Shown: one piece after another, positions 1 through 64,000 of the stretch | Numbering within the stretch: the first letter of the stretch is position 1 | How the letters are laid out: every line of letters begins with the position of its first letter | IMG/VR virus record: IMGVR_UViG_3300043399_000877 | Location: 62,001 to 126,000 of that record | Reading direction: 5' to 3' (one strand) | Length of the DNA: 64,000 bases | The notes under the pieces: model-generated | The model's database searches: none | What the model was told of the DNA's origin: nothing | What the model saw: only the letters and a program-made list of their open reading frames with translations | Position numbers and translations under genes: made by a program

Positions 1-2359
1 CTTCGATAGCATATGTTGCAGATTTGTCGGGATCTTCTTTTATTTTTTCTTCGCCTGCTGGTATCCTAACATCGAAATACTTTGCATATCTCATATAATT
101 GCGTGTATTTTTTGCTATAGCTGCTTCGCCCTTTTCAAATCTCTTACCCAGCACATGTATCGCATACCAGGTTGCCTCTTCTGAATCAGTTGCAAGTGCG
201 GCTTCGCCTTCGGGGAAACTGTGAGCATCATGATCGAACGTCTGCAAATAATATTTTGCAAGTCCAGCGTTGTCGGCAAAACGCATACGCATCTTTTTAA
301 AGTCATAACCGACATCAAAATACGCTGCACTCTCGGCGGCGTTCATTAGGTCACTTATTTTAGAATTTGGATCTTTTACCAGCTTATCTAGATTGTCTCG
401 AATTTCTTTCTTAACTGTTGGTGAAATACTTGCAAGTTTGGTAGCCCATTCTTTACTGCGCTTTATAAGTGCCATTTGCAATTTGGGTGATGCAAGTTCA
501 AGACTACCGTCTTCGTAGTCCCACACCCGCTGATTCTTGAGGTTCTTCTTAAACCAACGCTCGAATGCCACCCGGTCGTAAGACTTTCCGGGACCGATTT
601 GTTTTGGTAAAACTGGAGCATTTTCAGAGCGGTTGCGTTCGCTGTTGTATATTTTTTCAATTGGAACAATGTACTTCCCGGAAAAGAACACAGCCTGGTG
701 TGGTTCGTTGCTGTGTATAACACCGGCGCCCCGACTATCGGTTGCGTACTCGTACCCGAGTATTCGCATAATGCGATTCCATTCAACTGTTTTTTTAGGT
801 GCAGGCTTGCTGCGTCCTTTTTGCCATTCAGTGATCATGTTTTGTACTGGGTCTGCTGATTCTTTTATCTCAATTCCCATTGCTGCGGCTTTTGATATAA
901 ATTGTTCAACATCATCGGCTGAAACATTATCAGCTGGAAATGCTGCGTCAAGCTCAGCGTATGTTATAACTCCGGTTTGTTTGCCTTTTTTAAGTAACTC
1001 GTTCTTTTTGTCGACACCGGGTGCCGCCGGAGCGGCGGGGGTGTTGCCCAACGGTTCAAACTCAGTCTCCGGTGGTTCTGGTGCTGTTGGGGTGTTAGGT
1101 GCGTAATCCGGATTAGCTTTATAAAAGATCGCAAACGGTCGTTTTAACACGGTGCCATTTTCTTTATTTTTAAGAACAACACCATCCTTCTCGATACCGA
1201 TAACAGTAAAAAGTTTCTTGCCTTTTGGGCTGGTCGCGTTGGCATCATCACCGATTTTAAATTTTAATCCGGTTGTGTCTTTGACGTCGTTTCCGTAATC
1301 TTTGTTGGGATCATACAACTCAACATCTCCGTATGTTAAATCGAAGACCTCAGGGCCGTTATCCATGTCAATTTCTAAAGAACCCGATGATTTATATGCA
1401 TAAGAAACCGTTCCGGTTTTTTTATAATATTCATGACCGGGTTTTGTCACTATAACTTTATCACCATGGTGTATTAACTCCGTTTTTGGTAGGTTTTTTG
1501 GAGGCGCAGTCTTTTTCAGGTATTTGAGCGGTACCTCGATGTAATTGCTTTTAGGAGAACCAACCAAAGCCACTGATGCATGTGGCTGATCCATGTTATA
1601 GTCGTTGCCGTCAAAATGCATGCTCACAACCTTAGCCACAACTTTATCCGGTGCTTGGCTGTTGGACCAAGGTTTACTGTAATCCGTAAAAGCTGGGTTT
1701 ATTTCAACAAAATCACCCTTGCCAAAGTCGACCTTTATATCGCCCATTTTTTTCTTCTTGGCTAATTCCGCACCCATTACGCGAGTCACGTTCCACAACT
1801 TTGATATGTCAGGCCCGGCCTTGTCTTCTTCAAAACTAAATGCATTACTTAATGCTTCTTTTTCGATACGACTATATTCTTCTGGATCAAAGCCCTGTGA
1901 CGTCATATACTGACGCAATTTAGCCATATCGCGTTTGAACTGTTGTTCGGTATATCTTGCAATATCCAGTCCTGCATTGGCGTTACGCGGTGTAAACACC
2001 CATACGAACGGTAAGTCGCCCATGTATTCAACTGCGCTCGCATTACCGGTATTTTTAATTACTCTGAGAACATGCGATAGCGGATAGCTATAAACACCCA
2101 GGGGTGTATCGTATCCGCTGCGTGGGTTTACACCGATCTTTTCTATACCAGTGTAACTCACATAAAGGTCTTCCACCGGTGGATATGTTCTACCACGACT
2201 GTCAGATGATCCGGCCAACCGTTCGTATTTTAATAATTCTTCAGCAGTGTTTTCCTGATACTTTTTTAATTCATCATAATCTGCGGACCTCTGATCTAAT
2301 CTTGGTTGGCCCTTCTCACTGCGGCGGCGCTCTACAATTCGGATATCACGATATTTCAT
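1..2359 (-). CDS. Large late/virion-type protein, 3'-truncated by the window edge; ART-like scaffold with inserted KOW/SH3-like domains and a sigma70 region 1.1 domain, plus C-terminal helical repeats
   Basis: Not in the ORF track because it has no stop in the window. ATG at 2359 overlaps the upstream TGA. Manual translation: MKYRDIRIVERRRSEKG...YVSYTGIEKIGVNPRSGYDTPLGVYSYPL...WNRIMRILGYEY...IHSNEPHQAVFFS, paralogous to 2356..4968. Bases 860-1009 encode KKNELLKKGKQTGVITYAELDAAFPADNVSADDVEQFISKAAAMGIEIKE. Confidence 0.85.
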   Translation of the reverse strand, partial: MKYRDIRIVERRRSEKGQPRLDQRSADYDELKKYQENTAEELLKYERLAGSSDSRGRTYPPVEDLYVSYTGIEKIGVNPRSGYDTPLGVYSYPLSHVLRVIKNTGNASAVEYMGDLPFVWVFTPRNANAGLDIARYTEQQFKRDMAKLRQYMTSQGFDPEEYSRIEKEALSNAFSFEEDKAGPDISKLWNVTRVMGAELAKKKKMGDIKVDFGKGDFVEINPAFTDYSKPWSNSQAPDKVVAKVVSMHFDGNDYNMDQPHASVALVGSPKSNYIEVPLKYLKKTAPPKNLPKTELIHHGDKVIVTKPGHEYYKKTGTVSYAYKSSGSLEIDMDNGPEVFDLTYGDVELYDPNKDYGNDVKDTTGLKFKIGDDANATSPKGKKLFTVIGIEKDGVVLKNKENGTVLKRPFAIFYKANPDYAPNTPTAPEPPETEFEPLGNTPAAPAAPGVDKKNELLKKGKQTGVITYAELDAAFPADNVSADDVEQFISKAAAMGIEIKESADPVQNMITEWQKGRSKPAPKKTVEWNRIMRILGYEYATDSRGAGVIHSNEPHQAVFFSGKYIVPIEKIYNSERNRSENAPVLPKQIGPGKSYDRVAFERWFKKNLKNQRVWDYEDGSLELASPKLQMALIKRSKEWATKLASISPTVKKEIRDNLDKLVKDPNSKISDLMNAAESAAYFDVGYDFKKMRMRFADNAGLAKYYLQTFDHDAHSFPEGEAALATDSEEATWYAIHVLGKRFEKGEAAIAKNTRNYMRYAKYFDVRIPAGEEKIKEDPDKSATYAIE

Positions 2360-4968
2360 TGTTTGTATTTACCCACGTAATGTTTTAAATCTTGTACTTC
2401 AACTTCAGAATGATCACCATACACCCCATATGAAACTATTGCAACTCCGGGTTTCGGGAAAGACGTTATATAACCGGTAAACTTTTCAAGGCTGGTGCCA
2501 TCTCCCCACCAATCTGTGCTGAATTCAACAATATCCCCTAACGAGAAATTCGAAGGTTTTTTGTATGTAGATGAATTAAATTCAAAAACTTCACTAGCCT
2601 TTACTTTCAATGTTTTATTATTGATTAAAAATATATATTCGTAGCTCTCTTCGATGCCTACCAACATACCGGTATCACCGTTTTTGTTTACTTTGTATTT
2701 TTCACCCAACTTGAAACCATACCGATTTGGTTTTATTGGAGCGATAAATTCCGGTGCAGTCTCATCAAGTTCACCACCACGGTGCATGTCATGAATTTGA
2801 ATACGTTTGTTGTTCTCGGGAGTATTAGCTATCATTACAAGTTTCTGTAAACCGCTCATAACTTCTGCATACATGTCTCCGGGTTTAAACTTGCTCAGGT
2901 CATCATATAACGGAAACTTTTTCCTATATCTACGAATGGCCGAGGACTTCAACGCCATAACATCTTCGGCCTCCGGCCAAGGGCGTTGAAGAACGTTGAT
3001 TGCGTAATCTGCCGCATTGTCAGGACTTAGTTGAATTTGTGGTTCGCCCTTGGGGAATGCTTCATGCAAGACGTTGGCTGCATAATTATATGCGGTTTCC
3101 GGGTCTTTACTGATAGCCTCCTCGCCAGCCGGCCAAGGTTTACGCAAAATACGAGAAGCATACCTGTATGCTCGCCATGAATCATCGGCTATGGCAGATT
3201 CGGCGGCCGGCCACGGCCCCTTCTTTATCTGCTCTATGTATTCCATGATATGTTTGGGGTTTTTCAAAAACGCTTCGTCGGACACTTGTATGTCTTTAGG
3301 GTCACCGGTGTAAGCACTTTCCAAATCACGTATAGCTCGGTTAATGTCATATTCATCTTCGCCGCTGTTTACTAACTTGGCCAAACGATTTGCCTTGGCC
3401 TTTACCACAAGGTAACCGTATTTGCTGCTGGCGCCGTCGATTATGGACAACCAAAGGTCGTTGTCTACCACCAACTTATTAATAAGTTTTTCTGATTGTA
3501 TCTTAACAGTATCCGAATACAGTCCATGTATTTGGTCGTAGTTCTTGTAATGCACTTTTAACCAACGTTCAAATGTTATCGGGTCGTATTTTCCGCTGTT
3601 TATTTGATCAGTTGTATAAGGTGGTCTCACTCTGATATTTCTCGCAGTATTGCGAATCTTGCCGATAGGGGTAAAATAGGCACCGGATAGGAATACAGCC
3701 TGTGTTTCTTCACTGGGATGGATTAGTCCGCTGTCATTACGATCTACGATGAAATCATACCCGGCGACTCTCATCAAACGGTTCCATTCGATAATACTGG
3801 TCTTGGCTCTGGTATTTAAGTTGCTTTCTTCGCGTATTATGGATTCTTTTGGAAATGTAAAATATGGGTCTGGTTCCGGTTCAAATTCTAAATCATCAAT
3901 AACATCAAAATCTACAATATTATCATCAGAGGCGTCGGGTTCTTTTTTTGGTTCAGCGGCCGGTGATTTTAGCACTTTTAAGTATTCTGGTGGCAAGTCC
4001 TTTACTTTCGTCGCTTTTCCAAATATACTGATGCTGAGTTCGAAGGTTTGCCCGACTTTGTTTACAACCTCGCCTTCAAATCCTTCAAACGGTCCCTTGA
4101 CAACCTCAACAGTGTCACCAATTTTAGGCATAGCCTCTATATTAAAAGAGGGTTTCGATTTTTCGGCAGGAACATAATCTACCGGAACGCTTGTTTTTTT
4201 TAAATCGTTCAACGGAAGGCCCTGTAATGGGTAACTGTTAAAATTACCAGATCCCGAATATATTTTTACATCAGCAGTGGTTTCAGTTTTGGTTACCACC
4301 ATCCCCACAGTGTCGCTCCAACCGGTGTACTCGGGTAATTCAACAAAGTCACCCAGTTTTATATTGGAGGGGCCGGAGATTTTCGAAGCGTTTTTAAAAC
4401 TTCCAAAGTCTTTGCCTAACACTCGAGTTGCATTCCAGAACATAGACGCATATATGGTTGAGCCACTGGTTTGTTTGGCTGATGACCAAGCTTCTTGTAT
4501 TTTCTGATCGATAAACTCTTCAGTCAATCCCTGTTTTGATAAGAAAGATCTGATCTTTTCCATATCCTCAAGAAGCTGTTCTTCCGTATAGGTCGCAAGT
4601 TCCAATCCGCGTTCGGGATTCTTAGGTGTAAACAACCAAATATACGGTTGCTTGCCCATATACGGAACGTCACTCGGGTCATTAGATGCCTTCATACGCT
4701 TCAAAGCATATTCAAGAGGATAGCAATAAACACCGATAGGAGTATTATACCCGCTCACTGGATTGATGCCAATTTTGTCTAATCCAGTATAGCTTATATA
4801 CAGGTCGCGCATATCTATACCTGAGTCAAGGGCCATACGTTCCAAATCTTTTACAGCGTTTTCACGAAACTGATCTAAATCATCACTGCTGGCCCTGTCT
4901 TTGTGAACTCTGGGTACACCTTTTTCGCTTCTGCGACGTTCTACAATTAATAAATCACGATATCTCAT
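2356..4968 (-). CDS. Large late/virion-type paralog; ART-like scaffold with an inserted NusG-CTD-like KOW domain, helical repeats and C-terminal KOW/SH3-like domains
   Basis: 887-aa ORF; probable start MRYRDLLIVE at 4968, just downstream of TGATAAATAC. Contains IGDTVEVVKGPFEGFEGEV...SISIFGKATKV and WPxxExxIxxDxxxAYxYA repeats. Confidence 0.85.
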   Translation of the reverse strand: MRYRDLLIVERRRSEKGVPRVHKDRASSDDLDQFRENAVKDLERMALDSGIDMRDLYISYTGLDKIGINPVSGYNTPIGVYCYPLEYALKRMKASNDPSDVPYMGKQPYIWLFTPKNPERGLELATYTEEQLLEDMEKIRSFLSKQGLTEEFIDQKIQEAWSSAKQTSGSTIYASMFWNATRVLGKDFGSFKNASKISGPSNIKLGDFVELPEYTGWSDTVGMVVTKTETTADVKIYSGSGNFNSYPLQGLPLNDLKKTSVPVDYVPAEKSKPSFNIEAMPKIGDTVEVVKGPFEGFEGEVVNKVGQTFELSISIFGKATKVKDLPPEYLKVLKSPAAEPKKEPDASDDNIVDFDVIDDLEFEPEPDPYFTFPKESIIREESNLNTRAKTSIIEWNRLMRVAGYDFIVDRNDSGLIHPSEETQAVFLSGAYFTPIGKIRNTARNIRVRPPYTTDQINSGKYDPITFERWLKVHYKNYDQIHGLYSDTVKIQSEKLINKLVVDNDLWLSIIDGASSKYGYLVVKAKANRLAKLVNSGEDEYDINRAIRDLESAYTGDPKDIQVSDEAFLKNPKHIMEYIEQIKKGPWPAAESAIADDSWRAYRYASRILRKPWPAGEEAISKDPETAYNYAANVLHEAFPKGEPQIQLSPDNAADYAINVLQRPWPEAEDVMALKSSAIRRYRKKFPLYDDLSKFKPGDMYAEVMSGLQKLVMIANTPENNKRIQIHDMHRGGELDETAPEFIAPIKPNRYGFKLGEKYKVNKNGDTGMLVGIEESYEYIFLINNKTLKVKASEVFEFNSSTYKKPSNFSLGDIVEFSTDWWGDGTSLEKFTGYITSFPKPGVAIVSYGVYGDHSEVEVQDLKHYVGKYKQ

Positions 4969-4990
4969 TATAGTTCCCAAATTAGTTAGT

Positions 4991-5000
4991 GTATTTATCA
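4991..5000 (-). promoter_or_regulatory. Putative late promoter (TGATAAATAC)
   Basis: T4 late-like ATAAATA about 25 nt upstream of the ATG. The same motif precedes 5361..7697, the GIY-YIG gene, 51400..52170, the tRNA-Arg/endonuclease unit and the 63803 gene. Confidence 0.65.
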
Positions 5001-5065
5001 ACACAGGCTTGACAAGCACCTTTGTTGACGTTAGTATATGCTAGACCCCGCTGTTGGTATATCAT

Positions 5066-5371
5066 ATGCATAGAAGCTATATCGGAACATTTCGTTACGA
5101 CCCAAACAACTTATGGAAGAAGATGAGTTTGACCTCTCGCGAGGACGTCTTCAGTCGGCTATCTGATGTACAGCAGCGTTGGTTGGAAAACAATGCGCCA
5201 GACTGGAAGTTTTGGCATGACGAATTCCGACGACTGCATTACCATATCTACTCCGAAACTCCGATATCAGACAGTCGTTTGACTATGGCTGGAATGATAT
5301 TCTATCAGGAAATTCCCAGCCATCCGCCGTTGGGTGAAGAAGCATTGTGGGTTGATGTTTTTAAGAGTTAA
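5066..5371 (+). CDS. Hypothetical small early protein
   Basis: Own TTGACA-N17-TAGTAT promoter at 5009-5037; lies between two minus-strand genes. Confidence 0.6.
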   Translation: MHRSYIGTFRYDPNNLWKKMSLTSREDVFSRLSDVQQRWLENNAPDWKFWHDEFRRLHYHIYSETPISDSRLTMAGMIFYQEIPSHPPLGEEALWVDVFKS

Positions 5372-7697
5372 ATGGTTCAACAGTAAAAGCGTCATCGCCA
5401 TATTCGTCAACTGCATCCTGGTAATCCTGTTGCGTTAACGCTTGTCCGAAGTTCAATCCTGTCAGTCCCGGTTCATCAACAATATATTGGTATTGTTTTA
5501 GTACATTGTAAAACAATGGGTCCAAATTTTTAATCCTAGTCGCCCAACTGGGGTTTTTCTGTATGAGTTTTTGTTGAATATTAGTGGGTGCTACTATTGA
5601 TTTTCTGTCATACTTTGCCGGATTCGGATTTGTTTTGAGAATGTAATCTAGCAGATCTGCGGGCTTGAATTTTTCAGGATCGGCTTCCAGTTCGCGGCTG
5701 TAAGCATCGGCATTGCGTATTTTTTCAACTACAGTGAATGCGGCCTTGCTGAAGAATACCGCCTGAGTGGGTTCATTTTCGTGTATGGTTCCGCTATCGA
5801 AATCAACGGCGTAATCATATTTTAGCACATTTCTCATTAACCAGTTCCATGCAACTGGTGTTCTGGAATTTAACTCGAGGTGACGTGCAGCAAACATTCT
5901 GGTGACATTCCATATTTGGCTGGAGAAAGTTTCTTCATATGCTTGTCCGGCATATTGTTCTACTCTAAAATGAAAATCTTTCTCGTCCATGTAATCGCCG
6001 TTTACGAAGAATTTTTCCATCTTCCAAACGTCGAGTTCATAGTCATCTTTGGTATAATAGTTGGAGCCCAACCACATTGCCTTATCTGGATTGTTGGCTT
6101 TTAACACCCATATAAACGGACTCATGCCGGCAAACGGCACAGCCGCGGCGGTCTTGTAGTCATACATATTTTTGTATATTTCTTTGGTCAACGGGTATGT
6201 ATAAATCCCAATAGGAGTGTCAAACTGACTTCTGGGATTAATTCCTATTTTGTCAACTTTTGTATAACTTATGTAGTAGAATTCGTCTTGGTTTACATAC
6301 TTTTCCAGACTGTCCAGCGCATATGACCTAGGATTCTTGTCAGGATTTCTTCTCGCTTCCGGGACAGATTTGGTCGTGTTTTCAGACAATCCAAAATGTC
6401 GTTGATATTCCTTCCAGATATACGGACTCTGTTTTATAGCTGCTTCACCTGCAGGCCACGGTTGTTTCAAAATCTTTTGGGCATACATCATGGCGGGCCA
6501 ACTGTCTTTTGCTATTGCTGGTTCACCCTTTTTAAATCTTTGCTGATTTAGTGAATGAAATGCATATAGATAAGCACTCATGCCATCTTTTGCTATAATG
6601 TCTTCCAAGTGCGGCGCTGGGCCTTTGTAGAATCGGGATGCTAGATCCTGCGCTGCTCTTGCTTCCCTAACTTCGTTGGAGTACAAAGAAACTTTTGGTT
6701 GACTTTTTATAAATGCTGTGTCAAATTCGTCTCGTTTTTTCTCATCTGACATTAAAATAGTTTTTACATCTGAACCGAGATGCTCCCCGGCTTTACGGTA
6801 ATAATACACTAACTCTTTTCCGTCGAGTTTCCAGAGTAAGAAAACAAAGTTGGCTTCAAGTGCCATTTCTTGACGATCTGTGGGGCCTGGGTCGTTGTAA
6901 TAGCCGTCTTCGTCGTCACCGGTTGGATCGCGTTCGGCATAATCTACTACTTCACCCAAAACTTCAAGCATGTTGTTTTGATTTTTGTCAAACAGCTTGG
7001 CAGTTACCGGATTTTGCTCCATAAAATATCGTGCGTCTTCAACTCCCAGTGGCTGGTCTTGAGAGTCCATAAATTGTCCGCTATCAAAATGGAACTGATA
7101 TTTTTGTTTGCGCTTTTTGTCGTGCCAGATATAAAGTGGACCGTATTTTGTATAATAATTATACATGTTTTTCTTTTCATCGGAGGCCGCCGTACACCAT
7201 TTGGTTCCGCTACCCAATGCACAACTGGCTTCACGAGTCTTGGGAACGGTAAGAATTCCCAGCGGACCGTTGTAAAGCACTTCCGCATCTTTAACTCCGG
7301 CGGCATCTGTATCAGCTGCACCAAGATCGGTATTGCTCAATTTGGCTGCAACATCAGCCAACGATCGCCAATTGTATTGATTTATATCACTATTGATGTT
7401 AAGGCGCTTGTGTTGTCCTTTGGTTTTAACGAATGTTTCGAGATCTGCCCGTAGTTTGTAGATGTCTTCGTATTTGAGCCCGTTCTTTATATATTGACGA
7501 ATTATCCAGACCACATACTGCTTGTTGGCAGTTGGGTCAGCTTCTTCTGCCGCCTGTAGCACTGCCTCCACCGGATCAGCACCCCGACTTTTTAAATATG
7601 CATCGGTCTTTGCCCGGTCAGCAATCGCATTGCTGAAGTTTGCAAGTGTTTTTGATCTGTCATATTCTAGGATTGTTTTGATTTCTTTATATCTCAT
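5361..7697 (-). CDS. Large late/virion-type paralog: N-terminal SCxLGxGTxWC domain, helical repeats, and an uninterrupted ART-like scaffold
   Basis: 788-aa ORF; probable start MRYKEIKTILE at 7697, after TGATAAATA (7718-7726). Contains YISYTKVDKIGINPRSQFDTPIGIYTYPL...KYDYAVDFDSGTIHENEPTQAVFFS. Confidence 0.85.
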   Translation of the reverse strand: MRYKEIKTILEYDRSKTLANFSNAIADRAKTDAYLKSRGADPVEAVLQAAEEADPTANKQYVVWIIRQYIKNGLKYEDIYKLRADLETFVKTKGQHKRLNINSDINQYNWRSLADVAAKLSNTDLGAADTDAAGVKDAEVLYNGPLGILTVPKTREASCALGSGTKWCTAASDEKKNMYNYYTKYGPLYIWHDKKRKQKYQFHFDSGQFMDSQDQPLGVEDARYFMEQNPVTAKLFDKNQNNMLEVLGEVVDYAERDPTGDDEDGYYNDPGPTDRQEMALEANFVFLLWKLDGKELVYYYRKAGEHLGSDVKTILMSDEKKRDEFDTAFIKSQPKVSLYSNEVREARAAQDLASRFYKGPAPHLEDIIAKDGMSAYLYAFHSLNQQRFKKGEPAIAKDSWPAMMYAQKILKQPWPAGEAAIKQSPYIWKEYQRHFGLSENTTKSVPEARRNPDKNPRSYALDSLEKYVNQDEFYYISYTKVDKIGINPRSQFDTPIGIYTYPLTKEIYKNMYDYKTAAAVPFAGMSPFIWVLKANNPDKAMWLGSNYYTKDDYELDVWKMEKFFVNGDYMDEKDFHFRVEQYAGQAYEETFSSQIWNVTRMFAARHLELNSRTPVAWNWLMRNVLKYDYAVDFDSGTIHENEPTQAVFFSKAAFTVVEKIRNADAYSRELEADPEKFKPADLLDYILKTNPNPAKYDRKSIVAPTNIQQKLIQKNPSWATRIKNLDPLFYNVLKQYQYIVDEPGLTGLNFGQALTQQDYQDAVDEYGDDAFTVEPFNS

Positions 7698-7777
7698 ACT
7701 AACTAAGTCCTTTGGTATATTTATCAACAGACTGTTGACATGCTGGACAGCTGACTATATAGTATGCGGGAATAGGG

Positions 7778-10469
7778 GTGAACATGTCTAAGTTTCAATT
7801 TGACAATGTAACGAAAACAACCAACATGGGCAGTCTAGGATTCAGATATGCCTTAACCGGTTGGTGTCTTAGAGATGAATACTTGGAGAAGATAAACATT
7901 CTTCGCGAGGTATTCGGTGAACCCAATCGTCGTCATCAGTTCGGTGGCATACAAAGATACGGACTCTGGTTGAGGGGCGGAAACGACCAGTTGGCGCGGT
8001 GGTTTGTGGGTCCGCGTAAATGGACTTCGCCACCGGGTAAAAATCGAGACCTCTACACTTTTGCATTTCGTTCAGAACGAGACAGACTACTGGCGAGCAT
8101 GATGATATGAAACGTCCTCAAACTGAAATCAGACCCATGGTGCGTATCGGCGCCGTAGACGCTGGCACTCGGTTTGCGAGCTATGTTTATAACGGTCGCA
8201 CCGGTGAAGCCCGAAAGGAGATCATGGCATCACTTACTGAAGCACAACGGGCTTGGCTTAAAGTTCGTCCCTGGGAGGCCCGTGTGGTTTCAGGAAATGG
8301 TACCAATGCGGTAATTTATGCTCGTATGGGGAAATACGGAAACTTTGAACGTGAAGAACTGATAGCACGGATATTGTTTAATGGATAAACGAATCGGATC
8401 CGGTCCCAGGCCGGTAACCACAATCTGGGTCACGAATTACTCGCTAATGCCGTGTCTGGATGTCTTGAGTCATTATATGACACAGAGCGAGCATGAGTTT
8501 ATAAGAAAAAGACCGAACCGTGTGATTCAGTCTGAAAGAACTTTGGTGCGGATTGACGAAACGAGTGGTGTGCAACACCAATACTTTTTGTATGATATCT
8601 GGATGGACCTGACACAACACGAAATCACCCTGGTTGCCCTAAAGTTTGGGTGGCGGGTTCCGTCATGACAAAACTGCTATTAGCACAACCAATAGCAGTT
8701 GAACAAGTATCGCTCCAGCAGCAATTAGGTTGGCTCGATCATAATCATTCATCGGATATTTACTGATGACTCTCGAAGTTGTACCTTTATCCGAACGTTT
8801 AGCATTGTGTGCGAAATGATATACGAATACAAAAACTGCCAGTATATGAATGGTCGGGTAAATCGGAAACGAATTAGAGACTTCTATGACCCCGCTGTTG
8901 AGTTTACAAGTCACAGCTATCATCCGATCTGGGGTAAAGAGTCTAAACATTTCATAATAATTAACTTTGCCAGCGAGTATCATCAACAAATATTCGAGCT
9001 AGAGTTTGGCAGAGCTGATCTAACCGAACTTGACGCTATTCCGGATATGGAGGCAGTAGGTAACTATGGATAAAGACCCCGCTGTTAGTTGTAAATTCTC
9101 TCGTGAAACATTTCATATACGCGATGGACTAACTCTACCGCAAATGAACTATCTACGCAAATACATCAATCGCGGATTGGTGCATGTTGAATATTCGTTT
9201 GGCAGATCCAGAGGTAGAAACATTTACAGTGCTGACCGAGTATACATAGTAAGTGTAGACCCCGCTGTTGGGGAAGTTGTTTTAACTGCAATACGACTTT
9301 TGTTGAGTGAGAACCTATTATGAAAGACCCCGCTGCTGACTGGAGGGAGAGTGTAATCGTTCCAAAAAGGCGTCGTATTATGTTTAGGTTGAAGGCGCCA
9401 TTTAACCGATTTCAAACCGACTTCGTACATCAGCGTATGAAACGTCTTGATTATGATCAGCATCCCCTGGCATCTGGTGGTTATGTTCTGGCATTTTGGC
9501 GGCCGCTTTCAGATCAGGAATTAACCACTCTCATGCTTTTACTGGCTGATACGATAACAGACATACTATATCCGGAAAATGCGAATGAGCCCGAAAACCC
9601 TTAAAGTAGCATATCGTACCAATACAGTATTGCCGATGCTTCTTAGCGGGCCTGCCCTCCGTGACTGGGTCATAGATACTGCAAAACCGGAACAACTGAG
9701 ATTTTTGAATAGAACTGATTGGATCGTTATATACGATTATACTGATCGATCAGCATACTTGCTTATTGATGTATTTTCCGAAAAACAAGCCACACTGGCA
9801 AATATATATTTCGGTTAAAACGCAGATAGCTGTTGACTTCACTACTGTTAGAGCATACTGTTAAGGTGTCGCTGAGCAGGGGCAGAAGATGTATCATTAT
9901 GGAACCATTCATCCCTTGCCAAAAGGGATAACCGTAAACCAGAGATTTATCTGTGTTAAGGCCTATAAACGGCTATGGATACAGGATGTGATCTCCGGTT
10001 ATTTGATTTACACCTATCCGGATTTTTTGAGACCCACGGACCGGACTCTCATGACCGAATTGGCTCGGAGGGCGAGTCTTCGCGGTCATTTGGATATTGC
10101 TGACATAATGGTATTCGAAGCCAAAACTCCACGCGCCCCGGGGTATCGTAAAAGACCCCCCGAGCACGAACCAGATTGGGAGCCATTACCATGAGAGTGA
10201 TAAAACTGGATCATCGATATACTATGTCCAAATACGGATTTACTCACGCAATCGAATGGACCAATATAACGAAATTGCGGCCCAATTCCAAGCCCTATAA
10301 AGACTTTTTTCGAATATCAGATATATGTCGATCTCAATTCGGTGAGAGTTGGTATCGATATCTTGGGACTGACGGTCGCTGGAGTGCCCAACGTGAAAAC
10401 GGTCGATCATTTGCCCGCATATACTTCAAAAGCGAGCGGATGATAACAATGGTTCAACTCTTGCTCTAA
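7778..10469 (+). CDS. Run of nine small (80-110 aa) hypothetical genes, most apparently from one divergent paralog family (7778-8110, 8107-8388, 8381-8668, 8807-9073, 9066-9323, 9320-9604, 9585-9818, 9889-10194, 10191-10469)
   Basis: Overlapping start/stop junctions; promoters at 7735 and 9833. Most share a C-terminal F-x-S-E-x(2-3)-T-hydrophobic-helix motif. Confidence 0.7.
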
Positions 10470-10525
10470 TCCTGCTTGACACGGGCGGCCGTGTATAGTA
10501 GTCAGGGGGCAGGAGGACAGGCAGC

Positions 10526-11000
10526 ATGGGCTATCAGCTAACAGACGAGCAGACGCGACGTGTCGCCGAGGGTGTGTTCAAATCCCTTTATTGGGATGAG
10601 TTCACCGGTGATCGTGATCGTTCTCCCTATGAGCCCTATACGGTTGAGGAATGCCGTGCGGGGGCCGAAGAACGACTCGACTGGATTCATAGCCATTGCA
10701 AGGATGGGTTCGGCGAACTGGAATCGTTCGCCAACTTTTTCTATGCTGCTGCTGACTATGATCGGGTAACCGATATGTGCAATGAAATGCTGAAACAAAA
10801 CTGGAAATGGGGATAACATGACCGAGCTCGTTGTTGAAAAAGTATCGCAAGTCGATCTTGAACCCACCTGGGAAGAAATCGAGATCCATGCTCACGATGA
10901 GGCGGTTTGGCAATCTCTGGAGTTCGACAGTCATTCCGACTGGGTTAACTTTTGCTGCATGATCGAAAACAACATGCGCCGCGAACGCGGCCTGATTTAA
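10526..11000 (+). CDS. Two small acidic hypothetical proteins (10526-10816, 10818-11000)
   Basis: Promoter at 10476; AGGAGG SD. Confidence 0.7.
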
Positions 11001-11067
11001 CCGAAAGACTGTTTGACAATGCTGACGCCAGCACATATAACTGGTGGACAAGACGAGGAGCAACGTC

Positions 11068-11802
11068 ATGAAAGCTGAATTTCACGGCCGGCTAATCATC
11101 GCGGGCGGTAATGCAAAAACCATCAAAGGTGATGGGCAAGGCTATCTTACGGCCATCATGTATCTGCGCCCGTGGCGCAACACGATCGACGGTGAGAGCC
11201 GCAATGTCTGCGCCAACGCCGAACTGGCTCAGTGCCATGTGGGCTGTTTGAACACCGCCGGTCGCGGCAAACAGAATAATGTCCAGAACTGGCGCATGGG
11301 CAAGACCGAACGTTTCTGGAAGGACCGCGACGGGTTTATGGCTGACCTCATTAACGACCTTCGAGTGTTCCAGAACAAGTGTCGGAAACTGGGTCTGCAA
11401 CCGTGCGTGAGGCTGAACGGCACCAGCGATATTCGCTGGGAGCTCATCCGTTTCAACGGACTGACGGTGTTTGAGCATTATCCGGACATTCAGTTTTACG
11501 ACTACACCAAGATCGCGAACCGTAAGACTGACTCAATCCCCAACTACGATCTCACGTTCAGTTATAGCGGCGCGAGTTCGGCATACCTTCGACAGGTGGA
11601 GATTGCGCGGGCGCGTGGTATGAACATCGCTGTGGTGTTCCGCAATCGCAAACAGATCCCCACCGAGTTTCTGGGACTGCCGGTTGTGGACGGTGACCGT
11701 GACGACCTGCGGTTTCTGGATCCCAAACAATCGGTCGTGGCACTGTATGCCAAAGGTCGTGCCAAACAAGATCAAACTGGATTCGTGGTGGACGTCAAAT
11801 GA
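11068..11802 (+). CDS. Phage Gp88-like protein (Cys-rich, radical-SAM-like fold)
   Basis: Motifs VCANA..CHVGCLNTAGRG, VRLNGTSDIRWE, FYDYTK, DGDRDDLRFLD and LYAKGRAK; promoter and SD present. Confidence 0.7.
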   Translation: MKAEFHGRLIIAGGNAKTIKGDGQGYLTAIMYLRPWRNTIDGESRNVCANAELAQCHVGCLNTAGRGKQNNVQNWRMGKTERFWKDRDGFMADLINDLRVFQNKCRKLGLQPCVRLNGTSDIRWELIRFNGLTVFEHYPDIQFYDYTKIANRKTDSIPNYDLTFSYSGASSAYLRQVEIARARGMNIAVVFRNRKQIPTEFLGLPVVDGDRDDLRFLDPKQSVVALYAKGRAKQDQTGFVVDVK

Positions 11803-13362
11803 GCGTAGAACCCTGCTGTCAGGACGAGAAAAACTGGATTCACATTCGGAGTCCGCAATGTTTCGAAACTGCGGAACACTTCGAACGAGATGTTCAGGAA
11901 GATGATTATCACTTCTACTTTTATCTCGAAATCCACTATTGCCGCGAGTGCGGCCGTGTCCTGCGACCGATGCGAGCGGAACTGTTCGAAACCGAGTATG
12001 TTGAGGACATCATCAGCACCGCAGAAGAACGCATGGCTGAGATCGAAAATCATCTAGACTGGGTGGACACCCATGTTCAGTCCATGCCGATTCCCGAGGG
12101 AAACCAGAAGTTGACCTACAATCTTCACAATCGGATTAACGAATTAAGTGAAACAATTCGTGACGAGTTAACCGACTTAGGTATTTTACGGGCTTGACAC
12201 TGTCCTGCACTTCTGCTAGACCGTGCTGGTAACAACGGAGAAGACAGATGGCAGCTTATGTGATCTATCACCGCGACACCACTCGGCTGGCACGGCGCGC
12301 CAACGGTGACGAATATTTTGCATCCGAGGCGGCAGCCAAGCGGCACCGCACTCGCTACCTGAATGACCAGGACTACCTGATCAGTGAGGCAGTCAACTTT
12401 CACGACAACATCGAACAGGTTGTGGCCCGGGTCAACATCCGGACCGGACAGACCTACATGGAGCCGGTCAATACTCCGAACTATATGAGCCCGGCTTCGG
12501 AAGCATATTGGCAAATGTGAGGACCGATGGGATATTATACCGATTACACTGTTGAAGCCCGTGGCTTCAAAAAACAAGACGAAGCCGAATTTTTCGCCTT
12601 CAAACTGGTGCAGAAAGGCGTTGTCAACAGTTCCACGCGGTTTCATTATGGCCAACTGGGTTCAGATTTTTCGGCTCAGTTCGAAGTTCACGAAACCAAA
12701 TGGTATGACTACGCGGATGACCTCCGGACTGCCAGCCTCTGGTTCCCGCACATCACGATCGATGTCGAAGGGTCCGGAGAGGAGAACGGCGATCAATGGC
12801 GCCACCGTTTCAGAAACGGTGAACACGAGCGGGTCGAGGCGGTCATCAGCTTTCCGGACTTTAAGGTGATCCGGTGAGCGACTATCGTGTAAGAAAATTC
12901 CAATACGACGAACCGGACGGGTTTTGCCGTATGGTTTGGGTTCGCTGGGGCAGGACCCAGGAAGAGGCTGATCGTATTGTGCGAGAGGACACCGGAGCAG
13001 ACCCCGAGTGGACTGTCCAGGTTGATGAGTATCGTGGTCCATACTGGCAGCACCGAACCGGGCTTGATGAGTTCGATCTCAAAAAATTTAGTTCGGTAGT
13101 TTAACAAAAAAACCAAAATAGTTGTTGACGGCAAGAACGTTAGATGCTATAAACAACTGGTAAACAACGCAAAACAGGAAAGCAAATGCAAGGTTACAAG
13201 ATCGTTTTTGAAAACACGGCTGGCGCGGCTGTCGACGAGCTGGACTTCGGAAACATCCGCAAGGCCCGCGAAGTTTTTGAAGCCCTGGTGCTGAAAGACT
13301 TTGCTCGGGCGATCCTGATGCAGGAGGACGGCACCACGCTGGACTCCAAGGTGCGGGCATAA
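11799..13362 (+). CDS. Five small hypothetical proteins (11799-12197, 12248-12520, 12527-12877, 12874-13104, 13186-13362)
   Basis: SDs and promoters at 12194 and 13125. The last gene (58 aa, MQGYKIVFE...) was found by manual translation. Confidence 0.7.
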
Positions 13363-13374
13363 CGCCCGCCATTT

Positions 13375-13451
13375 GGGGGATTAGCTCAATTGGTTAGAGC
13401 GCCGGACTCATAATCCGTAGGTTGCTGGTTCAAGTCCTGCATCCCCTACCA
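13375..13451 (+). tRNA. tRNA with CAT anticodon, probably Ile2 (lysidine type) rather than Met
   Basis: Cloverleaf: GGGGGAT/ATCCCCT acceptor stem, CT-CAT-AA loop, TTCAAGT T-loop, encoded CCA. The T arm resembles that of bacterial Ile2. Confidence 0.9.
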
Positions 13452-13455
13452 AAAT

Positions 13456-13538
13456 GGCCCCGTGGTGGAATGGTAGACACTGAAGACTTAAAATCTTCTG
13501 CCAATGGCGTGCCGGTTCGAGTCCGGCCGGGGCTACCA
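13456..13538 (+). tRNA. tRNA-Leu(TAA)
   Basis: GGCCCCG/CGGGGCT acceptor stem, CT-TAA-AA loop, long variable arm, encoded CCA. Confidence 0.93.
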
Positions 13539-13623
13539 TGTCTTTGACGATCACATCAGTCTTCGACGGAGGATCTTCAAAATAAAGTAAATATTGAAGC
13601 CCGTGGTGTGATCTTCTAAGACA
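13539..13623 (+). ncRNA. Candidate structured small RNA within the tRNA cluster
   Basis: TGTCTT/AAGACA and GATCACATCA/TGGTGTGATC closing helices, with an internal CTTCAA/TTGAAG hairpin. Confidence 0.4.
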
Positions 13624-13626
13624 TTC

Positions 13627-13656
13627 GGTTCCTTAGCTCAGCTGGATAGAGCAACT
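13627..13656 (+). pseudogene. 5' remnant of a tRNA (Arg-like)
   Basis: GGTTCCTTAGCTCAGCTGGATAGAGCAACT gives the 5' acceptor strand and D arm, then breaks off into GATAAATAC. Confidence 0.75.
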
Positions 13657-13674
13657 AGATAAATACTTTAAGAC

Positions 13675-13749
13675 GCCTCCGTGGTGAAAGGGATATCACA
13701 CGGGTCTTCTAAACCCAGGTTAGAGGTTCGAATCCTCTCGGGGGCGCCA
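13675..13749 (+). tRNA. tRNA-Arg(TCT)
   Basis: GCCTCCG/CGGGGGC acceptor stem, CT-TCT-AA loop, AGAGG-TTCGAAT-CCTCT T arm, encoded CCA. Confidence 0.9.
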
Positions 13750-13763
13750 ATTAAAGTATTAGT

Positions 13764-14564
13764 ATGAAAAAAGAAATATGTATTAAATGTGGTGGTCAGT
13801 TTTCGTTAAAAGGTGGAAACTTTTCTAGACATGTGAAATCCTGCAATGGCGTTAAAAAGGCCACTGTTCCAAAAGGAACCTGCGTCCATTGTTTTGAGGT
13901 TTTTGATTTAATTGATAAGCCCAAAGGTTGGATGGCAAACCATACCAGATGGTGTTCAAAAAATCCAAAACGAGAAGCGTATGTCGAAGCATTGATTTCG
14001 GGCAGCGGTAAAAACAATGTTACTCTCATGAACGAAAGCCGTAAACGGTCTGGCATCGTGAATCAATATGCAAAAGCAAAACTTTTAGGAAAACCGATAC
14101 CAGAAAACCCCGGAAAGGGAAAACCCGGGGTTCTTGGAAGAAGACATTCTGATAAAACTCGCGCCATCATTAGCCAAAAAGCCTTAGCTTCGAAACACCG
14201 ACGGTTAAAAAAGAATACTATATGGTATAATGGAGTTCTTTTGGATTCATCTTGGGAAGTCGAACTAGCCAAGAGACTGGACTACCTGGGTATCCGATGG
14301 ACTAGGCCCGATCCAATCCGGTGGACAGACGGAGACGAGGTCGAACACAACTACTTTCCGGACTTTTATTTGCCGGATTATGATTTATATCTAGATCCTA
14401 AAAACCCGCAAGCGATGAAAAGCCAACAGGAAAAACTGAAATACCTGTTGACGCAACACAAGAACGTCGTTATATTGCGAACATTAGGCGAGTGCAGGAG
14501 TTTTAGCCTGCAGGGACCGCCACCGTCATATCCCCACTTGTGCGTGGAAGGGGGTATGGTTTAA
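13764..14564 (+). CDS. Putative free-standing homing endonuclease (Zn fingers, NUMOD3-like motif, PD-(D/E)xK domain)
   Basis: CxxC...HxxxC motifs, GRRHSDKTRAIIS, and LDSSWE...YFPDFYL...YLDPK; AT-rich relative to neighbours. Confidence 0.75.
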   Translation: MKKEICIKCGGQFSLKGGNFSRHVKSCNGVKKATVPKGTCVHCFEVFDLIDKPKGWMANHTRWCSKNPKREAYVEALISGSGKNNVTLMNESRKRSGIVNQYAKAKLLGKPIPENPGKGKPGVLGRRHSDKTRAIISQKALASKHRRLKKNTIWYNGVLLDSSWEVELAKRLDYLGIRWTRPDPIRWTDGDEVEHNYFPDFYLPDYDLYLDPKNPQAMKSQQEKLKYLLTQHKNVVILRTLGECRSFSLQGPPPSYPHLCVEGGMV

Positions 14565-14634
14565 CAGAAACGCTCTGTGACTCCGACCTTTGCCAGTTAT
14601 AGGATGTCGCATAAAGGTTGAAACTTGGCTTAAT

Positions 14635-14666
14635 AAGAAGGTGGTATGGCAACATACCACCTTCTT
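14635..14666. terminator. Perfect 14-bp hairpin with GCAA loop
   Basis: AAGAAGGTGGTATG-GCAA-CATACCACCTTCTT. Confidence 0.75.
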
Positions 14667-14727
14667 CCTTGACTCGCATGTCTACGTCTGCTAAGATGAC
14701 AGAACAGACACAACCCAAGAGGACAGA

Positions 14728-15339
14728 ATGTCTAAGAAAAAGATGACCGGGCTGCACACTGGGACCATCGAACGTTGGATGAAACAGTTTGCTGGTGATC
14801 TGGATCTCGAGCCTCATTTTGAGAAGTTTCGGACGCTGTCCGAAACTCGTGCGCGACACGCTCGTGAAATCCATGCACTGGATACCGAATACTCACAAGG
14901 TGATATGACCAAACGCGAATACCGTGAACGCAAGAATCCGTTGGACTCGGTTATGAAGGGCATCAAGCCTCGTATGCGAAAACAATTTGACGTCATGGTC
15001 TCGCATATCCTGCTCAAAGGCATCGATTGCCGTTGCTATATTTGCGGTGACCGACTACAGGGTGACGAACCGCACAACCGTGATCATGTGTTTCCCAAAG
15101 TGATGGGCTTCGGCATCGGCGGAAATATGATGCCGGCCCATTATGAATGCAACCAGAACAAAGACAGCCGCTTCCCGTATGAATATGAAGTGGAATTGGC
15201 GGTTGCAGCATATGAGCATGCCGGGATGCCGTTTCATCCGCGTATGGGGCGGCGGAGTATTGCTGAATACGATCAGCGATACTGGGACATCATTCGTCGG
15301 CAAACCAGCTTCGAATACATTCATAGGATTGTGGAATAA
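14728..15339 (+). CDS. HNH-domain protein
   Basis: CYICG...RDHVFPKVMG...NMMPAHYECNQNK. Confidence 0.75.
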   Translation: MSKKKMTGLHTGTIERWMKQFAGDLDLEPHFEKFRTLSETRARHAREIHALDTEYSQGDMTKREYRERKNPLDSVMKGIKPRMRKQFDVMVSHILLKGIDCRCYICGDRLQGDEPHNRDHVFPKVMGFGIGGNMMPAHYECNQNKDSRFPYEYEVELAVAAYEHAGMPFHPRMGRRSIAEYDQRYWDIIRRQTSFEYIHRIVE

Positions 15340-15497
15340 TGGAAATTCTCATCGGACTGATCGTTGTGCTGGTATTGGTCGGTATCTTCGGATACATGAT
15401 CAAGATGGTTATCAATTTTTTCTGGCTGTTGATCAGCAGCCCCATGGTGTGGTTGATTCTGATTATCATTGCCTTGCTGATGTCACATTTTGTCTAA
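15339..15497 (+). CDS. Small two-helix membrane protein (52 aa)
   Basis: Manual translation: MEILIGLIVVLVLVGIFGYMIKMVINFFWLLISSPMVWLILIIIALLMSHFV. Confidence 0.6.
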   Translation: MEILIGLIVVLVLVGIFGYMIKMVINFFWLLISSPMVWLILIIIALLMSHFV

Positions 15498-15569
15498 GGC
15501 AACCAAAGAAAGCCGTTGACATTGTCAGTGACAGAGCGTATAAGAACAGGACACAAGATAGGAGACAAC

Positions 15570-16634
15570 ATGACGAAGATCCGTTTCAACCACGGTGAGT
15601 TTACGCATCGCGGCCAACATCTGAACCTTGCCGGTGTTGTGGCTACGATGACCAAGCCTTTCACTGTGGGCGTCAATGGGGCCTATGTGACTGTTGACGG
15701 CAGTCAGCTTCCGGGCTATCCGGAGCGCAACATTCGCATTCGCGTAAACGGCCGCGAAGATTATGAAGTTATCGAGGGCGTCGAGCCCGTGCGTGTGGGC
15801 GCTGCACCGGCGGCTGTAATGGCGTTCACTGCCGCAGAGCCCGTCGAACCGCCGCGTGTTGAGACCGATGACGAGATCATCGATCGTATGCGTCGTCGTT
15901 TCGAAGAGCTTACTGAAATGACCAAAGCTATCAAGCGCGGCGATGTGCGCGGACTGATCGTGTCGGGGCCGCCCGGCGTGGGCAAGTCGCACGGCATTGA
16001 AGAAGTCCTTGAGCGTTATGACGTCGTCGCTGCCCTGGGGCATCAGCCGCCCGTCTACGAGGTCGTCAAGGGTGCGACGAGTGCGTTGGGCCTCTACTGT
16101 AAGCTCTACGAGTTCAGCGCCCCGGACAACGTCGTGGTGTTCGATGACTGCGACAGCGTCTTGTTTGACGAAGTCGGTCTCAACATTCTCAAGGCGGCGC
16201 TGGACAGCAAGCGGACTCGCCGACTCAGCTGGAATACCGACAGCAACAAACTCCGGACCGAAGGCATTCCCAACAGCTTCGAGTTCCAGGGCTCGGTGAT
16301 CTTTGTTACCAACATCAAGTTCGACTCGGTGCGTAGCAACCGGCTTCGTGATCACTTGATGGCGCTCGAGTCGCGCTGCCACTACATTGACCTGACTATC
16401 GATACCACTCGCGAGAAGATGCTGCGTATCCGGCAAGTGGTGGGCGACGGCATGCTCAGTGACTACCGACTGTCGCAGGACACCAAGGACGCGATTGTCG
16501 AGTTCGTGGACACCAACAAGGATCGGCTGCGCGAGGTTAGCTTGCGGACCGTTTGCAAGGCTGCGGACTTGGCGCAGGCGTTCCCGAACAATTGGCAGAG
16601 CATGGCTGAGACCACGCTTATGCGGCGGGGGTGA
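15570..16634 (+). CDS. AAA+ ATPase
   Basis: Walker A GPPGVGKS, Walker B VVVFDD, sensor TN, ALESR; SD and promoter at 15516. Confidence 0.85.
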   Translation: MTKIRFNHGEFTHRGQHLNLAGVVATMTKPFTVGVNGAYVTVDGSQLPGYPERNIRIRVNGREDYEVIEGVEPVRVGAAPAAVMAFTAAEPVEPPRVETDDEIIDRMRRRFEELTEMTKAIKRGDVRGLIVSGPPGVGKSHGIEEVLERYDVVAALGHQPPVYEVVKGATSALGLYCKLYEFSAPDNVVVFDDCDSVLFDEVGLNILKAALDSKRTRRLSWNTDSNKLRTEGIPNSFEFQGSVIFVTNIKFDSVRSNRLRDHLMALESRCHYIDLTIDTTREKMLRIRQVVGDGMLSDYRLSQDTKDAIVEFVDTNKDRLREVSLRTVCKAADLAQAFPNNWQSMAETTLMRRG

Positions 16635-16692
16635 AAAAGTGTTTGACATGCCTGCCTTCTTCAACTATACCACAGACAAATAGGAGGCAGGC

Positions 16693-17922
16693 ATGAAGAC
16701 ATACTTAGTAGGTGGGGCTGTCAGAGACATGCTGATGGGCATGGACCCCAAAGATCGTGACTATGTGGTGGTGGGCGCATCGGCTGCACAGATGATTGCC
16801 GATGGTTTTGAGCGCGTGGGCGCAGAGTTTCCGGTGTTCCTGCATCCCGGAACCGGCGAGGAATATGCGCTGGCAAGAACCGAGCGCAAGACCGGTTCCG
16901 GCTACACGGGCTTCTCGACGGAGTTCGGTCCAGACGTGACGCTGGAGCAAGACCTGGCGCGGCGTGACCTGACCATCAACAGCATTGCCTATGACGTGTC
17001 CGGTTACGGCGGATATATCGATCCGTTCGGTGGCGAAGATGACATCCGGAATCGTATGCTGCGGCATACTTCGGATGCCTTCGCAGAAGATCCGGTTCGT
17101 GTGCTGCGGCTGGCGCGTTTTCGTGCCAGACTGGGGCCGACCTGGGTCATTGCACCCGAGACAGTTGAACTGATCTCCAAGATGGCCAAGAGCGGTGTGC
17201 TGACAGAGCTGACTGCTGAACGCGTCTGGAAGGAAATGAGCCGAGCGCTGATGGAACCGTATGCGCGTCTGTTCTTCGATACGCTGATGGAGACCGATTC
17301 GCTGCATGTGATCTTTCCGGAAGTGTATCGACTGAAGACTGCTCTGGAAGCGCGTCGTTGGCATCCGGAAGGTGACGCTTACGAGCATACCATGCTGGTG
17401 CTGTCGCAGGCTGTGGAGTTTGGATTCGATCTCGAGACTCGTATGGCTGCACTGGTTCACGATTTCGGCAAGGCAGCAACTCCGCGAGATCGGTTGCCCC
17501 GACATCACGGGCACGAGGTCACAGGTGTTCCGATTGTTGAAAACTTCTGCAAGCGGCTGCGGGTGCCCAGCACCATGCAGACCAGACTGCCGCGAGTGAC
17601 CAGATACCATATGCACATGCATCGTCTGGATGAGCTGAAATCGTCTACCGTTGTTGACATGTTCGAACGGATGGACGCCTTCCGGGATCTTCCGGTAGTC
17701 ACTCTGCTGTGGCAACTGGCTATCTGCGACGAGCGTGGCAGACTGGGTTCGGAGAATGCCGAGTTCGGACAGCTGTCCCAGATCCTTTACATGCAAGACG
17801 CAGCCCGTTCTGTTCGGTTTGTGGACGTGTTCCCTAGCGGTGAACCGGATCACACAAAAATCCGATCCGGTATGCACCGAGTCCGTGTGGCGGCTGTCCA
17901 AAATCAACGAAACTCCAAATAA
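16693..17922 (+). CDS. cca: Multifunctional CCA-adding tRNA nucleotidyltransferase with HD domain
   Basis: YLVGGAVRD, DRDYVV, EYALARTERK, DLARRDLTIN, EDPVRVLR, HPEGD..EH, LVHDFGK. Confidence 0.95.
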   Translation: MKTYLVGGAVRDMLMGMDPKDRDYVVVGASAAQMIADGFERVGAEFPVFLHPGTGEEYALARTERKTGSGYTGFSTEFGPDVTLEQDLARRDLTINSIAYDVSGYGGYIDPFGGEDDIRNRMLRHTSDAFAEDPVRVLRLARFRARLGPTWVIAPETVELISKMAKSGVLTELTAERVWKEMSRALMEPYARLFFDTLMETDSLHVIFPEVYRLKTALEARRWHPEGDAYEHTMLVLSQAVEFGFDLETRMAALVHDFGKAATPRDRLPRHHGHEVTGVPIVENFCKRLRVPSTMQTRLPRVTRYHMHMHRLDELKSSTVVDMFERMDAFRDLPVVTLLWQLAICDERGRLGSENAEFGQLSQILYMQDAARSVRFVDVFPSGEPDHTKIRSGMHRVRVAAVQNQRNSK

Positions 17923-17934
17923 GAGAACACCGGA

Positions 17935-20411
17935 ATGAAATGGAATTCTCCAATCCGTTCTGACATAACGGTTAAAAGAAAATACGCATGGATTCCAACA
18001 CGGATGGATGATGGCACCTTCTTGTGGTTCGAATACTACTACGAGCGTTGGGTGTTTCATCTGCTCCCAATGGATCGTAGTTTTTGGGAAGTGGCCGGCA
18101 GAACTGTCGACCACCCTAATGATCCCGGAACTGGTAGCAAAACGTCATAACCTCCAGCGTCAAAAAACATCTTGACGCTGGCTGACAGACAGCGTATAAG
18201 AGCTGGAGAACAACGGGAGACAAGGCTATGAGCTACGACATGCGACACGGCGGCCCTTACGACAGGGGCTCTGCTGACAGTTACTATCGGCGCAGCCCGG
18301 AACCGCACTACTACCGTGGCGGCGCGGGCAGGTGGGAAATGGTGCCTGAAGCCCAAATGACGGCGGCTGAAATCGAAGCCTACCTGGCCGGTTACCGTGA
18401 AAACGACGACTTCAAGGACTGGGGTCGTGATGAAGACTAACACGGTGTTCCGTATAATCAACCGAGAGACTGGGGAAGTCGATGTTTGCACTTCGGCGGC
18501 AGAGGTGGTGGAGCGGATGCTGGGTCGGCGGTATAAACAGTATATCGTGATCAAAAGTGAAGAAGACGAACACAGAGAGCGAATTCGTGACGTGCTGGTT
18601 CCGATAACCAGTCCAGACGTTCGATATCTTGAACTGCAACTGAACATTCTGTAAAGGAGAAGACTATGGGTCTTGACATGTATCTGAACGCCAGCCGTTT
18701 CCTCTGGGACCTGGGTGATGATCCGGATGTGAAACTGGCCGTTGATATCGGCGCCATGTTTCCGGAACTCAAGGGCAAGCGGGCTCGTGAGGTCAGCACC
18801 GAACTGTTCTACTGGCGCAAGGCCAACGCAATCCACAAATGGTTCGTGGATACCGTCCAGGAAGGGCGAGACGACTGCGGCTACTATCCGGTCGAGCTCG
18901 AGCAGTTGGCCACCTTGCGGGACCTTTGCCGGCTCGTGCTGGGGAACCCGGACAGCGCCAGTCGTCTGTTGCCCACGCAGGGCGGGTTCTTTTTTGGCGG
19001 GACCGACTACGACGAATATTATTTCCAGGATCTGGAACGAACCGTCCAGTTCTTGGATGAATTCCTTCCTGAATATACCGATGATGCGAGCAGCCCTTGG
19101 CGGCGCTGGCAAATAGAATATCACTCCAGCTGGTGACAATCATCGGTGGCGGGCTTGACACTGGCTGTTGAGCCCGCTATAAGCAGATGAACAACAGGAG
19201 ACGCAGATGGGAACTCGAAGCCTAACTCGATTCATGGAGGACGGCAAACCGATTGTTTGCCTTTACGGCCAGTATGATGGGTATATTACCGGTCACGGGC
19301 GTGAGCTTGCCAACGTCCTGCGTGACGGTCGTATGGTGAACGGCCTTCGCGGTGGCACGGAAAAAGTGTTTAACGGTGCCGGCTGTCTCGCTGCCCAGGT
19401 GACGGCAGCATTCAAAGACGGTCCCGGCGGATATTACCTTCACTCACCGGATTCGGAAGACGAGGAATACACCTACGACCTTGAGGTCCGTATGACACCG
19501 GGCCGTTTTGGTCCCGAGCCCCAGCCGGAGATCCAGGTGTCGGTCCGTTCTTACGGTGACCTCTTGTTTACCGGACCGCACAGTGAGTTCGTTCAATGGG
19601 CATTTTTGGAGGAGAGCGATGATGAAGAAGACACTGAAGAAAATCGGTGATGCCGTGTGGTGGGTGTTGACACTGGCCTACTACTCTGCTATGATGCTGG
19701 TGTGACATGCATCATTTGGTAAACTTGCTTGCAGAGGCAGGCGTGACGCGACCCGAGCATGTTCGCTCAATCGCGCAAGTGATCCTGATGTCACAAATGG
19801 ACCGCAGTCTGGTTGAAGCTGCTGAAGAAATCAGCAACGCCGCAGACGGCGATATCATCAAAATCTGGCAACAGGTTTTTGGAGGAAACTGATGAGCGAT
19901 ATCGATCCTAACAACGTCTATTCCGATGTGGAAATCACCCTGCGGCTTCCGCGTGTGATCACTGCACTCGACTATCACGAGTTTGGAGAAATCCAACGAA
20001 TGATTGAGGAGAAGCTGGGCGTCACGGGTGTTTACGTCACCGAAGTAGGATTCATGGCACCGGAGTATGTGGGCCTAATCCACGTGAATACCGAAAGCCA
20101 CAATCAGCTGGTGATGGAACTGGAACGGTATTACCAGGAACAGGAATAACGGGATGCGGACCTACTACTTCAATCAGTGGGGGCACCATGTCCCCACTGA
20201 GGTAGGTCATTATCGTATGATTCCGGAATGGATCGACGTCGACAACCAGATGTGGAGCGAGCCCTACCATTTGTATGGTGACTTGGATACCGGGATACCC
20301 GTAAACAGTCCGCAGCACTTTATGCATCTGAGATCGATAAAACTATTGACAGAGCTCTGCAATCTTGCTAGGGCTCAAGAGCAACAAAAGGAAACAGCCA
20401 TATGCGTTTGA
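17935..20411 (+). CDS. Eight small hypothetical early proteins (17935-18150, 18228-18440, 18430-18654, 18666-19136, 19207-19650, 19707-19892, 19892-20149, 20154-20411)
   Basis: SDs and promoters at 18172, 19155 and 19667. 18666 (MGLDMYL..YWRKANAIHKWF) and 19207 (MGTRSLT..QYDGY..GHG) resemble widespread phage hypothetical families. Confidence 0.7.
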
Positions 20412-22534
20412 ATACTGCGCCCGAAAATCCCGTCACGATGGGAGGCGTTACTCATGTCAAAGAGTTTGGCATTCGTAACAGCGCCAAAGCCTTCTCGATC
20501 CTGTCGAGCGGCCTCTATGCCAACAAAATCCGAGCAATCATTCGTGAACTCGGCTGCAACGCCCGTGACAGTCATGTGGATGCCGGCCGTGCCGATCTAC
20601 CGTTTGATGTTCACTTGCCTACCAGCTTGGGCCCTTACTTTGCCATCCGCGATTACGGGACCGGTCTCACGCACGACCAGGTGTGCAAAATCTACACCAC
20701 CTATTTCGAGAGCACCAAGACCGAAAGTGACGACTTTATCGGCGCGCTGGGCTTGGGCAGCAAAAGCCCGTTCAGTTACACCGACAACTTCACCGTGACC
20801 GCCATCCGTGACGGCATCAAGGGCATCTATTCGGCATTCATCAACGACACTGGTGTGCCCAGCGTGGCGCTGATGCTGCAAGAGCCCACGGATGAACCCA
20901 CTGGCGTTGAAGTTCGTTTCGCGGTTGAAAACCGGTATGATTTCCGCGAGTTCATTAACGAAGCGAGCGAAGTGTTCGTTCACTTCGCTGTCCAGCCGAA
21001 CTTCACCGGCGCAGAATGCAATGTGGCGGTCCACAGTTACGAAAACCGTGACATTATCCCGGGGGTCCATTCCCGCCTGCACGGTCGCAGCAATGTGGCG
21101 GTGATGGGCACTATCGAATATCCGATCGATTTGCCCAACTACTCGGGCCCGCTGAACGATTTGCAGCATATCGATCGCATGGGTCTCGAAATCCACTTTG
21201 CAATCGGCGAGATCGACTTTCAGGCAAGCCGTGAGGGTTTGCAATACACCAAAGAAACGGTGTCGGCTATCACTGCAAAATATCAGCAGGTGGCTGCGGT
21301 GCTGGATCGGTTACTGGCCGAACACCTTGCCCAGTTTACCAACGTATGGGAACAGCGCCGGGCGATTATCGAACGTAGCCGCAGCACGGTGTGGAGCAGC
21401 TCGATTAACCGCTGGCTGAAAACCAACTCGAATCCGCTGATTGACCGTAGCCATTATGGCAGCATCTACAGCCGAGACATTGAAATCACACCGCAGAAAT
21501 TGCGCGACGATTACAATATGGAAGTCCGCGGTTTCGTTTACGACACCTATCCGCGGCGTGCTCGCGATCACAATCCGGTCAACTACGACGGCAACATTGT
21601 GTTCCGTCCTGACTATCAGATGATGCTGGTGCCCAATCGCAAAAACGAAAAGATCCAGCAACGGTTGAAAAACCATATGAAGGAATCCGGCGGCGACGAG
21701 CGCAAGAACATCTTCTTGTTCACTCCCGCAGATCCGGAGAAGGAGATGGGTTTTGAACGGTTCCTGACCACGGTGCTGTTGGACCCGCCGGCTGACACGG
21801 TTGTCGAAGGTTCGGCTATTCCCAAGGTTGTGCGCCAGGCTCGCGCCAAGTCCGAACCCATCAACATCATGCAGCTTCGCATGGATCAGAATCGCCGGCA
21901 CCAGAGCTACACTTCGGCGATCAGCTGGCAACCGCTGGTGGTTCCGGACATTACCCAGCTGGATCAGAATCAAAAGTTCTACTACCTGAACCTCAAAGGG
22001 TTCGAGGCGTCCATGCAGAGCGGTGACTTGGTCGCTGCAAAGGAAGTCTACCACTATATGCTGAATACCGAATTGGCTGTGCTGAGTGGTGCGCGAGTGT
22101 TTGGCGTTCGCAAAGGCGACATCGAGGCTGTCCGGGCACAGGCGAACTGGATTCCGTTGGAGGACTTGATCAGCGAGACCATCAACGGACTCAGCACCGG
22201 TAAGTTCGTTACTGGCATCATAAAAAGCCTTGACAGCAATGCCCGGAGCGTATATACTCGGGACATTGCAGCCAAGATCGACATCAACAGCCCGTTCCGT
22301 AAGGCTGTTGAGAGTATGGACGTGAGTGAAAACTTCAATGTCTATTACTTGCAGAAACTGGCAAGCATGTTTAACCTCAAACTGGATCTGGAAAAGATGC
22401 AGGCTGATGCGACAAAAGTGATTCGGGAGGTAAACGAGCGTTATCCCCTTATTCGACACCTACGGTATGGCTTCGACGAGGCCGCTGTGGCGGAATACAT
22501 CAACATCGTCGACAACTCGAAGCAAGACATCTAA
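20402..22534 (+). CDS. rIIA: rIIA-like protein
   Basis: N-terminal GHKL ATPase (IRELGCNARDSH, IRDYGTGL, STKTES..IGALGLGSKSPFSY, ASREGLQY); immediately upstream of rIIB. Confidence 0.88.
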   Translation: MRLNTAPENPVTMGGVTHVKEFGIRNSAKAFSILSSGLYANKIRAIIRELGCNARDSHVDAGRADLPFDVHLPTSLGPYFAIRDYGTGLTHDQVCKIYTTYFESTKTESDDFIGALGLGSKSPFSYTDNFTVTAIRDGIKGIYSAFINDTGVPSVALMLQEPTDEPTGVEVRFAVENRYDFREFINEASEVFVHFAVQPNFTGAECNVAVHSYENRDIIPGVHSRLHGRSNVAVMGTIEYPIDLPNYSGPLNDLQHIDRMGLEIHFAIGEIDFQASREGLQYTKETVSAITAKYQQVAAVLDRLLAEHLAQFTNVWEQRRAIIERSRSTVWSSSINRWLKTNSNPLIDRSHYGSIYSRDIEITPQKLRDDYNMEVRGFVYDTYPRRARDHNPVNYDGNIVFRPDYQMMLVPNRKNEKIQQRLKNHMKESGGDERKNIFLFTPADPEKEMGFERFLTTVLLDPPADTVVEGSAIPKVVRQARAKSEPINIMQLRMDQNRRHQSYTSAISWQPLVVPDITQLDQNQKFYYLNLKGFEASMQSGDLVAAKEVYHYMLNTELAVLSGARVFGVRKGDIEAVRAQANWIPLEDLISETINGLSTGKFVTGIIKSLDSNARSVYTRDIAAKIDINSPFRKAVESMDVSENFNVYYLQKLASMFNLKLDLEKMQADATKVIREVNERYPLIRHLRYGFDEAAVAEYINIVDNSKQDI

Positions 22535-22546
22535 AAGGAGTTACCA

Positions 22547-23401
22547 ATGTCTTACCCATATCTGATCCAAGGATCAAACATCGTTGTCGTGATTGACAAC
22601 AAGAGCCACACGGTCACCAAGAGCCATATGGCTTACGAAAAGATCAAAGAAGCCATCCGCGTTGGTGACTGGGAAACCGTCCGCGGTATCGTCGATCCGG
22701 TCAAGACGGTGCTCAACTACGGTGCCGGTCATGTCAGCGTCCAGGGCGAGAAGGTGTTCTGGAAGGGCCAGCTGATGAACAACGGTCTCACCCGCCGTAT
22801 GCTGCAAATGTATGAAGAAGGCTTTCCGATCGAACCGCTGGTTCGCTTCATGGAAAACCTCATGCAGAACCCCAGCTTCCGTGCGGTGAACGAACTGTAT
22901 GGCTTCCTGGAAAAGAACAACCTTCCGATCACGCCGGATGGTCACTTCCTGGCTTACAAGAAGGTGCGTGACGACTATCTGGACGTCCATTCCGGAACCA
23001 CGCCCAACCGGTTGGCTGACACCTGGACTGTGGAAGAACTGGCGTCGATGCCGATCACTGCCGGTGCAAAGAACGAGGTTCAGATCTCGGTTGTGGACGG
23101 TGTGACGGTGGTGGAAATGCCGCGCAACGCGGTCAACGATGACCAGAACAACACCTGTTCCGAAGGCTTGCACTTCTGCTCGGAATACTACCTGAGCCAC
23201 TTCGGCGGTGCCCGGACTGTGATCCTCAAGATCAACCCGGCTGATGTCGTGAGCATCCCGACCGATTACAACAACAGCAAGGGCCGGACCTGCCGTTATG
23301 CTGTGGTAGGAGAGCTTGGCGTCAGCGCGGGGGATGCGTTTACCCAAGCGGTGCAAGCAGGCGCCAACACGGCTGCTGACACGCTCGCAGACAACGTCTA
23401 A
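22547..23401 (+). CDS. rIIB: rIIB-like protein
   Basis: FMENLMQNPS..ELYGFL..ITPDGHFLAYKKV..MPRNAV..CSEGLHF..PADVVSIPTDYNNSKGRTCRY. Confidence 0.9.
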   Translation: MSYPYLIQGSNIVVVIDNKSHTVTKSHMAYEKIKEAIRVGDWETVRGIVDPVKTVLNYGAGHVSVQGEKVFWKGQLMNNGLTRRMLQMYEEGFPIEPLVRFMENLMQNPSFRAVNELYGFLEKNNLPITPDGHFLAYKKVRDDYLDVHSGTTPNRLADTWTVEELASMPITAGAKNEVQISVVDGVTVVEMPRNAVNDDQNNTCSEGLHFCSEYYLSHFGGARTVILKINPADVVSIPTDYNNSKGRTCRYAVVGELGVSAGDAFTQAVQAGANTAADTLADNV

Positions 23402-23464
23402 GAGCACTTGACAAGGCTAGGTGCCCCTGCTATATGTGGGGGCACCAGCATGAGAGGACACGAG

Positions 23465-25572
23465 ATGCCAAAGATTGTTCACGAAGGCCTACTGGACGCA
23501 ACTTACGAAGACAGTGGTGCGGCTGTGATTGCCGAAATTGTTGACGACATCACTGGGCCGGAGTTTTTCCGATTCCAGAGCTGGGACACATCCAAACGGC
23601 ACGTTGGCATCAACCAGTTCATCGGACGCACGGTCCGAATCACCATCGAAACCCTTAACTAAGAGGACCACACAATGGAATTCAAATGGCTTATGATCTG
23701 CGTCGCAGTCAGCATCGTTGGCATTTCAGCCGGTGCGAGTGTTTCGGAATGGTCGCGACATCAGAGTGACGCCGAATGTCGTATCAATTACGCCAACACT
23801 GATCGCACCGCAGACGAAATCGAACAGATTTGCGGTTAACCGTATCCGTGATTGACACGGCTCTGGCAGTCTGTTAGTCATAGCATACAGAAACAGCAGG
23901 AGGCTACGATGGCCACGATTACTGTTCGACCCGGAAGTATCAATCCGGATGTCACGTTCGAGCGCACCTTCTATGGCGAGTCGGATGAGCGCCAGGTCCG
24001 GGAGATTGTCGAAACCTGGACTCGCATAACCGGACTGAACTTTGCTGCCATGCCCCGAGAGTGGAAAGTTATCGATGTTACTGGTGAAGAATACCTTTGG
24101 GTCAGCATTGTCCATCCGCTGGACAACCGGTCTGATGTGACCATGTTTTGGCTCCGTGAAACCAAGGAGAAATGAGATGAAAAATATCCTGGATCTGATG
24201 TCGACGGTCACCGAAGAAGTCGAAACTGCACATGAACTCCGGGTGCGTGTCAACGCTAACGGAACCTGGACTGCACGAGTCGTCGATTCGGCCAGCGGGC
24301 TGACGCTGCTGGACCGCGAGGGTGATCGTTATTTGGTTGCCAGCTCGGCGCTGGATGCTGGCGACGTTATCCGAGAACTCAACCAACTCTGTGCTTGACT
24401 GCACTGGCGGCAGATGCTAGACAGTATGGGCAACAAGGGAGGACACGATGGCACGGATGTTTAATGTATACGGTGTTCGTGACGGTGTCGAAACCTTTGT
24501 GGAAACTGTCAGCAATGCCGCCGAAGGCAAGGCCGCGCACCAGCGTATGAAACTGGCCGGTGTTTACGAATACATCCGGTGCCGCGACGTGCTGGGCGGG
24601 TTGCGCTTCGAGTATAATCTGGAAACTGGCCGCAAGACGGCATGAGAGGATACTGACCATGGAAGATGAAGGCCGAGTGATCGAAATCGTCGTTGCGCTT
24701 CGTGTTCGCGAAGATGCCGACGTGGCTGAGATTGTCAGCGAAATGGATTACAGCTTCGCCCACGCTGACATCATCGACACCGAAATCCGCGATATTATCA
24801 CTGAAATCTGAGGAGAGAAACATGACCAACCCCATCCAGCGTTACATCGATACCCCCAAACCCGGGCACCTTCCGCCGCAACCGAACCGTGATCTTGCTG
24901 TGACGCGCTTGGTTATGCGACTGCTCGGTCTGCGGTAATCGTCGTGCCGCGGCACATCATCCACGTGAACCGGCAGCATATTGCCATGAATGCGAAAGAC
25001 GGGGCTAACCGTCCCGTCTACACGATCAAAACCGGTTCACAGGTTCGCTATGCTCGCGAAGTGGAAATTGCAGGTCCTAGCCGTATGATATACGACGGGC
25101 GGCAATTGAGCTGCGGGGCGCGGGCTTGGATCGAAACCGACAGCGACATTCATCTCGTCGACGAGATGACATTTCAGGAAGCGAGGACGGTCGATGACCG
25201 ATGACGAAGTCCGAAACCTACCGTTAGGTGTCTACCGTTTGCACTGGAACAGTGGCGGCAGTTCGGTTGCCTCAGTGGGACAACTGCACGACGGAACCCG
25301 ATGGATTGCCCCGGCTAACTGGACAAGCCGGGAACCCCAAACCATGGGAACCATCGATTGGTGGGAACACATCAATCGCGTGGAACTGATCACAACTCAA
25401 TAAGGAAAATCCGATGAAAACTTTTGATGTCTACCTCAACGACGAACGAATCGATCGTGTGTTTTTCCGCTCTGATGACGTGGAGGAAGTCCGCGACTCG
25501 CTGATTCGGTGGGACAACTATGACCCCGCAATTGTGGTGAAACTGTTCGAACGAGACGCACAACCTGCTTGA
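23465..25572 (+). CDS. Cluster of about 10 small hypothetical genes (e.g. 23465-23662, 23909-24175, 24177-24398, 24448-24645, 24659-24811, 24944-25204, 25194-25403)
   Basis: SDs; promoters at 23408, 23852 and 24395; codon bias consistent with the plus strand. Confidence 0.65.
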
Positions 25573-25628
25573 CACGGGCGGCGGCGCCTGCTAGAAACTG
25601 ACTGTAACAGAAACAAAGGACGACGCAA

Positions 25629-26219
25629 ATGCCGAATTGGTGCTCCAACTCCCTCTATGTCACCGGCCCGACCCAGGTGATCAAAGACATGGCCGCTGCC
25701 GCCGAGAAGGGCGAGCTGCTGCAATTCGTATGTCCGGTTCCGCAGGAACTGACTGACACGGTGTCCGGCAGTTTCGGCGACACCGAAAAGCAGGCGGCGC
25801 TGGAAGCGAAACAATCCGCCAATGTGGAAAAATATGGCTACGCCACCTGGTATGACTTCTGCGTCAACGAGTGGGGCACCAAGTGGGACATCGGTGGCGA
25901 AGACTGTCATATGGAAGTCACTGATGTGGGTGACGGTTCCGGCAACAGCACCCTGAAGATCAGCTTCGACAGCGCCTGGGCCCCGCCGATTGCGGCCTAC
26001 GAGAAGATGGAGGGCCTGGGTCTTGAGGTTCGCGCCTTCTACTACGAACCCGGCATGGCGTTCTGCGGTCAGTTCTTCGAAGGCGAAGACGCTTACTGGA
26101 ACATCACCGGCAACAGTGACTGGGTTTCGGAAAACATCCCAGACGAAATCGACACTGAAATGAACATCAGCGAGTCGATGGCTGAATGGGAAACGGACGA
26201 AGAAACCGACGAAGCCTAA
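25629..26219 (+). CDS. DUF1281/YubB-like ferredoxin-fold protein
   Basis: MPNWCSN, WYDFCVNEWGTKWD, FDSAWAPP, YYEPGMAFCG. Confidence 0.75.
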   Translation: MPNWCSNSLYVTGPTQVIKDMAAAAEKGELLQFVCPVPQELTDTVSGSFGDTEKQAALEAKQSANVEKYGYATWYDFCVNEWGTKWDIGGEDCHMEVTDVGDGSGNSTLKISFDSAWAPPIAAYEKMEGLGLEVRAFYYEPGMAFCGQFFEGEDAYWNITGNSDWVSENIPDEIDTEMNISESMAEWETDEETDEA

Positions 26220-26430
26220 GGAATCTGCTTGACTCCTGGGTTGGCTGAGCATATATTGCACTGGTAACCCAGGAGGACAAGATGAAGATGCAGATCAAAC
26301 AATCGGACCTGAATCATCGCAATCCCGTCGCCCGTGCGATGGCCCGGGATGCAGCTCAATTCCGCTCTCGCGTCGTGCGGGATCGCACCAAATACTCCCG
26401 CAAGGCCAAACATAAAAAAGGAGAGTGGTG

Positions 26431-26948
26431 ATGAAGCAATACATCGACGTCGAAACTGGGATCGGTAAGTTCACTGTTGAACTCGTGATGGATGACGACA
26501 TGAACTTCCCCTATTCTATCTGGGATGACCAAGGCGCTGTGGTGGCTGACGGAACCATCAGTGTCGCTTTCGATAGCCTGCGCGATGTCGCAGAGGCGGC
26601 GGTAGGTCGCTATATCCGTGAACTGGATCTTGTGGACTGAAGGAGAACAAGATGGAAACCATGACTCGTGTTACGAGTGAGACTGACCTCGAAGGCATCC
26701 TGAAGGTGGCCCGGGAGTGGCTCGGAGATCGAGTGCAGAAAAATCTGCGCATCTTTGTCAAATCCGGCGACATCCGCCTGGAGATGCCGGATGCCGATCT
26801 CACGCAGGATACCTGGGACGGCACTCTGCTGATCCACTTCAATCGTGACTTTTCGGCAGCCGACCTCGTCAACTACATCGTAGGTGGCGTTCAGGTTGAC
26901 GAAATGAGTTTCATTGAACCGCGCACCCTGCGGCTTTGGTGGGACTAA
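26431..26948 (+). CDS. Two small hypothetical proteins (26431-26640, 26652-26948)
   Basis: AGGAG SDs. Confidence 0.65.
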
Positions 26949-27171
26949 CCGACAAAGCCGTTGACACGGCCAGGAAGACTTGCTAGACAAGGCAAGTAAA
27001 CAGAAACGCTAACGGTTCAACAGAGGATACGATGCCCCGACCTCGAGACTCGCCCTAGCCGGGCATGCCAGAGACGCCCTGGAATAATTAGATAAAATTT
27101 TAGATTGATGGAGGTCCTGGGTATGACCGCCGCTTAAAAACTGCCCAACCCTCGCAACAAGGAGCCAAATA

Positions 27172-27222
27172 TGGGAACCAGGTCAATGATCGGTGTCCGC
27201 AACACGGACGGAACCATCACCA
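27172..27222 (+). pseudogene. Truncated 5' copy of gene 27977..28432
   Basis: AAGGAG SD followed by MGTRSMIGVRNTDGTIT, versus MGTRGMIGIKNADGTID in the intact copy. Confidence 0.8.
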
Positions 27223-27888
27223 TTTGACTTTACCGCGACCCTGAATAAAATCCGGTCCCGGTTGATTAACGCTCCGTATGCACTGAACTCCGTTGTTCCA
27301 CCATTTTAGTTTGGAAACACCTTCCGAGTTCTTTTTTCGCCAGTCAGCATCTTGATTGATGCCTTTGTTTATACCTACAATTTCCCCAGTATTCCATCTT
27401 GGATCATTTGGTGATACTTTTATTTTTTCACCTGTTGATACTAGCTTTGCTGGTATTGAAGTAAATTCCGGATTGCGATTTTGTTTGCGTCCCTTTTGTG
27501 ATGGTGGAGATATTCCTAAAAGCAAATTTCGATCTCTTACTTTTTGTTTTGCTTCTTCATTCCATCCCCTATTTCCGTCACCACCGTCTGTTTGGTTTGT
27601 TAGGACGCCGGTCCCCAAATCCCGTCTACCATAAGTCGATATAAGTTCTATCTCAAGGCCAGTGGCTTGTTCACGAGTAAGGTTGTTGTGAACTATCTCG
27701 ATTAAAGGATCTTTTCCTTCTTCTAATAGTTTTCGAATTGCGTTGAGTTTGTGTTGGCCCGACTCGGGAATTGGATTTAGTTTTGCCTCTTTTAAGTGAG
27801 CAAATCGACGACGACCTTTACCCATTCCTACATAAAAGGGTTCTAGCGTGTCAGGGTTTCGATATAGGTATGTATAATAATTGTTCAT
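27217..27888 (-). mobile_element. GIY-YIG family homing endonuclease gene
   Basis: YYTYLYRNP..PFYVGMGKGRRRFAH..EIELISTYGR..LTNQTDGGDG and C-terminal KWWNNG motif. AT-rich, opposite strand to neighbours, with a GATAAATAC promoter just upstream. Confidence 0.85.
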
Positions 27889-27976
27889 ATTGTATTTATC
27901 GAACAATTATTTTTCGGATGGCTACTTGACAATAGGCGCTGGTTGCGCTATACACTAGGAAACAAAGGAGACACAC

Positions 27977-28432
27977 ATGGGAACGCGCGGAATGATTGGC
28001 ATCAAGAATGCCGATGGAACCATCGATGCGATTTATTGTCATTGGGACTCGTATCCGGAACACAATGGTCGTATCCTGAGCGAACACTACCAGGACGAAT
28101 CCAAAGTTCGTGAACTAATCGGTCTCGGCGACATCAGCTCGCTGCGTGAAGAGATCGGTGAACAGCATCCCTTCGACACCTACCACCTGAAAAAAGAAGA
28201 TATGGATCCCAGATGGGATCGCTGGACCGTAGCATACGGTCGTGACCGAGGCGAGACCGGCATTGAAGCCAAGAACTACCACAACGAAACCTTCTTTGTG
28301 GGCGGGGCTAAATCGTGCGGTGCCGAATACGCATACCTTTTCGATAATGGCGAGTGGGGCGTGGTTGGAATCGGAATCCCGCGCCGGCCCACGTTCAGCA
28401 AACTCGAAGCGGTTCTTCAAGACAGTGATTGA
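27977..28432 (+). CDS. Conserved phage hypothetical protein (MGTR...YCHWDSYP family)
   Basis: Promoter at 27926 and SD; distant paralog of 19207..19650. Confidence 0.8.
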   Translation: MGTRGMIGIKNADGTIDAIYCHWDSYPEHNGRILSEHYQDESKVRELIGLGDISSLREEIGEQHPFDTYHLKKEDMDPRWDRWTVAYGRDRGETGIEAKNYHNETFFVGGAKSCGAEYAYLFDNGEWGVVGIGIPRRPTFSKLEAVLQDSD

Positions 28433-28481
28433 CACGCCAGCCAGCCCGTGCTAGACGGGCTGACGAAACGGAGGGCAGCGA

Positions 28482-28844
28482 ATGTTCAAAAAAGCGATTG
28501 CACTGTCTCTGGCTGTGATGCTGGCAGCATGTGAAGTTCCGGAATCCCCGCGAGTGTGGGACGACTATCTGGATCCGTATATGAGTGCCCGTGGATACAC
28601 CATTGACGTGGATGGAAAAACCATTCTCAAGAATGGGTTTCCGGTGTGGGTGGACGAGCCGTGTTTCGGACGCGGGTGCCGTGGCAGTTATCCGATTGTC
28701 ACTCGTGAACTAGCCGAGGCGGTGCGTTTGGACCTTTTGGCTGCAATCGATGCTGCTCAAGACGAGTATGTTGCTGATATTTCCGAGGTTATCGGTCTCG
28801 AGCCGGTCGTGGATGAACCGGAAAAAACCGAGCAACTGCCTTGA
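28482..28844 (+). CDS. Putative lipoprotein
   Basis: Signal peptide with lipobox LAAC. Confidence 0.65.
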   Translation: MFKKAIALSLAVMLAACEVPESPRVWDDYLDPYMSARGYTIDVDGKTILKNGFPVWVDEPCFGRGCRGSYPIVTRELAEAVRLDLLAAIDAAQDEYVADISEVIGLEPVVDEPEKTEQLP

Positions 28845-28895
28845 CAGCCGTTCGCGTTGATGCTATAACCTACTGACAGACACAGGAGGAACGTC

Positions 28896-30838
28896 ATGGC
28901 ACGTGAGACTCGCAAGATTACCAACCGGATTTATGACGCTGTCGACGAAGGCACGCTCAGCTGGGAACAAGTGGCCAAAGGCGCTCTCAGCTACATGAGC
29001 GAATATGACATTGCCGAAATGGCGCATAACGAAGAATTCTTCCTTTACGAAGATGAACTCGAGGATGAAGATGATGAAGACGATTCCGATGACGATGATG
29101 ACGATCATCGTGGCACCCGTGGTGAAGTAAACGATATGGACGCCACTCGGCCGGGTTATTTCGCAATGTTCAGCACCGACGGCAACCGTCGTGTCCAGCA
29201 GATCCTTGACGACACGATCCGGATTGCGCCGGGCTTGACCGATGATGAAATTTGGCAATATTCCTACAGCCGACTGGAACTGCTGAGCCGTGAAGACGGT
29301 TTCGGAGAAGCAACTGACACCGAAGTGCGCGAGAACCTTTGGGGTGCGCTGATTGATGGCAGGCACTTCCAAAGCTGGAAATCGGTCAATTACTGGTTCT
29401 ATGTGGACTGGATCCTTGAACTTTCGAACAAAGACATCAAACGTGACCGTTTTCAGGAAACGGTCGATCTCAGGACGGTCAAGACTGATTTGGCGGTTGA
29501 CAGCGGCCGCTGAGTCAGCTATAAAAACAGGACAAGGCAACAGAGGAAGACACAATGGAAAAGTTTCCGCACGTTGAAGATCGGCAGATCCGTGACCTGC
29601 TGGAGTTTGGCTGGAACGGTGACGAAGACGAGATTTGTCAGGCGCTGACCAAAACTCGTCGCGCGTTCAACGAAGACGAACAGAACGAAATGATTCCCGG
29701 TCCGGTTATTGCCGCTCGCGAGTCAGCAATCGACGATGCCGAGGGCTGGTGGAACGAAGAAGGCGACGGGTTCCGCGCCGCCGAGTCGCTGCGCGATTAC
29801 TGGAAGGTGTGATATGCAGATGATCGAAATCAGCCGTGCAACCGAACAAGCGATCGTCAGCACCTGGGACAGTATCGCCTCGGACGCCTACGACCTCTGC
29901 GAAGGCGACAACAGCATCGCGATGGAAATGGTGTTGGACGCAAACCGAATGACGTTTGCCGGTTTTGAAGCCAGCGACCGGGAAATCCGGGCCCTGTGTC
30001 TGGAACACGGGTTCGGGTTGGTTTGTGATGTGCTGAGTCGAAGGATCCAGCTTCTTTAGGTTGACAGGGCCCCAGGGCCCTGCTATAACGCTCGCAAGAC
30101 AACCGGGAGACAGTGATGAACTCGACCATGGCGGCACTGGACTATCTGCTCTACTACGACGAAGATCAAGACATTGACGAATCGGGGATGACCGAGTTCA
30201 GTCCGGTTGAGGCTGCTCATGTGCGCGAGCTCGTAGAGCGCGGTCTCCTGAAATCCGGAGAAGTGTTCAGCCACAAGGGCTGGCACCACGTTCTGTATAA
30301 CGAAGACAGCCAGTGGTGGGGGTGCATGTGGGATGGTCCCACCGGTGATGAGCGCCGCTACGATTCCAGATACAATGAATGGGAACAGTGAGGTCCGGCA
30401 GATGCGACTTTCCGAGTTTATCGACCGACTGGAGTGGCTCAAAGCCGCACACGGTGATGTGGAGATCGGAGTGCTGGAGGGCATAACCATCTACGGCATC
30501 ATTCTGCAGACCCAACAACTGGGCAACGACGACACCACAGTGACCCACGTCAGTATCCTGAGTGATGACGATGTGGTGATTTACTGACAGGAACGAACTA
30601 ACTGTTGACAGAAGAGTCTGCCGACAGTATAAACACGACACGCAAGCGAGAGAAGAACACGATGTATTCCATCCTACGATACACCCAAACCACTGTTGAA
30701 ATCATCGAAGGGTTCGATGACAAGCAAGTGGCACTCGATTGGGCCAAGGCCAACTGTGGACTTGACCCGCGCTGGTCGTTGATCGAAACACCGAACGGTG
30801 TTCCGACAATCACCGTCCGTCCTGCCCCCAAGAACTGA
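28896..30838 (+). CDS. Six acidic small hypothetical proteins (28896-29513, 29555-29812, 29814-30059, 30113-30391, 30402-30587, 30662-30838)
   Basis: Individual promoters at 28841, 29497, 30061 and 30605; SDs. Confidence 0.7.
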
Positions 30839-30848
30839 AAGAGAGAAA

Positions 30849-31925
30849 ATGACCTTCTATATCAAGAACAACTCCAGCTACCGTGTTTCCGACAATCCGG
30901 GCGCCGAGGTTTACGATCATCTTCCGGTCGGAACCTACATCATCGACCAGGATCAGTTCGGTAACTTTTACCTGAATCTGATCGACGACTTCGTCCAGCC
31001 CGGCAAGATTTACGGCAACACCCTGCGTCATGCCGATCGAATCCTGCGGACGTTCATGGATCGCCCCAACAGCACCGGTGTGATGCTGGCTGGTGAGAAA
31101 GGTTCCGGCAAGAGCTTGCTGGCCAAGACGCTCAGCACCAACGCTCGCGAGCAGGGCGTGAGCACCATCGTGATCAACCGTCCCTGGTCGGGCGACAACT
31201 TCAACAAGCTGATGCAGGATATCCAGCAACCGGTCATCGTGCTGTTCGACGAGTTCGAGAAGGTCTACGGCGACGGCGACCAGGAAGCGATCCTTACCCT
31301 GTTCGACGGCATGTTCCCCACCAAGAAACTGTTCGTTCTGACCACCAACGACAAGTGGCGTATCGACCGTCACATGCGGAACCGTCCGGGTCGGATCTAC
31401 TACATGCTGGAATTCAAAGGCCTGGAACCGGACTTTATCCTGGAATACTGCCAAGAAAATCTGCGGAACAAGGACCACATCGACGGCGTGCTGAAGATCA
31501 GCACCCTGTTCAGCGAGTTCAACTTCGACATGCTCAAGGCCATGGTGGAAGAAATGAACCGCTACAACGAGACCGCGCAGGAAGTGATGGCCATGCTGAA
31601 CACCAAGCCGGAATACTCGGAATCGGTGGAATACGAATTGCAGATGACTGTTGACGGTGTTCCGGTTGAAGACGATGACCTGGGCGATCGTCGCTGGCGC
31701 GGTAATCCGATGGTGCAGCAGATCAACACCAGCTTCTATAAGGTCACTGGCAAGGATGACGATGGCGATGACAACGGTGACTGGGAGCCGGTGAACATGA
31801 CGCCCAAACACCTGAAGTCGGTGGACGGCAAGAGCGGTCGCTTTGTGTTCCAGAACGGCCGGGCTTGCATTGTGCTGACGCGCAAGCAACCGGAAGTCTA
31901 CAACTACAGCCAGATGGACTTCTAA
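30849..31925 (+). CDS. AAA+ ATPase
   Basis: GEKGSGKS, VLFDEFEK, LTTN, RNRPGR. Confidence 0.88.
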   Translation: MTFYIKNNSSYRVSDNPGAEVYDHLPVGTYIIDQDQFGNFYLNLIDDFVQPGKIYGNTLRHADRILRTFMDRPNSTGVMLAGEKGSGKSLLAKTLSTNAREQGVSTIVINRPWSGDNFNKLMQDIQQPVIVLFDEFEKVYGDGDQEAILTLFDGMFPTKKLFVLTTNDKWRIDRHMRNRPGRIYYMLEFKGLEPDFILEYCQENLRNKDHIDGVLKISTLFSEFNFDMLKAMVEEMNRYNETAQEVMAMLNTKPEYSESVEYELQMTVDGVPVEDDDLGDRRWRGNPMVQQINTSFYKVTGKDDDGDDNGDWEPVNMTPKHLKSVDGKSGRFVFQNGRACIVLTRKQPEVYNYSQMDF

Positions 31926-32003
31926 GAGTCCGACTCGGCTGTTGACAACCCGCCCGTGCCCGTGTTAAGTCACTGGCACGGGCTTTTAACGGGAGTAAAC
32001 ATC

Positions 32004-33169
32004 GTGGAAATCCAACCTATTCAGCTAACCCTGGGCCAGGCCCGTCTCTTTGCCCGGGCACCGGAGCCGCTGGACTACTGGCTGCCGGAACCGCTGGAAT
32101 CGGAACTGCGACAGTCGGGTGTGGAGGCTAGCCGCGTGGAATGGCCGGCCGGTCGTCTCAGTGAAACCGTTCTGTTCGAATACAACTTCAGCAGCGACGA
32201 AACCGCCACGGCCCGCATTTACAGCCTGGACGGCCGGGAATTTCTCCTAGCCGAAAAATATGGCGATCGCTCGGACTGGATCACCCGATTCCTGGATCCG
32301 GACACCTTCCGCGAGTTCGTTCAGGAAAGCGCACGTTTGGCCCTGGAGCAGAGTCTGGCCGACGTCGGCACGGAACCGGATACCGAAACGATCCCGCTGG
32401 GCGGCTATCAGCAGAACTTCAACGGTTATGTGGCTTTTAGCCGAACTCCGGAAGGTTCGGCTGTCCACCTGCTCAGCCCCAAATGGGGCAACTATCAGTG
32501 GATGTTCCGGGACCATCCGGCTCGTTATGAGGGTGAACCGGTGGAGTTCGTCCGCTGGGTGGATGATCGACCCAGCTGGCGGATCCGTGCTGACGAAGCT
32601 GACGTGGTGCTACGCTGGCAGGACGGCACGGAGCGCGCCGTAGCGGGCTGGAGAACTGCCTTCCTGCTGAGCCCCAGCCCCGGCACACACTCGCAGAACC
32701 CCAGCTGACCTGCTCGCAGACTGCCGGCAGTGAGACCGAAACACCTGTTGACACTGACGCTGCCGGCTGCTATATACAACGCAACAAGGAGAACACGAAT
32801 GCAAGAAGAGATTGTTTTGGTGCCGGCTGACGACCACAGCTATCGCGAGGCGACGGTTCGTATGCAATCGGTGGTGTGGAACGCGCAGACCCGCACCTAT
32901 TCGGAATACGCTGGCGATGACTATTTGGAACCGGGCGAAACCGTGGTCCAGCGAATGGTAGCAGACTGAGGGGATCGGACATGACTCGCAAGCAACTTTT
33001 GATTCAGGTTCTGGAGCAACTGGAAACCAGCATTCAGCTGATGGACGAACACCCGGAGCGCCCGGACGATTCGGACACCCTCTACGAACTGGTGGACATA
33101 GCCCGCGAACACGCAGAGTCTGAACTGAACCAGATCCTGTTCAGCGAACTCAGTTCGGTGCTGCGATGA
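32004..33169 (+). CDS. Three hypothetical proteins (32004-32708, 32799-32969, 32981-33169)
   Basis: Promoters at 31942 and 32748; SDs. Confidence 0.65.
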
Positions 33170-33558
33170 CAGCGCCCACGGATCGAGTGCTGCACCTCGC
33201 AGACGAACTGATCAGAATCAGCGTGACCGACTGGACCGTGGAGGAAGCCGAACGGTTCCTGGAAGCACTGAACCCCAGCATCCGGCGACACCTGCTGCTG
33301 AGAAAACTACGCGGAGTCGGCACCACCCTGGTGCTGGATCGCACGGCACCGGAGCGCAACAAGATCTCGGCCATCAAGGAGATTCGTGCGGCCACCGGCC
33401 TGGGATTGCGGGAAGCCAAGGATCTGGTGGAACTGGCCGAAGCCGCACTGAGCGGAGTGGACATTCAGAGCGAACTGCCGGAGCGTCGTCGCCTCAGTCA
33501 GGAACGATTGAGCGATCTCGGCGAACGCCTGCGCGGCACCGGTTGGAGGCTGGAATGA
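33166..33558 (+). CDS. Protein with ribosomal bL12 (L7/L12) C-terminal domain
   Basis: NKISAIKEIRAATGLGLREAKDLVE matches the bL12 CTD signature. Confidence 0.85.
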   Translation: MTAPTDRVLHLADELIRISVTDWTVEEAERFLEALNPSIRRHLLLRKLRGVGTTLVLDRTAPERNKISAIKEIRAATGLGLREAKDLVELAEAALSGVDIQSELPERRRLSQERLSDLGERLRGTGWRLE

Positions 33559-36500
33559 GCGAACTGGGCCAGTGGCAACCGATCAGCCGGGTGCGGGCTC
33601 GGGGCCGGGCCCAGTATGAACTACTGTTCATCGACAGACGGAATCAGATCTGCACCATGACCGTCACCGGCCGGGAACTCACCGAACTCAGCCCGGAGAT
33701 CGAACCGGTAGCTGCGCGACTGACCGAACCGGCACCGGCCGCGGTCCAGTGGCTGGGCACCGTGCTGTGGGATTATGTGCGGGGCCGGGTGGTGCGACAA
33801 GCCCGGCCGGCGGATCCGGTGGTGTGGGCTGACATCGGCTGCACCCCGGCGGGAGAACCCCGCATACGATACCGACCCCGAACCGGAGAACAAAAGTGAA
33901 GCACCCGCAGATCGCTATACCCATCACCGTCCAGGTGTCATCCAGCATATACCGGGAAGTGGCCGAAAGCATCCTGGAAGACCAACCCCTGGACCACGAA
34001 CTGTTGAACACCGACTGGGACACCATGTGTGACCGTCTGGCAGCCGGGGCAGAATTCCAGCGAACGGTTCAGGAACACATCCGGGATCGACTGAACACGG
34101 ACTGGCGCCCGGAGGTCTGGGATTTCATAGACGTGGGCGAGTTGGAACAGATCGCACTCAGTGACCGCATGACCGAAACCGCCTGGCTGACCGAAGCCAT
34201 CGCGTTGAGCGAACAGCACTGGGAGGCGGTGGAACACCAGCGCCGGCTCTTGCAGGAAGCCGAGGCCGAGGAACGAATCACCAGCCAGCGAGCGATAAAT
34301 CAGCATCTGGTGGAACAATTGCGCGCCCAAGGCTATGTGGTCTACGAGAAACCCCGGAGGCGAAAGAAACGATGAAGCGATTAAAAAAAATTGCCGAGAT
34401 TGAACCGCGCACGGCACCACCGGTATACCGAAGACGGCCGGGACAGAGTCCGCAACTGGTTCGGTGGTTGACTGAAACCGAACTGTCCGCCGCCCAACAA
34501 CGCATAGCAGAACGATATCGGGATCATCTGGTAGCACGTTTGCACCCGCGCTGGGCACTGGTGGAACTATACATAGACCCCGCTGTTGTTCCGGAATCGG
34601 AATGGACCATCATTAACATACTGTTCAAACAATGATCTACACTCCACCCATCCGAATCTATCGGAGAAATGATCCGATCTCCGAACCGCAACTCCAGCAA
34701 TTGCGGACCATTCTGGGCCGTCAGAGCCGGGCGGCGGGAGTGATTAGCCAAGAACAATACGGCAACGACTTACAGTATTGGGTGGTGATATTCAATTGGC
34801 ATCTCGTAGAGGAGTCACGTCAATTGATGGTTGAACAGATAATAGACCCCGCTGCTGGCCGACCTCAACGGCCGGTGGATCTCCAAAGTTGGATTCGTTC
34901 ATATATAAAATTTTGTGATAAGATTGGTGGGTCTACAACTGACGACGATTTTAGATCGATGATGGAGTCCGAGCGTCAACGCTGGAGCACGATTCTCAGT
35001 CGAGTAAAGAAATTTGAAAAAATAACGTCAGAGTCCATACTTTAAAGGAAAGCGGTCGGAATGCTATACACAACCAGTGAAAATCACCAATACAGACCGG
35101 GCGCGGGTCCGGTTCCCAAAAAATGGATAGAAACAGATCAGAGCCCGGAGGACGCCATACTGGACTATCTAGAACGTCGAGTAAGAGTCTGGGATGCAGA
35201 TCGTGCCGGTGACCGGACTGTGGACTTCCGGTTCGAGGACGGATCGGACTGGCGTCTACACTATGACTGGAGTGTAAATGATACCGGCTGGTATACTGAT
35301 GAGTCGGGTGAACAACCGTGGATAGTGGACGAATACCGTATAGAACGGATCAGTCCAGAACAGAGCCAGATCCGGGATCGAACACCCGGACGTGACTGGA
35401 TGTAACCGACGGTGACTGACCGGCGGGGAACCACTGACGGAGTATCGGAAAACCCCGGAAAGATCCGAAAACCATTGAAGGAGTATTTGACTATGCCTGT
35501 GGTTCGTCCGGTCTTCATTTCTGGCAGAAACCCACAGCGTCCGCTGGTGCGTAGGCTGTCCACCGGTCTGACCGGCAGATCCGGTGTGGCGTCCGTCACA
35601 CACCCGAGATGAATTTCGTATTTCAGCCTATTTATACTTGACATCCTGTGATGTTGGACAGCCTGTCTAGCAGCCCTAGAAAACTTTGTCTAACGGTGAA
35701 AAACCACTAGACATGCCGGCCTGGGTCGTGTATACGTGACGACATGACGTAACACACGGCAGAGGAGATACACCGTGGAACATGAAAAGGAAATTCGTGA
35801 GGCCATCCAGGCCATCGGCCGTGCGTGTGACCGTGCCGTGGAGAGCTTCGACCGTATGACTGCCGAAGGCGGCATGGCCGTGGCGCTGGAAGCGGCCGAA
35901 GATGTGTCGGCCATCGGCGTTCGGTATCAGCGCCTGCACGAGATCCTTCAGGCTCAGGCTGCTCGCTCGATCGAACGCATCCTGAACGAGCTGGGGATCC
36001 GGGACCAGCAGTCGGACCGGGAACTGGAGGCCGATGGGAATGTGGTGACCTTCCCGGGTCGGCTCAACTAAGACCCCGCTGCTGGGTATCTGACCGTATC
36101 GATCTCTAACCCCGCTGCTGGTGTTTTTGCTATTGACACTGGCGCGGGGGCCTGCTATAACAGTCGGGTAATGCAAGGGAGCAACTGACATGGACTATGA
36201 GACTGCGCGACGTGTATTCGGTTCGCTGGCTGGCGGAACGTTCGTGGGTATCGATACGCTCACCGATGTTAAGCTCACCGGTGGCCGGTCGAACCCGCAA
36301 CAGGGTCGCGTCCGTAAACGGATGACCGGTGCCCAGGTGATGGTGTTCAGCAACCTTCAGACCAATGCCTATGAGGCGATGGTGCGCCGCCGTCTGGCCG
36401 AAGAAGGACGTGATCCGGATTCGTTTGAATTGGGGCCCAGGGCCTGGGGCACTCGCGTCGCCGGCACGCCGTTCGTGGAGCACCGTGGCCAGTATTATCT

Positions 36501-36699
36501 GGAAACCATTTTCCTCCGAGCGGGATCGGTCCAGTATGAACTGGATGGTGAACCGATTGATCCCGAAGACATTCAGGGACTGCCCGAACGTCGCGAATCG
36601 GAGGCGGGTCAGGCCGGACTGGAACGTCGGGTGGTGATCCGGACTTTTGCGCTGGACTCGATCATCGGATTGCGAGCGCACGGGGTGCAATGGCCCTGA
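33555..36699 (+). CDS. Seven hypothetical proteins (33555-33899, 33896-34375, 34372-34635, 34632-35045, 35061-35405, 35775-36071, 36190-36699)
   Basis: Overlapping junctions, SDs and promoters. Confidence 0.65.
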
Positions 36700-36787
36700 A
36701 CCGGTTCTGGGTTCGGGACTGATTGAACTGACACTATAACTGGGGCTGGCAGGGTTGTCAAGCCCCAGTTAATCCATTTTCTGATAT

Positions 36788-36846
36788 AGGTCTTTTCACT
36801 CAGACCTCCGTGCCCTCCCCTCCCGGCGCTCCTAAGCCGGTCGTCC
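36788..36846 (-). ncRNA. Candidate small RNA, copy 1
   Basis: Minus-strand TTGACA(36880-36875)-N17-TAGACA promoter; two hairpins joined by GAGGGGAGGGCACGG; covaries with copy 2. Confidence 0.65.
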
Positions 36847-37066
36847 AGTCCTGTCTAGCATATGCTGTCGGGCGTGTCAATAGGAAAAAAGTCGGTTTTC
36901 TATAAAAAACCTCTTGCAATGCTGGCCGGCCTCCGCTATAAGGGTGGAGTGTTGAGGATGATGCGACAGACGGTGCTGCAAAATAAAACGCCGTAAACGC
37001 AAAAAAACACTTGACACTGTCCAAACCCCGCGTTATACATAACGCACCGCAACAAGGAGCAAGGCA

Positions 37067-37603
37067 ATGAGCGTTAACAATAACTTTTCGGTCGTCGGCG
37101 TGTCGCGTCAGTTCGGCAAACTGAAGATCCGTATGGCGAACGACCGTGCGTGGCGTGAGTTCATGCTGACCAAAGAGGGTCACGTGGATATCCAGCTGCT
37201 GGACCTCGGCACTGTGATGCCCAAGGAACGGGCGATCGAGCTGGCGATGGCTGCAACTGCCATCCAGGAGGACGGCTCGCTGGCGCCGGTGTTTGGCGAA
37301 GAAGCGCAGGAGGTGTTCCGCGCTTACTTGATCAGCAAGGGCATCATCGAGCGCCCGAAGCGCAAGCGCGGCCGCCCGGCGAAGGCTGCTGACGAGCCCG
37401 TGACGAGCGAGGCTGAGGCGCCCCAGCAGGAGCCCGTGGCTGAGCTGCCCGAGCAGGAGACGCCCGCTGAAGAGCCCGCAGCGCCGGCGCTGACCGTGGA
37501 CGACATGCCCAAACGCGACGAGAAAGGCCGGCTGCTGAGCCGTGCGGCGCGTGAGGCGCTGCTGGCGGAGCGGCTGGGGGTGACGGAGGGGGAGGTGGCG
37601 TAA
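37067..37603 (+). CDS. AT-hook DNA-binding protein with acidic/Pro-rich tail, paralog A
   Basis: PKRKRGRPAK; aligns with 37992..38426. Confidence 0.8.
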   Translation: MSVNNNFSVVGVSRQFGKLKIRMANDRAWREFMLTKEGHVDIQLLDLGTVMPKERAIELAMAATAIQEDGSLAPVFGEEAQEVFRAYLISKGIIERPKRKRGRPAKAADEPVTSEAEAPQQEPVAELPEQETPAEEPAAPALTVDDMPKRDEKGRLLSRAAREALLAERLGVTEGEVA

Positions 37604-37629
37604 GCCCCAACCCACCGACATAACACAAC

Positions 37630-37670
37630 AGGACAGCGGTGTCAAGCGCCGCTGTCCTTTTTCTTTCTGT
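37630..37670 (+). terminator. Rho-independent terminator
   Basis: AGGACAGCGG...CCGCTGTCCT followed by TTTTCTTT. Confidence 0.8.
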
Positions 37671-37678
37671 TCTTCAGT

Positions 37679-37737
37679 AGATCTTTTCAGGCAGACCTCC
37701 GTGCCCTCCCCTCCGGGTGCTAGTAAACCCGTCGTCC
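37679..37737 (-). ncRNA. Candidate small RNA, copy 2
   Basis: Minus-strand TTGACA(37771-37766)-N17-TAGACA promoter; same architecture as copy 1, with compensatory changes. Confidence 0.65.
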
Positions 37738-37991
37738 AGTTCTGTCTAGCAGATCGTCAGGGCCATGTCAATAACAAAAAGTTCGGTTTTTCTATAAAAA
37801 AGCTGTTGACTTGCTGGCCAGGGTTCAGTATAAGGACGGCATGGAAGCAACGAAACACGGACGACGCTGCAAAGCAACGCTGCACAAAATAAATGCGCTG
37901 GCAATGCAAACTGTCCTAAATTAGTTGTTGACATATTGAACCCCAGGTGCTATACAGACAGCACTGCAACACACAGAGAGAGGACTACAAG

Positions 37992-38426
37992 ATGACCAAG
38001 ATTTACAACGCCGCCGGTGTTTCCCGTGTCCGTGCTGACCAGCCGTTCAAGCTGCGTATGGCCACCGACATCGAATGGCGCCGGTTCGACCTGGCCCGCG
38101 GGCAGCACGTGGATGTGACGCTGGTCACGCTGCCCGAGTCGATGGACAAGATCCAGGCTGTCCAGTTCCTGCAGACGGCGCCGGAGTTTGTGGACAACGC
38201 CGAAGCGCAGGCCGTGTTCACTGCCTACTTGATGAGCAAGGGCGTGATCGAAAAGCCCAAGAAGAAGCGCGGCCGCCCGGCCAAGGCGAAGGTGGAGGAG
38301 GCTGCTGGCACCGAGGCGCCGGCTGCTGACGGGCTCGGCGACGAGCTGGTTGACGCTGCTGCCGAGACGCCGGCCGTGCAGGCGGTGGTGGAAGAGAACA
38401 CCGCCGAGTTCGAGCCCGAGCACTGA
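37992..38426 (+). CDS. AT-hook DNA-binding protein with acidic tail, paralog B
   Basis: PKKKRGRPAK; shares GVSR..K.RMA.D..WR.F.L...HVD...EAQ.VF.AYL.SKG.IE with paralog A. Confidence 0.8.
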   Translation: MTKIYNAAGVSRVRADQPFKLRMATDIEWRRFDLARGQHVDVTLVTLPESMDKIQAVQFLQTAPEFVDNAEAQAVFTAYLMSKGVIEKPKKKRGRPAKAKVEEAAGTEAPAADGLGDELVDAAAETPAVQAVVEENTAEFEPEH

Positions 38427-38551
38427 TGCAGGCAGGGGCGGCATTATAGTGCCGCCCCACCCACTTGTCAATAGCAAGAAAAAACTTTTTTGTTATTGAC
38501 AGTTGGGAACGGTTGCAGTATACAGATGGAACTGTAACACAGGAGCACACG

Positions 38552-41500
38552 ATGGCACAGGACGACGAAGTTAAGACGATCCACAACCGCCCGGCCGGCA
38601 ACTATAACGCTCGCTGGGATGCAATCGCCCGCAGCCGCGAGGCGCTGGATCAGCACGCCGACTTCTTCAGCGACCCCGAGCACCAGCGCCGCGTCGACGC
38701 CGTTCGCGCTGTCCTCGACGACTTCTTGCCGATCCGCAAGGAGCTCTACGTGAATCGGCGCGGGCTCAACACGAAGAAGCCGCGCACGGTGATCAAAGTG
38801 GAGTCGCCGCAGTTCCCCAACCACCTGCCGCGCAGCGAGCGTGAGGCTCGCTATCACAAGCCCCTGCGAGACCTGGGCGTTGAGATCAAGCTCAGCGTCA
38901 ACACCAACAGTTATTTGTATTCGATCGCATAAAAGTGCTTGACACTGGTGCCGGCGGCTGCTATGTTGCCGGCATACAGACAGAGGAGACAACGATGGCG
39001 ATGAAACAAAACAAGTTCACGACCCGCAAGTTCGACGGTGATAGCCAGGGATCCTGGGCTGTGTTCCGCAAGGCGGATGTGAAGGGCATCCGCGGCGTGG
39101 TGTTCTATGGGCAGGCCCGTCCGATTGTATGTGGGCTGACGAAGCGCGAGGCAGATTACTATCGCTCGCGCTGTGATGAAGGGCATTACCTCTAAAATAA
39201 GTGTTGACACGGGCCACGGCCCGTGTTACTACACTGACACAACGGCAAAACAAGGAGCAAATTACATGGACGAGCGTCAGAAGGCAGCGATGGAGTTCCT
39301 GGCCGAGGAACTCAGCCGCGAGCTGGAGTTCCAACAGTCAGACGAGTATCTGGGCGACGACATCGTGCCGTTGCTTCGCGAGATGCAGGAGCGCATCGAA
39401 CGCAACGACATTCCCACGCTGGCAGAGCTCGAGGCGTGGAGCCTGCGGGTGTATGATGTGACACGCGGCGACGCGATGTATGGCGACACTGACATGGCGG
39501 ACGGGCTCGTGGAGGGGCTGGCGGCGGCGCTGGAGTTGACTGAAGAAACTGCTTGACACTGACGCCCAGTCCTGCTATTGATGTGGGACTGGGCAACACA
39601 GGAGGCTGGCATGCGCTACTATCGAGTGAGAGCAGAGCACGTTCGGCAGCTGGCAATCGGGCTGGCTGCTGAGCAGATGGAGGAGATCCCGGGCGTGATC
39701 CTCATGGCGGCCGGGGCGGATGAGGTGTTCGATCGTCAGGCAATCTGGGTGCTGGCAAGCGAGCTGGCGCTGGGCAATCAGCTTCAGGACATCGTGTGGC
39801 GCTATAACGGCGGCAACTGGTGCGAGGTGGCTGAGATCGACGAGGAGACTGCTGAAGGCTTTTGTTGAAAAAAGTGGTTGACACTGGCTCTGGCTGATGC
39901 TATAACTGGAGCATGGAAACAACGGAGGCGACGATGACGCTGACAAGGGAACAGGTTGTGGCGCTGGTGACCCGGACCGATGCGGTGGCGATGCATGCCA
40001 TCGGCCGTGCGCTGGTGCACTTGTTGAACCGTCAGACGCGCGAGGAGAGCCGCGATAATGTGACGCGCAACCTCAACGACGTGGGCTTCACGCCCGCCGA
40101 TGCGCGCATGGGTTGCATCCACGCCAAATGCTACATCAAGCGCGGCGAGCTCGAGGAATGGCAGGTTCGCTACTGGCAGCGGCCCAACGCCAAAGGCGTA
40201 CCGCGTATCGCCAAGTATTGGCGACAGCTGGCCGAGGAAGCGGCGCGGAAAGCGGTTGCAAGGGCGGCCGCTTGATGCTATACTGGTCGGGCAACACGAG
40301 GAGACACCGATGGAACTAGATATCGCCGAGATCGTCGCCGCCCTGCAAGCTCACCTCCAGACGGCCACTGTGGTCAACGGCTGGCGCTATCCGGTCGAGC
40401 AGGTCATCTGCGCGGACGGCGCCCGCTTCAGCGTCCAGGCCAGCCGGTATACCTACTGCCAGCCGCGCAACGATGTCGGGCCCTGGACGCACGTCGAGGT
40501 GATGACCATCACCGATGGGGTCACGCCCAGCTGCTGGACTCACGACGCCGGGGACAATCTGGCCGGCTATGTGCCGATCGAAGCCGTTGCGAAAGAAATT
40601 TGGCTTCGTGGAAAAAAGCTCTTGACTGGCACTGACATTCCTGCTATCACGTGTGAGTAGGCAACAAGGAGCAACGACGATGAAAGTGACGCGCAAAAAT
40701 CCGTTCACCGGCCAGATGCTGACCCGTGAGATCCCCGTGACCGAGGAGCAACTGATGGCCTGGCAGGATGGGGAGCTGATCCAGAATGCCATGCCCAACA
40801 TCAGCGCGGAAGACCGCGAGTTCATCAAGAGCGGCATCACGGCCGAGCAATGGGAAGAAATGTTCGGCTGACGGCAAAATAACGGTTGACTCCCGGAAGG
40901 GAGTCAGCTATACCACTGACATGGAAAACAGGAGAGCAAGATGTTCGGATACAAGAAAGTCGGAACGGTCAAGACCTTCGAAGCCACGGTGCGGGCCGGG
41001 ATGGCGCTCACCAAAGTGACTGTCAATGCCGACAGCACCTATGCGGCGCGCAAGCAATTGGAGGGCATCTACGGTGCCAACAACGTCAAGAGTGTTCGCC
41101 AACTCTGAAGAAAGTGGTTGACTCCCGGAAGGGAGTCAGCTATACCACTGACATGGAAGCAAGGAGCAACGAGATGGACACTGGTTGGAGACTGGCCACC
41201 AAGGAAGAGATCCGGGAGATGCAGGATCTCCCTGGCGCGCCGCATGTGACTTTCGGCTGCACCTGCTGCGGCATGGTGAACTGGACTGCCAAGAACCTCG
41301 CGCTGAACAGCGACGGTCGCTACACCGGAGCTCGCAACATCTTCGTGAGCGACTGGACTCGCGGCGAGTGTGAGTGCCCCAGCACCCACCTGCGGGCCGT
41401 GGTGCGGGAAAAAGAATCCGTCCTGGCCTAAGAAAGTGGTTGACTCCCGGAAGGGAGTCAGCTATAACACTGACATGGAAGCAAGGAGCAACGAGATGAC

Positions 41501-43306
41501 CGACACTGTGAACCCGGAACTGAAGCCCGTCACCGAGATCCGTGACGAGATGCTGGCCGCGGCGCGTGATGCCGCCAACCGCAAGTTCGCCGAGATCGGC
41601 GGCGACCGCTACGCCTGCGGCTTTGCGTGGGTGACTGTTTACCCCAAACACAAGGGCAACACGCGGGCGGGCCGCGCCGAGCGCGAGACGCTGCGGGCGA
41701 TGGGCTTTGAGCTGGACTACACCGGCAAGGCGTTCCAGCTCTGGAACCCCAGCAACCACTCCTGTCAGAACGTGGACACCAAGGAGGCCGGCGCACAGGC
41801 TGCGGCTTCGGTGCTGCGCCGCTACGGGATCGAGGCCTGGGCGGGGTCGCGACTGGACTGAAAATAACTGTTGACACGGGCTCCATGCAGTGCTATAAGT
41901 GCTGCATGGAAACAACGGAGGCACGGATGCGCGCTTACGATCCCCGAGACGGTTACTTTACCTACAACCCCCAGACCCGGACCTTCAGCGCCGATGCCAG
42001 CGACCTCGCCTGGCCCGCGGGTTCGGCCTGCTATGAGTTCCAGCTCAAGAGCGAGCTCACCGGCACGTTCGTCAACATGGAGCGCATCGATCCCACGCGG
42101 AATGCCGAGGGCGAGATCCTGTGGTTCAACTACCGCAGCCGGTGCATCACCAGCGAAGATCCCACAGTGGATCTCCATCAGACCTATTATGCGAGGGTGT
42201 TCAACGACTGAAGAAAGTGGTTGACATCCAGGTCGGCATCCGCTAGGGTGCCGACATACAACGAGGAGCAGACGGATGGACGAGTTCATGACAGAGTTGG
42301 TGCCGGTTGCTGAGTGGGAATGGTGGTTGTGGCGCGTGACCTATAGGAGCGAATTCGGCGACAGTCAATCGTTTTTTGTGGTCAGCACCGAAGATCATCT
42401 GGACCTCGAAGTCGAGGACCGTTGGCCCAGCGATTGGTTCACCGAATACACATACGAGAAGATGTCGCGCTGTGGCGCTCCCCGGCAGCTCTGGTGTGCT
42501 GCTCGCAAGTGCCGGTATCCGGAATACGCCTGGGACGCTGGTGCCCGCGAGGCCGCTCGTCTCGGCTTCCAGATCACCGACCCGCAGCCGGAGATTTATG
42601 CCGAACTGGCATAAAAAACTGTTGACAGCTGGCAGACGGTCAGCTATACACATGACATGGAAGCAAAGAGGAGCAACAAGATGCGACCAGTGATTATGAA
42701 AGCCGGCACCTACTACATCGGTGACCTGTGCTATGTGCTGCACGACAGCTGGGATGAAGTTTGCAGCCTGATTATTCAGGGGCAGGCGGTGCTGGAGGGC
42801 CACTTCACCCTCAAAGACGGCCGCGAGTTCGCCATGTTCAACACCGCCTACGGCGATGGCACCTACACCGACAACCTGGGCGGGCGCTATCCGGTGGACG
42901 CCGGCAACATCGGCTGCATCTTGCTGGAGTCGGTGGACCGCTCGGATCAGGACGACGTCACGTTGGGCGTGACGCACACCTTCGATGCGGACTTTGTCTG
43001 CGACACCGACGGGCGCACCATCGAGTTCGGCAGTATCCGGATCCCAACCGCAGACGACGAGGACGACTGGGAAGATGACGACCTTTACGACGACTGGGAA
43101 GAAGATTTGTTCGACGAGCCCTGATTCTGCTTGACACTGTTGCCGGCAACTGTTATGTTGCCGGCACACAGGGAGGACGTGATGGACGAACAAGACGACT
43201 ACTTTTCCGAGACTACCGAAGGTCGCTGGACTGCCGGTTGGTGGATCGTGCCCAGTGTGATCCTGGGGGTAGTGATGCTGGTCGGACTCGGCTGGTGGAT
43301 AGCGTA
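38552..43306 (+). CDS. Fourteen monocistronic small hypothetical genes (38552-38932, 38995-39195, 39266-39556, 39611-39868, 39934-40275, 40309-40660, 40680-40871, 40941-41108, 41174-41431, 41496-41861, 41927-42211, 42276-42614, 42681-43124, ~43181-43306)
   Basis: Each is preceded by its own -35/-10 promoter and SD. Confidence 0.75.
40884..41498 (+). repeat. Three near-identical promoter/RBS cassettes (40884-40926, 41108-41176, 41430-41498)
   Basis: GGTTGACTCCCGGAAGGGAGTCAGCTATA(C/A)CACTGACATGGAA; copies 2 and 3 match at 68 of 69 nt. Confidence 0.95.
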
Positions 43307-43395
43307 AGCGACTTTCCGCTTACTCACCCAACTAACTGTTGACATACAGGCTGAGGCTGCTATAAGTAACATACAACGACAAAAGGAGAAAACCA

Positions 43396-44016
43396 ATGAA
43401 GATGCGAACCATCCTCGGCGGTGTTGCTTCCTCAGCCGTGATTGGTGCTATGGCAGTGATTTACATAACGGCGGGCGAAGAGGCATACGCCGCCATAGAC
43501 CCAACAGAACTGATGATCCCGAGCCCGACTTATGATAGCGAGCGAATGATCGCCCTAGAGCCCGAGCTCACCAGTTCTGTTGCAACAATCCGACCGAGGC
43601 CGCGACCCGTAGGACTGGAGCGTCTGCCAGAATCGGCGAACAACCAGGACGAACAATACTGCCTAGCGCAGAACATCTATTTCGAAGCACGAGGCGAGGG
43701 CAGAATTGGCCAGGAGGCCGTTGCATGGGTCACGCTCAATCGCGTAATGGACCCGCGCTGGCCGGACACGATCTGCCGGGTCGTGTGGCAGGATAACCAG
43801 TTTAGCTGGACACACGACGGGCGGGGCGACACGCCGCGCGCCGGTGACATGTGGGATCAGGCCCGGGCGATTGCTGCACGAGTGACCGCCGAATACAATC
43901 CGGATCTCGATCCCACCGAAGGCAGTGTAATGTTTCACGCTGACTATGTCAACCCCGAATGGGAAGACAACTTCGTTCGGGTAGTGCAGATTGATGCTCA
44001 CATTTTTTACAGATAG
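43396..44016 (+). CDS. SleB/Hydrolase_2 family cell wall hydrolase with N-terminal membrane anchor
   Basis: CLAQNIYFEARGE..VAWVTLNRV..WPDTICRVVWQ..QFSW..FHADYVNPEW..HIFY. Confidence 0.9.
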   Translation: MKMRTILGGVASSAVIGAMAVIYITAGEEAYAAIDPTELMIPSPTYDSERMIALEPELTSSVATIRPRPRPVGLERLPESANNQDEQYCLAQNIYFEARGEGRIGQEAVAWVTLNRVMDPRWPDTICRVVWQDNQFSWTHDGRGDTPRAGDMWDQARAIAARVTAEYNPDLDPTEGSVMFHADYVNPEWEDNFVRVVQIDAHIFYR

Positions 44017-44072
44017 TGATTGACACACACCTCCCGTCTTGTTATACGATACTGGCAAGACGGGAGATACAC

Positions 44073-45089
44073 AATGCGGCGCGAAACGATCCAGAATTTG
44101 TTGATTGCTGCCATCGAAGACGACGACGTCGAGACGGCCGAAGAGTGGCAGGCCATGCTGGACCTGATGGACGCGAACGGTTGGCTGGTGATAGAAGTTT
44201 GAAATAACTGTTGACACGGGCAGGACTGTCTGCTATAACACTGGCAACAAGGAGCAAACGATATGAAATACGCGATGATTTTGGCCACCCTGCTGCTGTC
44301 GGCTTGCGCGGACACTCCGCGACTCACCAGCCCGGCGGAGGCGCTGGCTGACCGTGCAGCACACGATGCCTACCTGGCCGGCAAGTATGATCCCGAACTC
44401 GTGGCTGACTGCGCCTACTATGATCTGGAGGAATGCTGATGAACATCGCACAAATGGTCCGTGACTTCAGCATCGCCATTCTGGCCATGCTGGTGGTGAT
44501 GTTGCTGCTGTGGGCCCGCTGGTACCCGGCGGAATACGGCCGCTGGCTGCAACAGATCGACACTGCCCGGTTCGAGATGCTGGACTGCGACTGCACCGAA
44601 CCGCTGGAGTAAGACCCCGCTGTTGGGTGTGGCACGGACCGACTGTTGGTGCCCCGCCCGCAAAGATCACGACGGCAGGCTGCGACAACGAAATAGAGCT
44701 TGACGCTGTGACACGGGACTGCTATAACACTGGCAACAGACACGGACACCACCGGACACTGACGGTGGACCGGAGCGGGCCGACACGGAGGACAGGACGT
44801 GAACCAGACAACTGAACAGAAAGATACGGCAGAGGCCGAGGCGGCGCAATACCGCTGGTTGACGGTGAGCGGAATACTCCGCACCGGCGGCGACTGGGTC
44901 ACTATCTTCGAGCAGCGGACTGACCGCCCGCTGACCCCGGAGGAAGTGACGGCTGCCCGAGGTGAACTGCGGCCGCTGCTGGAATCCGTCAGCGAAAGTT
45001 TTCGAGACGATCGGCAGGCGACGCTGACCTTCGACAGTGTTCGAGTTCATGTGCAGAGCTGGGCTGCGATCCGTATCGAATTGAGATAA
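44073..45089 (+). CDS. Small hypothetical genes including a small lipoprotein (LLLSAC) and 44799-45089
   Basis: Promoters at 44020, 44211 and 44700; SDs. Confidence 0.6.
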
Positions 45090-45473
45090 CATACCGGGAA
45101 CCGATCCCGATACAGAACCTCCGTCACTGCGGGTTTGCTCCCCCCGGGCGACGGAGTGTCGGTGCTGGTGGTGTGTTGCGTTGATTGTGTTGGGTGCGTT
45201 TGCTCCCGCGCCCCGCGCTGTCCGCCGCCACCAGCACCCATTTTTTTCAGTGCCAGCCGCGCCGTCTCCAGTCGCCACCGCCGCCGTCTCCAGTCGCGCC
45301 ATCAAACGCCACCAGTCATTCAACGCCATAGCACACAACATGCACACCAATACGGCAGTTTGTCAAGTAACGATTTGTTACAAAGCACGTTTCAAACTGT
45401 AACATTTTGTTACTTGACGTGCGCTGCACAGACTGCTATAAACAGCTTGTAAGCAACGCAGAGGAGCAACTGC

Positions 45474-45677
45474 ATGTATAACAGTTTTTACGTTGTTGTG
45501 CGTAACGCTGCAAACAAGCGCAGCGTTGTAGGGCAGGACTGTGGAACGCTTGAGTATGCAACGCTGATGGCGGTAGCAGAGCGCAAGCGCACGGGGCGTG
45601 AGGTGTGGGTGCGCGAATACGAGCAAGAGGGCGTGTTTGGCAAGCGCAAGCTGCTGAGGGAACATGCAGTAGCATAA
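45474..45677 (+). CDS. Small proline-free protein in the TC/CC-free island
   Basis: Promoter at 45414; GAGGAG SD. Confidence 0.75.
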   Translation: MYNSFYVVVRNAANKRSVVGQDCGTLEYATLMAVAERKRTGREVWVREYEQEGVFGKRKLLREHAVA

Positions 45678-45772
45678 CACAGAAAAAACGGCAATGCAAG
45701 CGCATTTTGTGCTTGCATTGTGCTGCGCATAGTGCTATAAACAGTTTGTAAGCAACGCAGAGGAGCAACGCA

Positions 45773-46060
45773 ATGCAATACGCTACTGTTTACAAACACA
45801 AAAACAACGCAATTTACAACGTAAACGCTGTTGTAAAATACAAATACGACGAGAGCGACGTGCTGCGTGTGCTTGTGCGCAAAGAGCGTGTGTATGTTGT
45901 GTGCTGCGGGGAGCTGGGGGAAATTACAAGCAAGTGTGCAAACTTGCTGCGCGTGTTTGCAAAAGTGCTTGCTGCACTTGGGCTGCACAACTGCAAACAG
46001 TTGCATACGGGCAACTACGGGACAAAAGACGGGGGAACGTTTGTAGTTTTTGCACGTTAA
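45773..46060 (+). CDS. Small proline-free protein in the TC/CC-free island
   Basis: TTGCAT-N17-TATAAA promoter; GAGGAG SD. Confidence 0.75.
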   Translation: MQYATVYKHKNNAIYNVNAVVKYKYDESDVLRVLVRKERVYVVCCGELGEITSKCANLLRVFAKVLAALGLHNCKQLHTGNYGTKDGGTFVVFAR

Positions 46061-46148
46061 AAAAAATGCAGTGCAAGTGCATTTTGTGCTTGCACTGCGT
46101 CGCATAAACTGCTATACACGACTTGTAAGCAAATAGAGGAGCAACTAA

Positions 46149-46352
46149 ATGCTTAACATGCGTAAACGTATTGCTGCTGCACATGCGCGCTATGCGCAAA
46201 AACAAGAGCAAAGCGCACAATTGCGCGCTGCAATTGCAACAGGGGGCAGCTATGCGCTGTGGCGTGCTGCAATTGCAGAGGAGGACGCTGCAAAGCAACG
46301 GCTGCAACGGCTGTATGCTGAGGCAGGCTATGCTGACGCGGTTGTAGACTAA
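46149..46352 (+). CDS. Small proline-free helical protein in the TC/CC-free island
   Basis: TTGCAC-N17-TATACA promoter; GAGGAG SD. Confidence 0.75.
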   Translation: MLNMRKRIAAAHARYAQKQEQSAQLRAAIATGGSYALWRAAIAEEDAAKQRLQRLYAEAGYADAVVD

Positions 46353-46457
46353 CACAAAAACAAATGCAGTGCAAGCGCATTTTGTGCTTGCACTGTGTTG
46401 TGCAGTGTGCTATAAGTAAGTGACCGGGGGCAGACCCCGCTGCCCAGGAGAGACCGG

Positions 46458-46838
46458 ATGACCAGAATTCGCCGCACCAGCCACACCAACGGTGGCACAC
46501 GACACACAACCACCCTCACCAGCACGGGCAGGCTGACGCAGAGCACCAGCCAGCGCACCGGCACCGGGCGCATCACACACACTGTGGACAACGAAGGTCG
46601 CAGCTATACAACCCGCACAACCCGTTTCGCTGACGGCAGTTGGGAACGGGAACGCCTGGGTGCGAAGACCCCGGTGCAGAACGGGCGCAGAAACACCCGG
46701 GGTCTCCAGGGTGTGTCCCGGGACTGGACTGCGCCGGAGCGGACGGGTGGGCCCAGCGACACAGCCTTGCAGGTGCTGGGTTGGATTGGCATCGTATTTG
46801 TGGTGCTGTGGGTGCTGGGACTGCTGCTGGGTGCTTAG
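46458..46838 (+). CDS. Thr/Arg-rich protein with a C-terminal transmembrane helix
   Basis: Promoter at 46388; AGGAG SD; hydrophobic C-terminus. Confidence 0.65.
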   Translation: MTRIRRTSHTNGGTRHTTTLTSTGRLTQSTSQRTGTGRITHTVDNEGRSYTTRTTRFADGSWERERLGAKTPVQNGRRNTRGLQGVSRDWTAPERTGGPSDTALQVLGWIGIVFVVLWVLGLLLGA

Positions 46839-46905
46839 GGAAAGACCCCGGTGCTGCCCACCAGTGAGAGAAGAACAGGACAGAACAGACACGGCAGATA
46901 GGCGG

Positions 46906-46932
46906 AGGGGGCGCACTGACAGTGCGCCCCCT
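46906..46932. terminator. GC-rich hairpin between convergent genes
   Basis: AGGGGGCGCACTG-A-CAGTGCGCCCCCT. Confidence 0.7.
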
Positions 46933-46939
46933 GGTGTTG

Positions 46940-47248
46940 TTACGCGGGTTGTTGCACGTCCCCGGGCCAATCCTCCGTATACAGCACACCGCCGATCGTC
47001 ACCGTGGCAGTGTCCTCGAACAGCACCTCGTACAAGTCCTCGTCCGCGCCCTCGCCGTAAATTTCCCTGTGCCGCTCCGCCACAAGCGCCCGCAGCTCGG
47101 GGTTGCTGAGCAGTATGTCGAGGAACGCTGTGTGTGCGTACCACTGCATCTCGCTCACCGTGCCGTCCTCCACGGGCCGGGCGAGTTGCTGCCACAGCTC
47201 GTTGCGCCGGATGAAGTTCAGCAAGTCTCTGTATGTAACAATCTGCAT
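46940..47248 (-). CDS. Acidic hypothetical protein
   Basis: GGGAG SD; downstream of 47264..47512. Confidence 0.7.
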   Translation of the reverse strand: MQIVTYRDLLNFIRRNELWQQLARPVEDGTVSEMQWYAHTAFLDILLSNPELRALVAERHREIYGEGADEDLYEVLFEDTATVTIGGVLYTEDWPGDVQQPA

Positions 47249-47263
47249 GTCTGCTCCCGTGTG

Positions 47264-47512
47264 TTAGCGATTTGCTTGCAGTGCTGCCTGCAGGTGCTCT
47301 TGCATGGTTGCACTGTCCTCGTCGTTCAGTGCTGCCATGTATAGCCTGTCATAGCCGCGACGCTCGTACTCCGCCGCGTTGTCGGTCAGCAAGCTGTCTG
47401 CGTCCAGCGCCTGCAACAAGTTTTCAGCCAGCGCCGCCGCCAGCTGGTGCGCTTGCAATAGCGCCTGCGCAGCGCGCACGATTGCACTGTGGTGGTCATT
47501 TGTGGTCTGCAT
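47264..47512 (-). CDS. Small proline-free helical protein
   Basis: AGGAG SD; two tandem minus-strand promoters (-35 near 47599 and 47699). Confidence 0.75.
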   Translation of the reverse strand: MQTTNDHHSAIVRAAQALLQAHQLAAALAENLLQALDADSLLTDNAAEYERRGYDRLYMAALNDEDSATMQEHLQAALQANR

Positions 47513-48136
47513 GTTTGCTCCTGCAGTTGTTACGTTACACGCACAACACGCACTAGCTACTTACACAACACTTATAGCACACAGCACTAGCTAATGCAAG
47601 TAACAAATTGTTACAGTGTGTTACAACTGCTACTAGCTACTGCGTTACTGCTTACTTGCTACAGTTACGTTTATAGCACAGCGCGCACACGGGCGTCAAG
47701 CAAAAAATGCGCGACTTTATTGCGTTGTTGTGTGTGCTGGCGCAATTTTATTACTGTTGCATGCGTGCAACGTGCGTGCGTTTTTTTATTTTTTTGCTTG
47801 ACAGGCTGGGGTGGCGTGTATATAATAACAAATTTTTTTCTGCGACGCGTTGCGACGAGCCAAATCCTTTTTCGCAAATCTTTTTCTTCTTCTTTCTTCT
47901 TCTTTTTTAAAACCGTTAAAACCCCCAAGTACCCTGGGGGAAACCCGTACCCTGAATCCCTAAGTACTTGTATAAAAAAAATTGCGCGAGCTGATCAGCG
48001 CAGCGCAGGAGCCCCCGGGGGCTCCGAAACCACCGGGCCAGATCTGTAAGTACTTGCTAAAAAATTTTCGCCGTCAGAATTTTTTATCCTGCAGAAGCCC
48101 GTTGACAAACCCCCGCCCATAGTGTATACAGCTGGC

Positions 48137-48919
48137 ATGAGTAGGTTACAAACACATCACAGTTGGAACATTCGTGTACGGGCGTCAGCGCCCATCGGCA
48201 CCGGCTGGGCAGTTTTCCGGATGCTCAACAGTCTACGAGACCGTGGATTCACCTGGGAACATCAACCGTTGAACTCCAGCACTCGTGTCATAGTACGACA
48301 CCGTGCCGGCAGTGCCGGCACCTTGCTGCGTCTCAGTGTTCCCGACAGCATCGCACAGTACATCACCATAGAGGACTCACCCACATGCACACTTGGCTAG
48401 TAAGAATCACCGGTGCACCGGTCAGCCGCAGTCAGGGTTGGCAGGTGCGAGCCAGTTTCCGTCAGGCTGGATTTACCATCCGTGAACATTTCGATGATCG
48501 TTTGGGCATGAGTCCGGCACGATGGTTCTGGGCCGATCACAGTAACGAAAGTGCCATCACACTCTGGTTGCTCCAGAGATTACCAGTGTTGGAGGGCACG
48601 GTGCTGGACCCACGTCAAACGGTTAGCCTGGAGGAGATCGAACTTGGATAAACTGTATCGATCGATTTCGGTATCCCCCCAGGAACGTCTGGCACTGCGT
48701 GAACTGTTCAGTCGTTTGGGTCTGGATCCTATATTCACCACGGCCAGTGGCCGTACTGTGGTGCTGGCTAGCGAACGTCAGTTTACGTACATCAGCCTCG
48801 GGCTCAGTACTGTACGGGTTCACGATCTCGATGCTTATGAACAGTCTCGGCTAGACTATTATCTGGCACGGGCTGCGCGTCGTGAGTCCTGGCGGGCTTT
48901 GTATAATGTACAGCTATAA
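48137..48919 (+). CDS. Three small hypothetical proteins of the same divergent family as 7778-10469
   Basis: Promoter at 48102; motifs SAGTLLRLS, NESAITLWLL and SERQFTYISL. Confidence 0.6.
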
Positions 48920-48974
48920 TTTCTAAAAATCTTTTCTACCGCACCGCTTCGCGGCTTCGGGGCCCGTTGCCCCG

Positions 48975-50384
48975 TCAGCCGGTTCCGAGATTGTTTAGGA
49001 ACTGTCGCAGTCTGCTGCCGTCTACTTCAGCTGCGGGGGCCGCCTGCGGTTTTGCACTGTTGGTGGGACCGCTGTTGTTGCCGGTGCGTCGTAGGTTGTT
49101 CATAACCTGGCTGGGAGTCTGATCGGACTCGGCTTCGCTTCCCTGTTCGGCATCGGTGATCCTCAGTGTGTCCACGTCAAATTCCAGATCGATCTTGCTG
49201 CCCACACCCGAACTCGAACGTGTTTTCATCAGCTGTATCTGATATCTGCCGCGTTCTCGCATCGCACGACTGGTAAAGATACCGATCACGTTGTCGGCTG
49301 TCTGGATCTTACTCAAACCACCCGAGATATGACTGTGGTCAAACTCGATCTCTTCCACCGCTGATCGGTTCAGCTGGCTGGCTGTAACAGTAATAGTATT
49401 GAGTTCCATTGCAAGGTCTCTCAATTCTTCACTCACATACTTGTCTTTGACGAACAGGTTCTCGGCGCTGACCTTCACACGCATGGGCATCATAAGATCC
49501 AGATAATCTATCAGCAGTACGTCGATTTTTCTGCCTGTCTTGATCTCGTATTCTTTTACATAGCTGCGTAGGTCATTCGCGTTCTTGCCCGATGGCATGT
49601 ATTTGACCTGGAAGCTACCCGAGTTGCGTCCGATCATTCGAACCTTGAGTTCTACGTCGTCGATGTTCTTAAAAATGTCACGCGTCGTAATTCCGGTAAC
49701 CATACTGTCAATACGCATACTCACTAGGTTTTCACTAAGTTCGAATGTCAGGTACAGTACGTTCAAACCCATCAGCGCCCAGTTGACTCCGAGGTTTGCT
49801 AGGAACAGGCTCTTGCCGGCACCGCTACCGCCGGCAAATATGTTGAGTTCGCCGCGGTTAAATCCGCCAAACAGTCGACTGTCCAGTGCCTGCCAGCCGG
49901 TGCTTACCTGCCCGTTGCGGCTCTTGATGGCTTCTAGACGCTCACGAGGGTTGGCAAAGTAGTCGGTGCCCAGGTCCTTTTGTAGGCCTATCTGCACAGC
50001 ACGTTTAACCAGATCTTCAACCGGACCGTATTCACCCTTCTCCAACAGGTCAGCACTTTTCAAGATTGCTGCTTCCAGTGCTTTGTGTCTCGCAAAGGTC
50101 TCAAACTCGTCCATCAGCCAATCGTAGTGCGCATCCACCATGTCTCCGGGATGCCGTAGATCCACGTGAGCGGCTGCGTTGACCATTTCAAACGTGGGCA
50201 TTGTGTTATACTGATTTACATACTTGAGAATGAATTCGGCTGCGGGCTGTAGGCGGCGCTCAAAGCTGTGAGGGTCGAACACACTCTGACAGCGCACAAA
50301 TGTCTGTGCATCAGTCAGCATAATCTCCAGATAGACCTTCTGGATATCATATCCGTAATCGACGTTTTGTTTTGCCTTGCTCAT
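48975..50384 (-). CDS. DnaB-like replicative helicase (T4 gp41-like)
   Basis: GGSGAGKS, LIDYLDLM, TASQLNRS, QLMKTRSS. Confidence 0.92.
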   Translation of the reverse strand: MSKAKQNVDYGYDIQKVYLEIMLTDAQTFVRCQSVFDPHSFERRLQPAAEFILKYVNQYNTMPTFEMVNAAAHVDLRHPGDMVDAHYDWLMDEFETFARHKALEAAILKSADLLEKGEYGPVEDLVKRAVQIGLQKDLGTDYFANPRERLEAIKSRNGQVSTGWQALDSRLFGGFNRGELNIFAGGSGAGKSLFLANLGVNWALMGLNVLYLTFELSENLVSMRIDSMVTGITTRDIFKNIDDVELKVRMIGRNSGSFQVKYMPSGKNANDLRSYVKEYEIKTGRKIDVLLIDYLDLMMPMRVKVSAENLFVKDKYVSEELRDLAMELNTITVTASQLNRSAVEEIEFDHSHISGGLSKIQTADNVIGIFTSRAMRERGRYQIQLMKTRSSSGVGSKIDLEFDVDTLRITDAEQGSEAESDQTPSQVMNNLRRTGNNSGPTNSAKPQAAPAAEVDGSRLRQFLNNLGTG

Positions 50385-51364
50385 CTTTCGTACCACCGTT
50401 TCATTCTTAATCTTATTTTTAATGCCGAACTCTCGGCAGCCTGTAATATTGAATACAGTGTATATAGTCGGCCGTATCTTTTAACAGCATCTCCTGGATC
50501 TTTTATGTCCGGGTCCCAATCCGGCATGCTAACCATCCAGCCCTGGTCTATTGCTGGTTCGATTAGTTTCTGTCCCGCGGGATCACGGTCCGGTACCACT
50601 ATCACAGTTTTTCTATACTGATTTATCAACAATGCCTGCTGCTCACTAAACTCACTACCTAAAAATGCACTGGCGCCGATCGGCAGTGCGTCTATGGGTC
50701 CTTCGGTAAGGATCATGTATTCTCTGTCATCCGATTGGCGATCCAAATTAAAAACATAGCCGGGCTGCTGTTCTGAAAGATACTTTGGTGTACCCGTGTC
50801 CGTGTGTCGTGAAGTCCAACCCACGGTTTGTCCGCGATACTTGAAAGGTATTATCAGTCGATCGCGATATGCAACGCTGTTGTTCCAGTAAAAATCTCCA
50901 TCTTCAAAATACAGAGAACGAGCTTGCATGTAGCGCAGGACACGCTCAAGGTGTTGATTTACCGGACCGGAGTAGGTGTTTAAATGCACCGTATTTTCCG
51001 GAAGTGGCATACTAACAAAGTTTGGAAGTTCTATCGATCGTTGTTTTACTACAACGCCTTCGTTTAACTTCATAACATTCAATGCTAGCTGAGTTATTTC
51101 AGAATCCGGAACCGACAACCATCCCAACAACTTTTTAAACTTGGGCGCGAGCTGACGGCCCGGTTGCCAGCTTGCCTTAAACCCACAATTAAAGCAATGA
51201 TAGGTTACAATATCGCCGTTTTCTAAGACGCCACCGCGCTGGCGCTTGTCGGGATTCTGTCCGTTATGCTGGCAACAGACAGCGTTGAAGCTAACCCACC
51301 CGCTGGGCGTAGTTTTCCTCTTAACGGGCAAATGTTTTATCAACAGCTCAGATACTATGCTCAT
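50381..51364 (-). CDS. DNA primase (Zn ribbon + TOPRIM)
   Basis: CC..YHCFNCG, RLIIPF, LTEGPIDA, VPDRDPAG, KDPGD. Confidence 0.9.
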   Translation of the reverse strand: MSIVSELLIKHLPVKRKTTPSGWVSFNAVCCQHNGQNPDKRQRGGVLENGDIVTYHCFNCGFKASWQPGRQLAPKFKKLLGWLSVPDSEITQLALNVMKLNEGVVVKQRSIELPNFVSMPLPENTVHLNTYSGPVNQHLERVLRYMQARSLYFEDGDFYWNNSVAYRDRLIIPFKYRGQTVGWTSRHTDTGTPKYLSEQQPGYVFNLDRQSDDREYMILTEGPIDALPIGASAFLGSEFSEQQALLINQYRKTVIVVPDRDPAGQKLIEPAIDQGWMVSMPDWDPDIKDPGDAVKRYGRLYTLYSILQAAESSALKIRLRMKRWYER

Positions 51365-51399
51365 AGTTTAATATAGCATAATTCTATGAAAAAGTCAAA

Positions 51400-52170
51400 T
51401 TAGTTTCGTATTACAACTCGTCTTATCAAATTTTCAGGATCAGTACTTGTTCTGATTCTTAAGTTTTGATAAACGCCGTTGAAGTTTACACACACCGGCG
51501 CAGTGTCCGATGGTGATACTGCGACTGTTGCCACAGTAAACCAGTTGAGACCTATAGAACTTTCTAAGGTTGCTTCTATAACCACATCGCCGGAGTATCC
51601 GTTGTTGTACACCACCGCAGTATAACTTCCGCCGGGATTGGTGTTTAATGCTGATGTGGCATTCACAGTAGCATACCAGTTTTGATTTATTTTGTAAAAG
51701 TTATCAAACACTAGATTTTCTTTAGTGTCCGGGTAACTCTGACCGTCTACATAAATAATTCCAGAGCTAGTAAAATCAGTATTTGTATATGTAATATTTC
51801 TTTTTCCAGTATTGTCTAAGATATATACATTATACTTTAAATATTGTTGTGGAATATCAAGGAGATCAGTATCTGTAATAGTAACTGTAAAATTGCCCAA
51901 GGTAGCACGGGTGGAGCCGTCGTCAATAACTTCACAGGGTTTTTCAATAATACGCCGTTGCTGATCATCAAATGCAACAAAATACGGAGTTCCGGTTATT
52001 GGAACAGCCTTTTGATCAGCGTTAAGCAATCTAAAATATATCAAATTGTCAATTCCACGAGTTATGCGAATATTTCTTTGAAACACGGGTCTATACTCCA
52101 CTCCGAGACCGGCATGGTTGGAAATAATGTCAACTTGATTTTTTACTAAATATCTAGGTGTTAATTGCAT
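51400..52170 (-). CDS. Hypothetical beta-rich late protein
   Basis: 256-aa ORF with TATAAATA just upstream. Confidence 0.7.
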   Translation of the reverse strand: MQLTPRYLVKNQVDIISNHAGLGVEYRPVFQRNIRITRGIDNLIYFRLLNADQKAVPITGTPYFVAFDDQQRRIIEKPCEVIDDGSTRATLGNFTVTITDTDLLDIPQQYLKYNVYILDNTGKRNITYTNTDFTSSGIIYVDGQSYPDTKENLVFDNFYKINQNWYATVNATSALNTNPGGSYTAVVYNNGYSGDVVIEATLESSIGLNWFTVATVAVSPSDTAPVCVNFNGVYQNLRIRTSTDPENLIRRVVIRN

Positions 52171-52200
52171 GCCATACTCTTTTAAGTATTTATATAGAAA

Positions 52201-52572
52201 ATGTTATTGAAGGATATAGAAGAAAACTTTCCATTTATAAGCGTAGTAGCTTACGGTGGTAACGAATATGTTGGTATAATAAGTAACCAGGATCAGTATG
52301 TTACCTGTATGTATGTCTACGAGATTTTGAAATCACAAGAACACAAACAGTTATTATTAAGTTTAGGAAATATATGGTGGTGGGAATCAAATAGAATGAT
52401 TCCCATTAATATTTTTTTAAGGAAAGAAATAGAACCACTAAAGTATGCGTTAATGAGTATGAACAGTAAAGATGTGCGCATATGTATAGGGCCAACTGTA
52501 AACTTAAACAATCTTGCGCTCAAGCGAATCAAAAAAAAAAGTGTACAGTTGGTAATAAAAAAGAATGACTAA
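52201..52572 (+). CDS. Hypothetical protein
   Basis: 123-aa ORF filling the gap; WWWESNRMIPINIFL motif. Confidence 0.7.
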   Translation: MLLKDIEENFPFISVVAYGGNEYVGIISNQDQYVTCMYVYEILKSQEHKQLLLSLGNIWWWESNRMIPINIFLRKEIEPLKYALMSMNSKDVRICIGPTVNLNNLALKRIKKKSVQLVIKKND

Positions 52573-53126
52573 CCAGCGTACGATTCACAAATAAGATTCA
52601 TATGAACTATAACAGCGTGTGCATAAGATATGGCATGCGACTTTTTAAAATAATAATCGTCACCCACAGGTTTAACCCATATCTCTCTCATAACAGTGTC
52701 CCAGTCTTTCCCAATTAGGTGACGTTTTGCCGGACGTATCATAGCCAAAACTGCTGCAAGTTGCTCTACACTTTTGGGACGCATCTGCTTTAATATATCG
52801 CTGTGTCCATTTATGTGAAAAACCTGATCCACAAATTCAGCATGTTCCAATAACTCCCATATCGGTTCACGTTCCACTAATTCTTGCAAATGCTGATTAT
52901 CTTTTACATCGCGGTATATGCTTACGTTGAGGCAGTCCACTTTAAAATAACCCAGTTGCTCAGCATCTTTGTAATTTATATTAGACAGATTGGTTATGGG
53001 ATTATACGGAATTTCTGAAAAGTAAACCCCGGTCAAGTGGGGTTTACCGTTTTCCAATGCGGCTGTGCGATGTTTAAGTAAGTTTAATAATCTTGATCTG
53101 TCCGGAAAGTCAATATCAATGTCCAT
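52569..53126 (-). CDS. Miniature DNA polymerase III alpha (DnaE)-like protein
   Basis: DIDIDF, HLTGVY, YFKVDCLN, LAMIRP and FKKSHAISYA motifs in DnaE order within only 185 aa. Confidence 0.8.
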   Translation of the reverse strand: MDIDIDFPDRSRLLNLLKHRTAALENGKPHLTGVYFSEIPYNPITNLSNINYKDAEQLGYFKVDCLNVSIYRDVKDNQHLQELVEREPIWELLEHAEFVDQVFHINGHSDILKQMRPKSVEQLAAVLAMIRPAKRHLIGKDWDTVMREIWVKPVGDDYYFKKSHAISYAHAVIVHMNLICESYAG

Positions 53127-53878
53127 TATAGACCTGCCTGTTTTACTACCTGTTTTACCAGTTCCATGTCCGCTGGGTGTTTTTTAAACTTTATACTCCA
53201 CTTTTGCGGATCCATTACCTTGTACACCATAGTCAATTGCTCGTCACTCAATTGCTGTAACATGTTTTTTCCGGTCTCGCAGTTTAGTATAAGCCATGGA
53301 CTTATTTTCCCATCGCGAATATGCCATACTGCTCGATTATGATTTACATATCTAAAATAATGATTCCAAACACTGCCGTTCTCCTCCGCCCACTCAGTCA
53401 TGGTTGTAATAGAACGTTCTAATGCTGTCTCTAAATCTTCTTTAAAAATAAGTTCAAGAACATATCGCTCATAAAGATCATCATTACTCCACTTGTCAAT
53501 CTTTTCACCACTCCTTACAATCCAGTCAATGTACTTGTCAGGATACAGTGGCCTAACATTGCTCATAAAACTTCCGAATTTAACAAATGCATTGTAAAAT
53601 TGGCTTTTGCAAAATTCGTCATACGTCTTGATTCCGCGATAGTTTGCACTGAGTTGATAAAATCTCACAAAAGTTTGATAGCCAAATTGTACACGCTTTT
53701 CATTCTTTTGCAAGTGTCTGCGCTTTTGTTCACATATGTGAACTTGCAACGTGTTTTCTTTTGCAAAACTTTTGCTGCAATATTCACAAGTAAACGGCAA
53801 TTTTTTTACCTTAGCTGAGGACTGGGTTGTGGATTTCTTCGAGTTGTTTAAGTTCTTCTTTTGTAAGTATTCCAGCAA
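53126..53878 (-). CDS. Hypothetical protein with N-terminal Zn finger (start uncertain)
   Basis: FTCEYCSKSFAKENTLQVHIC. Confidence 0.7.
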   Translation of the reverse strand: MLEYLQKKNLNNSKKSTTQSSAKVKKLPFTCEYCSKSFAKENTLQVHICEQKRRHLQKNEKRVQFGYQTFVRFYQLSANYRGIKTYDEFCKSQFYNAFVKFGSFMSNVRPLYPDKYIDWIVRSGEKIDKWSNDDLYERYVLELIFKEDLETALERSITTMTEWAEENGSVWNHYFRYVNHNRAVWHIRDGKISPWLILNCETGKNMLQQLSDEQLTMVYKVMDPQKWSIKFKKHPADMELVKQVVKQAGL

Positions 53879-54281
53879 GTAACTCTACCTCATCTCGTTT
53901 CATATTTGGATAAATGCCTTCCAAAAACTTGACAGTCTTACTGGCTGCCCGTTTGGTACCAATCCACTCGTGCCGTTCTTTTTTGCCAGTGTTGCCGCAC
54001 ATACACAACAATAGCCATTGTAACTTGGGATGCTTTGACCCCAAAACTGCCCAATTCTTATTGTAGTATTCGTTAGTTTTAATTACCGCAAGCGCAACGT
54101 CATCAACTGAATATTTTGAGTATTTGCTATCCGCCAAAGCACTCATGTATCTATTTAAATTCCACATGTCGGCTTTGATTTCTTTTTGGCCTTCTTCTCC
54201 AGCCACGTCCCACAAATCTCGCATGCCCAGGTCCAGAGCTGGGATCATCTCTTTGAATAAGTCTATATGTTTATTTGCCAT
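53811..54281 (-). CDS. Clamp-loader small subunit-like protein (T4 gp62-like)
   Basis: LNRYMS..NEYYN..HPKLQWLLL..HEWI..FLEGIYP..LTKEELKQL pattern; replication context. Confidence 0.5.
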   Translation of the reverse strand: MANKHIDLFKEMIPALDLGMRDLWDVAGEEGQKEIKADMWNLNRYMSALADSKYSKYSVDDVALAVIKTNEYYNKNWAVLGSKHPKLQWLLLCMCGNTGKKERHEWIGTKRAASKTVKFLEGIYPNMKRDEVELLAGILTKEELKQLEEIHNPVLS

Positions 54282-54918
54282 TTTTACTCTTTGTTTGAAT
54301 GTTAACCGTGGAGTCACTTATGTATATATTATTAGTTATATTGGTTATTTTGTCACGAGTCTTACGACCCGGTGTCAAATGATCGCCATGTGTCACCGAC
54401 TTGACCGCGTGGCAATGCTTACATAAAGTCTGTAAATTGTTTGGGTCGTTATGGGTATAATCACCATCTATGTGATCTACCTCTAAAAACTGTTTTGGTT
54501 TCCAACCAGCTGCCCCCAATCCAACAGCATCAATCATTTCTTGAGTTGGTAATACAGTATTACACTTAAATCCAAGCCGTCCATCAATATTTTCACAATA
54601 ATCTTTACGATATTTAAGATACGGGTGTATACTGTTTTTGTACTCAATAACTGAATCAAATCCATGTCGCAGAGCAGTAAGATGTCCTGCAGACTTAACT
54701 CCATGTTTCTTGGCAGTATTTTCGTTATGATGATAATTACAGCAAAAGTTGTCAAAAGCATCCGGATACATTTCTTTAATCCAATTTGATCGACGGTATC
54801 TTGGGTACCTTGGGTGATCTTTTGCTAGGATGTTTGCTGCGAGATTTGTGCATCCGGGGACGCTACATTGTGGCCGCGTTTTTTCAATAAAATCAAAACT
54901 CATTACTTTCATAATCAA
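54271..54918 (-). CDS. HNH endonuclease
   Basis: LEVDHIDGDYTHNDPNNLQTLCKHCHAVKS. Confidence 0.85.
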   Translation of the reverse strand: MIMKVMSFDFIEKTRPQCSVPGCTNLAANILAKDHPRYPRYRRSNWIKEMYPDAFDNFCCNYHHNENTAKKHGVKSAGHLTALRHGFDSVIEYKNSIHPYLKYRKDYCENIDGRLGFKCNTVLPTQEMIDAVGLGAAGWKPKQFLEVDHIDGDYTHNDPNNLQTLCKHCHAVKSVTHGDHLTPGRKTRDKITNITNNIYISDSTVNIQTKSKNGK

Positions 54919-55445
54919 CTCTTTCCACTCATTTTTTCATCATTTCCAGATGGTTTACACATGCTTATCATTTCAGCTTCTATTTCGGGTGCCCATGACT
55001 TTGGACTAGGCTTATACATCATATACCAGTGTTCTCTATTAGGATCTTTGTTATACATTTTTCTAGCTATTACACTGTCAATTTGACTTGTTATCTTTGA
55101 TGGATTTTCTGAATCTGTGTAATATGAACAAGGATTTCCTTCATTTAAAAAAATAGATTTATGGTTTGCTCTTCTTTCAGATATGGTTCCTTGACCAATA
55201 TAAAACAATTCGGATGTTTTAAGATCGTCGTTAGAATAAAAAATAAAATAGGTTCCAGTCTTTCCAGTTATTCCTGGGTATTGATTTTTTTCATCTAATA
55301 AAAACTTCCTTAACGGACTCCAATCGAATTGAATCAGATTTGCCACCTCATCATCAATACTCTCGAGTTTTCTTTTATATTCTTGCTTTTTACGTTCGCC
55401 AACAGTTATTATTGCATGTTGCATAACTTCGTGGTAAGTTGCCAT
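54915..55445 (-). CDS. GIY-YIG-like protein
   Basis: GTYFIF...FYIGQG..RRANH...IEAEMI...N. Confidence 0.6.
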   Translation of the reverse strand: MATYHEVMQHAIITVGERKKQEYKRKLESIDDEVANLIQFDWSPLRKFLLDEKNQYPGITGKTGTYFIFYSNDDLKTSELFYIGQGTISERRANHKSIFLNEGNPCSYYTDSENPSKITSQIDSVIARKMYNKDPNREHWYMMYKPSPKSWAPEIEAEMISMCKPSGNDEKMSGKS

Positions 55446-55455
55446 TTAAACCCTC

Positions 55456-55962
55456 TTACAGTAGTTTACCAAAGTCTATTGTCTCCAACTGTCTGCTTAT
55501 ATCTTTAACAAAGAAAGCACACTGTGGGTTGTCGCCGTCTCGTATTGGAACACTCAGTAACTGTCCCGATTTCATTTTAGGAAAATACCATTTTACGTCG
55601 TTATAAAAATTAACTATTTCTATACGCTCAAAACCAGCAGTATAGCTGGTTAAAGGATTAAACAAGAACGCTTCAAATCCCCGATCATTCACGCTAGTTA
55701 ATGGTATTACTTCTAAGTCGCTGCCGGCTTCTTTACATCCGACGGCTATGCACCAATCTAATGGCATGGTTACTTCTCTCCCGCCTATATTCATGACAAT
55801 AGCAGGGCTATTAAAGCTCTCCAAAAATATCAGCGGTATAAAGAAAAAGTCCGGATTCTGTGGATCCGTGTTATCTAAAACTGAAAATCTAATAACATCT
55901 TCCATCTGATCCGGAATGTTGTTTAGTATAAAAGAACGATTGTCAAGTGTTAATATCCTCAT
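55456..55962 (-). CDS. Hypothetical protein
   Basis: 168-aa ORF translationally coupled to the helicase. Confidence 0.75.
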   Translation of the reverse strand: MRILTLDNRSFILNNIPDQMEDVIRFSVLDNTDPQNPDFFFIPLIFLESFNSPAIVMNIGGREVTMPLDWCIAVGCKEAGSDLEVIPLTSVNDRGFEAFLFNPLTSYTAGFERIEIVNFYNDVKWYFPKMKSGQLLSVPIRDGDNPQCAFFVKDISRQLETIDFGKLL

Positions 55963-57425
55963 TTTTTATTTTTCCAATCAACCTTTTCGATAGAAAAAGG
56001 ATAACTTGCGTCTGAATAAAACTTTTTCCTTTGTGTTAAATGTCGTTTTGCATATTTGCATGTACTAGTTATATCCCATATTTGAACAAAATCTTTATCA
56101 TTTGCTTTACGAATACCACGGCCAATACTTTGTATAACTCTAACAAAACTTTTTCCCGGTTCAAGCAAAACAACATTAAAGATTCTAGGTATGTTAATAC
56201 CCACTGCTGCAACACCGTATGTTGCAACGATTACTTTGTTTGTCGCCTCATTAATATCATTGTAGGCTTCTTTTCTGTCTTTTTCCTTCACTGCCCCGCG
56301 TACAAATGTTGAATCAGGTATTAGGCTGTTTAACAACTCTCCTGACGGAATTCTGTCTACAAGTACTAATGTATTTCCAGTAACTCTAACACGATTTACA
56401 AGAGTTGCAAGAAATTTTAACCGTTCCTCGTTTGTAACAAGATACTTTAATTCTTCTTGATAGTTTGTAAAGACTGGCTCATCATTTAGCTGTACTATGT
56501 TAACGTGACACTGACTAAGGATGCCTTTGTCCTGTAGTTCTTTTGCAGTCACTTGTCCAACCACAGGACCAAGGCTTGCTAATATTCCTTGAAACTCGTG
56601 GTCAGCTTTGGGGATAGTTCCGGTTAATCCCCAGCGGATAGGTGCATTGTTGAGATTTTTTGTGAGTATACTACGTAATACATCGGCTTTGGCCTGATGT
56701 ACTTCGTCAACTATAACTGTCTTTACGCCCTCTAAAAATTCTGCAAGTGTTAGAACGCTGTCTCCTGCTGCGCCTTTTTTGTCTAAGATATTAAGGCTTT
56801 GCCAAGTACAGATGGTATGAGTTTTGCCGAGCTCTTTTCGATCGCCGTAGTAAACACCAACATCTAATCCGCAGTTGCGATAATCATCTTCGGTTTGTGT
56901 TATAAGACTCTTATTTGGTACAATCACTAATGTCCTACCAAAATCTTCACATATTTTGCTGAGTGTAGCTGTTGTGATGGTTTTTCCAGCCCCAGTGCTC
57001 ACCTCCTGCAAGCTCTGCGGATTCTCTAAGAATCGATTGATTACCTCAACTTGGTCATCACGTAGCCGTATAGGTTGACCTTCAAAGCGATGACCTTTGG
57101 GCCAAGTTTTGTCGCCCCAAAAATCTTCAGCAATGGGCGCAAACTTTATCTCAAAAGGAATCCTACGATCATCTATCTCATCTACAGTGACGTCGTTGTC
57201 TTCTAATATCTGTAGTATCTTATCTAGGTGATTTAGATATCCGGACCCACCAATTCCAAAAAATGCTTGAGTGCCATCCCACCGCCCAAGTTTGTATTGT
57301 GGCATGTGGCGAGCATACGGAAGTTCAAACTTGAGAGCATTTACTATTTTTCTTCTAGTATCTACCGGAAGTCCTTCAAATTTTATATTAACTTCGTCTA
57401 AAATTACTAGCTTACATAATGACAT
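55959..57425 (-). CDS. uvsW: SF2 DNA helicase (UvsW-like)
   Basis: STGAGKT, VDEVH, GLTGT, VGINIP, QSIGRGIR. Confidence 0.85.
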   Translation of the reverse strand: MSLCKLVILDEVNIKFEGLPVDTRRKIVNALKFELPYARHMPQYKLGRWDGTQAFFGIGGSGYLNHLDKILQILEDNDVTVDEIDDRRIPFEIKFAPIAEDFWGDKTWPKGHRFEGQPIRLRDDQVEVINRFLENPQSLQEVSTGAGKTITTATLSKICEDFGRTLVIVPNKSLITQTEDDYRNCGLDVGVYYGDRKELGKTHTICTWQSLNILDKKGAAGDSVLTLAEFLEGVKTVIVDEVHQAKADVLRSILTKNLNNAPIRWGLTGTIPKADHEFQGILASLGPVVGQVTAKELQDKGILSQCHVNIVQLNDEPVFTNYQEELKYLVTNEERLKFLATLVNRVRVTGNTLVLVDRIPSGELLNSLIPDSTFVRGAVKEKDRKEAYNDINEATNKVIVATYGVAAVGINIPRIFNVVLLEPGKSFVRVIQSIGRGIRKANDKDFVQIWDITSTCKYAKRHLTQRKKFYSDASYPFSIEKVDWKNKK

Positions 57426-58689
57426 TCACTGAATCTTTCTTGTACAATTTACTTATACTCGATATATAAGTGTCCTGATACAATACTAGATCGCAGTTGT
57501 TTTTAATAAACTCTTTAACCATAGTGTTTGAATTATCAGAAGTCAAACTTATACTCGTAATAGGTTTCCAGTTCCCAGTAACCAACAGTTTGGGAAGTCT
57601 GGATTTTTTAATATATACTACTTTTGTTTTTTCGTCAACCCAGTTGTTTAAGCTGTGCTCTTTGACATAATCGTTGACAGTATACGAATTAGGCACAGTG
57701 TCTACCCTAAATAGAACACTCTGTTCTAAAGAAGGATAATATTTTGCAAACTCAGTGTGTATTTTTCTGAGCTCGTCAAGAGAGTCCTCGTCACTCTTTG
57801 TATCATTTATAAGAACTAATATCGGGTTGCGCTGTAGCTCAACCAATGAAGATACTATTTTTTCTATAGAAACTGACGGATCTACCAATACTTCAGGATC
57901 GGTTCTTAGCGCCACTTTCTCAACTAGAGTATGTCCGGGTATTTCATAATCGAAGTATTCTAACCCGTATCTTATAGATCGATCACGATACAGTAGCCGG
58001 GTTTTGTAATTCACTTCACCCAACTCGCTCAACAGTTGTTGTTGGGCCGGCATGGGAATATTTTTTATTTGATCTTTAAATATACCCGGAACGTGCATCT
58101 CGGGATTCTTTTTTATTTCCTGTATGCGCTCGTATGCATCGATGAGATCCGGGTCTATATCAAATTCTTTTTTCCCAAAAACATCAATTATACGTTCTAC
58201 TATATTTTCAGTAAATCTTATAAAATGTTCGTGACTTCCTTTTTCGTGATAGTAATTTCCTTCACGAGAATTGTTTGACACGATCTCAGTTATTTTTGAT
58301 ATAGTTTTTTTGTTAAATGGAAATCTGATTTTAATCCATGTTTTGTGCATATACATGGATGCTATTCGACTTTCAATTTTAAATTCCGACCTATCAACGA
58401 TAGAAATATATCGACTTCTATCAATAGATCGCAATGGCAAAGAAATGTTCTCTAATATTTGATCAAGATCAAATATTCCATTTTTAACAAATGTATCTCG
58501 GTATTTGTCGATTTTATCTTTGGCAAGATAATACTGCTTATCAGTAAGCGGTACGCGACGTTTTAGCTGACGTGACATACTCAACAATATTTGATCATCC
58601 GGCAACTTAATTGCAAAATCAATTCCGGAATATGTTTTATCTGAGATACTGTGAATACAGTCCTCTATTGAAGTAATCTTGTGTTGCAT
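57412..58689 (-). CDS. Hypothetical protein
   Basis: 425-aa ORF coupled to the helicase. Confidence 0.75.
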   Translation of the reverse strand: MQHKITSIEDCIHSISDKTYSGIDFAIKLPDDQILLSMSRQLKRRVPLTDKQYYLAKDKIDKYRDTFVKNGIFDLDQILENISLPLRSIDRSRYISIVDRSEFKIESRIASMYMHKTWIKIRFPFNKKTISKITEIVSNNSREGNYYHEKGSHEHFIRFTENIVERIIDVFGKKEFDIDPDLIDAYERIQEIKKNPEMHVPGIFKDQIKNIPMPAQQQLLSELGEVNYKTRLLYRDRSIRYGLEYFDYEIPGHTLVEKVALRTDPEVLVDPSVSIEKIVSSLVELQRNPILVLINDTKSDEDSLDELRKIHTEFAKYYPSLEQSVLFRVDTVPNSYTVNDYVKEHSLNNWVDEKTKVVYIKKSRLPKLLVTGNWKPITSISLTSDNSNTMVKEFIKNNCDLVLYQDTYISSISKLYKKDSVNVIM

Positions 58690-58706
58690 ATGTCTACACT
58701 AACATG

Positions 58707-59537
58707 TTATATATAATTTGTCAATATTTTTAAAGGCATACCCATTTTTATCTCAGGTATAGTATATTCACTGGATAAAAATTGCTTAAACCATTCAGTC
58801 CTGTCCGGGGTTTCGGGATTTAGTATATTTTCAAAATCTTTATTACCAACAGGAGATGCAAAACTATCAGGTCCACAAAAAACCGGAACACCAGCGATTG
58901 CAGCATGTGGTCCCGCAGACCCGCTCCAGCTTATTACGCTGGCACATTTTTTAAAACTTATGTCAAAATCGTCGTATGTTTTTGGAATTTTTAAAGGAAT
59001 AGAATATTCTACATTTTTTAAATTTGCCTGTTTAATTACGCACCTTGGATGTTGCCGAACTATAATTTTTTTATCTGTGTGTTTTCTTATGATATCAACG
59101 CAATCGTTAATCCATACGTCTTGTTTTGGCATACCTTTCCAAAAATTGCTTTTGTCGTGTTGTCCGCAAATTAATATATGATCTCCCGAAGATTTCCATT
59201 TAGAAAGCTTTAATCCATAGGAATCAGTCTTTCTTATTTCATATATCAAATTATCTGGTTTTAAACCGTTTAGACCAATTTTCCATGTAACACCTCGCTT
59301 TACTGCGCCAACTTCTAAAATAATAACGTTTTTGTTTTGATTTCTAAAATGTTCCCAAACGCGAAGGTTATCATACATTCTTCCGTGCCAAATGTTGCTC
59401 CAAATAACTGCAACATCGGCATCATAGCTGTCGTCAACTACTTGATACCCAGCATTTGTTAAACTGTATTCAAAAGCTCTAAAAACTGGAAGGCTGTTTA
59501 ACGCCCCATATTTTTTAAATAAACTTACTTTTTCCAA
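58707..59537 (-). CDS. Capsule-biosynthesis-like / GT-B-like protein
   Basis: ILICGQ..D, VRQHP, SWSGSAGPHAAIAGVPVF; paralogous to 60322..61239. Confidence 0.6.
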   Translation of the reverse strand: MEKVSLFKKYGALNSLPVFRAFEYSLTNAGYQVVDDSYDADVAVIWSNIWHGRMYDNLRVWEHFRNQNKNVIILEVGAVKRGVTWKIGLNGLKPDNLIYEIRKTDSYGLKLSKWKSSGDHILICGQHDKSNFWKGMPKQDVWINDCVDIIRKHTDKKIIVRQHPRCVIKQANLKNVEYSIPLKIPKTYDDFDISFKKCASVISWSGSAGPHAAIAGVPVFCGPDSFASPVGNKDFENILNPETPDRTEWFKQFLSSEYTIPEIKMGMPLKILTNYI

Positions 59538-60325
59538 TAACTTTCGGTTCTTTCAACTACTAAGTCGGTCGGCTTACTCATTCCCAAGGTTTTTCTTTCA
59601 CCTTTTAAATGGTCTAAATATGCTCCCCATTCAGTATTAATAAGCGGGTGTCCTTCTCCATTTATTATTCCGGCACTCCAGCTTAGAGTTGCAGGATTTA
59701 TTTGTTTTCTAACTTCCTCAAAAACAAAGCTATCATGCCATTCATCCATCTTAAATATTCCGTTTTCAGCATCATCATACACACGCTTAAATGCTTTTAA
59801 GAACTTTTGAGTACCTTTGTTTTTTAGTGCCATGCTATAAAGTCCGCATTCTGGCCACTTATTGCCCCTTCCCAGATATCCTATATCTACAGTATCAGGA
59901 ATCAATCGCTCGATATCATCTATTGTGATCGGGCTGTGACAAAAGGTATCACCATCCATCCATATTAAAACGTCAGCGTCTGAATTTTTTGCGCAGTCAA
60001 AAATGCTGTACACTTTATGAGAAAATCTAACAGCGTCCCATTTAAATTTTTTGTGGTGGTCCCGGGGGCGCCGTTCTGGCCACGGACATATTCCGTTTGC
60101 TTTGGGGACATCTTTCCATTTATTTTTAAATCTTGTTAAATCTTTTACATCGCCTATGTTTCGTATAACAACATTTTCACTGTGTGAGATTGGCGTGCAG
60201 TCTTCTGCGTACACAAACAACGTCACACTTTTGGGCCAATTTTGAGAAAAACTATCAATCATTCTTTGACCATAGGTTGACAGTCCTGCTTGATTAAACG
60301 TTGTTACAACTGCAAATTTTCTCAT
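59525..60325 (-). CDS. Glycosyltransferase-like (GT-A) protein
   Basis: DAVRFSHKV, WMDGD (DxD), ECG, WHDSFVF, DHLKG. Confidence 0.7.
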   Translation of the reverse strand: MRKFAVVTTFNQAGLSTYGQRMIDSFSQNWPKSVTLFVYAEDCTPISHSENVVIRNIGDVKDLTRFKNKWKDVPKANGICPWPERRPRDHHKKFKWDAVRFSHKVYSIFDCAKNSDADVLIWMDGDTFCHSPITIDDIERLIPDTVDIGYLGRGNKWPECGLYSMALKNKGTQKFLKAFKRVYDDAENGIFKMDEWHDSFVFEEVRKQINPATLSWSAGIINGEGHPLINTEWGAYLDHLKGERKTLGMSKPTDLVVERTESYWKK

Positions 60326-61239
60326 ATATATTTCCTTATTATTCTCCAAGCTTCACCATCAGATAAATCTTTAAAATTGTAATGCGACATGGCAAGCCGC
60401 TCAACCCATTCTTGACGATCTGGCATATGCGGGTCTGCTATCATACTTAGATCTCTATTTCCAACTGCAAATGCTTGACTGTTTTCTGGAATTGGGTCGG
60501 TTATAAACACCGGGACCCCCAATAATGCACTCACTGCACCCGGGCTGCTGTTATATGTGACAGTCGCCCAGGCATCGCGAAGATCGTCAACAATATTTGC
60601 ATTTTTACTTATGTAAACCTTTTTGTGTATTTTTTTATCAATTACAAGATAATTTTTTGCAGCTCTATCTCCCGGATGCGGGCGAACTATAATGGGAAGT
60701 TTACTTACTGCTCGGATTTGTTGAATTGTAGAATTCAACCAATCCATTACATTCTTACCCTTCATGCTCCATCCGCCGTTTCTTTGAAGGCATACCAATA
60801 TATGTGTACCTTCGGTTCTCCATGGATATATGTCAAAGTTTAATGTACGTTTTATGTCACGCCAGCGTGATGGTTCTACTTCGGCTGTAAAATAATTTCC
60901 TGTTGTAGGGAAAATACCATTTAAACTGTATCTTAAATAGTTGAATTTTACTTCAGGATCTGCAAATTGAAATATGTTGCTATCTATGACTAAAATTTGA
61001 TTTCCAGTTTCAAATTGTTTCTCTATTACAGTTTTTCTAAATTTAAGATGCGTAGAGTGATTGTGCTCGTGCGCCCACCCTTGTATTACCGCAAGCCGAC
61101 TTTCTTTCCATTCAGGTTTGAATACTTCTTCGCTTGTTTCAGTAAAAACACCATTGTGAAAACGGTGTAACACTTCAGTTTTTTGTAAATTTTTATTTGT
61201 TGCTGGAATGCCAGCAAAGTACACACGAACGTCACTCAT
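60322..61239 (-). CDS. Capsule-biosynthesis-like / GT-B-like protein
   Basis: ILVCLQ, IVRPHP, VTYNSSPGAVSALLGVPVF. Confidence 0.6.
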   Translation of the reverse strand: MSDVRVYFAGIPATNKNLQKTEVLHRFHNGVFTETSEEVFKPEWKESRLAVIQGWAHEHNHSTHLKFRKTVIEKQFETGNQILVIDSNIFQFADPEVKFNYLRYSLNGIFPTTGNYFTAEVEPSRWRDIKRTLNFDIYPWRTEGTHILVCLQRNGGWSMKGKNVMDWLNSTIQQIRAVSKLPIIVRPHPGDRAAKNYLVIDKKIHKKVYISKNANIVDDLRDAWATVTYNSSPGAVSALLGVPVFITDPIPENSQAFAVGNRDLSMIADPHMPDRQEWVERLAMSHYNFKDLSDGEAWRIIRKYI

Positions 61240-62956
61240 TTTCGTTTAATATTCTCCAAGCAGTACCATTTAACATTTCGGATGGACTAAACTGTGCGTA
61301 ACTTAAATGTGCAGCGAAGGCAATCATTTCATCCTTTGTGGGAATGTTTAGATTTTCAATTTCACTTATATTTTTGTTACACAGCATTTGTGCTGCATTT
61401 GGACCGAGGGCGATTGCCGGTTTACCAAAAAGCAGTGCTTCGGTTGCCGCTATGCTGTTAAATGTAACAACACAGTGAACATCGCTGGCTAATGCTTTAA
61501 ATATAGAACTATTGGTAACACGTTCATTCCTTGTTGGTTTTAATCTTACTTCAATAGGACGATCAGTGTATTTTTTTATTTCCTCAATAACGTTTGCAGT
61601 CCAAGTTTCTGGATCAGGTTGGTCCCATAACATCATAACCTTTTCAGAAGGGGGACAAATAAGAATTTTTCTTCCCGGCGTAAAGTTCTTAAAAGAATAT
61701 TTTAGCATAGCCAACCTATCGGTTGGGCGCTGTACTATTGGTCCGAGGTTTTGTAACGCATTTTTGGTAATTCTATGCCATAATTTTATTTTTTTATTTC
61801 CAAAATATCCGGTATCTATTGCATAGAATTCTCTACCAGTTTCCCAGCAATGCTTTATTGCCCGACGACTTCCACCGCCGAGACCGCGAATTACAAGAGT
61901 TTTATCTGAAAACTCTTCTTCTTCCCAGGAAGAAATTATACCGTTGCCACCAGCAACAAATTTTTCAAGAATAGGATCATAAGACAGATTCTTCTTATCA
62001 AGATCAACTTCGCTGGTGTCAATAGCTGCCACTTTGTTAAAAGTAATATTATCAAATTCTTTTAGTATAGAATCTTTTGTGACCCCATAGTATCTTCCCG
62101 TGGGGTCTACAAAATGTTTTGTGAGATTTTTAATTAACTTTTTTTTTTGATCCGACATTGGGATGTCGTCTACGTTAACGGATTTAATCTTTTCCAAATA
62201 AAGATCAGCATTTAGCCTTTCTACTTCTTTTTGCAAATATTGATATGCAACTTTGTACCAGTCAGTATTATATTCACAGTCTTGATATTCTTTAAACCAG
62301 GGACCGCCTTCGGTGTAATGTATTACTTTTGGCTTTCCGTTATCTGGTTCCTTATACCAATTAACCAGCCAATTCCATTCATGACTTACTGCACCAATCT
62401 CTGCATCTGTTAGCCATGTAAACCGATGAAAAAATGCTCCGGTTTTTTCCGGATCATTAACAAGAGCTTTTGTTAGGACTCGATTACTCGGATGCTCGCA
62501 ATTTATAAGCATCATACTAGACCAGTTTTTTCTAGGGTACTGCGTTTGTTTTTGCCCATCCATTTTTATACCTTCTGCGGGTGTATAATCGTGTTGAGCA
62601 CACATGATAGCATACTTGTCGTCTTTTAAATCAAACAACTTTGCAACATCTTCTACAAAAAGAAAGTCGCAATCTATAAACAAAGCCCAGCCCTTATATT
62701 CCACTAATTCAGGTATAAGATATCGTGTATACGTAAATTCTGTAGCCGCAAGTTTATCAATATCTCGCCAATACAGGCCCGCCTGCCTTAACTCATGCTG
62801 TTTTATTGGAATTATTTCAACTGGTACTGAAGCATGATCCAAGATGCTTTGTTTAGCAACTTGGTATGCAATGTCTTCTCTACTATCCCAACCAATAAAT
62901 ATTTTTAATGGCTTAGTCTCTTCGTTCAATGTCTTCCTCCACGCACTGTTCACCAT
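61232..62956 (-). CDS. Two-domain glycosyltransferase (GT-A N-terminal domain + capsule-biosynthesis-like C-terminal domain)
   Basis: IFIGWDSRE, TEFTYTRY, FIDCDFL, PRKNWSS, HYTEGGPWF; C-terminal VTFNSIAATEALLFGKP. Confidence 0.8.
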   Translation of the reverse strand: MVNSAWRKTLNEETKPLKIFIGWDSREDIAYQVAKQSILDHASVPVEIIPIKQHELRQAGLYWRDIDKLAATEFTYTRYLIPELVEYKGWALFIDCDFLFVEDVAKLFDLKDDKYAIMCAQHDYTPAEGIKMDGQKQTQYPRKNWSSMMLINCEHPSNRVLTKALVNDPEKTGAFFHRFTWLTDAEIGAVSHEWNWLVNWYKEPDNGKPKVIHYTEGGPWFKEYQDCEYNTDWYKVAYQYLQKEVERLNADLYLEKIKSVNVDDIPMSDQKKKLIKNLTKHFVDPTGRYYGVTKDSILKEFDNITFNKVAAIDTSEVDLDKKNLSYDPILEKFVAGGNGIISSWEEEEFSDKTLVIRGLGGGSRRAIKHCWETGREFYAIDTGYFGNKKIKLWHRITKNALQNLGPIVQRPTDRLAMLKYSFKNFTPGRKILICPPSEKVMMLWDQPDPETWTANVIEEIKKYTDRPIEVRLKPTRNERVTNSSIFKALASDVHCVVTFNSIAATEALLFGKPAIALGPNAAQMLCNKNISEIENLNIPTKDEMIAFAAHLSYAQFSPSEMLNGTAWRILNENE

Positions 62957-63677
62957 ACTGTACTTCTAAAATATGACACGGAACATCTAGCGGGTTCGAT
63001 GTATGATGCCAGGTTCCTACTGGTATTACAAAAGTATCAGTTTCTGATAAGGTTACTGTATTTTTTACCCCATCCCATTCTGTATTTATAGAACATGAAC
63101 CTTTTAAAACAAACCAATGTTCACTTCTCTTAAAATGCCGTTGATCGCTAAGACTTTTTCCTGGCGTAATGACCAGCTCTTTAACTTTCATTCCGGGTTT
63201 TTCATCTAAAACTCGATACCAGCCCCACTGGCGCACAGTTTTTGGATTTTTCCAATCTTCAAGTATCCAGCTTGACGAGTTCTTTTTATCATCTCCGCCC
63301 ACACCCCATGCAAATTCCACCCAGGGAGAGTGCTTATATATAAATTCTGGACAGTTATCTGGTATACGATCACCACCGTTTGCAAATACCACGCGAGTAT
63401 CTGGGAACTTTTGCAAGCACTTGTATATTGCAAAATTCGCACTTCCGTCGTCGTCGTTAAAGTCGATAACTTCGTCAACAACTCCCAACTCTGCAATTAT
63501 AGCTGCTCTTTCATGCCATGGCATGAAAGGACGACCCTTCTTTCTAGTTAACCAAGCGTCGCTGTTAACACCAACAACGAGGTAATTTCCCAAAGCTTTT
63601 GCAGCTTTGAAGTATGCAATGTGTCCACTGTGAAGTGGATCAAATCCACCGGTAACAAGAACTACGTTTTTGGCCAT
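62913..63677 (-). CDS. Cytidylyltransferase-family nucleotidyltransferase fused to a mannose-6-P-isomerase-type cupin
   Basis: TGGFDPLHSGH, GVNSD, FANGGDR; RQWGWY..LSDQRH..RSEHW..EVQYG..EEDIER. Confidence 0.88.
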   Translation of the reverse strand: MAKNVVLVTGGFDPLHSGHIAYFKAAKALGNYLVVGVNSDAWLTRKKGRPFMPWHERAAIIAELGVVDEVIDFNDDDGSANFAIYKCLQKFPDTRVVFANGGDRIPDNCPEFIYKHSPWVEFAWGVGGDDKKNSSSWILEDWKNPKTVRQWGWYRVLDEKPGMKVKELVITPGKSLSDQRHFKRSEHWFVLKGSCSINTEWDGVKNTVTLSETDTFVIPVGTWHHTSNPLDVPCHILEVQYGEQCVEEDIERRD

Positions 63678-63802
63678 TTAAATTTTTCCTTTATAGGTTT
63701 AATGTAATTATTTAGATCTGTTTTGTAGATTTAAAAAAGCGGCTGTTCCTAATTATACAACATTTTTTGCTCCTATGCAATCTTTATTTGATAAATATTT
63801 TT

Positions 63803-64000
63803 ATGAAAAGAATAGCCGTAATTTGCGCATACCCTAAACACAACCCCGGAATGTATAGTGTGGATCTGGGTTTGGGTAGCATCGTTAATACTTTAGAAAA
63901 AGTTAAAGTTACAAGATTTAACATACAAGATAATTATTCTATAAAATCTGATTTATACAAATTAAAATACAATTTGTTATATGATGCGGCTCAATTAGAA
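63803..64000 (+). CDS. Partial CDS, possibly a polysaccharide-modifying enzyme
   Basis: MKRIAVICAYPKHNPGMYSVDLG..., open to the window end; GATAAATA at 63790-63797. Confidence 0.55.
   Translation, partial: MKRIAVICAYPKHNPGMYSVDLGLGSIVNTLEKVKVTRFNIQDNYSIKSDLYKLKYNLLYDAAQLE

Follow-up and report, generated by a model that had tools for sequence, protein, structure and literature searches.

Does a huge, uncultured freshwater phage (382-kb genome) carry a genuine copy of the RpoD-type sigma70 region 1.1 within a protein that is not a sigma factor, and, if so, what use might the phage make of it? To our knowledge, region 1.1 has been described only in housekeeping sigma factors, where it is the N-terminal gatekeeper domain, and a literature search found no report that places it in any other protein setting or in an effector of a phage. 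The window analyzed here is a stretch of 64,000 nucleotides (positions 62,001 to 126,000 of IMG/VR virus record IMGVR_UViG_3300043399_000877), and all coordinates below refer to it.

The region 1.1 module and the gene that carries it

The target gene lies at the start of the window and encodes the module behind a flexible linker.

1..2359, minus strand: target gene (paralog A), with its start at ATG 2359; the window edge cuts it after codon 786
1013..1084, minus strand: Pro/Ala/Glu-rich linker (aa 426-449), predicted to be disordered (pLDDT below 50)
848..1012, minus strand: sigma70 region 1.1 module (aa 450-504), enclosing positions 860-1009 named in the first-pass annotation

Translation of window positions 2-2359 on the minus strand gave a single open frame, 786 codons long, that starts at ATG 2359 and reaches the window edge, and the full-length protein was judged to be approximately 1004 aa from the 98%-identical P0001 and L003:11494-14508. 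The 50 residues that the first-pass annotation had quoted in frame with ATG 2359 were present exactly (aa 451-500, nt 860-1009), and the Pro/Ala-rich stretch that it had described precedes them in the translation. Its statement that the protein was missed by the open reading frame track was also borne out; the target frame runs off position 1 and the list omits such frames. The module region is not an assembly chimera since the position of the module is unchanged in orthologs from other data sets, and it is spanned by independent contigs assembled from metagenomes of estuary, wastewater and aquaculture origin. Window positions 1-5100 (megablast) and P0001 (tblastn) had no match among 50,697 phage records, and the sole tblastn match of P0083, a typical member of the scaffold family described below, was an unannotated 735-kb uncultured phage; there is thus no cultured relative or annotation to draw on. 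A promoter and terminator scan of positions 1-8200 gave 23 candidates vs. 18.3 ± 4.4 in shuffled sequences, which is not above the shuffles. Contigs from an RNA library touch the target gene at 1212-1359, but DNA carry-over is possible, so they are no proof of transcription.

Sequence comparisons confirmed the identity of the module. In the Pfam check proposed in the first-pass annotation, hmmscan matched Sigma70_r1_1 (PF03979) with an E-value of 5.7e-12 and 45.9 bits against a gathering cut-off of 22.5; the match covers target aa 453-503 and profile positions 8-58 of 81, and the 50-aa piece by itself gave an E-value of 1.8e-12. The PF03979 cut-off was exceeded as well by the orthologs and by seven other relatives, with scores up to 66.9 bits. 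Among PDB sequences searched with phmmer, residues 12-65 of Escherichia coli RpoD aligned with the module (E 5.8e-5; approximately 35% identity, counted by hand from the printed alignment), and region 1.1 of T. maritima and B. subtilis was likewise matched. A profile built from 12 phage modules retrieved RpoD region 1.1 in the PDB with E-values from 1.6e-16 to 4e-14, and all 100 of the nearest 100 ESM-Atlas clusters contained PF03979 (top score, 0.95).

The predicted structure was consistent with these matches. The core of the AF2 model of the module had a pLDDT of 74-82, and its top six Foldseek matches in the PDB were all sigma region 1.1 (6/6). Thus neither result that the first-pass annotation had named as refuting its reading, no significant Pfam match or a fold unlike the helical bundle of region 1.1, was obtained. 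The model superimposed on 5mww with a TM-score of 0.67 and an rmsd of 2.4 Å over 60 columns, and on 6psq_L with an rmsd of 2.4 Å over 58 columns and 33% identity. The Foldseek E-values were weak (0.014-1.6) because the domain has only about 55 residues. Structure 4llg was also among the fold matches of the module.

The earlier proposal that the domain stands outside any sigma factor also held, as sigma regions 1.2, 2, 3, and 4 gave no match in the target, and Pfam detected no other sigma domain at E-values up to 1 in either the 786-aa or the 1004-aa form of the protein. The module is a genuine homolog of sigma70 region 1.1, comprising the three-helix core only, and its presence within a non-sigma phage protein is a new domain architecture. 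A word-indexed search limited to the region 1.1 segment returned orthologs only, and therefore no close RpoD donor, and hence no host, can be named.

A split scaffold domain and its paralogs

The module is carried by an insertion within a larger conserved domain, here called the scaffold, and two paralogous genes lie upstream.

1745..2197, minus strand: scaffold domain, N-terminal half (aa 55-205), conserved and predicted to be ADP-ribosyltransferase-like
1085..1744, minus strand: insertion, first part (aa 206-425), with three beta-rich SH3/KOW-like modules recognized by eye (GD.V.V...G motifs)
620..844, minus strand: scaffold domain, C-terminal half (aa 506-580), with the motif EWNR..GY....D..G.IH..EP.QAVFFSG
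2..262, minus strand: start of helical 'PWPxxE'-type repeats (aa ~700-786), which continue past the window edge
2356..4968, minus strand: paralog B (870 aa from ATG 4968), N-terminus MRYRDLLIVE, scaffold split at the same site as in the target
3925..4092, minus strand: candidate NusG/Spt5-type KOW module in the insertion of paralog B (aa 293-348), with PHROG and PDB matches
5361..7697, minus strand: paralog C (778 aa from ATG 7697), N-terminus MRYKEIKTILE, with helical repeats followed by an un-split scaffold
5706..6284, minus strand: un-split scaffold of paralog C (aa 472-664), modeled by AF2 with its flanks

In the target protein, the scaffold domain of approximately 200 aa is split by an insertion of approximately 300 aa that contains the region 1.1 module. 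The two halves directly adjoin each other in paralog C and in the majority of relatives, and the length of the insert ranges from 0 to about 325 aa across the scaffold family. This unannotated family has 2978 representatives, is found in T4-like and huge phages, and matched no known family in Pfam or PHROGs. The SH3/KOW-like modules of the target insertion (aa 206-425) had neither profile support nor a Pfam match. A DUF4116/LRV-HEAT-like label for the 'PWPxxE' repeats is a lead from the ESM Atlas only.

The AF2 model of the un-split paralog C scaffold (segment with flanks, window positions 5658-6320, minus strand) had a pLDDT of 90.9 and a pTM of 0.87. Foldseek searches of BFVD with this model matched viral proteins named ART-PolyVal-like or PolyVal ADP-ribosyltransferase with E-values from 2.2e-6 to 7.5e-5 and a probability of 1.00, at moderate TM-scores (0.35-0.56); large polyvalent proteins were also among the matches. 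In the PDB, the model matched the cyanophage A4 ejection protein chain 9k3a_B (E 5.9e-5; PMC12002296), and the ART domain of PARP4 was reached at an E-value of only 2.2. ART-PolyVal was present in 60 of the 100 nearest named ESM Atlas clusters and AcrIF11 in others (score, 0.92).

Sequence profiles did not detect this relationship. None of 44 scaffold-family members matched PF18760 (ART-PolyVal) at E ≤ 0.1, no precomputed Pfam domain was present among the 120 listed of 499 profile-search matches, and hhalign of the scaffold profile against one bona fide ART-PolyVal protein gave a probability of 0.2, which is no signal. The scaffold profile yielded only spurious matches to designed helical repeats among PDB sequences. 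The catalytic triad of the H-Y-[DE] clade consists of a His in strand 1, a Tyr in strand 2, and an Asp or Glu in strand 5 (PMC5512222). Conservation read by eye placed an invariant G-I-Y in strand 2 of the scaffold and an invariant E-P-x-Q ahead of the strand QAVFF, with the Glu preceding strand 5; strand 1 reads Y-I-S-F-T and, in comparison with one real ART-PolyVal sequence, has no conserved His. The invariant residues of the scaffold, in model numbering, are K24, N28, Y40, D173, H180, E183, and Q186. The scaffold is predicted to have an ADP-ribosyltransferase-like fold closest to ART-PolyVal and AcrIF11, an assignment made only from predicted structure and language-model features.

Paralog B is the upstream tandem gene, and its stop codon overlaps the target start (ATGA). 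Its candidate KOW module, which occupies the same insertion site as the region 1.1-bearing insert of the target, matched phrog_6386 ('transcription antiterminator'; E 2.8e-7) and Spt5 and NusG C-terminal domains in the PDB (E 3.6e-5 to 1e-2), and scored 21.7 bits against Pfam KOW, just under the cut-off of 22.3. Region 1.1 recurs in at least three architectures of the scaffold family, often together with KOW, and is C-terminal rather than internal in some relatives. P0016 has two KOW domains, clear in Pfam at 55.9 bits, and a C-terminal region 1.1; P0011 has one KOW and region 1.1; and P0017 and P0019 have two copies of region 1.1 each. Region 1.1 in the scaffold family is therefore no one-off capture.

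The N-terminal peptide and candidate functions

The N-terminus of the target protein resembles that of proteins packaged into T4 heads.

2330..2359, minus strand: 10-residue N-terminal peptide MKYRDIRIVE, ending in I-x-E and resembling the T4 capsid-targeting sequence (CTS) and the prohead-protease cleavage motif

T4 IPII and IPIII start with MKTYQEFIAE/A (read from NC_000866), and the target starts with MKYRDIRIVE/R (the slash marks the cleavage position, which is putative in the target). The T4 protease gp21 cleaves after L/I-X-E, and residues 8 and 10 of the 10-aa CTS serve processing (PMC9026906). The motif h-x-E/[AK]R[RK] was found within the first 40 residues of 134 of 192 scaffold-family members vs. 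2-3 of 192 controls, mostly with its Glu at position 8-11 and with L, I, or F at P-2. Ten of the 11 proteins that carry region 1.1 have a 10-residue peptide of the CTS kind at the N-terminus, though L/I-x-E is a short motif. The gene of one family member, P0135, is flanked by gp15-like and terminase genes, and the surrounding cluster, which also encodes Peptidase_S77, T4_CASP, and Gp23, is of the T4 head type, gp21 protease included. S77 was observed only on L006, a family-bearing contig other than that of the target. No head genes were found beside the target gene, either in the window or in contigs L001 and L003. A bona fide ART-PolyVal gene with a similar N-terminus (MRFIELLE/G) adjoins one member of the scaffold family.

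These features suggest a role modeled on T4 Alt, which is packaged in the head, injected, and ADP-ribosylates the alpha subunit of RNA polymerase (PMC5512222, PMC9503650). We give slightly less than an even chance to the reading that the target protein is injected and acts as an Alt-like effector, directed to the transcription machinery of the host by its grafted region 1.1; RNA polymerase binding, packaging, and catalysis are all three inferred. Since its propeptide is CTS-like and ends in L/I-x-E, the protein would probably be packaged into the prohead, where a gp21-type protease would trim it, and be delivered to the cell together with the phage DNA. Inside the cell, the tethered region 1.1 might serve as an address label, docking either in the main DNA channel of the host RNA polymerase, which is the docking site of the sigma factor's own region 1.1, or on another partner of region 1.1. 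Docking would then place the enzyme-like domain beside the transcription machinery, which it could modify or block in the manner of T4 Alt. A piece of sigma factor borne on a linker in an injected-looking, ART-like protein is what leads us to propose that the phage may reuse it as an address label. The putative NusG-type KOW at the same site in the co-translated paralog B suggests a paralogous set of differently addressed effectors, each with a borrowed piece of a host transcription factor.

The first-pass annotation had read the module as an RNA polymerase-binding or decoy module. As a decoy or DNA-mimic plug, the region 1.1 copy would fill the RNA polymerase main channel or compete with the region 1.1 of sigma70 itself, so that binding alone would inhibit host transcription and the rest of the protein would be a carrier. 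The genuine region 1.1 fold and the flexible tether agree with such a plug, as does the location of the sigma domain in the main channel, where T7 Gp2 and Ocr act (PMC3778932, PMC7064336). However, the net charge of the target module core is weak (-2), compared with +2 to -8 for related phage module cores and -3 to -10 for three RpoD cores, and there is no counterpart of the acidic linker found behind region 1.1 in sigma70; the tail behind the target module is slightly basic (+1). The electrostatic fit of a DNA mimic to the channel is thus not obviously retained. The tail is acidic after the first (internal) region 1.1 copy of both P0017 and P0019. Low acidity as an argument against region 1.1 function as such is weakened by one bacterial RpoD core with a charge of only -3. 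Moreover, the module is in every case inserted into or attached to an enzyme-like domain whose strong conservation, with its numerous invariant polar residues, argues that the scaffold does the work. We regard the plug as unlikely. The evidence is better explained by an injected, enzyme-like effector with a tethered module for targeting than by a free decoy, because the ART-like scaffold is split, the N-terminus is T4-like, region 1.1 recurs with KOW, and paralog B carries a putative KOW of its own.

The modules could instead have a role in the virion, with region 1.1 and the KOW/SH3-like modules serving as adaptors for the scaffolding core or as spacers from packaged DNA, and with their likeness to transcription factors reflecting ancestry only. 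The CTS-like N-terminus, the family member in a head gene cluster, the variable charges of the modules, and the richness of the target protein in repeated small beta modules and helical repeats are all compatible with this explanation. Yet two transcription-derived modules, region 1.1 and NusG-type KOW, recur together in several architectures, and most family members are of the packaged type but lack both, indicating that the modules are not needed for packaging. A virion role thus appears distinctly unlikely.

Region 1.1 of free sigma70 is autoinhibitory, folding back onto the regions that bind DNA. By homology, the phage module might target a sigma factor rather than core RNA polymerase, either silencing the host sigma like an anti-sigma factor or complementing a phage sigma that lacks region 1.1, but no phage sigma or RNA polymerase gene was present among the window frames scanned, and we consider this explanation quite improbable. 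A decayed or rearranged phage sigma factor, suggested by the only PHROG match of the target (a sigma-factor family, covering region 1.1 alone), has virtually no likelihood and was rejected by the domain scans, as there is no signal for sigma region 1.2, 2, 3, or 4, the frame is intact with 72-98% identity across samples, the module is internal (aa 450-504), and the flanks belong to a different, large family.

To return to the injected effector, a broader form of it is tentative and less likely than not. The scaffold family may be a large, unannotated family of head-packaged, injected enzymes in which one insertion-tolerant loop of the catalytic domain, or the C-terminus, is fitted with host-derived region 1.1 or KOW address labels, so that within seconds of infection each paralog would reach its own site on RNA polymerase or on one of its partners; it would be the first case of a sigma-factor domain used as a targeting module outside sigma. 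If the module docks on RNA polymerase, it would be a natural, portable ligand for the main channel, would point to a new way in which huge phages take over the host early in infection, and would provide a functional handle on an unannotated family of approximately 3000 representative clusters. It would also illustrate how phages build effectors, with recognition domains of host origin grafted onto a single scaffold that is enzyme-like.

Comparison with known systems

Region 1.1 of group-1 sigma factors (RpoD/SigA; PF03979; 2k6x, 5mww, and the E. coli holoenzyme structures 4llg and 6psq) shares significant sequence homology with the module, for which the same three-helix core and two short strands are predicted. 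Both hallmark motifs, G-x-(I/L)-T-Y-x-E-L and M-G-I-x-(I/V), are retained, as is the position that corresponds to E. coli I53. Unlike the N-terminal domain of RpoD, the phage copy is internal (aa 450-504), or C-terminal in relatives, and is not accompanied by regions 1.2-4; the target copy also has a lower net charge and no acidic linker behind it.

Like T4 Alt, the target protein is large, is predicted to have an ART-type fold, starts with a propeptide that has an L/I-x-E site, comes from a T4-like phage background (rIIA, T4-type spanin), and has the host transcription machinery as its likely target. In contrast, Alt belongs to the R-S-E (Alt/VIP2) clade and has no sigma-derived module, whereas the closest neighbors of the target scaffold are on the H-Y-D side (PolyVal/AcrIF11) and its triad appears incomplete. 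The ART-PolyVal domains of polyvalent proteins (Iyer et al., 2017; PMC5512222) and AcrIF11 are the best structural and language-model neighbors of the scaffold, and the former also occur in multidomain, probably virion-delivered effectors. The scaffold differs from them in having no PF18760 match or hhalign signal, apparently no conserved strand-1 His, and invariant residues of its own.

The CTS of T4 IPI-IPIII likewise comprises 10 residues at the N-terminus, of which residue 8 is hydrophobic and residue 10 is Glu, and some members of the scaffold family read MKTF.(E/Q)F..E/AR (vs. T4 MKTYQEFIAE/AR). The cargo of the family is unrelated to the internal proteins and much larger, and its cleavage and packaging are putative. 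T7 Gp2 and T7 Ocr share with the target the proposed site of action, the RNA polymerase DNA channel, and Gp2 works together with sigma70 region 1.1 (PMC3778932). Gp2 and Ocr are small, dedicated inhibitors unrelated to sigma, whereas the phage studied here carries a homolog of the sigma domain itself.

Region 1.1 module and its locus

The minus strand is open from an ATG at 2359 to base 1 of the window (786 codons), and the 50 residues singled out by the first-pass annotation (nt 860-1009) are residues 451-500 of this target protein, directly preceded by a Pro/Ala/Glu-rich stretch. The gene was missing from the ORF list because ORFs running past the sequence edge were left out there. The sole Pfam match of the target was Sigma70_r1_1 (E 5.7e-12; 45.9 bits, cut-off 22.5), spanning residues 453-503 and profile positions 8-58 of 81, and the claim that a sigma70 region 1.1 is embedded in a phage protein was thus upheld. 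In phmmer searches of PDB sequences, the segment aligned with E. coli RpoD residues 12-65 (E 5.8e-5), with the hallmark residues G-K, G-x-x-T-Y-A-E, P-x-D, and M-G-I kept, and also matched region 1.1 of Thermotoga and Bacillus. A profile from 12 phage modules detected RpoD 7ye1_F (652 residues; E 1.6e-16) and E. coli RpoD (E about 4e-14). All 100 ESM Atlas neighbours of the segment were PF03979 clusters (top score 0.95).

The AF2 model of the module (12 sequences) contained three helices and two short strands (core pLDDT 74-82) between disordered flanks. Its best six Foldseek PDB matches were all sigma region 1.1, in agreement with the helical bundle expected from the first-pass annotation. 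Foldseek superposed the module on 5mww with a TM-score of 0.67 and an rmsd of 2.4 Å and on 6psq_L with an rmsd of 2.4 Å over 58 columns (33% identity); 4llg, an E. coli holoenzyme-Gp2 complex, was also matched. The domain is small, and the Foldseek E-values were accordingly weak (0.014-1.6). Domain scans detected no sigma region other than 1.1 in the target, which is therefore not a sigma factor; a decayed sigma factor is excluded on the same grounds.

The target lies in a three-gene arrangement with two paralogs:

1-2359, minus, target gene, running past the window edge
2356-4968, minus, paralog B, upstream of the target
5361-7697, minus, paralog C

The sequence around the module is real. A single 14.6-kb metagenome contig covers the whole of window 1-5000, and another spans 432-1133 with three differences. 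Contigs of other studies (estuary, wastewater, and aquaculture metagenomes) span the region, and the three-gene arrangement was found on a 381,886-bp IMG/VR contig. PF03979 occupied the same place in all four homologs from other data sets (928-1012 residues; 98, 82, 72, and 49% identity). A wastewater RNA library yielded short contigs that mapped to the target and paralog B (1212-1359, 2732-2878, 3755-4051, and 4874-5000), which could reflect transcription or carried-over phage DNA.

Carrier family and scaffold fold

A full-length ortholog, used as query in an exhaustive phmmer search, recovered 2978 representatives (E <= 1e-3), of which 1016 passed E <= 1e-10. The family is unannotated in Pfam, PHROG, and the source records; its members sit on contigs as large as 572 kb, frequently in several copies. 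Local mapping showed that one domain of about 200 residues, the scaffold, is split in the target into two halves, residues 55-205 and 506-580; it is contiguous in most relatives (300-500 residues) and in paralog C. Family-wide, the spacing between the halves varies from 0 to about 325 residues, and the loop is therefore an insertion hot spot. The target insertion holds beta-rich modules, a Pro/Ala linker, and region 1.1; the beta-rich modules are SH3/KOW-like as judged by eye, and no profile support for them was found. Helical PWPxxE repeats follow the scaffold, with more beta modules past the window edge. The same type of repeat makes up almost the entire length of seven giant proteins (P0007-P0010, P0012, P0015, and P0018; 1460-2250 residues), some with signal-peptide-like N-termini; the giant proteins therefore probably belong to cells and not to phages.

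The stop codon of paralog B overlaps the target ATG (ATGA, 2356-2359), which suggests that the two genes are translationally coupled. The paralog B scaffold is split at the same loop, and its insertion carries a probable NusG/Spt5-type KOW that matched the PHROG 'transcription antiterminator' (E 2.8e-7), Spt5/NusG C-terminal domains in the PDB (E 3.6e-5 to 1e-2), and Pfam KOW (21.7 bits, below the cut-off of 22.3). Among the best 150 of the 2978 relatives, region 1.1 occurred in at least three architectures:

Within the insertion: ortholog group, P0005, P0036
At the very C-terminus, following KOW: P0016 (two clear KOW domains), P0011
Two copies, with an acidic tail after the first: P0017 (residues 668-720 and 758-807), P0019 (720-777, with a 9-residue insertion, and 811-860)

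The strongly acidic tail of P0017 and P0019 (net -8 to -13) recalls the acidic sigma70 linker. With several architectures, region 1.1 was not captured just once by accident; it is a building block that recurs in the family.

The AF2 model of the un-split domain of paralog C (44 sequences; pLDDT 90.9, pTM 0.87) matched BFVD entries named ART-PolyVal-like or PolyVal ADP-ribosyltransferase (E 2.2e-6, 3.3e-5, and 7.5e-5; probability 1.00) as well as large polyvalent proteins. A further match, in the PDB, was to the cyanophage A4 pre-ejectosome (chain B; E 5.9e-5), and the chain length points to gp28 as its probable identity; gp28 is an ejection protein of roughly 1,060 residues whose alpha+beta domain is unassigned (PMC12002296). 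Independently of Foldseek, the ESM Atlas showed ART-PolyVal in 60 of the 100 closest named clusters and the AcrIF11 ADP-ribosyltransferase in others (score 0.92). Sequence methods did not confirm ART membership. The ART-PolyVal triad is His, Tyr, and Asp (PMC5512222). Across the family, the G-I-Y of strand 2 is invariant, as is a Glu located three residues ahead of strand QAVFF, and no His is conserved in strand 1; as judged by eye against a real ART-PolyVal sequence, the triad His appears to be missing. We therefore label the domain only ART-like, after its predicted fold, with a putative enzyme activity.

Phage setting and N-terminal peptides

This huge phage, uncultured and found in fresh and waste waters, has T4-like traits (rIIA, DnaB-type helicase, primase, tRNA nucleotidyltransferase, and three tRNAs). 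Other features of the window are:

7778-10469, plus, nine small head-to-tail ORFs (about 80-110 aa)
13375-13749, plus, tRNA cluster Met-CAT, Leu-TAA, Arg-TCT
16693-17922, tRNA nucleotidyltransferase gene
53126-53878, minus, 250-aa ORF of the replication block, C2H2/jaz-type zinc-finger match (E 7e-5)
61232-62956, minus, 574-aa ORF, family-8 glycosyltransferase domain

Stop and start codons overlap in several of the nine small ORFs, which run divergently to the three large paralogs and possibly form an early gene block. The G+C content varies strongly, from 0.42 at 1-8 kb up to 0.55-0.59 between 16 and 48 kb and down to 0.37 over 52-64 kb; the G+C-rich stretch has long ORFs on both strands and lies to the right of window 1-5000, the part covered by the independent-contig comparison, so that a mosaic origin or a mis-join there may underlie the shift. 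On a related 323-kb contig (L007/L008), P0016 directly adjoins a DnaB-primase-helicase block syntenic with window 48.9-57.4 kb (48975-57425), where the window has no family member.

The N-terminus of nearly all family members is a short peptide that closes with hydrophobic-x-Glu and precedes [AK]-R-[RK]-N-P. The motif was present in 134 of 192 members, where its Glu usually falls at position 8-11, two residues after an L, I or F; among internal and shuffled controls it occurred in 2-3 of 192. The window paralogs begin MKYRDIRIVE, MRYRDLLIVE, and MRYKEIKTILE, and a 10-residue peptide of this kind opens 10 of the 11 region 1.1 proteins in the set. Some members begin MKTF.(E/Q)F..E followed by AR, resembling T4 IPII and IPIII (MKTYQEFIAE, then A; NC_000866). 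The T4 prohead protease gp21 cleaves after L/I-X-E, the capsid-targeting sequence is IPIII residues 1-10, with residues 8 and 10 controlling processing, and an N-terminal propeptide is also removed from T4 Alt (PMC9026906).

The gene for family member P0135, carried by a 160-kb contig, is flanked by gp15-like and terminase genes on the same strand, in a cluster with Peptidase_S77 (gp21), T4 scaffold protein, Gp23, gp13, neck protein, sheath, and tube genes. A bona fide Pfam ART-PolyVal gene divergently adjoins a family member on contig L004:

8838-9413, minus, ART-PolyVal gene
10001-10993, plus, family member

The ART-PolyVal gene product has an N-terminal peptide of this type (MRFIELLE, then G), and a capsid-targeting-like N-terminus may therefore be common to unrelated cargo in these phages. 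No head genes adjoin the target in the window or two related contigs; T4 ipII and ipIII also sit away from head genes, between denV and e (NC_000866), so this distance is not decisive.

Proposed mode of action and comparison with known systems

From the sequence and predicted folds, we infer packaging, RNAP binding, and catalysis. The N-terminal peptide would direct the protein into the prohead and be trimmed, and the trimmed protein would enter the cell along with the injected DNA. The tethered region 1.1 could then dock at the sigma region 1.1 site, or on another region 1.1 partner, and the enzyme-like scaffold might act on the transcription machinery, by analogy with T4 Alt, which acts on RNAP alpha (PMC5512222, PMC9503650). 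This chain is the best-supported reading, held tentatively at slightly below an even chance. A pure channel plug or decoy, in line with the RNAP-binding or decoy module proposed by the first-pass annotation, is unlikely; the target module core has a net charge of only -2 and no acidic linker. The low charge and the lack of that linker are also weak points of the packaging-to-action chain, as are the apparently missing triad His and the failed sequence-level ART test. A role of the modules as a virion-assembly adaptor is somewhat less probable than a plug, and an anti-sigma-like binder is less probable again.

No description of region 1.1 outside sigma factors was found in the literature searched. 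Injected, host-modifying multidomain effectors are an already known strategy, of which an ART-like scaffold with a sigma-derived module in it is a new version, as is the unannotated carrier family.

Follow-up and report, generated by a model that had tools for sequence, protein, structure and literature searches.

The genome of an uncultured phage (381,886 bp; IMG/VR record IMGVR_UViG_3300043399_000877) was found to carry three neighbouring genes, here designated A, B and C, all on the minus strand. They lie at the beginning of the 64,000-nt stretch that was analysed (positions 62,001 to 126,000 of the record), hereafter the window (Table 1). Each encodes a scaffold of about 230 aa, and a profile of this scaffold matched exactly three ORFs in the whole genome, namely A, B and C, with E-values of 1.5e-78, 2e-53 and 7e-53; by sequence the three are paralogs far above chance. 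The initial annotation of this DNA had described three minus-strand paralogs with a common motif series, and five of its blocks were indeed located in A, B and C, with Y(I/V)SYT at positions 66, 57 and 475 of the respective proteins, KIG(I/V)NP at 74, 65 and 483, WNxTR at 189, 178 and 596, WNxxMR at 527, 395 and 617, and IHxxExxQAVF at 548, 416 and 638. It had also placed the two WN blocks about 15 aa apart in C and far apart in the other proteins, and the measured distances are 16 aa in C, 333 aa in A and 212 aa in B. The repeats, given there as about 28 aa long, are helical and have a period of 26 aa instead, with four copies in A, four in B and three in C; searched in the Atlas, the repeat region matched unnamed phage clusters only.

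Table 1 Features of genes A, B and C. Positions are those of the window unless stated otherwise, and a slash marks the end of a leader or leader remnant.
Feature	Position	Strand	Remarks
Gene A	1..2359	-	full ORF at genome 61345-64359, 1004 aa; window holds aa 1-786
Gene A make-up			leader, split scaffold, beta-barrel and sigma 1.1 guests, 26-aa repeats, C-terminal barrels
A leader MKYRDIRIVE/R	2330..2359	-	T4 CTS-like decapeptide ending I-x-E
A scaffold N-half	1748..2254	-	aa 36-204; strand 1 to helix 3, ending WNVTR
A guest insertion	803..1747	-	aa 205-519
Sigma-70 region 1.1 domain	851..1003	-	A aa 453-503
A scaffold C-half	620..802	-	aa 520-580; WNRIMR, GYEY..D, IHSNEPHQAVF
A repeats [WF]PxxExxI, start	1..217	-	aa 715 onward, continuing beyond the window edge
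GATAAATA within TGTTGATAAATA	4992-4999	-	23 nt upstream of B start; candidate late promoter
Gene B	2359..4968	-	870 aa from MRYRD; stop codon 2356-2358
B leader MRYRDLLIVE/R	4939..4968	-
B scaffold N-half	4399..4869	-	aa 34-190
B guest insertion	3814..4398	-	aa 191-385
NusG-CTD-type KOW domain	4000..4164	-	B aa 269-323
B scaffold C-half	3634..3813	-	aa 386-445
B repeats WPxxE	2902..3213	-	aa 586-689; four 26-aa copies
GATAAATA within TGTTGATAAATA	7718-7725	-	20 nt upstream of C start
Gene C	5364..7697	-	778 aa; stop codon 5361-5363
C PA5oct gp205-like domain	6969..7571	-	aa 43-243; 34% identity to Pseudomonas phage PA5oct gp205
C repeats	6381..6614	-	aa 362-439; three 26-aa copies
C contiguous ART-like scaffold	5682..6374	-	aa 442-672; opens with leader remnant SVPE/ARRNP
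C empty slot	5850..5879	-	aa 607-616; loop between WNVTR helix and WNWLMR helix
C C-terminal tail	5370..5594	-	aa 702-776

As first proposed, two of the genes stand behind a shared sequence and the third is translationally coupled: GATAAATA precedes both B and C, and the start codon of A overlaps the stop codon of B in ATGA. Ten genes that follow GATAAATA were tested, and seven of them encode tail or virion structural proteins; the sequence is regarded as a candidate late promoter.

The leaders end in IVE10 in A and B and in ILE11 in C, and the pattern [ILVFM]-x-[ED] occurs at positions 6-13 in 236 of 268 members of the scaffold family (88%). A common start M(R/K)Y(R/K)(D/E) had been ascribed to all three proteins; this holds for the leaders of A and B, whereas the MRYKE of C is part of a fused module at its N-terminus and not of the scaffold. 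Gene C is a fusion of this module (437 aa) with an uninterrupted scaffold protein, and the scaffold's own leader remnant, ..SVPEARRNP, is internal (aa 444-452). PA5oct gp205, to which part of the module is related, is annotated in the PA5oct record as 'structural protein' with the note 'ESI-MS/MS'. The C-terminal tail of C recurs in a protein of 386 aa whose gene lies at genome 305176-306335.

The T4 protease gp21 cuts behind L/I-x-E, and in IPIII the capsid-targeting sequence is made up of the first ten residues (PMC9026906). The genome studied here encodes a prohead protease of the gp21 type (Peptidase_S77, E 2.4e-26), and the likeness to IPI, IPII and IPIII of T4 lies in this protease together with a leader of about ten residues, with [IL]-x-E at its end, in front of cargo that is otherwise diverse; the cargo is unrelated, and the role of the leader is predicted here. 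As the leader belongs to the conserved N-terminus of the family, it may be structural instead. The view that the three proteins are late and virion-associated draws on indirect evidence, namely the promoter motif, the T4-like leader, the gp21-type protease and the links to PA5oct gp205 and to gp27 of cyanophage A4 (see below), and all three are probably packaged into the capsid.

The scaffolds of A and B are interrupted at one and the same loop, and the insertion slot seen in them proved to be real and a property of the whole family. Insertions of at least 30 aa are confined to three sites in the profile: 49 of 286 sequences have one after column 169, 26 after column 130 and 6 after column 41. 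In most members of the family, C among them, the slot is empty; Sigma70_r1_1 was recognised in 9 of 48 slot inserts and DUF4926, KOW, SH3 and Tudor in others, while inserts at the second hot spot had no recognisable domain. The insertion in A is modelled as two KOW/Tudor-like barrels (about aa 208-290 and 366-420), disordered linkers and the sigma 1.1 domain. The last matched Pfam Sigma70_r1_1 (PF03979) with an E-value of 5.7e-12, scoring 45.9 bits where the cut-off is 22.5, and aligned with residues 12-64 of E. coli RpoD (E 2.6e-5).

NusG and Spt5 consist of an NGN domain plus a KOW domain. The KOW-type guest of B aligned with residues 112-166, the C-terminal domain, of Thermotoga NusG (E 4.3e-5) and with PHROG 6386, 'transcription antiterminator' (E 2.8e-7), and reached 21.7 bits with Pfam KOW, slightly below the cut-off of 22.3. 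No NGN domain was found in B, only the KOW (C-terminal) domain; judged by these alignments, B carries a NusG-derived or NusG-like module and not a NusG. Thus the sigma-70 region 1.1 and NusG-CTD guests named in the initial annotation are true homologues of RpoD and NusG segments, but its statement that the slot holds domains of the host transcription machinery applies to these two, most modules being generic small beta-barrels; the remaining inserts model as KOW/Tudor/SH3-like barrels.

When A, B and C were compared with Pfam and PHROGs, only the guests and the N-terminal module of C were recognised and the scaffold gave no match; 39 family members searched against Pfam at E 10 returned noise only, and sequence searches of the PDB with a single scaffold and with the family profile returned nothing relevant. 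Homologues of the scaffold numbered 131 and 2,384, the latter being representatives at 50% identity, and came nearly all from huge uncultured phages; the sole match in searches of cultured phages was a 735-kb uncultured record. Short stand-alone members of 230-350 aa exist, and one member of 2058 aa (P0247) joins the scaffold with PBECR5, SLT and NUDIX. On these comparisons the scaffold defines a large, undescribed family outside Pfam.

The scaffold of C was modelled by AlphaFold with a pLDDT of 81.5 and a pTM of 0.76. A fold check with AlphaFold and Foldseek, suggested in the initial annotation, recovered ART folds, with AlphaFold models, Foldseek, VIA-align and the Atlas in agreement. Matches in BFVD were ART-PolyVal-like proteins (E 4e-6 to 1.6e-4, probability 1.0), and the Atlas shape search gave ART-PolyVal with LPD23 (TM 0.53) and also DUF3990 and MuF minor capsid proteins. 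ART-PolyVal-like and PARP entries were obtained from the AFDB clusters, and language-model features led to DUF3990, ART-PolyVal and AcrIF11. Every PDB match that covered the whole core was an ART fold, the best solved one being a domain of the ejection protein gp27 of cyanophage A4. The models place the scaffold in the ART superfamily at the level of the fold, and the match is by fold only: the divergent ART fold proposed at the outset agrees with the structure comparisons but has no sequence-level match to any ART family. A GHMP-kinase reading was also considered, as a fold search of Swiss-Prot gave only IspE kinase at an insignificant E of about 1, and was rejected because the TM was below 0.17.

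ART-PolyVal (PF18760) is the N4-ART / Tox-ART-HYD2 clade of polyvalent proteins, and its prototype is the vRNAP of Roseovarius Plymouth podovirus 1. It is the nearest named fold neighbour of the scaffold in BFVD, the Atlas and AFDB. Comparison by eye disclosed a [DR]-K-[IV]-G past strand 1, a G-aromatic-aromatic in strand 2 and a G-Y-D-G ahead of the last strands as common elements, and one member of the scaffold family has a polyvalent architecture. The ART-PolyVal domains are carried by phages, with packaging and injection predicted for them, and their active site is formed by H (strand 1), Y (strand 2) and D (strand 5) (PMC5512222). The scaffold family differs from them in having Ser or Thr in place of the strand-1 His (S in 87% and T in 10% of 286 sequences, H in only 4), in the addition of an invariant H-x-x-E-P-x-Q before strand 5, in a helical subdomain that bears the insertion slot, and in that its proteins are mostly stand-alone with a short N-terminal leader. 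Aligned by hhalign with four ART-PolyVal sequences (RPP1, R7L, RD-1410Ws-07 and crAss cr130), the family profile paired at the YDG motif only, which was not significant (probability <1%). Searched against a large protein database, the RPP1 ART piece had no matches from which a deeper ART-PolyVal profile could have been built. No match to PF18760 was detected in A, B and C or in the 39 family members, even at E 10, or in the genome, while RPP1 vRNAP, used as positive control, matched at E 1.5e-11; canonical ART-PolyVal is absent from this genome and from PA5oct.

The likeness to DUF3990 (PF13151) and AcrIF11 (PF26151) consists of leads from language-model features and the shape search, with scores at lead level only (0.78-0.81; TM 0.41-0.47); both are small, lack guest domains and have no sequence match to the scaffold. 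AcrIF11 is an ART of phages and plasmids with a specific macromolecular target (bioRxiv 10.1101/2024.08.26.609590). The match to A4 (A-4L) gp27 covers residues about 1418-1611 (PDB 9k3a chain B) of a 1717-aa podovirus protein, which is described solely as an architectural part of the pre-ejectosome with no enzymatic role assigned (PMC12002296). This single domain belongs to no Pfam family and has no sequence or significant profile similarity to the scaffold family.

T4 Alt and the VIP2 ARTs have R in strand 1, S-T-S in strand 2 and an E-x-E ARTT motif. The scaffold has E-P-x-Q rather than [QE]-x-E, none of Alt, VIP2 and C3 was among its fold and sequence (Pfam) matches, and Pfam models of the ADPrib_exo_Tox type did not match it. 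From the parallel with T4 Alt drawn in the initial annotation only the proposed life-style is retained, as the fold neighbours lie on the H-Y-[EDQ] (ART-PolyVal) side and not on the R-S-E side of Alt/VIP2. As in Alt, a late gene would encode a protein whose N-terminal propeptide is removed by the prohead protease behind L/I-x-E; the protein would be injected with the DNA and act on the host transcription apparatus (PMC9026906, PMC5512222). Alt has no slot for guest domains, and its activity and packaging are demonstrated, whereas those of A, B and C are predicted.

Nine polar residues are nearly invariant over 286 sequences (C numbering): K483 (99%), N487 (97%), T494 (99%), Y499 (99%), Y501 (99%), D632 (99%), H639 (99%), E642 (99%) and Q645 (100%). 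Y499 is the Tyr of strand 2, and E642 and Q645 flank the front of the strand-5 equivalent. The constellation is considered a putative pocket by its conservation, and these residues and the strand-1 Ser/Thr were mapped by strand order and motif comparison.

The reading preferred here, tentatively but as a quite plausible one, is that A, B and C are late, probably packaged proteins of an undescribed ART branch nearest to ART-PolyVal/DUF3990, with targeting guests displayed at the slot. The T4-like leader, M-[RK]-x-x-E-[IL]-x-E/A-R-R, would target each protein to the prohead core, the gp21-type protease of the phage would then cut the leader off, and the proteins would enter the host cell together with the DNA. 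There the conserved pocket, composed of the strand-1 S/T, the strand-2 Y-x-Y, the K-x-G-x-N-P loop, the D ending the GYD strand and the H-x-x-E-P-x-Q ahead of strand 5, would bind a nucleotide, most likely NAD+, and modify or consume a host target. A four-helix subdomain would be inserted in the ART core, and its terminal hairpin would be the permissive slot that displays sigma-70 region 1.1 and beta-barrels in A, a NusG-type KOW in B and no guest in C. The guests may act as address labels or decoys, sigma 1.1 for RNA polymerase and KOW for partners of NusG such as S10 and Rho. Packaging with cleavage, the NAD+ chemistry and the targets are what we infer in this scheme; to our knowledge, isolated sigma 1.1 has not been reported to bind core RNA polymerase by itself. 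It is possible, though rather doubtful, that such injected ART enzymes form a display platform on which captured host sigma-1.1 and NusG-KOW fragments steer modification at the RNA polymerase channel or the S10/Rho interface, and nothing comparable to a viral capture of sigma region 1.1 as a targeting or decoy module was found in the literature consulted. Were it so, the guests would as a general rule show what thousands of uncharacterised phage effectors act on. Each of A, B and C combines one enzyme-like domain with adaptor-like modules; in polyvalent proteins, a single large polypeptide delivered by the virion carries several unrelated effector domains (Iyer et al. 2017; PMC5512222).

The structural associations of these proteins would also suit an ART-derived pseudoenzyme, that is, a non-catalytic part of the inner body or ejectosome whose barrels, sigma 1.1 and repeats pack against DNA or core proteins. 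The best solved match is the pre-ejectosome protein A4 gp27 (PMC12002296), the canonical strand-1 His is missing, repeat and barrel modules of the sort common in structural phage proteins are numerous, and C begins with a module related to a PA5oct protein that carries a structural annotation. However, gp27 has no detectable sequence relationship to the family, stand-alone members of 230-350 aa exist, and the nine polar residues are 97-100% conserved in 286 sequences whose identity is only 26-45%, a pattern typical of a pocket and not of a packing surface; a pseudoenzyme is held to be unlikely. Another use of the pocket would be that of an NADase or NAD+ phosphorylase (like the RES, MbcT and NatT toxins), or of an enzyme degrading immune signalling nucleotides, rather than of a protein-modifying transferase; it would be injected against NAD-dependent defence, with guests that tune localisation or regulation. 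The non-canonical triad and the fusion of one family member to NUDIX are in line with it, but partner-binding domains (sigma 1.1, KOW, Tudor, SH3) recur at the slot, and such macromolecule-binding domains argue for macromolecular targets; a small-molecule enzyme is considered distinctly unlikely.

The guests themselves might be the effectors and the scaffold a mere stable, packageable carrier: sigma 1.1, as an acidic DNA mimic, would block the RNA polymerase channel or DNA-targeting defences, and KOW would titrate S10 or Rho. Stoichiometric inhibitors are known among T4 internal proteins, such as IPI (PMC3012670); segment 445-505 of A has a net charge of -4, all orthologues of A, down to 41% identity, retain Sigma70_r1_1, and the guests have changed more quickly than the scaffold (67% versus 88-90% identity in one example), as expected of host-matching parts. 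Yet most members have an empty slot and still keep all invariant residues of the scaffold, which therefore has a function of its own, and the carrier explanation appears improbable. An ART directed at nucleic acids, like DarT or Tpt1/KptA, with KOW, Tudor and S17-like barrels binding host or phage DNA or RNA, is regarded as very improbable. Members of the ART superfamily that act on nucleic acids are known (PMC9503650), and slot inserts gave weak matches to OB/SH3-like nucleic-acid-binding folds (Ribosomal_S17, KOW, Tudor); against this, DarT and Tpt1 are missing from the fold matches, and sigma 1.1 is not a nucleic-acid binder.

If the preferred reading of injected ART enzymes with displayed guests is true, the scaffold would represent a very large unannotated family of injected phage enzymes, with 2,384 clusters at 50% identity, missing from Pfam and PHROGs and nearly so from cultured phages, and the T4 Alt paradigm would be extended to huge phages. 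The destination of the enzyme would be legible from the guest in the slot: sigma-70 region 1.1 and the NusG-KOW module indicate the channel of RNA polymerase and the interface of transcription-translation coupling and termination. For domain display the family would be a natural scaffold whose permissive site is already proven. Its conserved 10-residue leader may serve to predict head-packaged cargo in T4-like huge phages; two more candidates in the genome studied here are a zeta-toxin-like kinase and an ART-like protein that has a YHGT motif. The family would make the takeover of host transcription by megaphages, within the first seconds of infection, accessible to experiment.

The motif blocks listed for A, B and C in the initial annotation were all found in each of the three proteins, and their paralogy was confirmed with a profile of the common scaffold, which matched exactly these three ORFs of the genome (E 1.5e-78, 2e-53 and 7e-53). 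The distance from WNxTR to WNxxMR is 16 residues in C, 333 in A and 212 in B. The [WF]PxxExxI repeats (four copies in A, four in B, three in C) are real and helical, though their period is 26 aa and not about 28. The variable insertion slot proved to be family-wide: when 286 sequences were aligned to the scaffold profile, only three positions took insertions of 30 aa or more, namely after column 169 (49 sequences), which is the slot originally pointed out, after column 130 (26) and after column 41 (6). Main-slot inserts measure about 45-460 aa and include Sigma70_r1_1 (9 of 48), DUF7141 (5) and DUF4926 (3); KOW, SH3_15, Tudor and S17-like barrels were each met in a few. The second hot spot, at column 130, lies in the helical subdomain near C aa 571 (window about 5985) and holds 30-146 extra residues in 26 of 286 members; Pfam disclosed no recognisable domain in these inserts, and the site is unused in A, B and C.

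Scaffold relatives numbered 131 by a word-indexed search, and 2,384 at E <= 1e-3 or 1,472 at E <= 1e-10 by exhaustive HMMER search of 1.84 billion cluster representatives. All named relatives are 'hypothetical protein', many are on contigs of 270-540 kb, and among GenBank phage records the scaffold was found only in one 735-kb uncultured phage. The family is not covered by Pfam, and PHROGs searches with A, B and C left the scaffold without a match. Most members carry the scaffold at their N-terminus and without interruption. That the scaffold family and its slot are real is practically certain. In two metagenomic members, P0150 (1777 aa) and P0190 (1085 aa), 4-5 separate parts of the polypeptide match the scaffold, which may mean several copies; P0150 also has a below-threshold match to RNA_pol_Rpb4 (E 2.3e-4).

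The contiguous scaffold of C was modelled by AlphaFold2 with 38 homologues (model residue n is C residue 435+n), and the model was confident (pLDDT 81.5, pTM 0.76). Its strands, at residues 39-44, 62-67, 93-99, 105-108, 194-198, 209-213 and 219-226 in model numbering, make up a beta core that is interrupted by a four-helix subdomain (115-189), and the slot is the loop joining the last two helices, which bear two invariant Trp. Foldseek against viral models returned proteins annotated as ART-PolyVal-like (E 4e-6, 9e-5 and 1.6e-4), together with large polyvalent proteins and with Pf-WMP3 gp26 (1495 aa). The Atlas shape search gave ART-PolyVal with LPD23 (TM 0.53, 195 residues aligned), as well as DUF3990 and MuF minor capsid proteins; in AFDB clusters three family members came first, then ART-PolyVal-like and PARP entries; and language-model features pointed, at lead level only, to DUF3990, ART-PolyVal and AcrIF11. 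Among solved structures, matches beyond the best ones cover the helical subdomain only. All four kinds of search thus lead to the ART superfamily, and the modelled fold very probably belongs to it. A model of A 1-605 (pLDDT 70.6 overall) exceeds 85 in both scaffold halves and reaches about 90 in sigma 1.1, with KOW/Tudor-like barrels at about 208-290.

Membership in a known ART family was rejected: HMM searches with the scaffold matched none, and profile-profile comparison with a small ART-PolyVal alignment, consisting of the family prototype RPP1 vRNAP (PMC5512222) and three relatives, was not significant, Y-D-G alone being aligned. The comparison with T4 Alt drawn at the outset extends to the proposed life-style only; fold searches show no resemblance to the Alt R-S-E clade. 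Residues were mapped to the ART triad by strand order and motifs visible in both families, not by coordinates. ART-PolyVal carries H on strand 1, Y on strand 2 and D on strand 5 (PMC5512222), whereas in the scaffold family the strand-1 residue is S in 87% and T in 10%, H being present in only 4 sequences; the strand-2 Y is retained (Y499 in C, 99%), and E642 (99%) and Q645 (100%) stand at the front edge of the strand-5 equivalent. Both families show [DR]-K-[IV]-G following strand 1 and G-Y-D-G ahead of the last strands. K483, N487, T494, Y501, D632 and H639 are 97-100% conserved in 286 sequences, each only 26-45% identical to C. Invariant polar residues grouped in this way speak for a pocket, of which a nucleotide-binding active site with an atypical triad is the simplest reading.

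The sigma-70 region 1.1 reported in A corresponds to Pfam Sigma70_r1_1 at residues 453-503 (E 5.7e-12, 45.9 bits against a cut-off of 22.5), aligned to E. coli RpoD residues 12-64. The NusG-CTD-like domain of B was likewise recovered: residues 269-323 align with the C-terminal KOW of NusG (Thermotoga, E 4.3e-5), including its IFG(K/R)xTxV end, and with PHROG 6386 'transcription antiterminator' (E 2.8e-7), the Pfam KOW score being just under cut-off. Sigma70_r1_1 is kept in all tested A orthologues (98, 87, 81, 53, 43 and 41% identity). Short N-terminal leader aside, the scaffold halves are the most conserved regions and the guests diverge faster, with 88-90% identity in the scaffold against 67% in sigma 1.1 for P0285, and 40-52% against 26-33% for distant orthologues. 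Such a pattern is to be expected of a conserved enzymatic core that carries host-matching adaptor modules. From the roles of these domains in their parent proteins, sigma 1.1 would go to the main channel of RNA polymerase and KOW to S10 or Rho; that targeting follows the guest domain is a tentative, somewhat doubtful proposal.

Positions of the three paralogs and of other features of the locus and genome
Feature	Window	Genome	Strand	Description
Gene A	start 2359, off left edge	61345-64359	minus	1004 aa, ORF on whole genome
Gene B	2359-4968		minus	870 aa from MRYRD
Gene C	5364-7697		minus	778 aa
Small-ORF array	7778-10194		plus	eight head-to-tail ORFs (79-110 aa), transcribed away from gene C
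High-GC island	about 10000-50000	about 72-112 kb		50-61% GC (flanks 37-44%); many long ORFs overlapping on both strands
tRNA-Met/Leu/Arg cluster	13375-13749			inside the island
HNH/endonuclease VII-like genes	13764-15339			inside the island
L018		37993-38637	minus	214 aa
L023:1176-2336		305176-306335	minus	386 aa
L022		365121-365765	plus	zeta-toxin-like P-loop kinase

The 381,886-bp IMG/VR record, of which the window is bases 62001-126000, is complete by CheckV, and the same DNA was seen in metagenomes from freshwater, estuary, aquaculture and wastewater. Genes B and A overlap in an ATGA, which holds the stop of B and the start of A. The element GATAAATA, inside TGTTGATAAATA, lies 23 nt upstream of the B start and 20 nt upstream of the C start, and has 30 copies on the minus strand and 4 on the plus strand (expected, 11.6 per strand). 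Since 7 of 10 tested genes directly behind it are tail fibre, tail spike, baseplate connector, tail tube or virion structural genes (PHROGs), its reading as a candidate T4-like late promoter is supported. The adjacent small-ORF array looks like an early-gene block; a PHROG scan of seven of its eight ORFs gave no match.

Family members start M-[RK]-x-x-E-[IL]-x-E, then A-R-R, and in 236 of 268 [ILVFM]-x-[ED] ends at positions 6-13; the leader ends (slash) ..I-V-E10/R in A and B and ..I-L-E11/Y in C. In T4, the capsid-targeting sequence of IPIII is its first 10 residues, and the prohead protease gp21 cuts after L/I-x-E, as first observed at a Glu-Ala bond (PMC9026906). A gp21-type protease (Peptidase_S77, E 2.4e-26) is encoded in the present genome as well. 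C is a fusion protein: a related 343-kb phage encodes its N-terminal module on its own, as a 418-aa protein with 61% identity to C 1-437. The scaffold part of C still opens with the leader remnant S-V-P-E/A-R-R-N-P, so that protease processing could release two products. Residues 43-243 of the N-terminal module are 34% identical to gp205 of Pseudomonas phage PA5oct, annotated 'structural protein' with the note 'ESI-MS/MS'. The best solved structural match of the scaffold, cyanophage A4 gp27, is an ejection protein inside the capsid (PMC12002296), and member P0247 (2058 aa) joins the scaffold to PBECR5, SLT lytic transglycosylase and NUDIX, an architecture of injected polyvalent proteins (PMC5512222). 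Packaging of A, B and C is, on balance, probable.

In the 343-kb phage (L016:4248-9047), four same-strand genes (367-427 aa) lie upstream of the A orthologue, one corresponding to the C N-terminal module (61% identity) and another sharing 31% identity with C 1-219. Synteny links this locus to the left flank of the window, DUF454 and DUF6267 genes being common to both. The L023 protein starts MKFLEF, has a Cys-containing motif resembling one in the C N-terminal module, and carries the C tail (aa 702-776, 43% identity), perhaps a second element for targeting or assembly that the two proteins share. A leader-like start was present in 7 of 288 genome ORFs of at least 150 aa. The L018 protein, with leader MRFYEILFE/G followed by IMYHGTSS and its canonical ART strand-1 H-G-T, gave Atlas features of PARP/DarT (0.92) and Arr (0.91) and no Pfam match, and may be a second packaged ART. 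The L022 kinase (Pfam Zeta_toxin, E 2.6e-15) starts MRLRHLFE/G.

In the proposed mechanism, A, B and C would be made late, targeted to the phage head by their N-terminal leaders and delivered to the host together with phage DNA, where they would act as ART-superfamily enzymes that the guest domains direct to the transcription and translation apparatus; taken whole, this has somewhat less than an even chance. Use of NAD+ in their chemistry is a serious possibility, just short of even. A non-catalytic internal structural module is an unlikely alternative reading of the scaffold; a NAD+-consuming or small-molecule enzyme is distinctly unlikely, and an ART directed at nucleic acid is very improbable. 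It is also improbable that the proteins are stoichiometric decoys with the guests as effectors.

As concepts, both packaged phage ARTs and polyvalent proteins were already established. A literature search found no description of the scaffold family, its slots or the capture of sigma 1.1 and KOW. What is new is the scaffold family with its atypical triad and defined permissive slots in the helical subdomain, together with the capture, recurrent and conserved, of a NusG-type KOW domain and of sigma-70 region 1.1.

Follow-up and report, generated by a model that had tools for sequence, protein, structure and literature searches.

A NusG-type KOW domain within a predicted ADP-ribosyltransferase-fold protein, probably packaged in the capsid of a freshwater jumbo phage

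The protein ParB of a 382-kb, T4-like freshwater jumbo phage, encoded by an open reading frame of 870 amino acids, carries a NusG-type C-terminal (KOW) domain, which is borne on disordered linkers inside the helical subdomain of a conserved domain (scaffold) of ~230 amino acids, and this scaffold is placed by structure prediction in the ADP-ribosyltransferase (ART) superfamily fold. Our tentative reading, which we rate as falling a little short of an even chance, is that ParB is injected and acts as an ART-like effector, with the borrowed KOW as its address to Rho or S10. The window analysed is a stretch of 64,000 nucleotides (positions 62,001 to 126,000 of the IMG/VR record IMGVR_UViG_3300043399_000877); coordinates are those of the window unless genome positions are named, and all of the features described lie on its minus strand.

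ParB is one of three tandem paralogs (ParA, ParB and ParC), and its description in the initial annotation as a neighbouring paralog was correct. The ParB gene occupies 2356..4968, with its ATG at 4968 and its stop codon at 2356-2358; ParA lies directly downstream (2..2359), its start overlapping the stop of ParB (ATGA), and its full gene of 1004 amino acids extends beyond the window start (genome 61345-64359); the third paralog, ParC (5361..7697, ATG at 7697), contains 778 amino acids and has an uninterrupted scaffold with no insert and a permuted domain order. The ParB-ParA gene pair is kept on another contig, and the ParB open reading frame is intact at ~92% nucleotide identity in contigs or reads of four independent metagenomes. 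A protein identical to ParB is present in a public collection (P0003) and two orthologs were found, P0004 (62% identity) and P0005 (53% identity), while the ParB DNA, the ParB protein and a typical family member had no match among 50,697 GenBank phages. The locus is read with the standard genetic code, and no alternative code is needed. Searches of the phage genome found no multisubunit RNA polymerase and no sigma region 2, so the phage probably relies on host transcription.

The KOW domain spans ParB residues 280-335 (3964..4131) and displays the loops GPFEGFEG and SISIFGKAT. The peptide initially reported is real, matching residues 280-331 exactly (MPKIGDTVEVV ... SISIFGKATKV) on the minus strand; a plus-strand reading of 3975-4131 translates into stop codons, and the feature belongs to the minus strand. 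The likeness to NusG is well beyond what chance would give, and the claim that this domain is NusG-specific rather than a generic KOW was upheld by profile comparison, in which the fragment scored 30.3 bits against NCBIfam TIGR00922 nusG (E 3.4e-7, model positions 121-162 of 172), compared with 24.4 bits for UpxY, 17.0 bits for archaeal/eukaryotic-type L24 and 13.7 bits for LoaP, and no match to the RfaH model in the NCBIfam profile scan. The fragment also matched PHROG 6386 'transcription antiterminator' at 35.5 bits and the Pfam KOW family PF00467 at 26.6 bits (cut-off 22.3; 21.7 bits inside the whole protein), and ParB was the sole match of the Pfam KOW in the genome-wide search, with 26.2 bits. 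BLASTP against residues 131-172 of E. coli NusG gave 43% identity (E 1e-6), and a six-frame search of the complete E. coli K-12 chromosome found nothing but NusG residues 129-172 at E<=10. Among PDB sequences, the alignment covers the entire domain with bacterial NusG C-terminal domains and is confined to the first half with L24 and Spt5.

The AF2 prediction of the KOW comprises five strands within residues 286-334 (pLDDT 90-96), and superposes on the NusG C-terminal domains of T. maritima (Z 9.7, 1.1 Å, 32% identity), Aquifex (Z 9.3, 1.5 Å, 33% identity) and E. coli (Z 8.8, 1.4 Å, 32% identity), whereas other KOW/SH3-like barrels come close in Z, but their identity is no more than 12-26% and their rmsd is mostly higher. 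The ParB KOW is thus a NusG-type C-terminal domain, and the word 'mimic' used for it in the initial annotation is inaccurate, as it looks like a NusG-type domain that is homologous and was captured, and not like a product of convergence. It shares with the bacterial NusG C-terminal domain (TIGR00922; PDB 2jvv, 2xhc and 1m1g), its best-scoring cellular family, the five-stranded barrel and the loops GPF..F.G and S-I-F-G-[RK]-x-T, at 32-43% identity and an rmsd of 1.1-1.5 Å. It differs from NusG in being two residues shorter between the motifs, in having K where NusG has R167, and in being an insert within another domain of an 870-residue phage protein. Pfam and NCBIfam scans of all 870 amino acids (E<=1) match NusG models at positions 119-162 of 172 only, and because the NGN domain is absent ParB is not a true NusG paralog and, unlike NusG, has no NusG-style seat on RNA polymerase.

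The I-F-G loop singled out in the initial annotation is retained in ParB, and the literature describes this loop as a determinant of Rho contact that sets NusG apart from RfaH (PMC7593976). Only three orthologs of the NusG-type KOW are known, and when the KOW region alone was searched against a collection of 5.8 billion proteins the query itself was the sole match. GPF and G-K-x-T are invariant across the three orthologs, and the I-F pair of the loop is not, becoming I-Y and M-F. The KOW is the fastest-evolving folded part of the protein; the three known orthologs share 37-41% identity in it and 60-85% in the scaffold. The known direct partners of the bacterial NusG C-terminal domain are Rho and S10 (PMC13753749), and the NusG KOW touches several partners within antitermination complexes (PMC7593976). 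Complex prediction of the KOW (residues 268-336) with S10 of E. coli scored 0.30, under the mark of 0.34, and is taken as evidence neither for nor against binding.

The KOW insertion falls at a scaffold site (profile position ~170-177) that is a hot spot for inserts in many members of the family. The first insertion module of ParB is an SH3/Tudor-like beta-barrel at residues 200-262 (4183..4371; model pLDDT 84-91), which together with the KOW matches tandem KOW and tandem SH3-like structures, including the Spt5 tandem KOWs, and kin17. The linker returning to the scaffold, at residues 336-385 (3814..3963), is disordered, Pro/Lys-rich and then acidic, with pLDDT <50 at residues 341-385 and in-frame length variation among natural variants. 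In ParA, the same insertion site as that of the ParB KOW is occupied by a sigma-70 region 1.1 domain at residues 453-503 (851..1003; Pfam PF03979, E 5.7e-12), which is the sole match of PF03979 in the genome; sequence inspection of ParA also points to several KOW-like segments. Distant family members join KOW motifs and sigma-70 region 1.1 in one protein, and the KOWs fused with region 1.1 in these members are generic, having no I-F-G loop, and are not NusG-type. Pieces of transcription factors thus recur on the scaffold, as the NusG KOW in ParB and sigma-70 region 1.1 in ParA.

Downstream of the scaffold, alpha-helical repeats of ~36 amino acids each, with the core motif PWPxxE..I......A..YA..VL, occupy ParB residues 541-700 (2869..3348), and the C-terminal region, residues 701-870 (2359..2868), appears from its sequence pattern to comprise small beta-barrels and shows 41-54% identity between orthologs. 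Matches of the repeats to HTH_35 or USH1C_N were rejected as spurious summed Pfam matches, leaving no meaningful Pfam family. In metagenomes, 4506 representative matches share modules with ParB, and the majority of them fall on the helical-repeat segment only.

The scaffold of ParB consists of an N-terminal half at residues 35-190 (4399..4866), with invariant T61, K65, N69, P70, T76, P77, Y81, Y83 and W178, and a C-terminal half at residues 386-445 (3634..3813), with invariant D409, I416, H417, E420 and Q423. It was recognised by none of the Pfam, NCBIfam, PHROGs and PDB sequence searches; PF18760 matched 0 of 35 family members at E<=1 and nothing in the genome at E<=10, and in the ESM Atlas feature search ParC returned a weak lead to ART and P0138 returned nothing. 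Since identification by sequence failed, the ART assignment rests on structure prediction, and it was made on the contiguous copy of the scaffold in ParC (5613..6395; pLDDT 83, pTM 0.78). With the ParC model, Foldseek against the PDB retrieved AcrIF11 (6kyf, E 0.046), ParT, PARP and a diphtheria-like toxin; the VIA fold search retrieved NatT, ParT, RES toxins and PARPs at Z 4.5-5.6; structure matches in the ESM Atlas were ART-PolyVal, AcrIF11, DUF3990 and MuF fusions; those in BFVD were ART-PolyVal proteins (E 2.5e-5 to 1e-4); and those in AFDB were ART-PolyVal, DUF3990 and RES. The scores of these fold matches are moderate (TM 0.3-0.55, up to 0.63 by target; Z 4.5-7.7), and the placement of the model in the ART superfamily is consistent across the five fold searches.

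The predicted ART-superfamily fold, together with the full invariant set of 12 residues that are mostly polar and include K, N, T, Y, D, H, E and Q, suggests that the ParB scaffold is probably an enzyme. The active site of ART-PolyVal is formed by H on strand 1, Y on strand 2 and D/E/Q on strand 5 (PMC5512222). When the alignment was combined with the predicted strands, the invariant Y81/Y83 fell on strand 2 and the invariant Q423 on a strand starting QAVF, with H417 and E420 in the preceding loop, and strand 1 carries S/Y/T and lacks the His, so that catalysis may be altered or lost. The scaffold shares its predicted fold with ART-PolyVal / Tox-ART-HYD2 and AcrIF11 (PF18760, PF26151). ART-PolyVal / Tox-ART-HYD2 domains belong to polyvalent proteins of phages and plasmids and also occur in large multi-domain proteins of tailed phages that are predicted to enter the host; unlike ART-PolyVal, it has a four-helix subdomain hosting the insertions and does not display an evident H-Y-D site as described (PMC5512222).

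Among solved structures, the scaffold comes closest to a pre-ejectosome protein from cyanophage A4 (9k3a chain B, residues 1418-1645), with a Foldseek E of 1.4e-4 and a VIA Z of 7.7 over 168 residues. The A4 protein is internal to the capsid and is ejected; it forms a structural ejectosome layer in a podovirus, with no enzymatic role described for the matched region (PMC12002296). Identity between the two is 10-12%, and the A4 protein has neither a KOW nor a region 1.1 insert.

The N-termini of the three paralogs, MRYRDLLIVE in ParB (4939..4968, 10 residues), MKYRDIRIVE in ParA and MRYKEIKTILE in ParC, are signals of 10-11 residues ending in I-x-E; in ParB, position 8 is I and position 10 is E. 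All 25 family sequences share E10, and the signal is disordered in both structure models. The capsid-targeting rule of T4 describes a 10-residue propeptide whose eighth residue is L/I and whose tenth is E, cleaved at a prohead-protease site L/I-x-E (PMC9026906). The phage genome encodes a T4-type (S77) prohead protease (PF03420, 90 bits, genome 191368-191793) and a gp23-type capsid protein (PF07068, 332 bits, genome 188965-189963). A T4 late-promoter-like motif, GATAAATA, lies at 4992..4999, 24-31 nt upstream of the ParB ATG, and the same motif is found upstream of ParC (7718..7725) inside a shared TGTTGATAAATA box, such that late-promoter-like motifs precede two of the three paralogs; genome-wide, 34 of 59 [GT]ATAAATA sites sit <=60 nt upstream of called genes. 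From these features we infer a candidate capsid-targeting sequence, and ParB is probably a capsid-packaged protein that is coinjected with the DNA. The match of its scaffold to the ejected protein of cyanophage A4 also points to delivery by the virion.

A precedent is T4 Alt, an injected ART that acts on RNA polymerase (PMC5512222, PMC9026906). ParB resembles T4 Alt and the T4 internal proteins in appearing to be a late gene, in its short propeptide ending in L/I-x-E and in the presence of a T4-type prohead protease, and it resembles Alt in its predicted ART-superfamily fold, its predicted delivery with the DNA and its presumed aim at the host gene-expression machinery. T4 Alt belongs to the R-S-E clade, whereas the scaffold has different conserved residues and no sequence match to any ART model; moreover, Alt has no borrowed host-factor domain, and the packaging of ParB is predicted from its sequence.

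The model proposed here builds on what is observed, namely the NusG-type KOW, the arrangement of the domains, the predicted ART-type fold of the scaffold and the N-terminal signal shared across the family. ParB would be expressed late, packed into the capsid and carried into the cell together with the phage DNA, where the captured KOW on its flexible linkers would serve as an address label and guide the effector to Rho or S10, to which the NusG C-terminal domain binds in the cell. As soon as infection begins, the effector would modify or block this partner, and could, for example, stop the Rho/NusG-dependent silencing of incoming foreign DNA; ParA would act likewise, addressed to RNA polymerase by sigma-70 region 1.1. 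Counting against the model are the rapid divergence of the KOW, the drift of its I-F pair and the K in place of R167, the failure of sequence models to recognise the scaffold together with the moderate fold scores, the missing His on strand 1, the structural nature of the A4 relative, and the lack of any match among the GenBank phages searched. The initial annotation had offered titration of Rho or S10 and the targeting of a modification as two options, and the latter fits best, because the KOW sits in a domain with a predicted ART fold and because ParB has the look of an effector that is packaged in the capsid and injected. The parts of the model that we infer are its packaging with injection, its catalytic activity and which partner it meets.

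The principal competing explanation, which we consider rather unlikely, is that the KOW belongs to a group of small SH3-like barrels within an internal head or ejection protein and has no Rho or S10 partner, serving packaging, spacing, or contact with DNA or RNA, its NusG likeness being a relic of origin. In keeping with such a structural role, a second small barrel adjoins the KOW in the model and the C-terminal 170 residues suggest more of them, several KOW-like segments appear in ParA, other family members have generic KOW motifs without the I-F-G loop, the KOW changes faster than the scaffold, and the scaffold finds its closest structural match in a pre-ejectosome protein that is itself structural and contacts DNA (PMC12002296). 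The retention of both NusG-specific loops at ~40% domain identity argues against it, as do the better fit of the domain to NusG than to any other KOW class and the presence of another transcription-factor domain at the same site in the paralog ParA, which is hard to attribute to packaging needs.

Binding of the KOW to a different partner, such as RNA polymerase, nucleic acid (Spt5-like), NusA or antitermination components, or a phage protein, with ParA and ParB both acting on the transcription elongation complex itself, appears improbable. The occurrence of KOW and sigma-70 region 1.1 in one protein of distant members hints that both act on a single complex, the barrels in tandem are like the Spt5 tandem KOWs and like kin17, and the several partners of the NusG KOW in antitermination complexes (PMC7593976) would accommodate such binding; however, the KOWs fused with region 1.1 elsewhere are generic and not NusG-type, and the ParB KOW is nearest in sequence and structure to bacterial NusG C-terminal domains, whose known direct partners are Rho and S10 (PMC13753749). 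More improbable still is a stoichiometric decoy, the leading idea of the initial annotation. Here the KOW would keep NusG from Rho (anti-termination) or from S10 (uncoupling) by competition, with no enzymatic step. Phage anti-Rho proteins exist, such as Psu of P4, the NusG binding loops are kept in ParB, and without NGN the protein cannot bring Rho to RNA polymerase, all of which would suit a decoy; nevertheless, the apparent delivery by the capsid would bring in few copies with each virion, while Rho and ribosomes are abundant, which makes simple titration of Rho or S10 by ParB unlikely, and a large scaffold with 12 invariant, mostly polar residues would be superfluous for it.

Beyond the model of ParB as an injected, KOW-addressed effector, the paralogs raise the more speculative possibility, which we hold with less confidence than that model, of a capsid-delivered family of ART-fold enzymes in aquatic jumbo phages that uses pieces of host transcription factors as interchangeable address labels. 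This would be an undescribed family, known so far from metagenomes only, in which one permissive scaffold loop takes the inserts. If true, a single enzymatic chassis could covalently disable various components of the machinery for host gene expression only seconds after the DNA enters, and the targeting of injected phage enzymes (cf. the known T4 Alt) would be readable from sequence as a grafted host-factor domain, with predictable targets such as Rho/S10 for ParB and RNA polymerase for ParA. It would also suggest how phages might overcome the Rho/NusG silencing of foreign DNA as they enter, and would point to a swappable-address design of possible use for steering enzymes to chosen bacterial complexes. 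A scaffold domain recurring among >4500 representative metagenomic proteins that share ParB modules (most of them the helical repeat only) hereby receives its first annotation, and a candidate capsid-targeting signal is now annotated in uncultured jumbo phages.

The peptide that the initial annotation had described as a NusG-type KOW domain at window positions 3975-4131 is real and was correctly reported except for its strand, since translation of the plus strand gives stop codons and translation of the minus strand reproduces it exactly. It occupies residues 280-331 of ParB, an 870-aa ORF (window 2356-4968, minus strand) that is the middle one of three tandem minus-strand paralogs, ParA, ParB and ParC. 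The KOW of ParB is NusG-type rather than generic, and several independent comparisons agree on this point. Among the NCBIfam models, the NusG equivalog matched the fragment with 30.3 bits (E 3.4e-7, model positions 121-162 of 172), ahead of UpxY (24.4 bits), the mycoplasma NusG model (22.6), archaeal/eukaryotic-type L24 (17.0) and LoaP (13.7), and the RfaH model was not matched; the phage family PHROG 6386, with the annotation transcription antiterminator, reached 35.5 bits. The PDB sequence search aligned bacterial NusG C-terminal domains over the whole domain, and L24 and single Spt5 KOWs over the first 20-30 residues only. In BLASTP, residues 131-172 of E. coli NusG showed 43% identity (E 1e-6) across both GPF..F.G and S-I-F-G-[RK]-A-T, and when the entire E. 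coli K-12 chromosome was searched in six frames, NusG was the sole match. In the AlphaFold model of ParB residues 1-462, positions 280-335 form a five-stranded barrel (pLDDT 90-96), whose top structural matches are the NusG C-terminal domains, such as those of Thermotoga (Z 9.7, 1.1 Å, 32% identity), Aquifex (Z 9.3, 1.5 Å, 33%) and E. coli (Z 8.8, 1.4 Å, 32%); the barrels of Spt5, L21e, NdhS and eukaryotic ribosomal KOWs have similar Z but 12-26% identity. Because all these comparisons favour NusG, the domain is better placed there than in other KOW families. ParB itself is not a NusG paralog, since it is without the RNA polymerase-binding NGN domain (Pfam, NCBIfam), and no second KOW match was found anywhere in the phage genome.

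The three paralogs share a core of ~230 residues, which ParC (residues 445-705) and many relatives have in one piece and which is split in ParA and ParB by an insert, in both cases near profile position 170-177. The insert of ParB was modelled by AlphaFold as an SH3-like barrel (residues 200-262), the KOW domain (residues 280-335) and a disordered linker, Pro/Lys-rich and then acidic (residues 336-385), and both barrels together resemble a tandem KOW or tandem SH3 arrangement (Foldseek). At this site ParA, a 1004-aa minus-strand ORF whose start overlaps the ParB stop, carries a sigma-70 region 1.1 (window 851-1003, minus strand; Pfam E 5.7e-12), the sole one in the phage genome, and ParC has neither insert. 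Behind the ParB core follow helical repeats of ~36 residues, and the C-terminal region appears to hold additional small barrels. The gene pair ParB-ParA is kept on another metagenomic contig, and the KOW is kept in ParB orthologs at 62% and 53% identity. KOW motifs and region 1.1 are combined in distant family members too, where the KOWs are generic, the NusG-type loops being limited to the ParB lineage. One or two C-terminal copies of region 1.1 were also observed in the relatives P0076, P0112, P0120 and P0010. The N-terminal part of ParC (window 6980-7697, minus strand) contains, at residues about 146-228, a G-T-K-W-C-T-A motif segment that matches two PHROGs of unknown function, 28193 and 17056, and is possibly another effector module.

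An exhaustive HMMER search returned 4506 representative proteins sharing modules with ParB; none of the family occurs in GenBank phages, and the core was not matched by any Pfam, NCBIfam or PDB sequence model. Twelve residues (K, N, P, T, P, Y, W, D, I, H, E, Q) are invariant in 35 aligned core domains, and ParB has all twelve. With the ParC core as modelled by AlphaFold (pLDDT 83, pTM 0.78), Foldseek retrieved from the PDB the cyanophage A4 pre-ejectosome protein (E 1.4e-4) and AcrIF11 (E 0.046), with further matches to ParT, PARP1 and a diphtheria-toxin homolog, and VIA retrieved the cyanophage A4 pre-ejectosome chain (Z 7.7), followed by NatT, ParT, RES toxins and PARPs (Z 4.5-5.6). Similar matches came from ESM Atlas (ART-PolyVal, AcrIF11, DUF3990 and MuF-fused clusters), BFVD (ART-PolyVal proteins of Yersinia and Brevibacillus phages and uncultured myoviruses, E 2.5e-5 to 1e-4) and the AlphaFold DB clusters (ART-PolyVal, DUF3990, RES), so that five structure libraries converge, with moderate scores, on the ADP-ribosyltransferase (ART) superfamily. 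The scaffold family failed the PF18760 sequence test. The ART-PolyVal site has been published as H, Y and D on strands 1, 2 and 5 (PMC5512222); the scaffold has invariant tyrosines on strand 2, a late strand starting with the invariant Q and an invariant H-x-x-E in the loop preceding that strand, but no histidine on strand 1. Owing to these moderate scores, the failed PF18760 test and the partial agreement of the site, the core is classed as a domain of ART fold and a probable enzyme, with putative chemistry. The ~36-residue helical repeat (PWPxxE...I......A..YA..VL; window 2869-3348, minus strand) is uncharacterised, is the source of most of the 4506 matches and reaches 20 copies in proteins of >2000 aa; its Pfam identities were rejected as spurious summed matches.

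The internal head proteins of T4 have a capsid-targeting sequence of 10 residues, in which positions 8 and 10 govern processing; the T4 prohead protease cleaves after L/I-x-E, and the injected ART Alt is handled similarly (PMC9026906). The N-termini of ParA (MKYRDIRIVE), ParB (MRYRDLLIVE) and ParC (MRYKEIKTILE), together with late-promoter-like motifs, fit this pattern. Most family members start in the same way, with an invariant Glu, and the models of both the ParC core and ParB show disorder over the 15-23 residues at the N-terminus. A stricter form of the signal was found in only four ORFs of the phage genome and a looser one in 16, of which 13 form two clusters (48-70 kb; 304-309 kb). The sequence TGTTGATAAATA lies 24-31 nt before the ATG of ParB and, likewise, of ParC. 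Of the 59 [GT]ATAAATA sites in the genome, including those at window 4992-4999 and 7718-7725 (minus strand), 34 lie ≤60 nt upstream of genes, at 12-58 nt, and many of these genes are large and apparently structural; the motif thus behaves like a T4-type late promoter. Capsid packaging and injection of ParB is the most economical reading, because the N-terminal signal, the late-promoter-like boxes and the fold similarity of the core to an ejectosome protein all point to it. The minus-strand genes of the second cluster (genome 303991-308917) have the same kind of N-terminus (MKFLEF.., MRFSEFSNINE.., MRLDDLSE.., MRLRELITE..), and their products look like further capsid-targeted internal proteins; one of them (genome 305175-306335) has a C-terminus in common with ParC and a Cys/His-containing segment like the N-terminal one of ParC.

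The key Rho contacts of NusG are in the I164-F165-G166 loop, which confers Rho binding when grafted onto RfaH, and S10 is bound by NusG and RfaH alike (PMC7593976). It had been proposed that the KOW of ParB recruits or titrates Rho or S10, for example to weaken Rho termination on the phage DNA or to target a modification, a view that is supported in part. Titration is unlikely, as an injected protein present in few copies could not titrate Rho or ribosomes, whereas an enzyme could act on both; targeting of a modification fits the ART-fold, probably capsid-targeted context. Since ParA has region 1.1 where ParB has the KOW, the simplest reading is that the two inserts serve as address labels: the NusG-type KOW, flexibly tethered inside a probable ART-fold enzyme, would direct ParB to Rho or S10, to which the C-terminal domain of NusG binds, and region 1.1 would direct ParA to RNA polymerase. 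Rho and S10 are thus candidate partners of ParB; a complex prediction for its KOW with E. coli S10 scored 0.30, the mark being 0.34. Since Rho and NusG silence foreign DNA (PMC7593976), removal of this silencing from the incoming DNA is a plausible benefit. Among known proteins, ParB would be a variant of the ART effectors that phages inject and of the polyvalent proteins, and a NusG-type KOW in an ART-fold, probably capsid-targeted protein was not described in the literature searched.

The address-label reading is weakened by the rapid evolution of the KOW, which diverges between orthologs faster than any other folded module (37-41% identity versus 60-85% for the scaffold), and by the replacement of the I-F pair of its loop by I-Y or M-F in these orthologs. 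The ParB gene is intact in independent metagenome contigs (about 92% identity), where in-frame length changes are confined to the linker. In the aquaculture run X3, a contig is identical to the window over the KOW segment (window 3896-4223) and neighbouring pieces are 3-11% different, which suggests mosaic recombination among strains around the KOW module.

The virus record, positions 62001-126000 of which form the window, is a single sequence of 381,886 bp, complete by CheckV, and represents a T4-like phage, with rIIA, DnaB-type helicase, primase and tRNA nucleotidyltransferase genes in the window and a gp23-type capsid gene and T4-type S77 prohead protease elsewhere; neither a multisubunit RNA polymerase nor a sigma region 2 was detected in the genome. 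G+C is 50-61% at window 8000-48000 (genome 70-110 kb) versus 35-44% in the flanks, a large compositional step within one phage genome, and the stretch holds rIIA, the tRNA nucleotidyltransferase and many small plus-strand ORFs. A 105-aa ORF (window 5054-5371, plus strand) lies opposite, between ParC and ParB. Near-identical DNA was found in freshwater, estuary, aquaculture and wastewater metagenomes.

What the first reader, a model, noticed from the sequence alone, without database searches (positions are those of the whole stretch)
5044..46856. Polar dispersed motif GACCCCGCTG(T/C)TG, found only on the plus strand
Seen: the exact 10-mer GACCCCGCTG occurs at 5044, 8888, 9075, 9258, 9326, 34576, 34845, 36072, 44613 and 46433, with variants at 36108, 46667 and 46844. 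About 0.1 copies are expected by chance, and I saw no reverse-complement copy (scan by eye). It occurs both between genes and inside six coding positions, always read as D-P-A-V/A with the same DPA codons, so selection is on the nucleic acid. Copies cluster near 9 kb, 34.5-36.1 kb and 44.6-46.9 kb. Inference: an oriented signal such as a Chi-like recombination site, a translocation/injection signal, or an RNA-level antitermination or processing site.
Basis: partly seen in the sequence, partly recalled or inferred. Interest (0 to 1): 0.75.

Follow-up and report, generated by a model that had tools for sequence, protein, structure and literature searches.

The report
Conserved one-strand 12-mer in jumbo phages
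A 12-letter DNA word, A-GACCCCGCTG-C/T, recurs on one strand of the early-gene region of this uncultured 382-kb phage and stays letter-perfect in distant relatives, so it is a real functional signal, but which molecule reads it is unknown.

Summary
GACCCCGCTG occurs 10 times on the plus strand of the window and never on the minus strand. Shuffles and Markov models of order 0-5 expect 0.05-0.14 copies.

- **Full signal:** 12 nt, A-GACCCCGCTG-Y, with no conserved flanks and no shared RNA fold.
- **Setting:** the window is part of a 381,886-bp metagenomic jumbo phage. The copies sit in and just left of its high-GC early block (rIIA/rIIB, about 100 small genes).
- **Relatives:** the same word, on the same strand as the early block, occurs in at least ten related uncultured phage contigs (GC 32-57%). 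It is dispersed at gene boundaries or forms tandem arrays in non-coding hubs at the head of the block.
- **Conservation:** syntenic copies stay perfect while their flanks diverge. A side lineage uses GGCCCCGCTG.
- **Absent:** cultured relatives (PA5oct, Atu_ph07) lack it.
- **Reading frame:** copies inside same-strand genes are read Asp-Pro-Ala in 14-15 of 16 cases. This is unexplained.
- **Mosaic joints:** several homology breakpoints between relatives fall at the motif.

A host Chi site, a sigma-70 or MotA-type promoter, an RNA structure and a protein repeat are rejected or disfavoured. My best reading (0.38) is a strand-specific DNA site for a clade-conserved phage protein. An RNA-level signal is nearly as likely (0.30).

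The parts
5043..5054 (+). Motif copy (cta-GACCCCGCTG-t) between two minus-strand genes. It sits exactly at the predicted start site of the plus-strand promoter 5009-5037.
5009..5037 (+). Sigma-70-like promoter TTGACA-17-TAGTAT firing rightwards, antisense to the 788-aa gene, with the motif at about +1. A terminator-like hairpin lies at 5532-5555.
   Evidence: association inferred
8887..8898 (+). Motif copy inside ORF 8807-9073, read D-P-A-V.
9074..9085 (+). Motif copy at codons 4-7 of ORF 9066-9323 (M-D-K-D-P-A-V).
9257..9268 (+). Motif copy 21 codons before the stop of ORF 9066-9323. Contigs of three other metagenomes end 3-34 nt from it.
9325..9336 (+). Motif copy at codons 3-6 of ORF 9320-9604 (M-K-D-P-A-A; ATGA overlap with the previous gene).
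34575..34586 (+). Motif copy 19 codons before the stop of ORF 34372-34635. The same place is kept in L378 (coding) and L379 (intergenic).
34844..34855 (+). Motif copy 18 nt after the ATG at 34827, which has a good ribosome-binding site. The same place is kept in L378 and L379.
36071..36082 (+). First copy of a tandem pair, directly after the TAA of ORF 35775-36071.
36107..36118 (+). Second copy of the pair (variant AACCCCGCTG), 36 nt after the first and 15 nt upstream of the -35 box of the promoter of gene 36190-36699. The pair is kept in L378. In L379 the second copy lies inside the promoter spacer.
44612..44623 (+). Motif copy directly after the stop codon of a small membrane-protein gene downstream of the endolysin. 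The place is kept in L378 (as a 40-nt tandem pair) and in L379.
46432..46443 (+). Motif copy in the leader of gene 46458-46838, 16 nt after the -10 box and 3 nt before the ribosome-binding site AGGAGA.
46666..46677 (+). Probable variant copy GACCCCGGTG with A...C flanks, inside ORF 46458-46838 but not in frame 0.
   Evidence: membership uncertain
46843..46854 (+). Probable variant copy GACCCCGGTG with A...C flanks, 5 nt after the stop of ORF 46458-46838.
   Evidence: membership uncertain

Best explanation
A-GACCCCGCTG-Y is a strand-specific recognition site on the DNA for a protein conserved in this clade of uncultured jumbo phages. Single and paired copies mark gene and module boundaries of the early region. 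In other lineages, arrays of 3-8 copies sit in a non-coding hub at the head of that region, next to lineage-specific short repeats spaced 10-11 nt apart (origin-iteron-like).

The word is the only sequence that stays identical between otherwise diverged modules, so it also acts as a crossover point when related phages recombine. All copies in a region point the same way for one of two reasons.

Shown: the motif exists, is enriched, is polar, is conserved across lineages and at syntenic places, sits at boundaries, and coincides with some homology breaks.
For: - **Enrichment and polarity:**
- **One-strand counts in relatives:** L002 3/0; G001 9/0, G002 12/0, G003 5/0, G004 2/0; G007 4/0, G008 3/0; L378 5/0, L379 4/0.
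- **Reader is not host-specific:** the word is invariant across carriers of 32-57% GC, while the closest cultured relatives lack it. PA5oct sub-words occur at chance level. This points to a clade-specific, phage-encoded reader.
- **Lineage variant:** GGCCCCGCTG replaces the word in L380 and L381.
- **Independent of local gene strand:** G001:25009 and 29668 lie inside minus-strand genes. G002:60725, 62950, 64508 and 64747 lie between minus-strand genes. One of these sits in the leader of a minus-strand promoter. Window copy 5044 lies between minus-strand genes.
- **Hubs look like DNA elements:** arrays lie in 0.7-1.7-kb non-coding hubs together with 10-11-nt-periodic repeats (G007, G008, G003, L203/L212). 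In G007 seven DnaA boxes lie within 120 bp.
- **No shared RNA fold** and no Rfam family.
- **Homology breaks at the motif:** (X8 contig 20).
- **Position relative to promoters is not fixed:** upstream of -35, inside the spacer, at +1, at +10.
Against: - No reader protein was identified.
- The window itself has no non-coding hub, and its copies are dispersed over 42 kb.
- In all ten sources tested, the motif is on the same strand as the conserved early genes. An RNA-level signal explains this more simply.
- The reading-frame lock of coding copies has no obvious DNA-level reason.
- Some copies form the 5' arm of terminator-like hairpins, which is meaningful only in RNA (window 9260-9273; L200 and L201).
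- The origin reading of the hubs rests on resemblance only.
Confidence: 0.38

Rival explanations
1. RNA-level or co-transcriptional signal. The word is read on early transcripts, or on the exposed non-template strand, by a conserved factor. It punctuates the early region as a processing, termination/antitermination or translational-control site. Arrays would be leaders or decoy RNAs.
For: - The motif is co-oriented with the conserved early genes in 10 of 10 sources, even where the block is rearranged relative to DnaB in G008.
- Copies sit just after stop codons, in leaders 2-25 nt before start codons, or within the first 7 codons.
- Coding copies are frame-locked.
- The predicted start of promoter 5009-5037 coincides with the motif.
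- Terminator-like hairpins use the motif as their 5' arm.
Against: - In G001 and G002, about half the copies lie in minus-strand gene territory with only weak plus-strand promoters nearby.
- In G007 the array lies between divergent consensus promoters. In other lineages arrays lie upstream of the first strong rightward promoter.
- There is no shared RNA structure.
- The distance to stop codons shifts by 1 nt between relatives, so coupling to translation termination is not conserved.
Confidence: 0.3
2. The primary function is recombination. The word is the target of a site-specific recombinase, or of a nicking or homing-type nuclease, that moves gene cassettes in the plastic early region.
For: - Copies are confined to the hypervariable segment between conserved blocks.
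- Homology between G001 and G002 starts 3 nt and 17 nt before a motif. G002 carries 3.4 kb of extra genes bounded on the right by a motif.
- An X8 contig diverges 4 nt after motif 5044.
- All copies are direct repeats.
Against: - Most syntenic copies are stable, with homologous DNA on both sides.
- No recombinase is shared by the carriers. The small GIY-YIG gene next to the arrays in five lineages is absent from G000-G003 and G008.
- The HNH gene is found only in the window and in L002.
Confidence: 0.12
3. Strand-specific nick sites in virion DNA, as in phages T5, tf and phiKMV-like phages (comparison from my own knowledge of those phages).
For: The word is a dispersed consensus on one strand only, with about a dozen copies per genome.
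Against: Tandem copies 21-45 nt apart and arrays of up to 8 copies would be odd for nicks. No nickase is shared. Only assembled contigs were available, so nicks could not be seen.
Confidence: 0.07
4. A host-directed polar signal: a Chi site for the host RecBCD/AddAB, a KOPS-like signal, or an injection or packaging signal.
For: The polarity. The 3' part in the window (GCTGTTGG, GCTGCTGG) is one mismatch from the E. coli Chi sequence GCTGGTGG (Chi sequence from my own knowledge).
Against: The invariant part is the 5' GACCCCGCTG, not the Chi-like tail, which differs in other lineages (GCTGTAA, GCTGTGA). The word is invariant across carriers of 32-57% GC. Twelve nt is too long for Chi. The host is unknown, and the scan of bacterial genomes found only unrelated repeats.
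Confidence: 0.04
5. Not a nucleic-acid signal: a protein motif (D-P-A-V) or a composition artefact of the high-GC island.
For: Six coding copies encode D-P-A.
Against: The codons are identical. There are intergenic copies. Perfect copies occur in AT-rich non-coding DNA of relatives with 32-41% GC. Markov expectation is 0.05-0.14.
Confidence: 0.01

Closest known systems
Promoter-early stem-loop (PeSL) cassettes at module junctions of T4-type phages (from my own knowledge: Arbiol et al. 2010, Genome Biol Evol)
   Same: Short repeated non-coding elements flank small genes in the hyperplastic early region of T4-related phages, all in one orientation, and coincide with mosaic junctions.
   Different: PeSLs are an early promoter plus a stem-loop and differ between phages. 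This word has neither a promoter nor a hairpin, is 12 nt long, and is letter-perfect across distant lineages.
Iterons of replication origins (plasmids, lambda ori, T4 oriE; from my own knowledge)
   Same: In G008, L203 and L212 the copies are direct repeats 21-23 nt apart in a non-coding region that also holds other phased repeats. In G007 that region also holds DnaA boxes.
   Different: In the window the copies are spread over 42 kb, many inside genes. Iterons normally co-vary with their initiator between lineages, whereas this word does not. The lineage-specific 10-11-nt repeats behave more like iterons.
ops and nut/boxA-type polar transcription signals (RfaH, N/Nus; from my own knowledge)
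   Same: A 12-nt asymmetric word co-oriented with long multi-gene transcription units. Some copies lie just downstream of promoters.
   Different: There is no sequence similarity to ops (GGCGGTAGNNTG) or boxA. Most copies are not in leaders. Arrays lie upstream of promoters, and some copies lie in opposite-strand gene territory.
Chi and KOPS (polar dispersed chromosomal words; from my own knowledge)
   Same: Over-represented, strand-polar, and dispersed. Chi is also a recombination hotspot.
   Different: Those are host-specific 5-8-mers spread over a whole chromosome and flip strand at the origin. This is a 12-mer confined to one region of about 45 kb and invariant across phages of very different GC content.
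Consensus nick sites of T5, tf and phiKMV-like phages (from my own knowledge)
   Same: A consensus of 9-19 nt on one strand only, with a handful to a dozen copies per genome.
   Different: Nicks are not known to occur in tandem arrays. No physical evidence for nicks is available here.

Membership tests
Chi site | Recognised by the host RecBCD/AddAB, so the sequence is host-specific and 5-8 nt long. | tested here: not met
   The conserved unit is 12 nt and identical in carriers of 32-57% GC. The Chi-like tail GCTGYTGG is the non-conserved part.
Chi site | Over-represented and skewed in the host chromosome. | not testable with these tools
   The host is unknown. The tandem-pattern scan of bacterial genomes gave only unrelated repeats.
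Sigma-70 promoter or T4 MotA-box middle promoter | A -10 element (TAnnnT) at a fixed distance downstream of the box. | tested here: not met
   No information content at +11 to +39 in 45 aligned copies. Only 10 of 45 copies lie within -110..+30 of a sigma-70-like start, against 9-17% of positions by chance.
Promoter of a phage-encoded RNA polymerase | The phage encodes its own polymerase or sigma factor. | tested here: inconclusive
   There are no Pfam hits for sigma-70 region 2 or beta-prime in the genome. The search for a T7-like polymerase returned nothing, but its control genomes also returned nothing, so it is uninformative. The cultured relative PA5oct relies on host polymerase (PMC7318152). 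Divergent polymerases could escape Pfam.
ops element (RfaH) | Consensus GGCGGTAGNNTG in the transcribed leader of long operons, plus a NusG/RfaH-like factor. | tested here: not met
   The sequence differs and most copies are not in leaders. The only KOW hit, in the 887-aa protein, is below the Pfam cut-off.
Origin iterons | Clustered direct repeats with helical phasing in a non-coding origin region. | tested here: inconclusive
   Met in relatives G008 (21 nt), L203 (23 nt) and L212 (22 nt). Not met in the window, where copies are dispersed and partly coding. Origin activity was not tested.
Strand-specific nick site | A physical single-strand break at the consensus in virion DNA. | not testable with these tools
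   Only assembled contigs of metagenomes were available.
PeSL module-boundary cassette | An early promoter followed by a stem-loop that flanks small genes. | tested here: not met
   There is no promoter and no shared hairpin. The boundary position and coincidence with mosaic joints are shared.
Structured RNA family (Rfam) | Match to a covariance model, or a shared fold. | tested here: not met
   Only the three tRNAs matched. Folds of 12 sites have z-scores from -1.3 to +1.5 with no common structure.
Protein sequence repeat | Conservation at the amino-acid level with free codon choice, and coding copies only. | tested here: not met
   Codons are identical and many copies are intergenic. Unrelated T-P-L and collagen-like coding repeats that contain the 10-mer were recognised and set aside.

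The most novel reading that the evidence does not exclude
The word is the address of an undescribed phage machine shared by a large clade of uncultured jumbo phages. One possibility is a phage-autonomous Chi-like or cassette-exchange system that drives the mosaicism of the early region. Another is a translation-coupled reader, which would explain why coding copies are locked to one reading frame. The GACCCC/GGCCCC variants would mark co-evolving reader lineages.
Probability: 0.25. Interest if true: 0.8.

Novelty: new variant of a known kind. Interest (0 to 1): 0.62.

Why it matters
Early regions of large phages are the least understood and most mosaic parts of their genomes. This 12-letter word survives unchanged while everything around it diverges. 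That gives a concrete experimental handle for fishing out the unknown reader protein. It could also show how these regions are regulated, replicated or shuffled, and it can be used to recognise members of this uncultured clade in metagenomes. The frame lock of coding copies is unusual for a nucleic-acid signal. If it is real, it points to an interaction between the signal and translation that has no textbook precedent.

Tried and rejected
- **Protein queries in IMG/VR:** single-protein scans with the rIIA-like and 887-aa proteins found nothing.
- **15-mer scan of IMG/VR:** gave mostly chance hits, but it revealed the first carriers.
- **Literature search for the string:** returned only primers.
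- **Reader candidates rejected:**
  - The small GIY-YIG protein next to the arrays is absent from G000-G003 and G008.
  - The HNH protein occurs only in the window and L002.
  - The most widespread early protein (window 25629-26219, DUF1281-like) is very acidic, so it is unlikely to bind nucleic acid.
- **T7-type primase idea:** the complement 5'-GGGGTC would be a primase start site. The GGCCCC lineage variant weakens this.
- **tRNA 3'-end remnant or attachment site:** rejected because the upstream T-loop letters are not conserved.
- **CRISPR-repeat mimic:** a hairpin partner exists at only a few sites.
- **Pairing with an antisense RNA:** the three reverse copies in the genome lie inside genes.
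- **Analogous word in PA5oct:** none found.
- **Crude tally of motif strand against ORFs of 90 aa or more:** not usable, because early genes are shorter than the threshold and shadow ORFs intrude.
- **Correction of an earlier reading:** the X8 contig at 9255 ends there. It does not continue with unlike sequence.
Full report
**Observation.** GACCCCGCTG occurs at 5044, 8888, 9075, 9258, 9326, 34576, 34845, 36072, 44613 and 46433. All ten copies are on the plus strand and none on the minus strand. Dinucleotide shuffles expect 0.12 copies. Markov models of order 0-5, trained with the copies masked, expect 0.05-0.14 per strand, both for the window and for its high-GC part. The variants at 36108 (AACCCCGCTG) and at 46667 and 46844 (GACCCCGGTG) are present. 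Aligning 45 copies from this genome and its relatives shows a 12-nt unit. Position -1 is A in 38 of 45 copies, the ten core letters are invariant by construction, and +10 is C or T in 45 of 45. There is no information in the 30 nt on either side.

**Setting.** The window is bases 62,001-126,000 of a single 381,886-bp contig. The contig comes from a freshwater metagenome, is rated complete, and has overlapping ends.
- Bases 7.7-48.9 kb of the window form a 50-60% GC island in a genome that is otherwise 33-46% GC.
- The island is packed with about 100 small plus-strand genes with strong ribosome-binding sites and many sigma-70-like promoters.
- It holds rIIA and rIIB homologues, a CCA-adding enzyme, three tRNAs and an endolysin.
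- To its right lie a DnaB-like helicase and a Toprim primase on the minus strand.
- The nearest cultured phages by helicase identity (about 53%) are PA5oct, Atu_ph07 and Phosso. PA5oct is known to depend on the host RNA polymerase (PMC7318152).
- Genome-wide, the word occurs 10 times on the plus strand, all between 67,044 and 108,433. It occurs 3 times on the minus strand (246,408; 250,281; 340,009), all with A...Y flanks.

**Relatives.** The word is not private to this genome.
- An ENA contig whose rIIA is only 50% identical has three plus-strand copies.
- IMG/VR records show G001 9/0, G002 12/0, G003 5/0 and G004 2/0, counted as same strand/other strand.
- A scan for tandem pairs found more carriers: G007 (383 kb, 4/0), G008 (328 kb, 3/0), G009, and the loci L198, L200, L201, L203, L205, L209, L212, L215 and L216. 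The same scan returned many unrelated coding repeats, which I set aside because their flanks and 3-nt periodicity differ.
- Carriers range from 32% to about 57% GC.
- PA5oct, Atu_ph07 and a Vibrio jumbo phage have no copy, and Phosso has one. PA5oct sub-words occur at chance level.
- In all ten sources that hold the most widespread early protein (homologues of window 25629-26219), the motif is on the same strand as that gene. This includes G008, where the block lies elsewhere relative to DnaB.
- In G000, G001 and G002 the copies are confined to the hypervariable segment between conserved blocks.

**Two layouts.**
- *Dispersed layout.* In the window, L002, L378, L379 and G001-G003, the copies are single or paired at gene boundaries. 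They lie directly after stop codons (36072, 44613), 2-25 nt before start codons (46433, G001:68933, G002:86086), within the first seven codons (9075, 9326, 34845), or 7-23 codons before a stop (9258, 34576, L002:3048).
- *Array layout.* In G007, G008, L200, L201, L203, L209, L212 and L216, 2-5 copies spaced 21-45 nt or more apart lie in a 0.7-1.7-kb non-coding hub at the head of the early block. They sit 30-1,200 nt upstream of the first strong rightward promoter.
- *What else the hubs hold.* The hubs carry lineage-specific repeats with a 10-11-nt period: TCACACTTT in G007, L198 and L216; CTCAAAG nine times in G008; TTTTGCCACC in G003; TTTTACCA in L203 and L212. In G007 there are also seven DnaA boxes within 120 bp. 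The window has no such hub.

**Conservation at fixed places.** Contigs that carry orthologues of the 169-aa protein 36190-36699 keep the word at the same places. In L378 (89% protein identity) these correspond to 34576, 34845, the pair 36072/36108, and 44613, which is a 40-nt pair there. In L379 (73%) all four places are kept, but the second copy of the pair is a variant that has moved into the promoter spacer. The flanks diverge, in places to near-random identity. The same site is coding in two lineages and intergenic in the third. L380 and L381 (69% and 63%) carry GGCCCCGCTGTTG instead, again on the plus strand only. One copy in L216 is that variant too.

**Frame lock.** Every copy that lies inside a same-strand ORF is read GAC-CCC-GCT. 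These are the six window copies, genome 340009, L002:3048, the N-terminus of a DPPY methyltransferase in G001/G002, G001:67371, G003:8268, G004:1863 and 5584, and G005:4545. The GGC variant in L381 is in the same frame. There is one exception, genome 246408. Stops in the other frames do not explain this. I estimate a chance probability near 1e-4, which is my own rough calculation. Copies after stop codons are not frame-locked between relatives. I leave the frame lock unexplained.

**Independence from local gene strand.** In G001 and G002, two copies lie inside long minus-strand genes, and four to six lie between minus-strand genes. One of them sits in the leader of a strong minus-strand promoter, so the transcript there carries the complement of the word. 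Window copy 5044 lies between two minus-strand genes, exactly at the predicted start of a plus-strand promoter.

**Mosaic joints.**
- Between G001 and G002, one homology block starts 3 nt before a motif and another starts 17 nt before one. G002 has 3.4 kb of extra genes whose right edge is a motif.
- In another metagenome, a contig matches the window up to 5057, four letters past motif 5044-5053, and then continues for 457 unlike letters.
- Contigs of three runs end 3-34 nt from motif 9258.
- Most syntenic copies nevertheless have homologous DNA on both sides.

**What it is not.**
- It is not a protein repeat or a composition effect.
- It is not a sigma-70 or MotA-type promoter, because there is no -10 element and only weak proximity to promoters.
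- It is not a known or shared RNA structure.
- It is not a host Chi site, given its length, its invariance across hosts, and a non-conserved tail.
- No sigma-70 region 2 or beta-prime gene was found. The search for a T7-like polymerase returned nothing, but so did its control genomes, so it settles nothing.

**Interpretation.** A perfect 12-mer kept across lineages whose proteins are 40-70% identical, with a lineage-specific variant and absence from the next-nearest phages, points to a clade-specific reader that is most likely phage-encoded. Whether DNA or RNA is read is not settled.

I give a small edge (0.38) to a DNA site, for four reasons. Copies keep their strand in opposite-strand gene territory. 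Arrays lie in hubs that look like cis-acting DNA loci and sit upstream of promoters. The distance to promoters is free. There is no RNA fold. Uniform orientation would then reflect either a directional reader or selection against inverted copies of a recombination-prone site.

The RNA or co-transcriptional reading (0.30) explains the universal co-orientation with early genes, the boundary positions and perhaps the frame lock more simply. Recombination as the primary function (0.12), nick sites (0.07) and host-directed signals (0.04) follow.

**Novelty.** I found no description of this word. It belongs to the general kind of polar, repeated phage control words but matches none of the known families tested. 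Its invariance, clade-wide spread and frame lock make it worth an experimental follow-up.

Noticed in passing
window 27217-27906 (minus strand); duplicated gene start at 27159-27193 and 27965-27999: An AT-rich insert in the high-GC block encodes a 229-aa GIY-YIG homing-endonuclease-like protein. It is flanked by a duplicated ribosome-binding site and first codons of the neighbouring gene. The first copy is truncated after 19 codons, which looks like a recent homing event.
   Followed up: partly
window 7700-48900: A 41-kb island of 50-60% GC lies in a genome that is otherwise 33-46% GC. It carries the early-like block, about 38 sigma-70-like promoters (consensus cTGTTGACAc-N17-tGCTATAA) and a near-invariant ribosome-binding site AAGGAGCAAC. 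Relatives keep the block at their own, much lower GC.
   Followed up: partly
window 45400-46420: Three to four copies of a 65-72-nt promoter cassette. An inverted repeat (GCAGTGCAAGCGCATTTTGTGCTTGCACTGC) overlaps the -35 box, which looks like a repeated operator-promoter unit.
   Followed up: no
window, 3-4 copies (seen as k-mers): Repeated promoter variant GGTTGACTCCCGGAAGGGAGTCAGCTATA, with a perfect hairpin between the -35 and -10 boxes.
   Followed up: no
window 5009-5560: A strong plus-strand promoter (5009-5037) fires antisense into the 788-aa minus-strand gene, with a terminator-like hairpin at 5532-5555. This is a candidate 500-nt antisense or non-coding RNA. The segment 5016-5751 is replaced by diverged sequence of equal length in two other metagenomes.
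   Followed up: partly
window 2356-5019 and 5361-7727 (minus strand), plus genome 61345-64359: Three large paralogous proteins (887, 788 and 1004 aa) of unknown function lie just left of the early block. The 887-aa one has a sub-threshold KOW motif. A homologue lies at the same place in G003.
   Followed up: no
window 37067-37603 and 37992-38426: Two paralogous early proteins with an AT-hook motif, which are possible DNA binders. Homologues occur in several carriers.
   Followed up: no
window 43396-44612: A lysis-type cassette lies inside the early-like block: a cell-wall hydrolase (43396-44016), a lipoprotein-signal ORF (44263-44439) and a small membrane protein ending at 44612.
   Followed up: no
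G007 85,700-87,000 (L220); G008 126,750-128,300 (L221); G003 5,560-6,280: Non-coding hubs at the head of the early block look like replication origins. G007 has seven DnaA boxes within 120 bp. The hubs also hold lineage-specific repeats with a 10-11-nt period and many TATATAC-type elements.
   Followed up: partly
genome 156,000-178,000 (outside the window): Hundreds of 9-nt-periodic repeats (CCTTGAAYR, CTACCGGTAAATCC) on one strand, probably giant collagen-like or fibre genes. The same occurs in G003 and G007.
   Followed up: no
genome 8,900-21,100 and 354,000-363,400 (outside the window): ARAGORN finds 42 tRNA genes in the genome, including one read as anticodon CTA (amber-reading) at 17,688-17,762.
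   Followed up: no
L325 (Polynucleobacter MAG contig, 921-970): A 25-nt tandem duplication, TAGACCCCGCTGTTTTGCTCGTATC twice, in a freshwater betaproteobacterial bin. It could be a mis-binned phage contig or a hint to the host.
   Followed up: no
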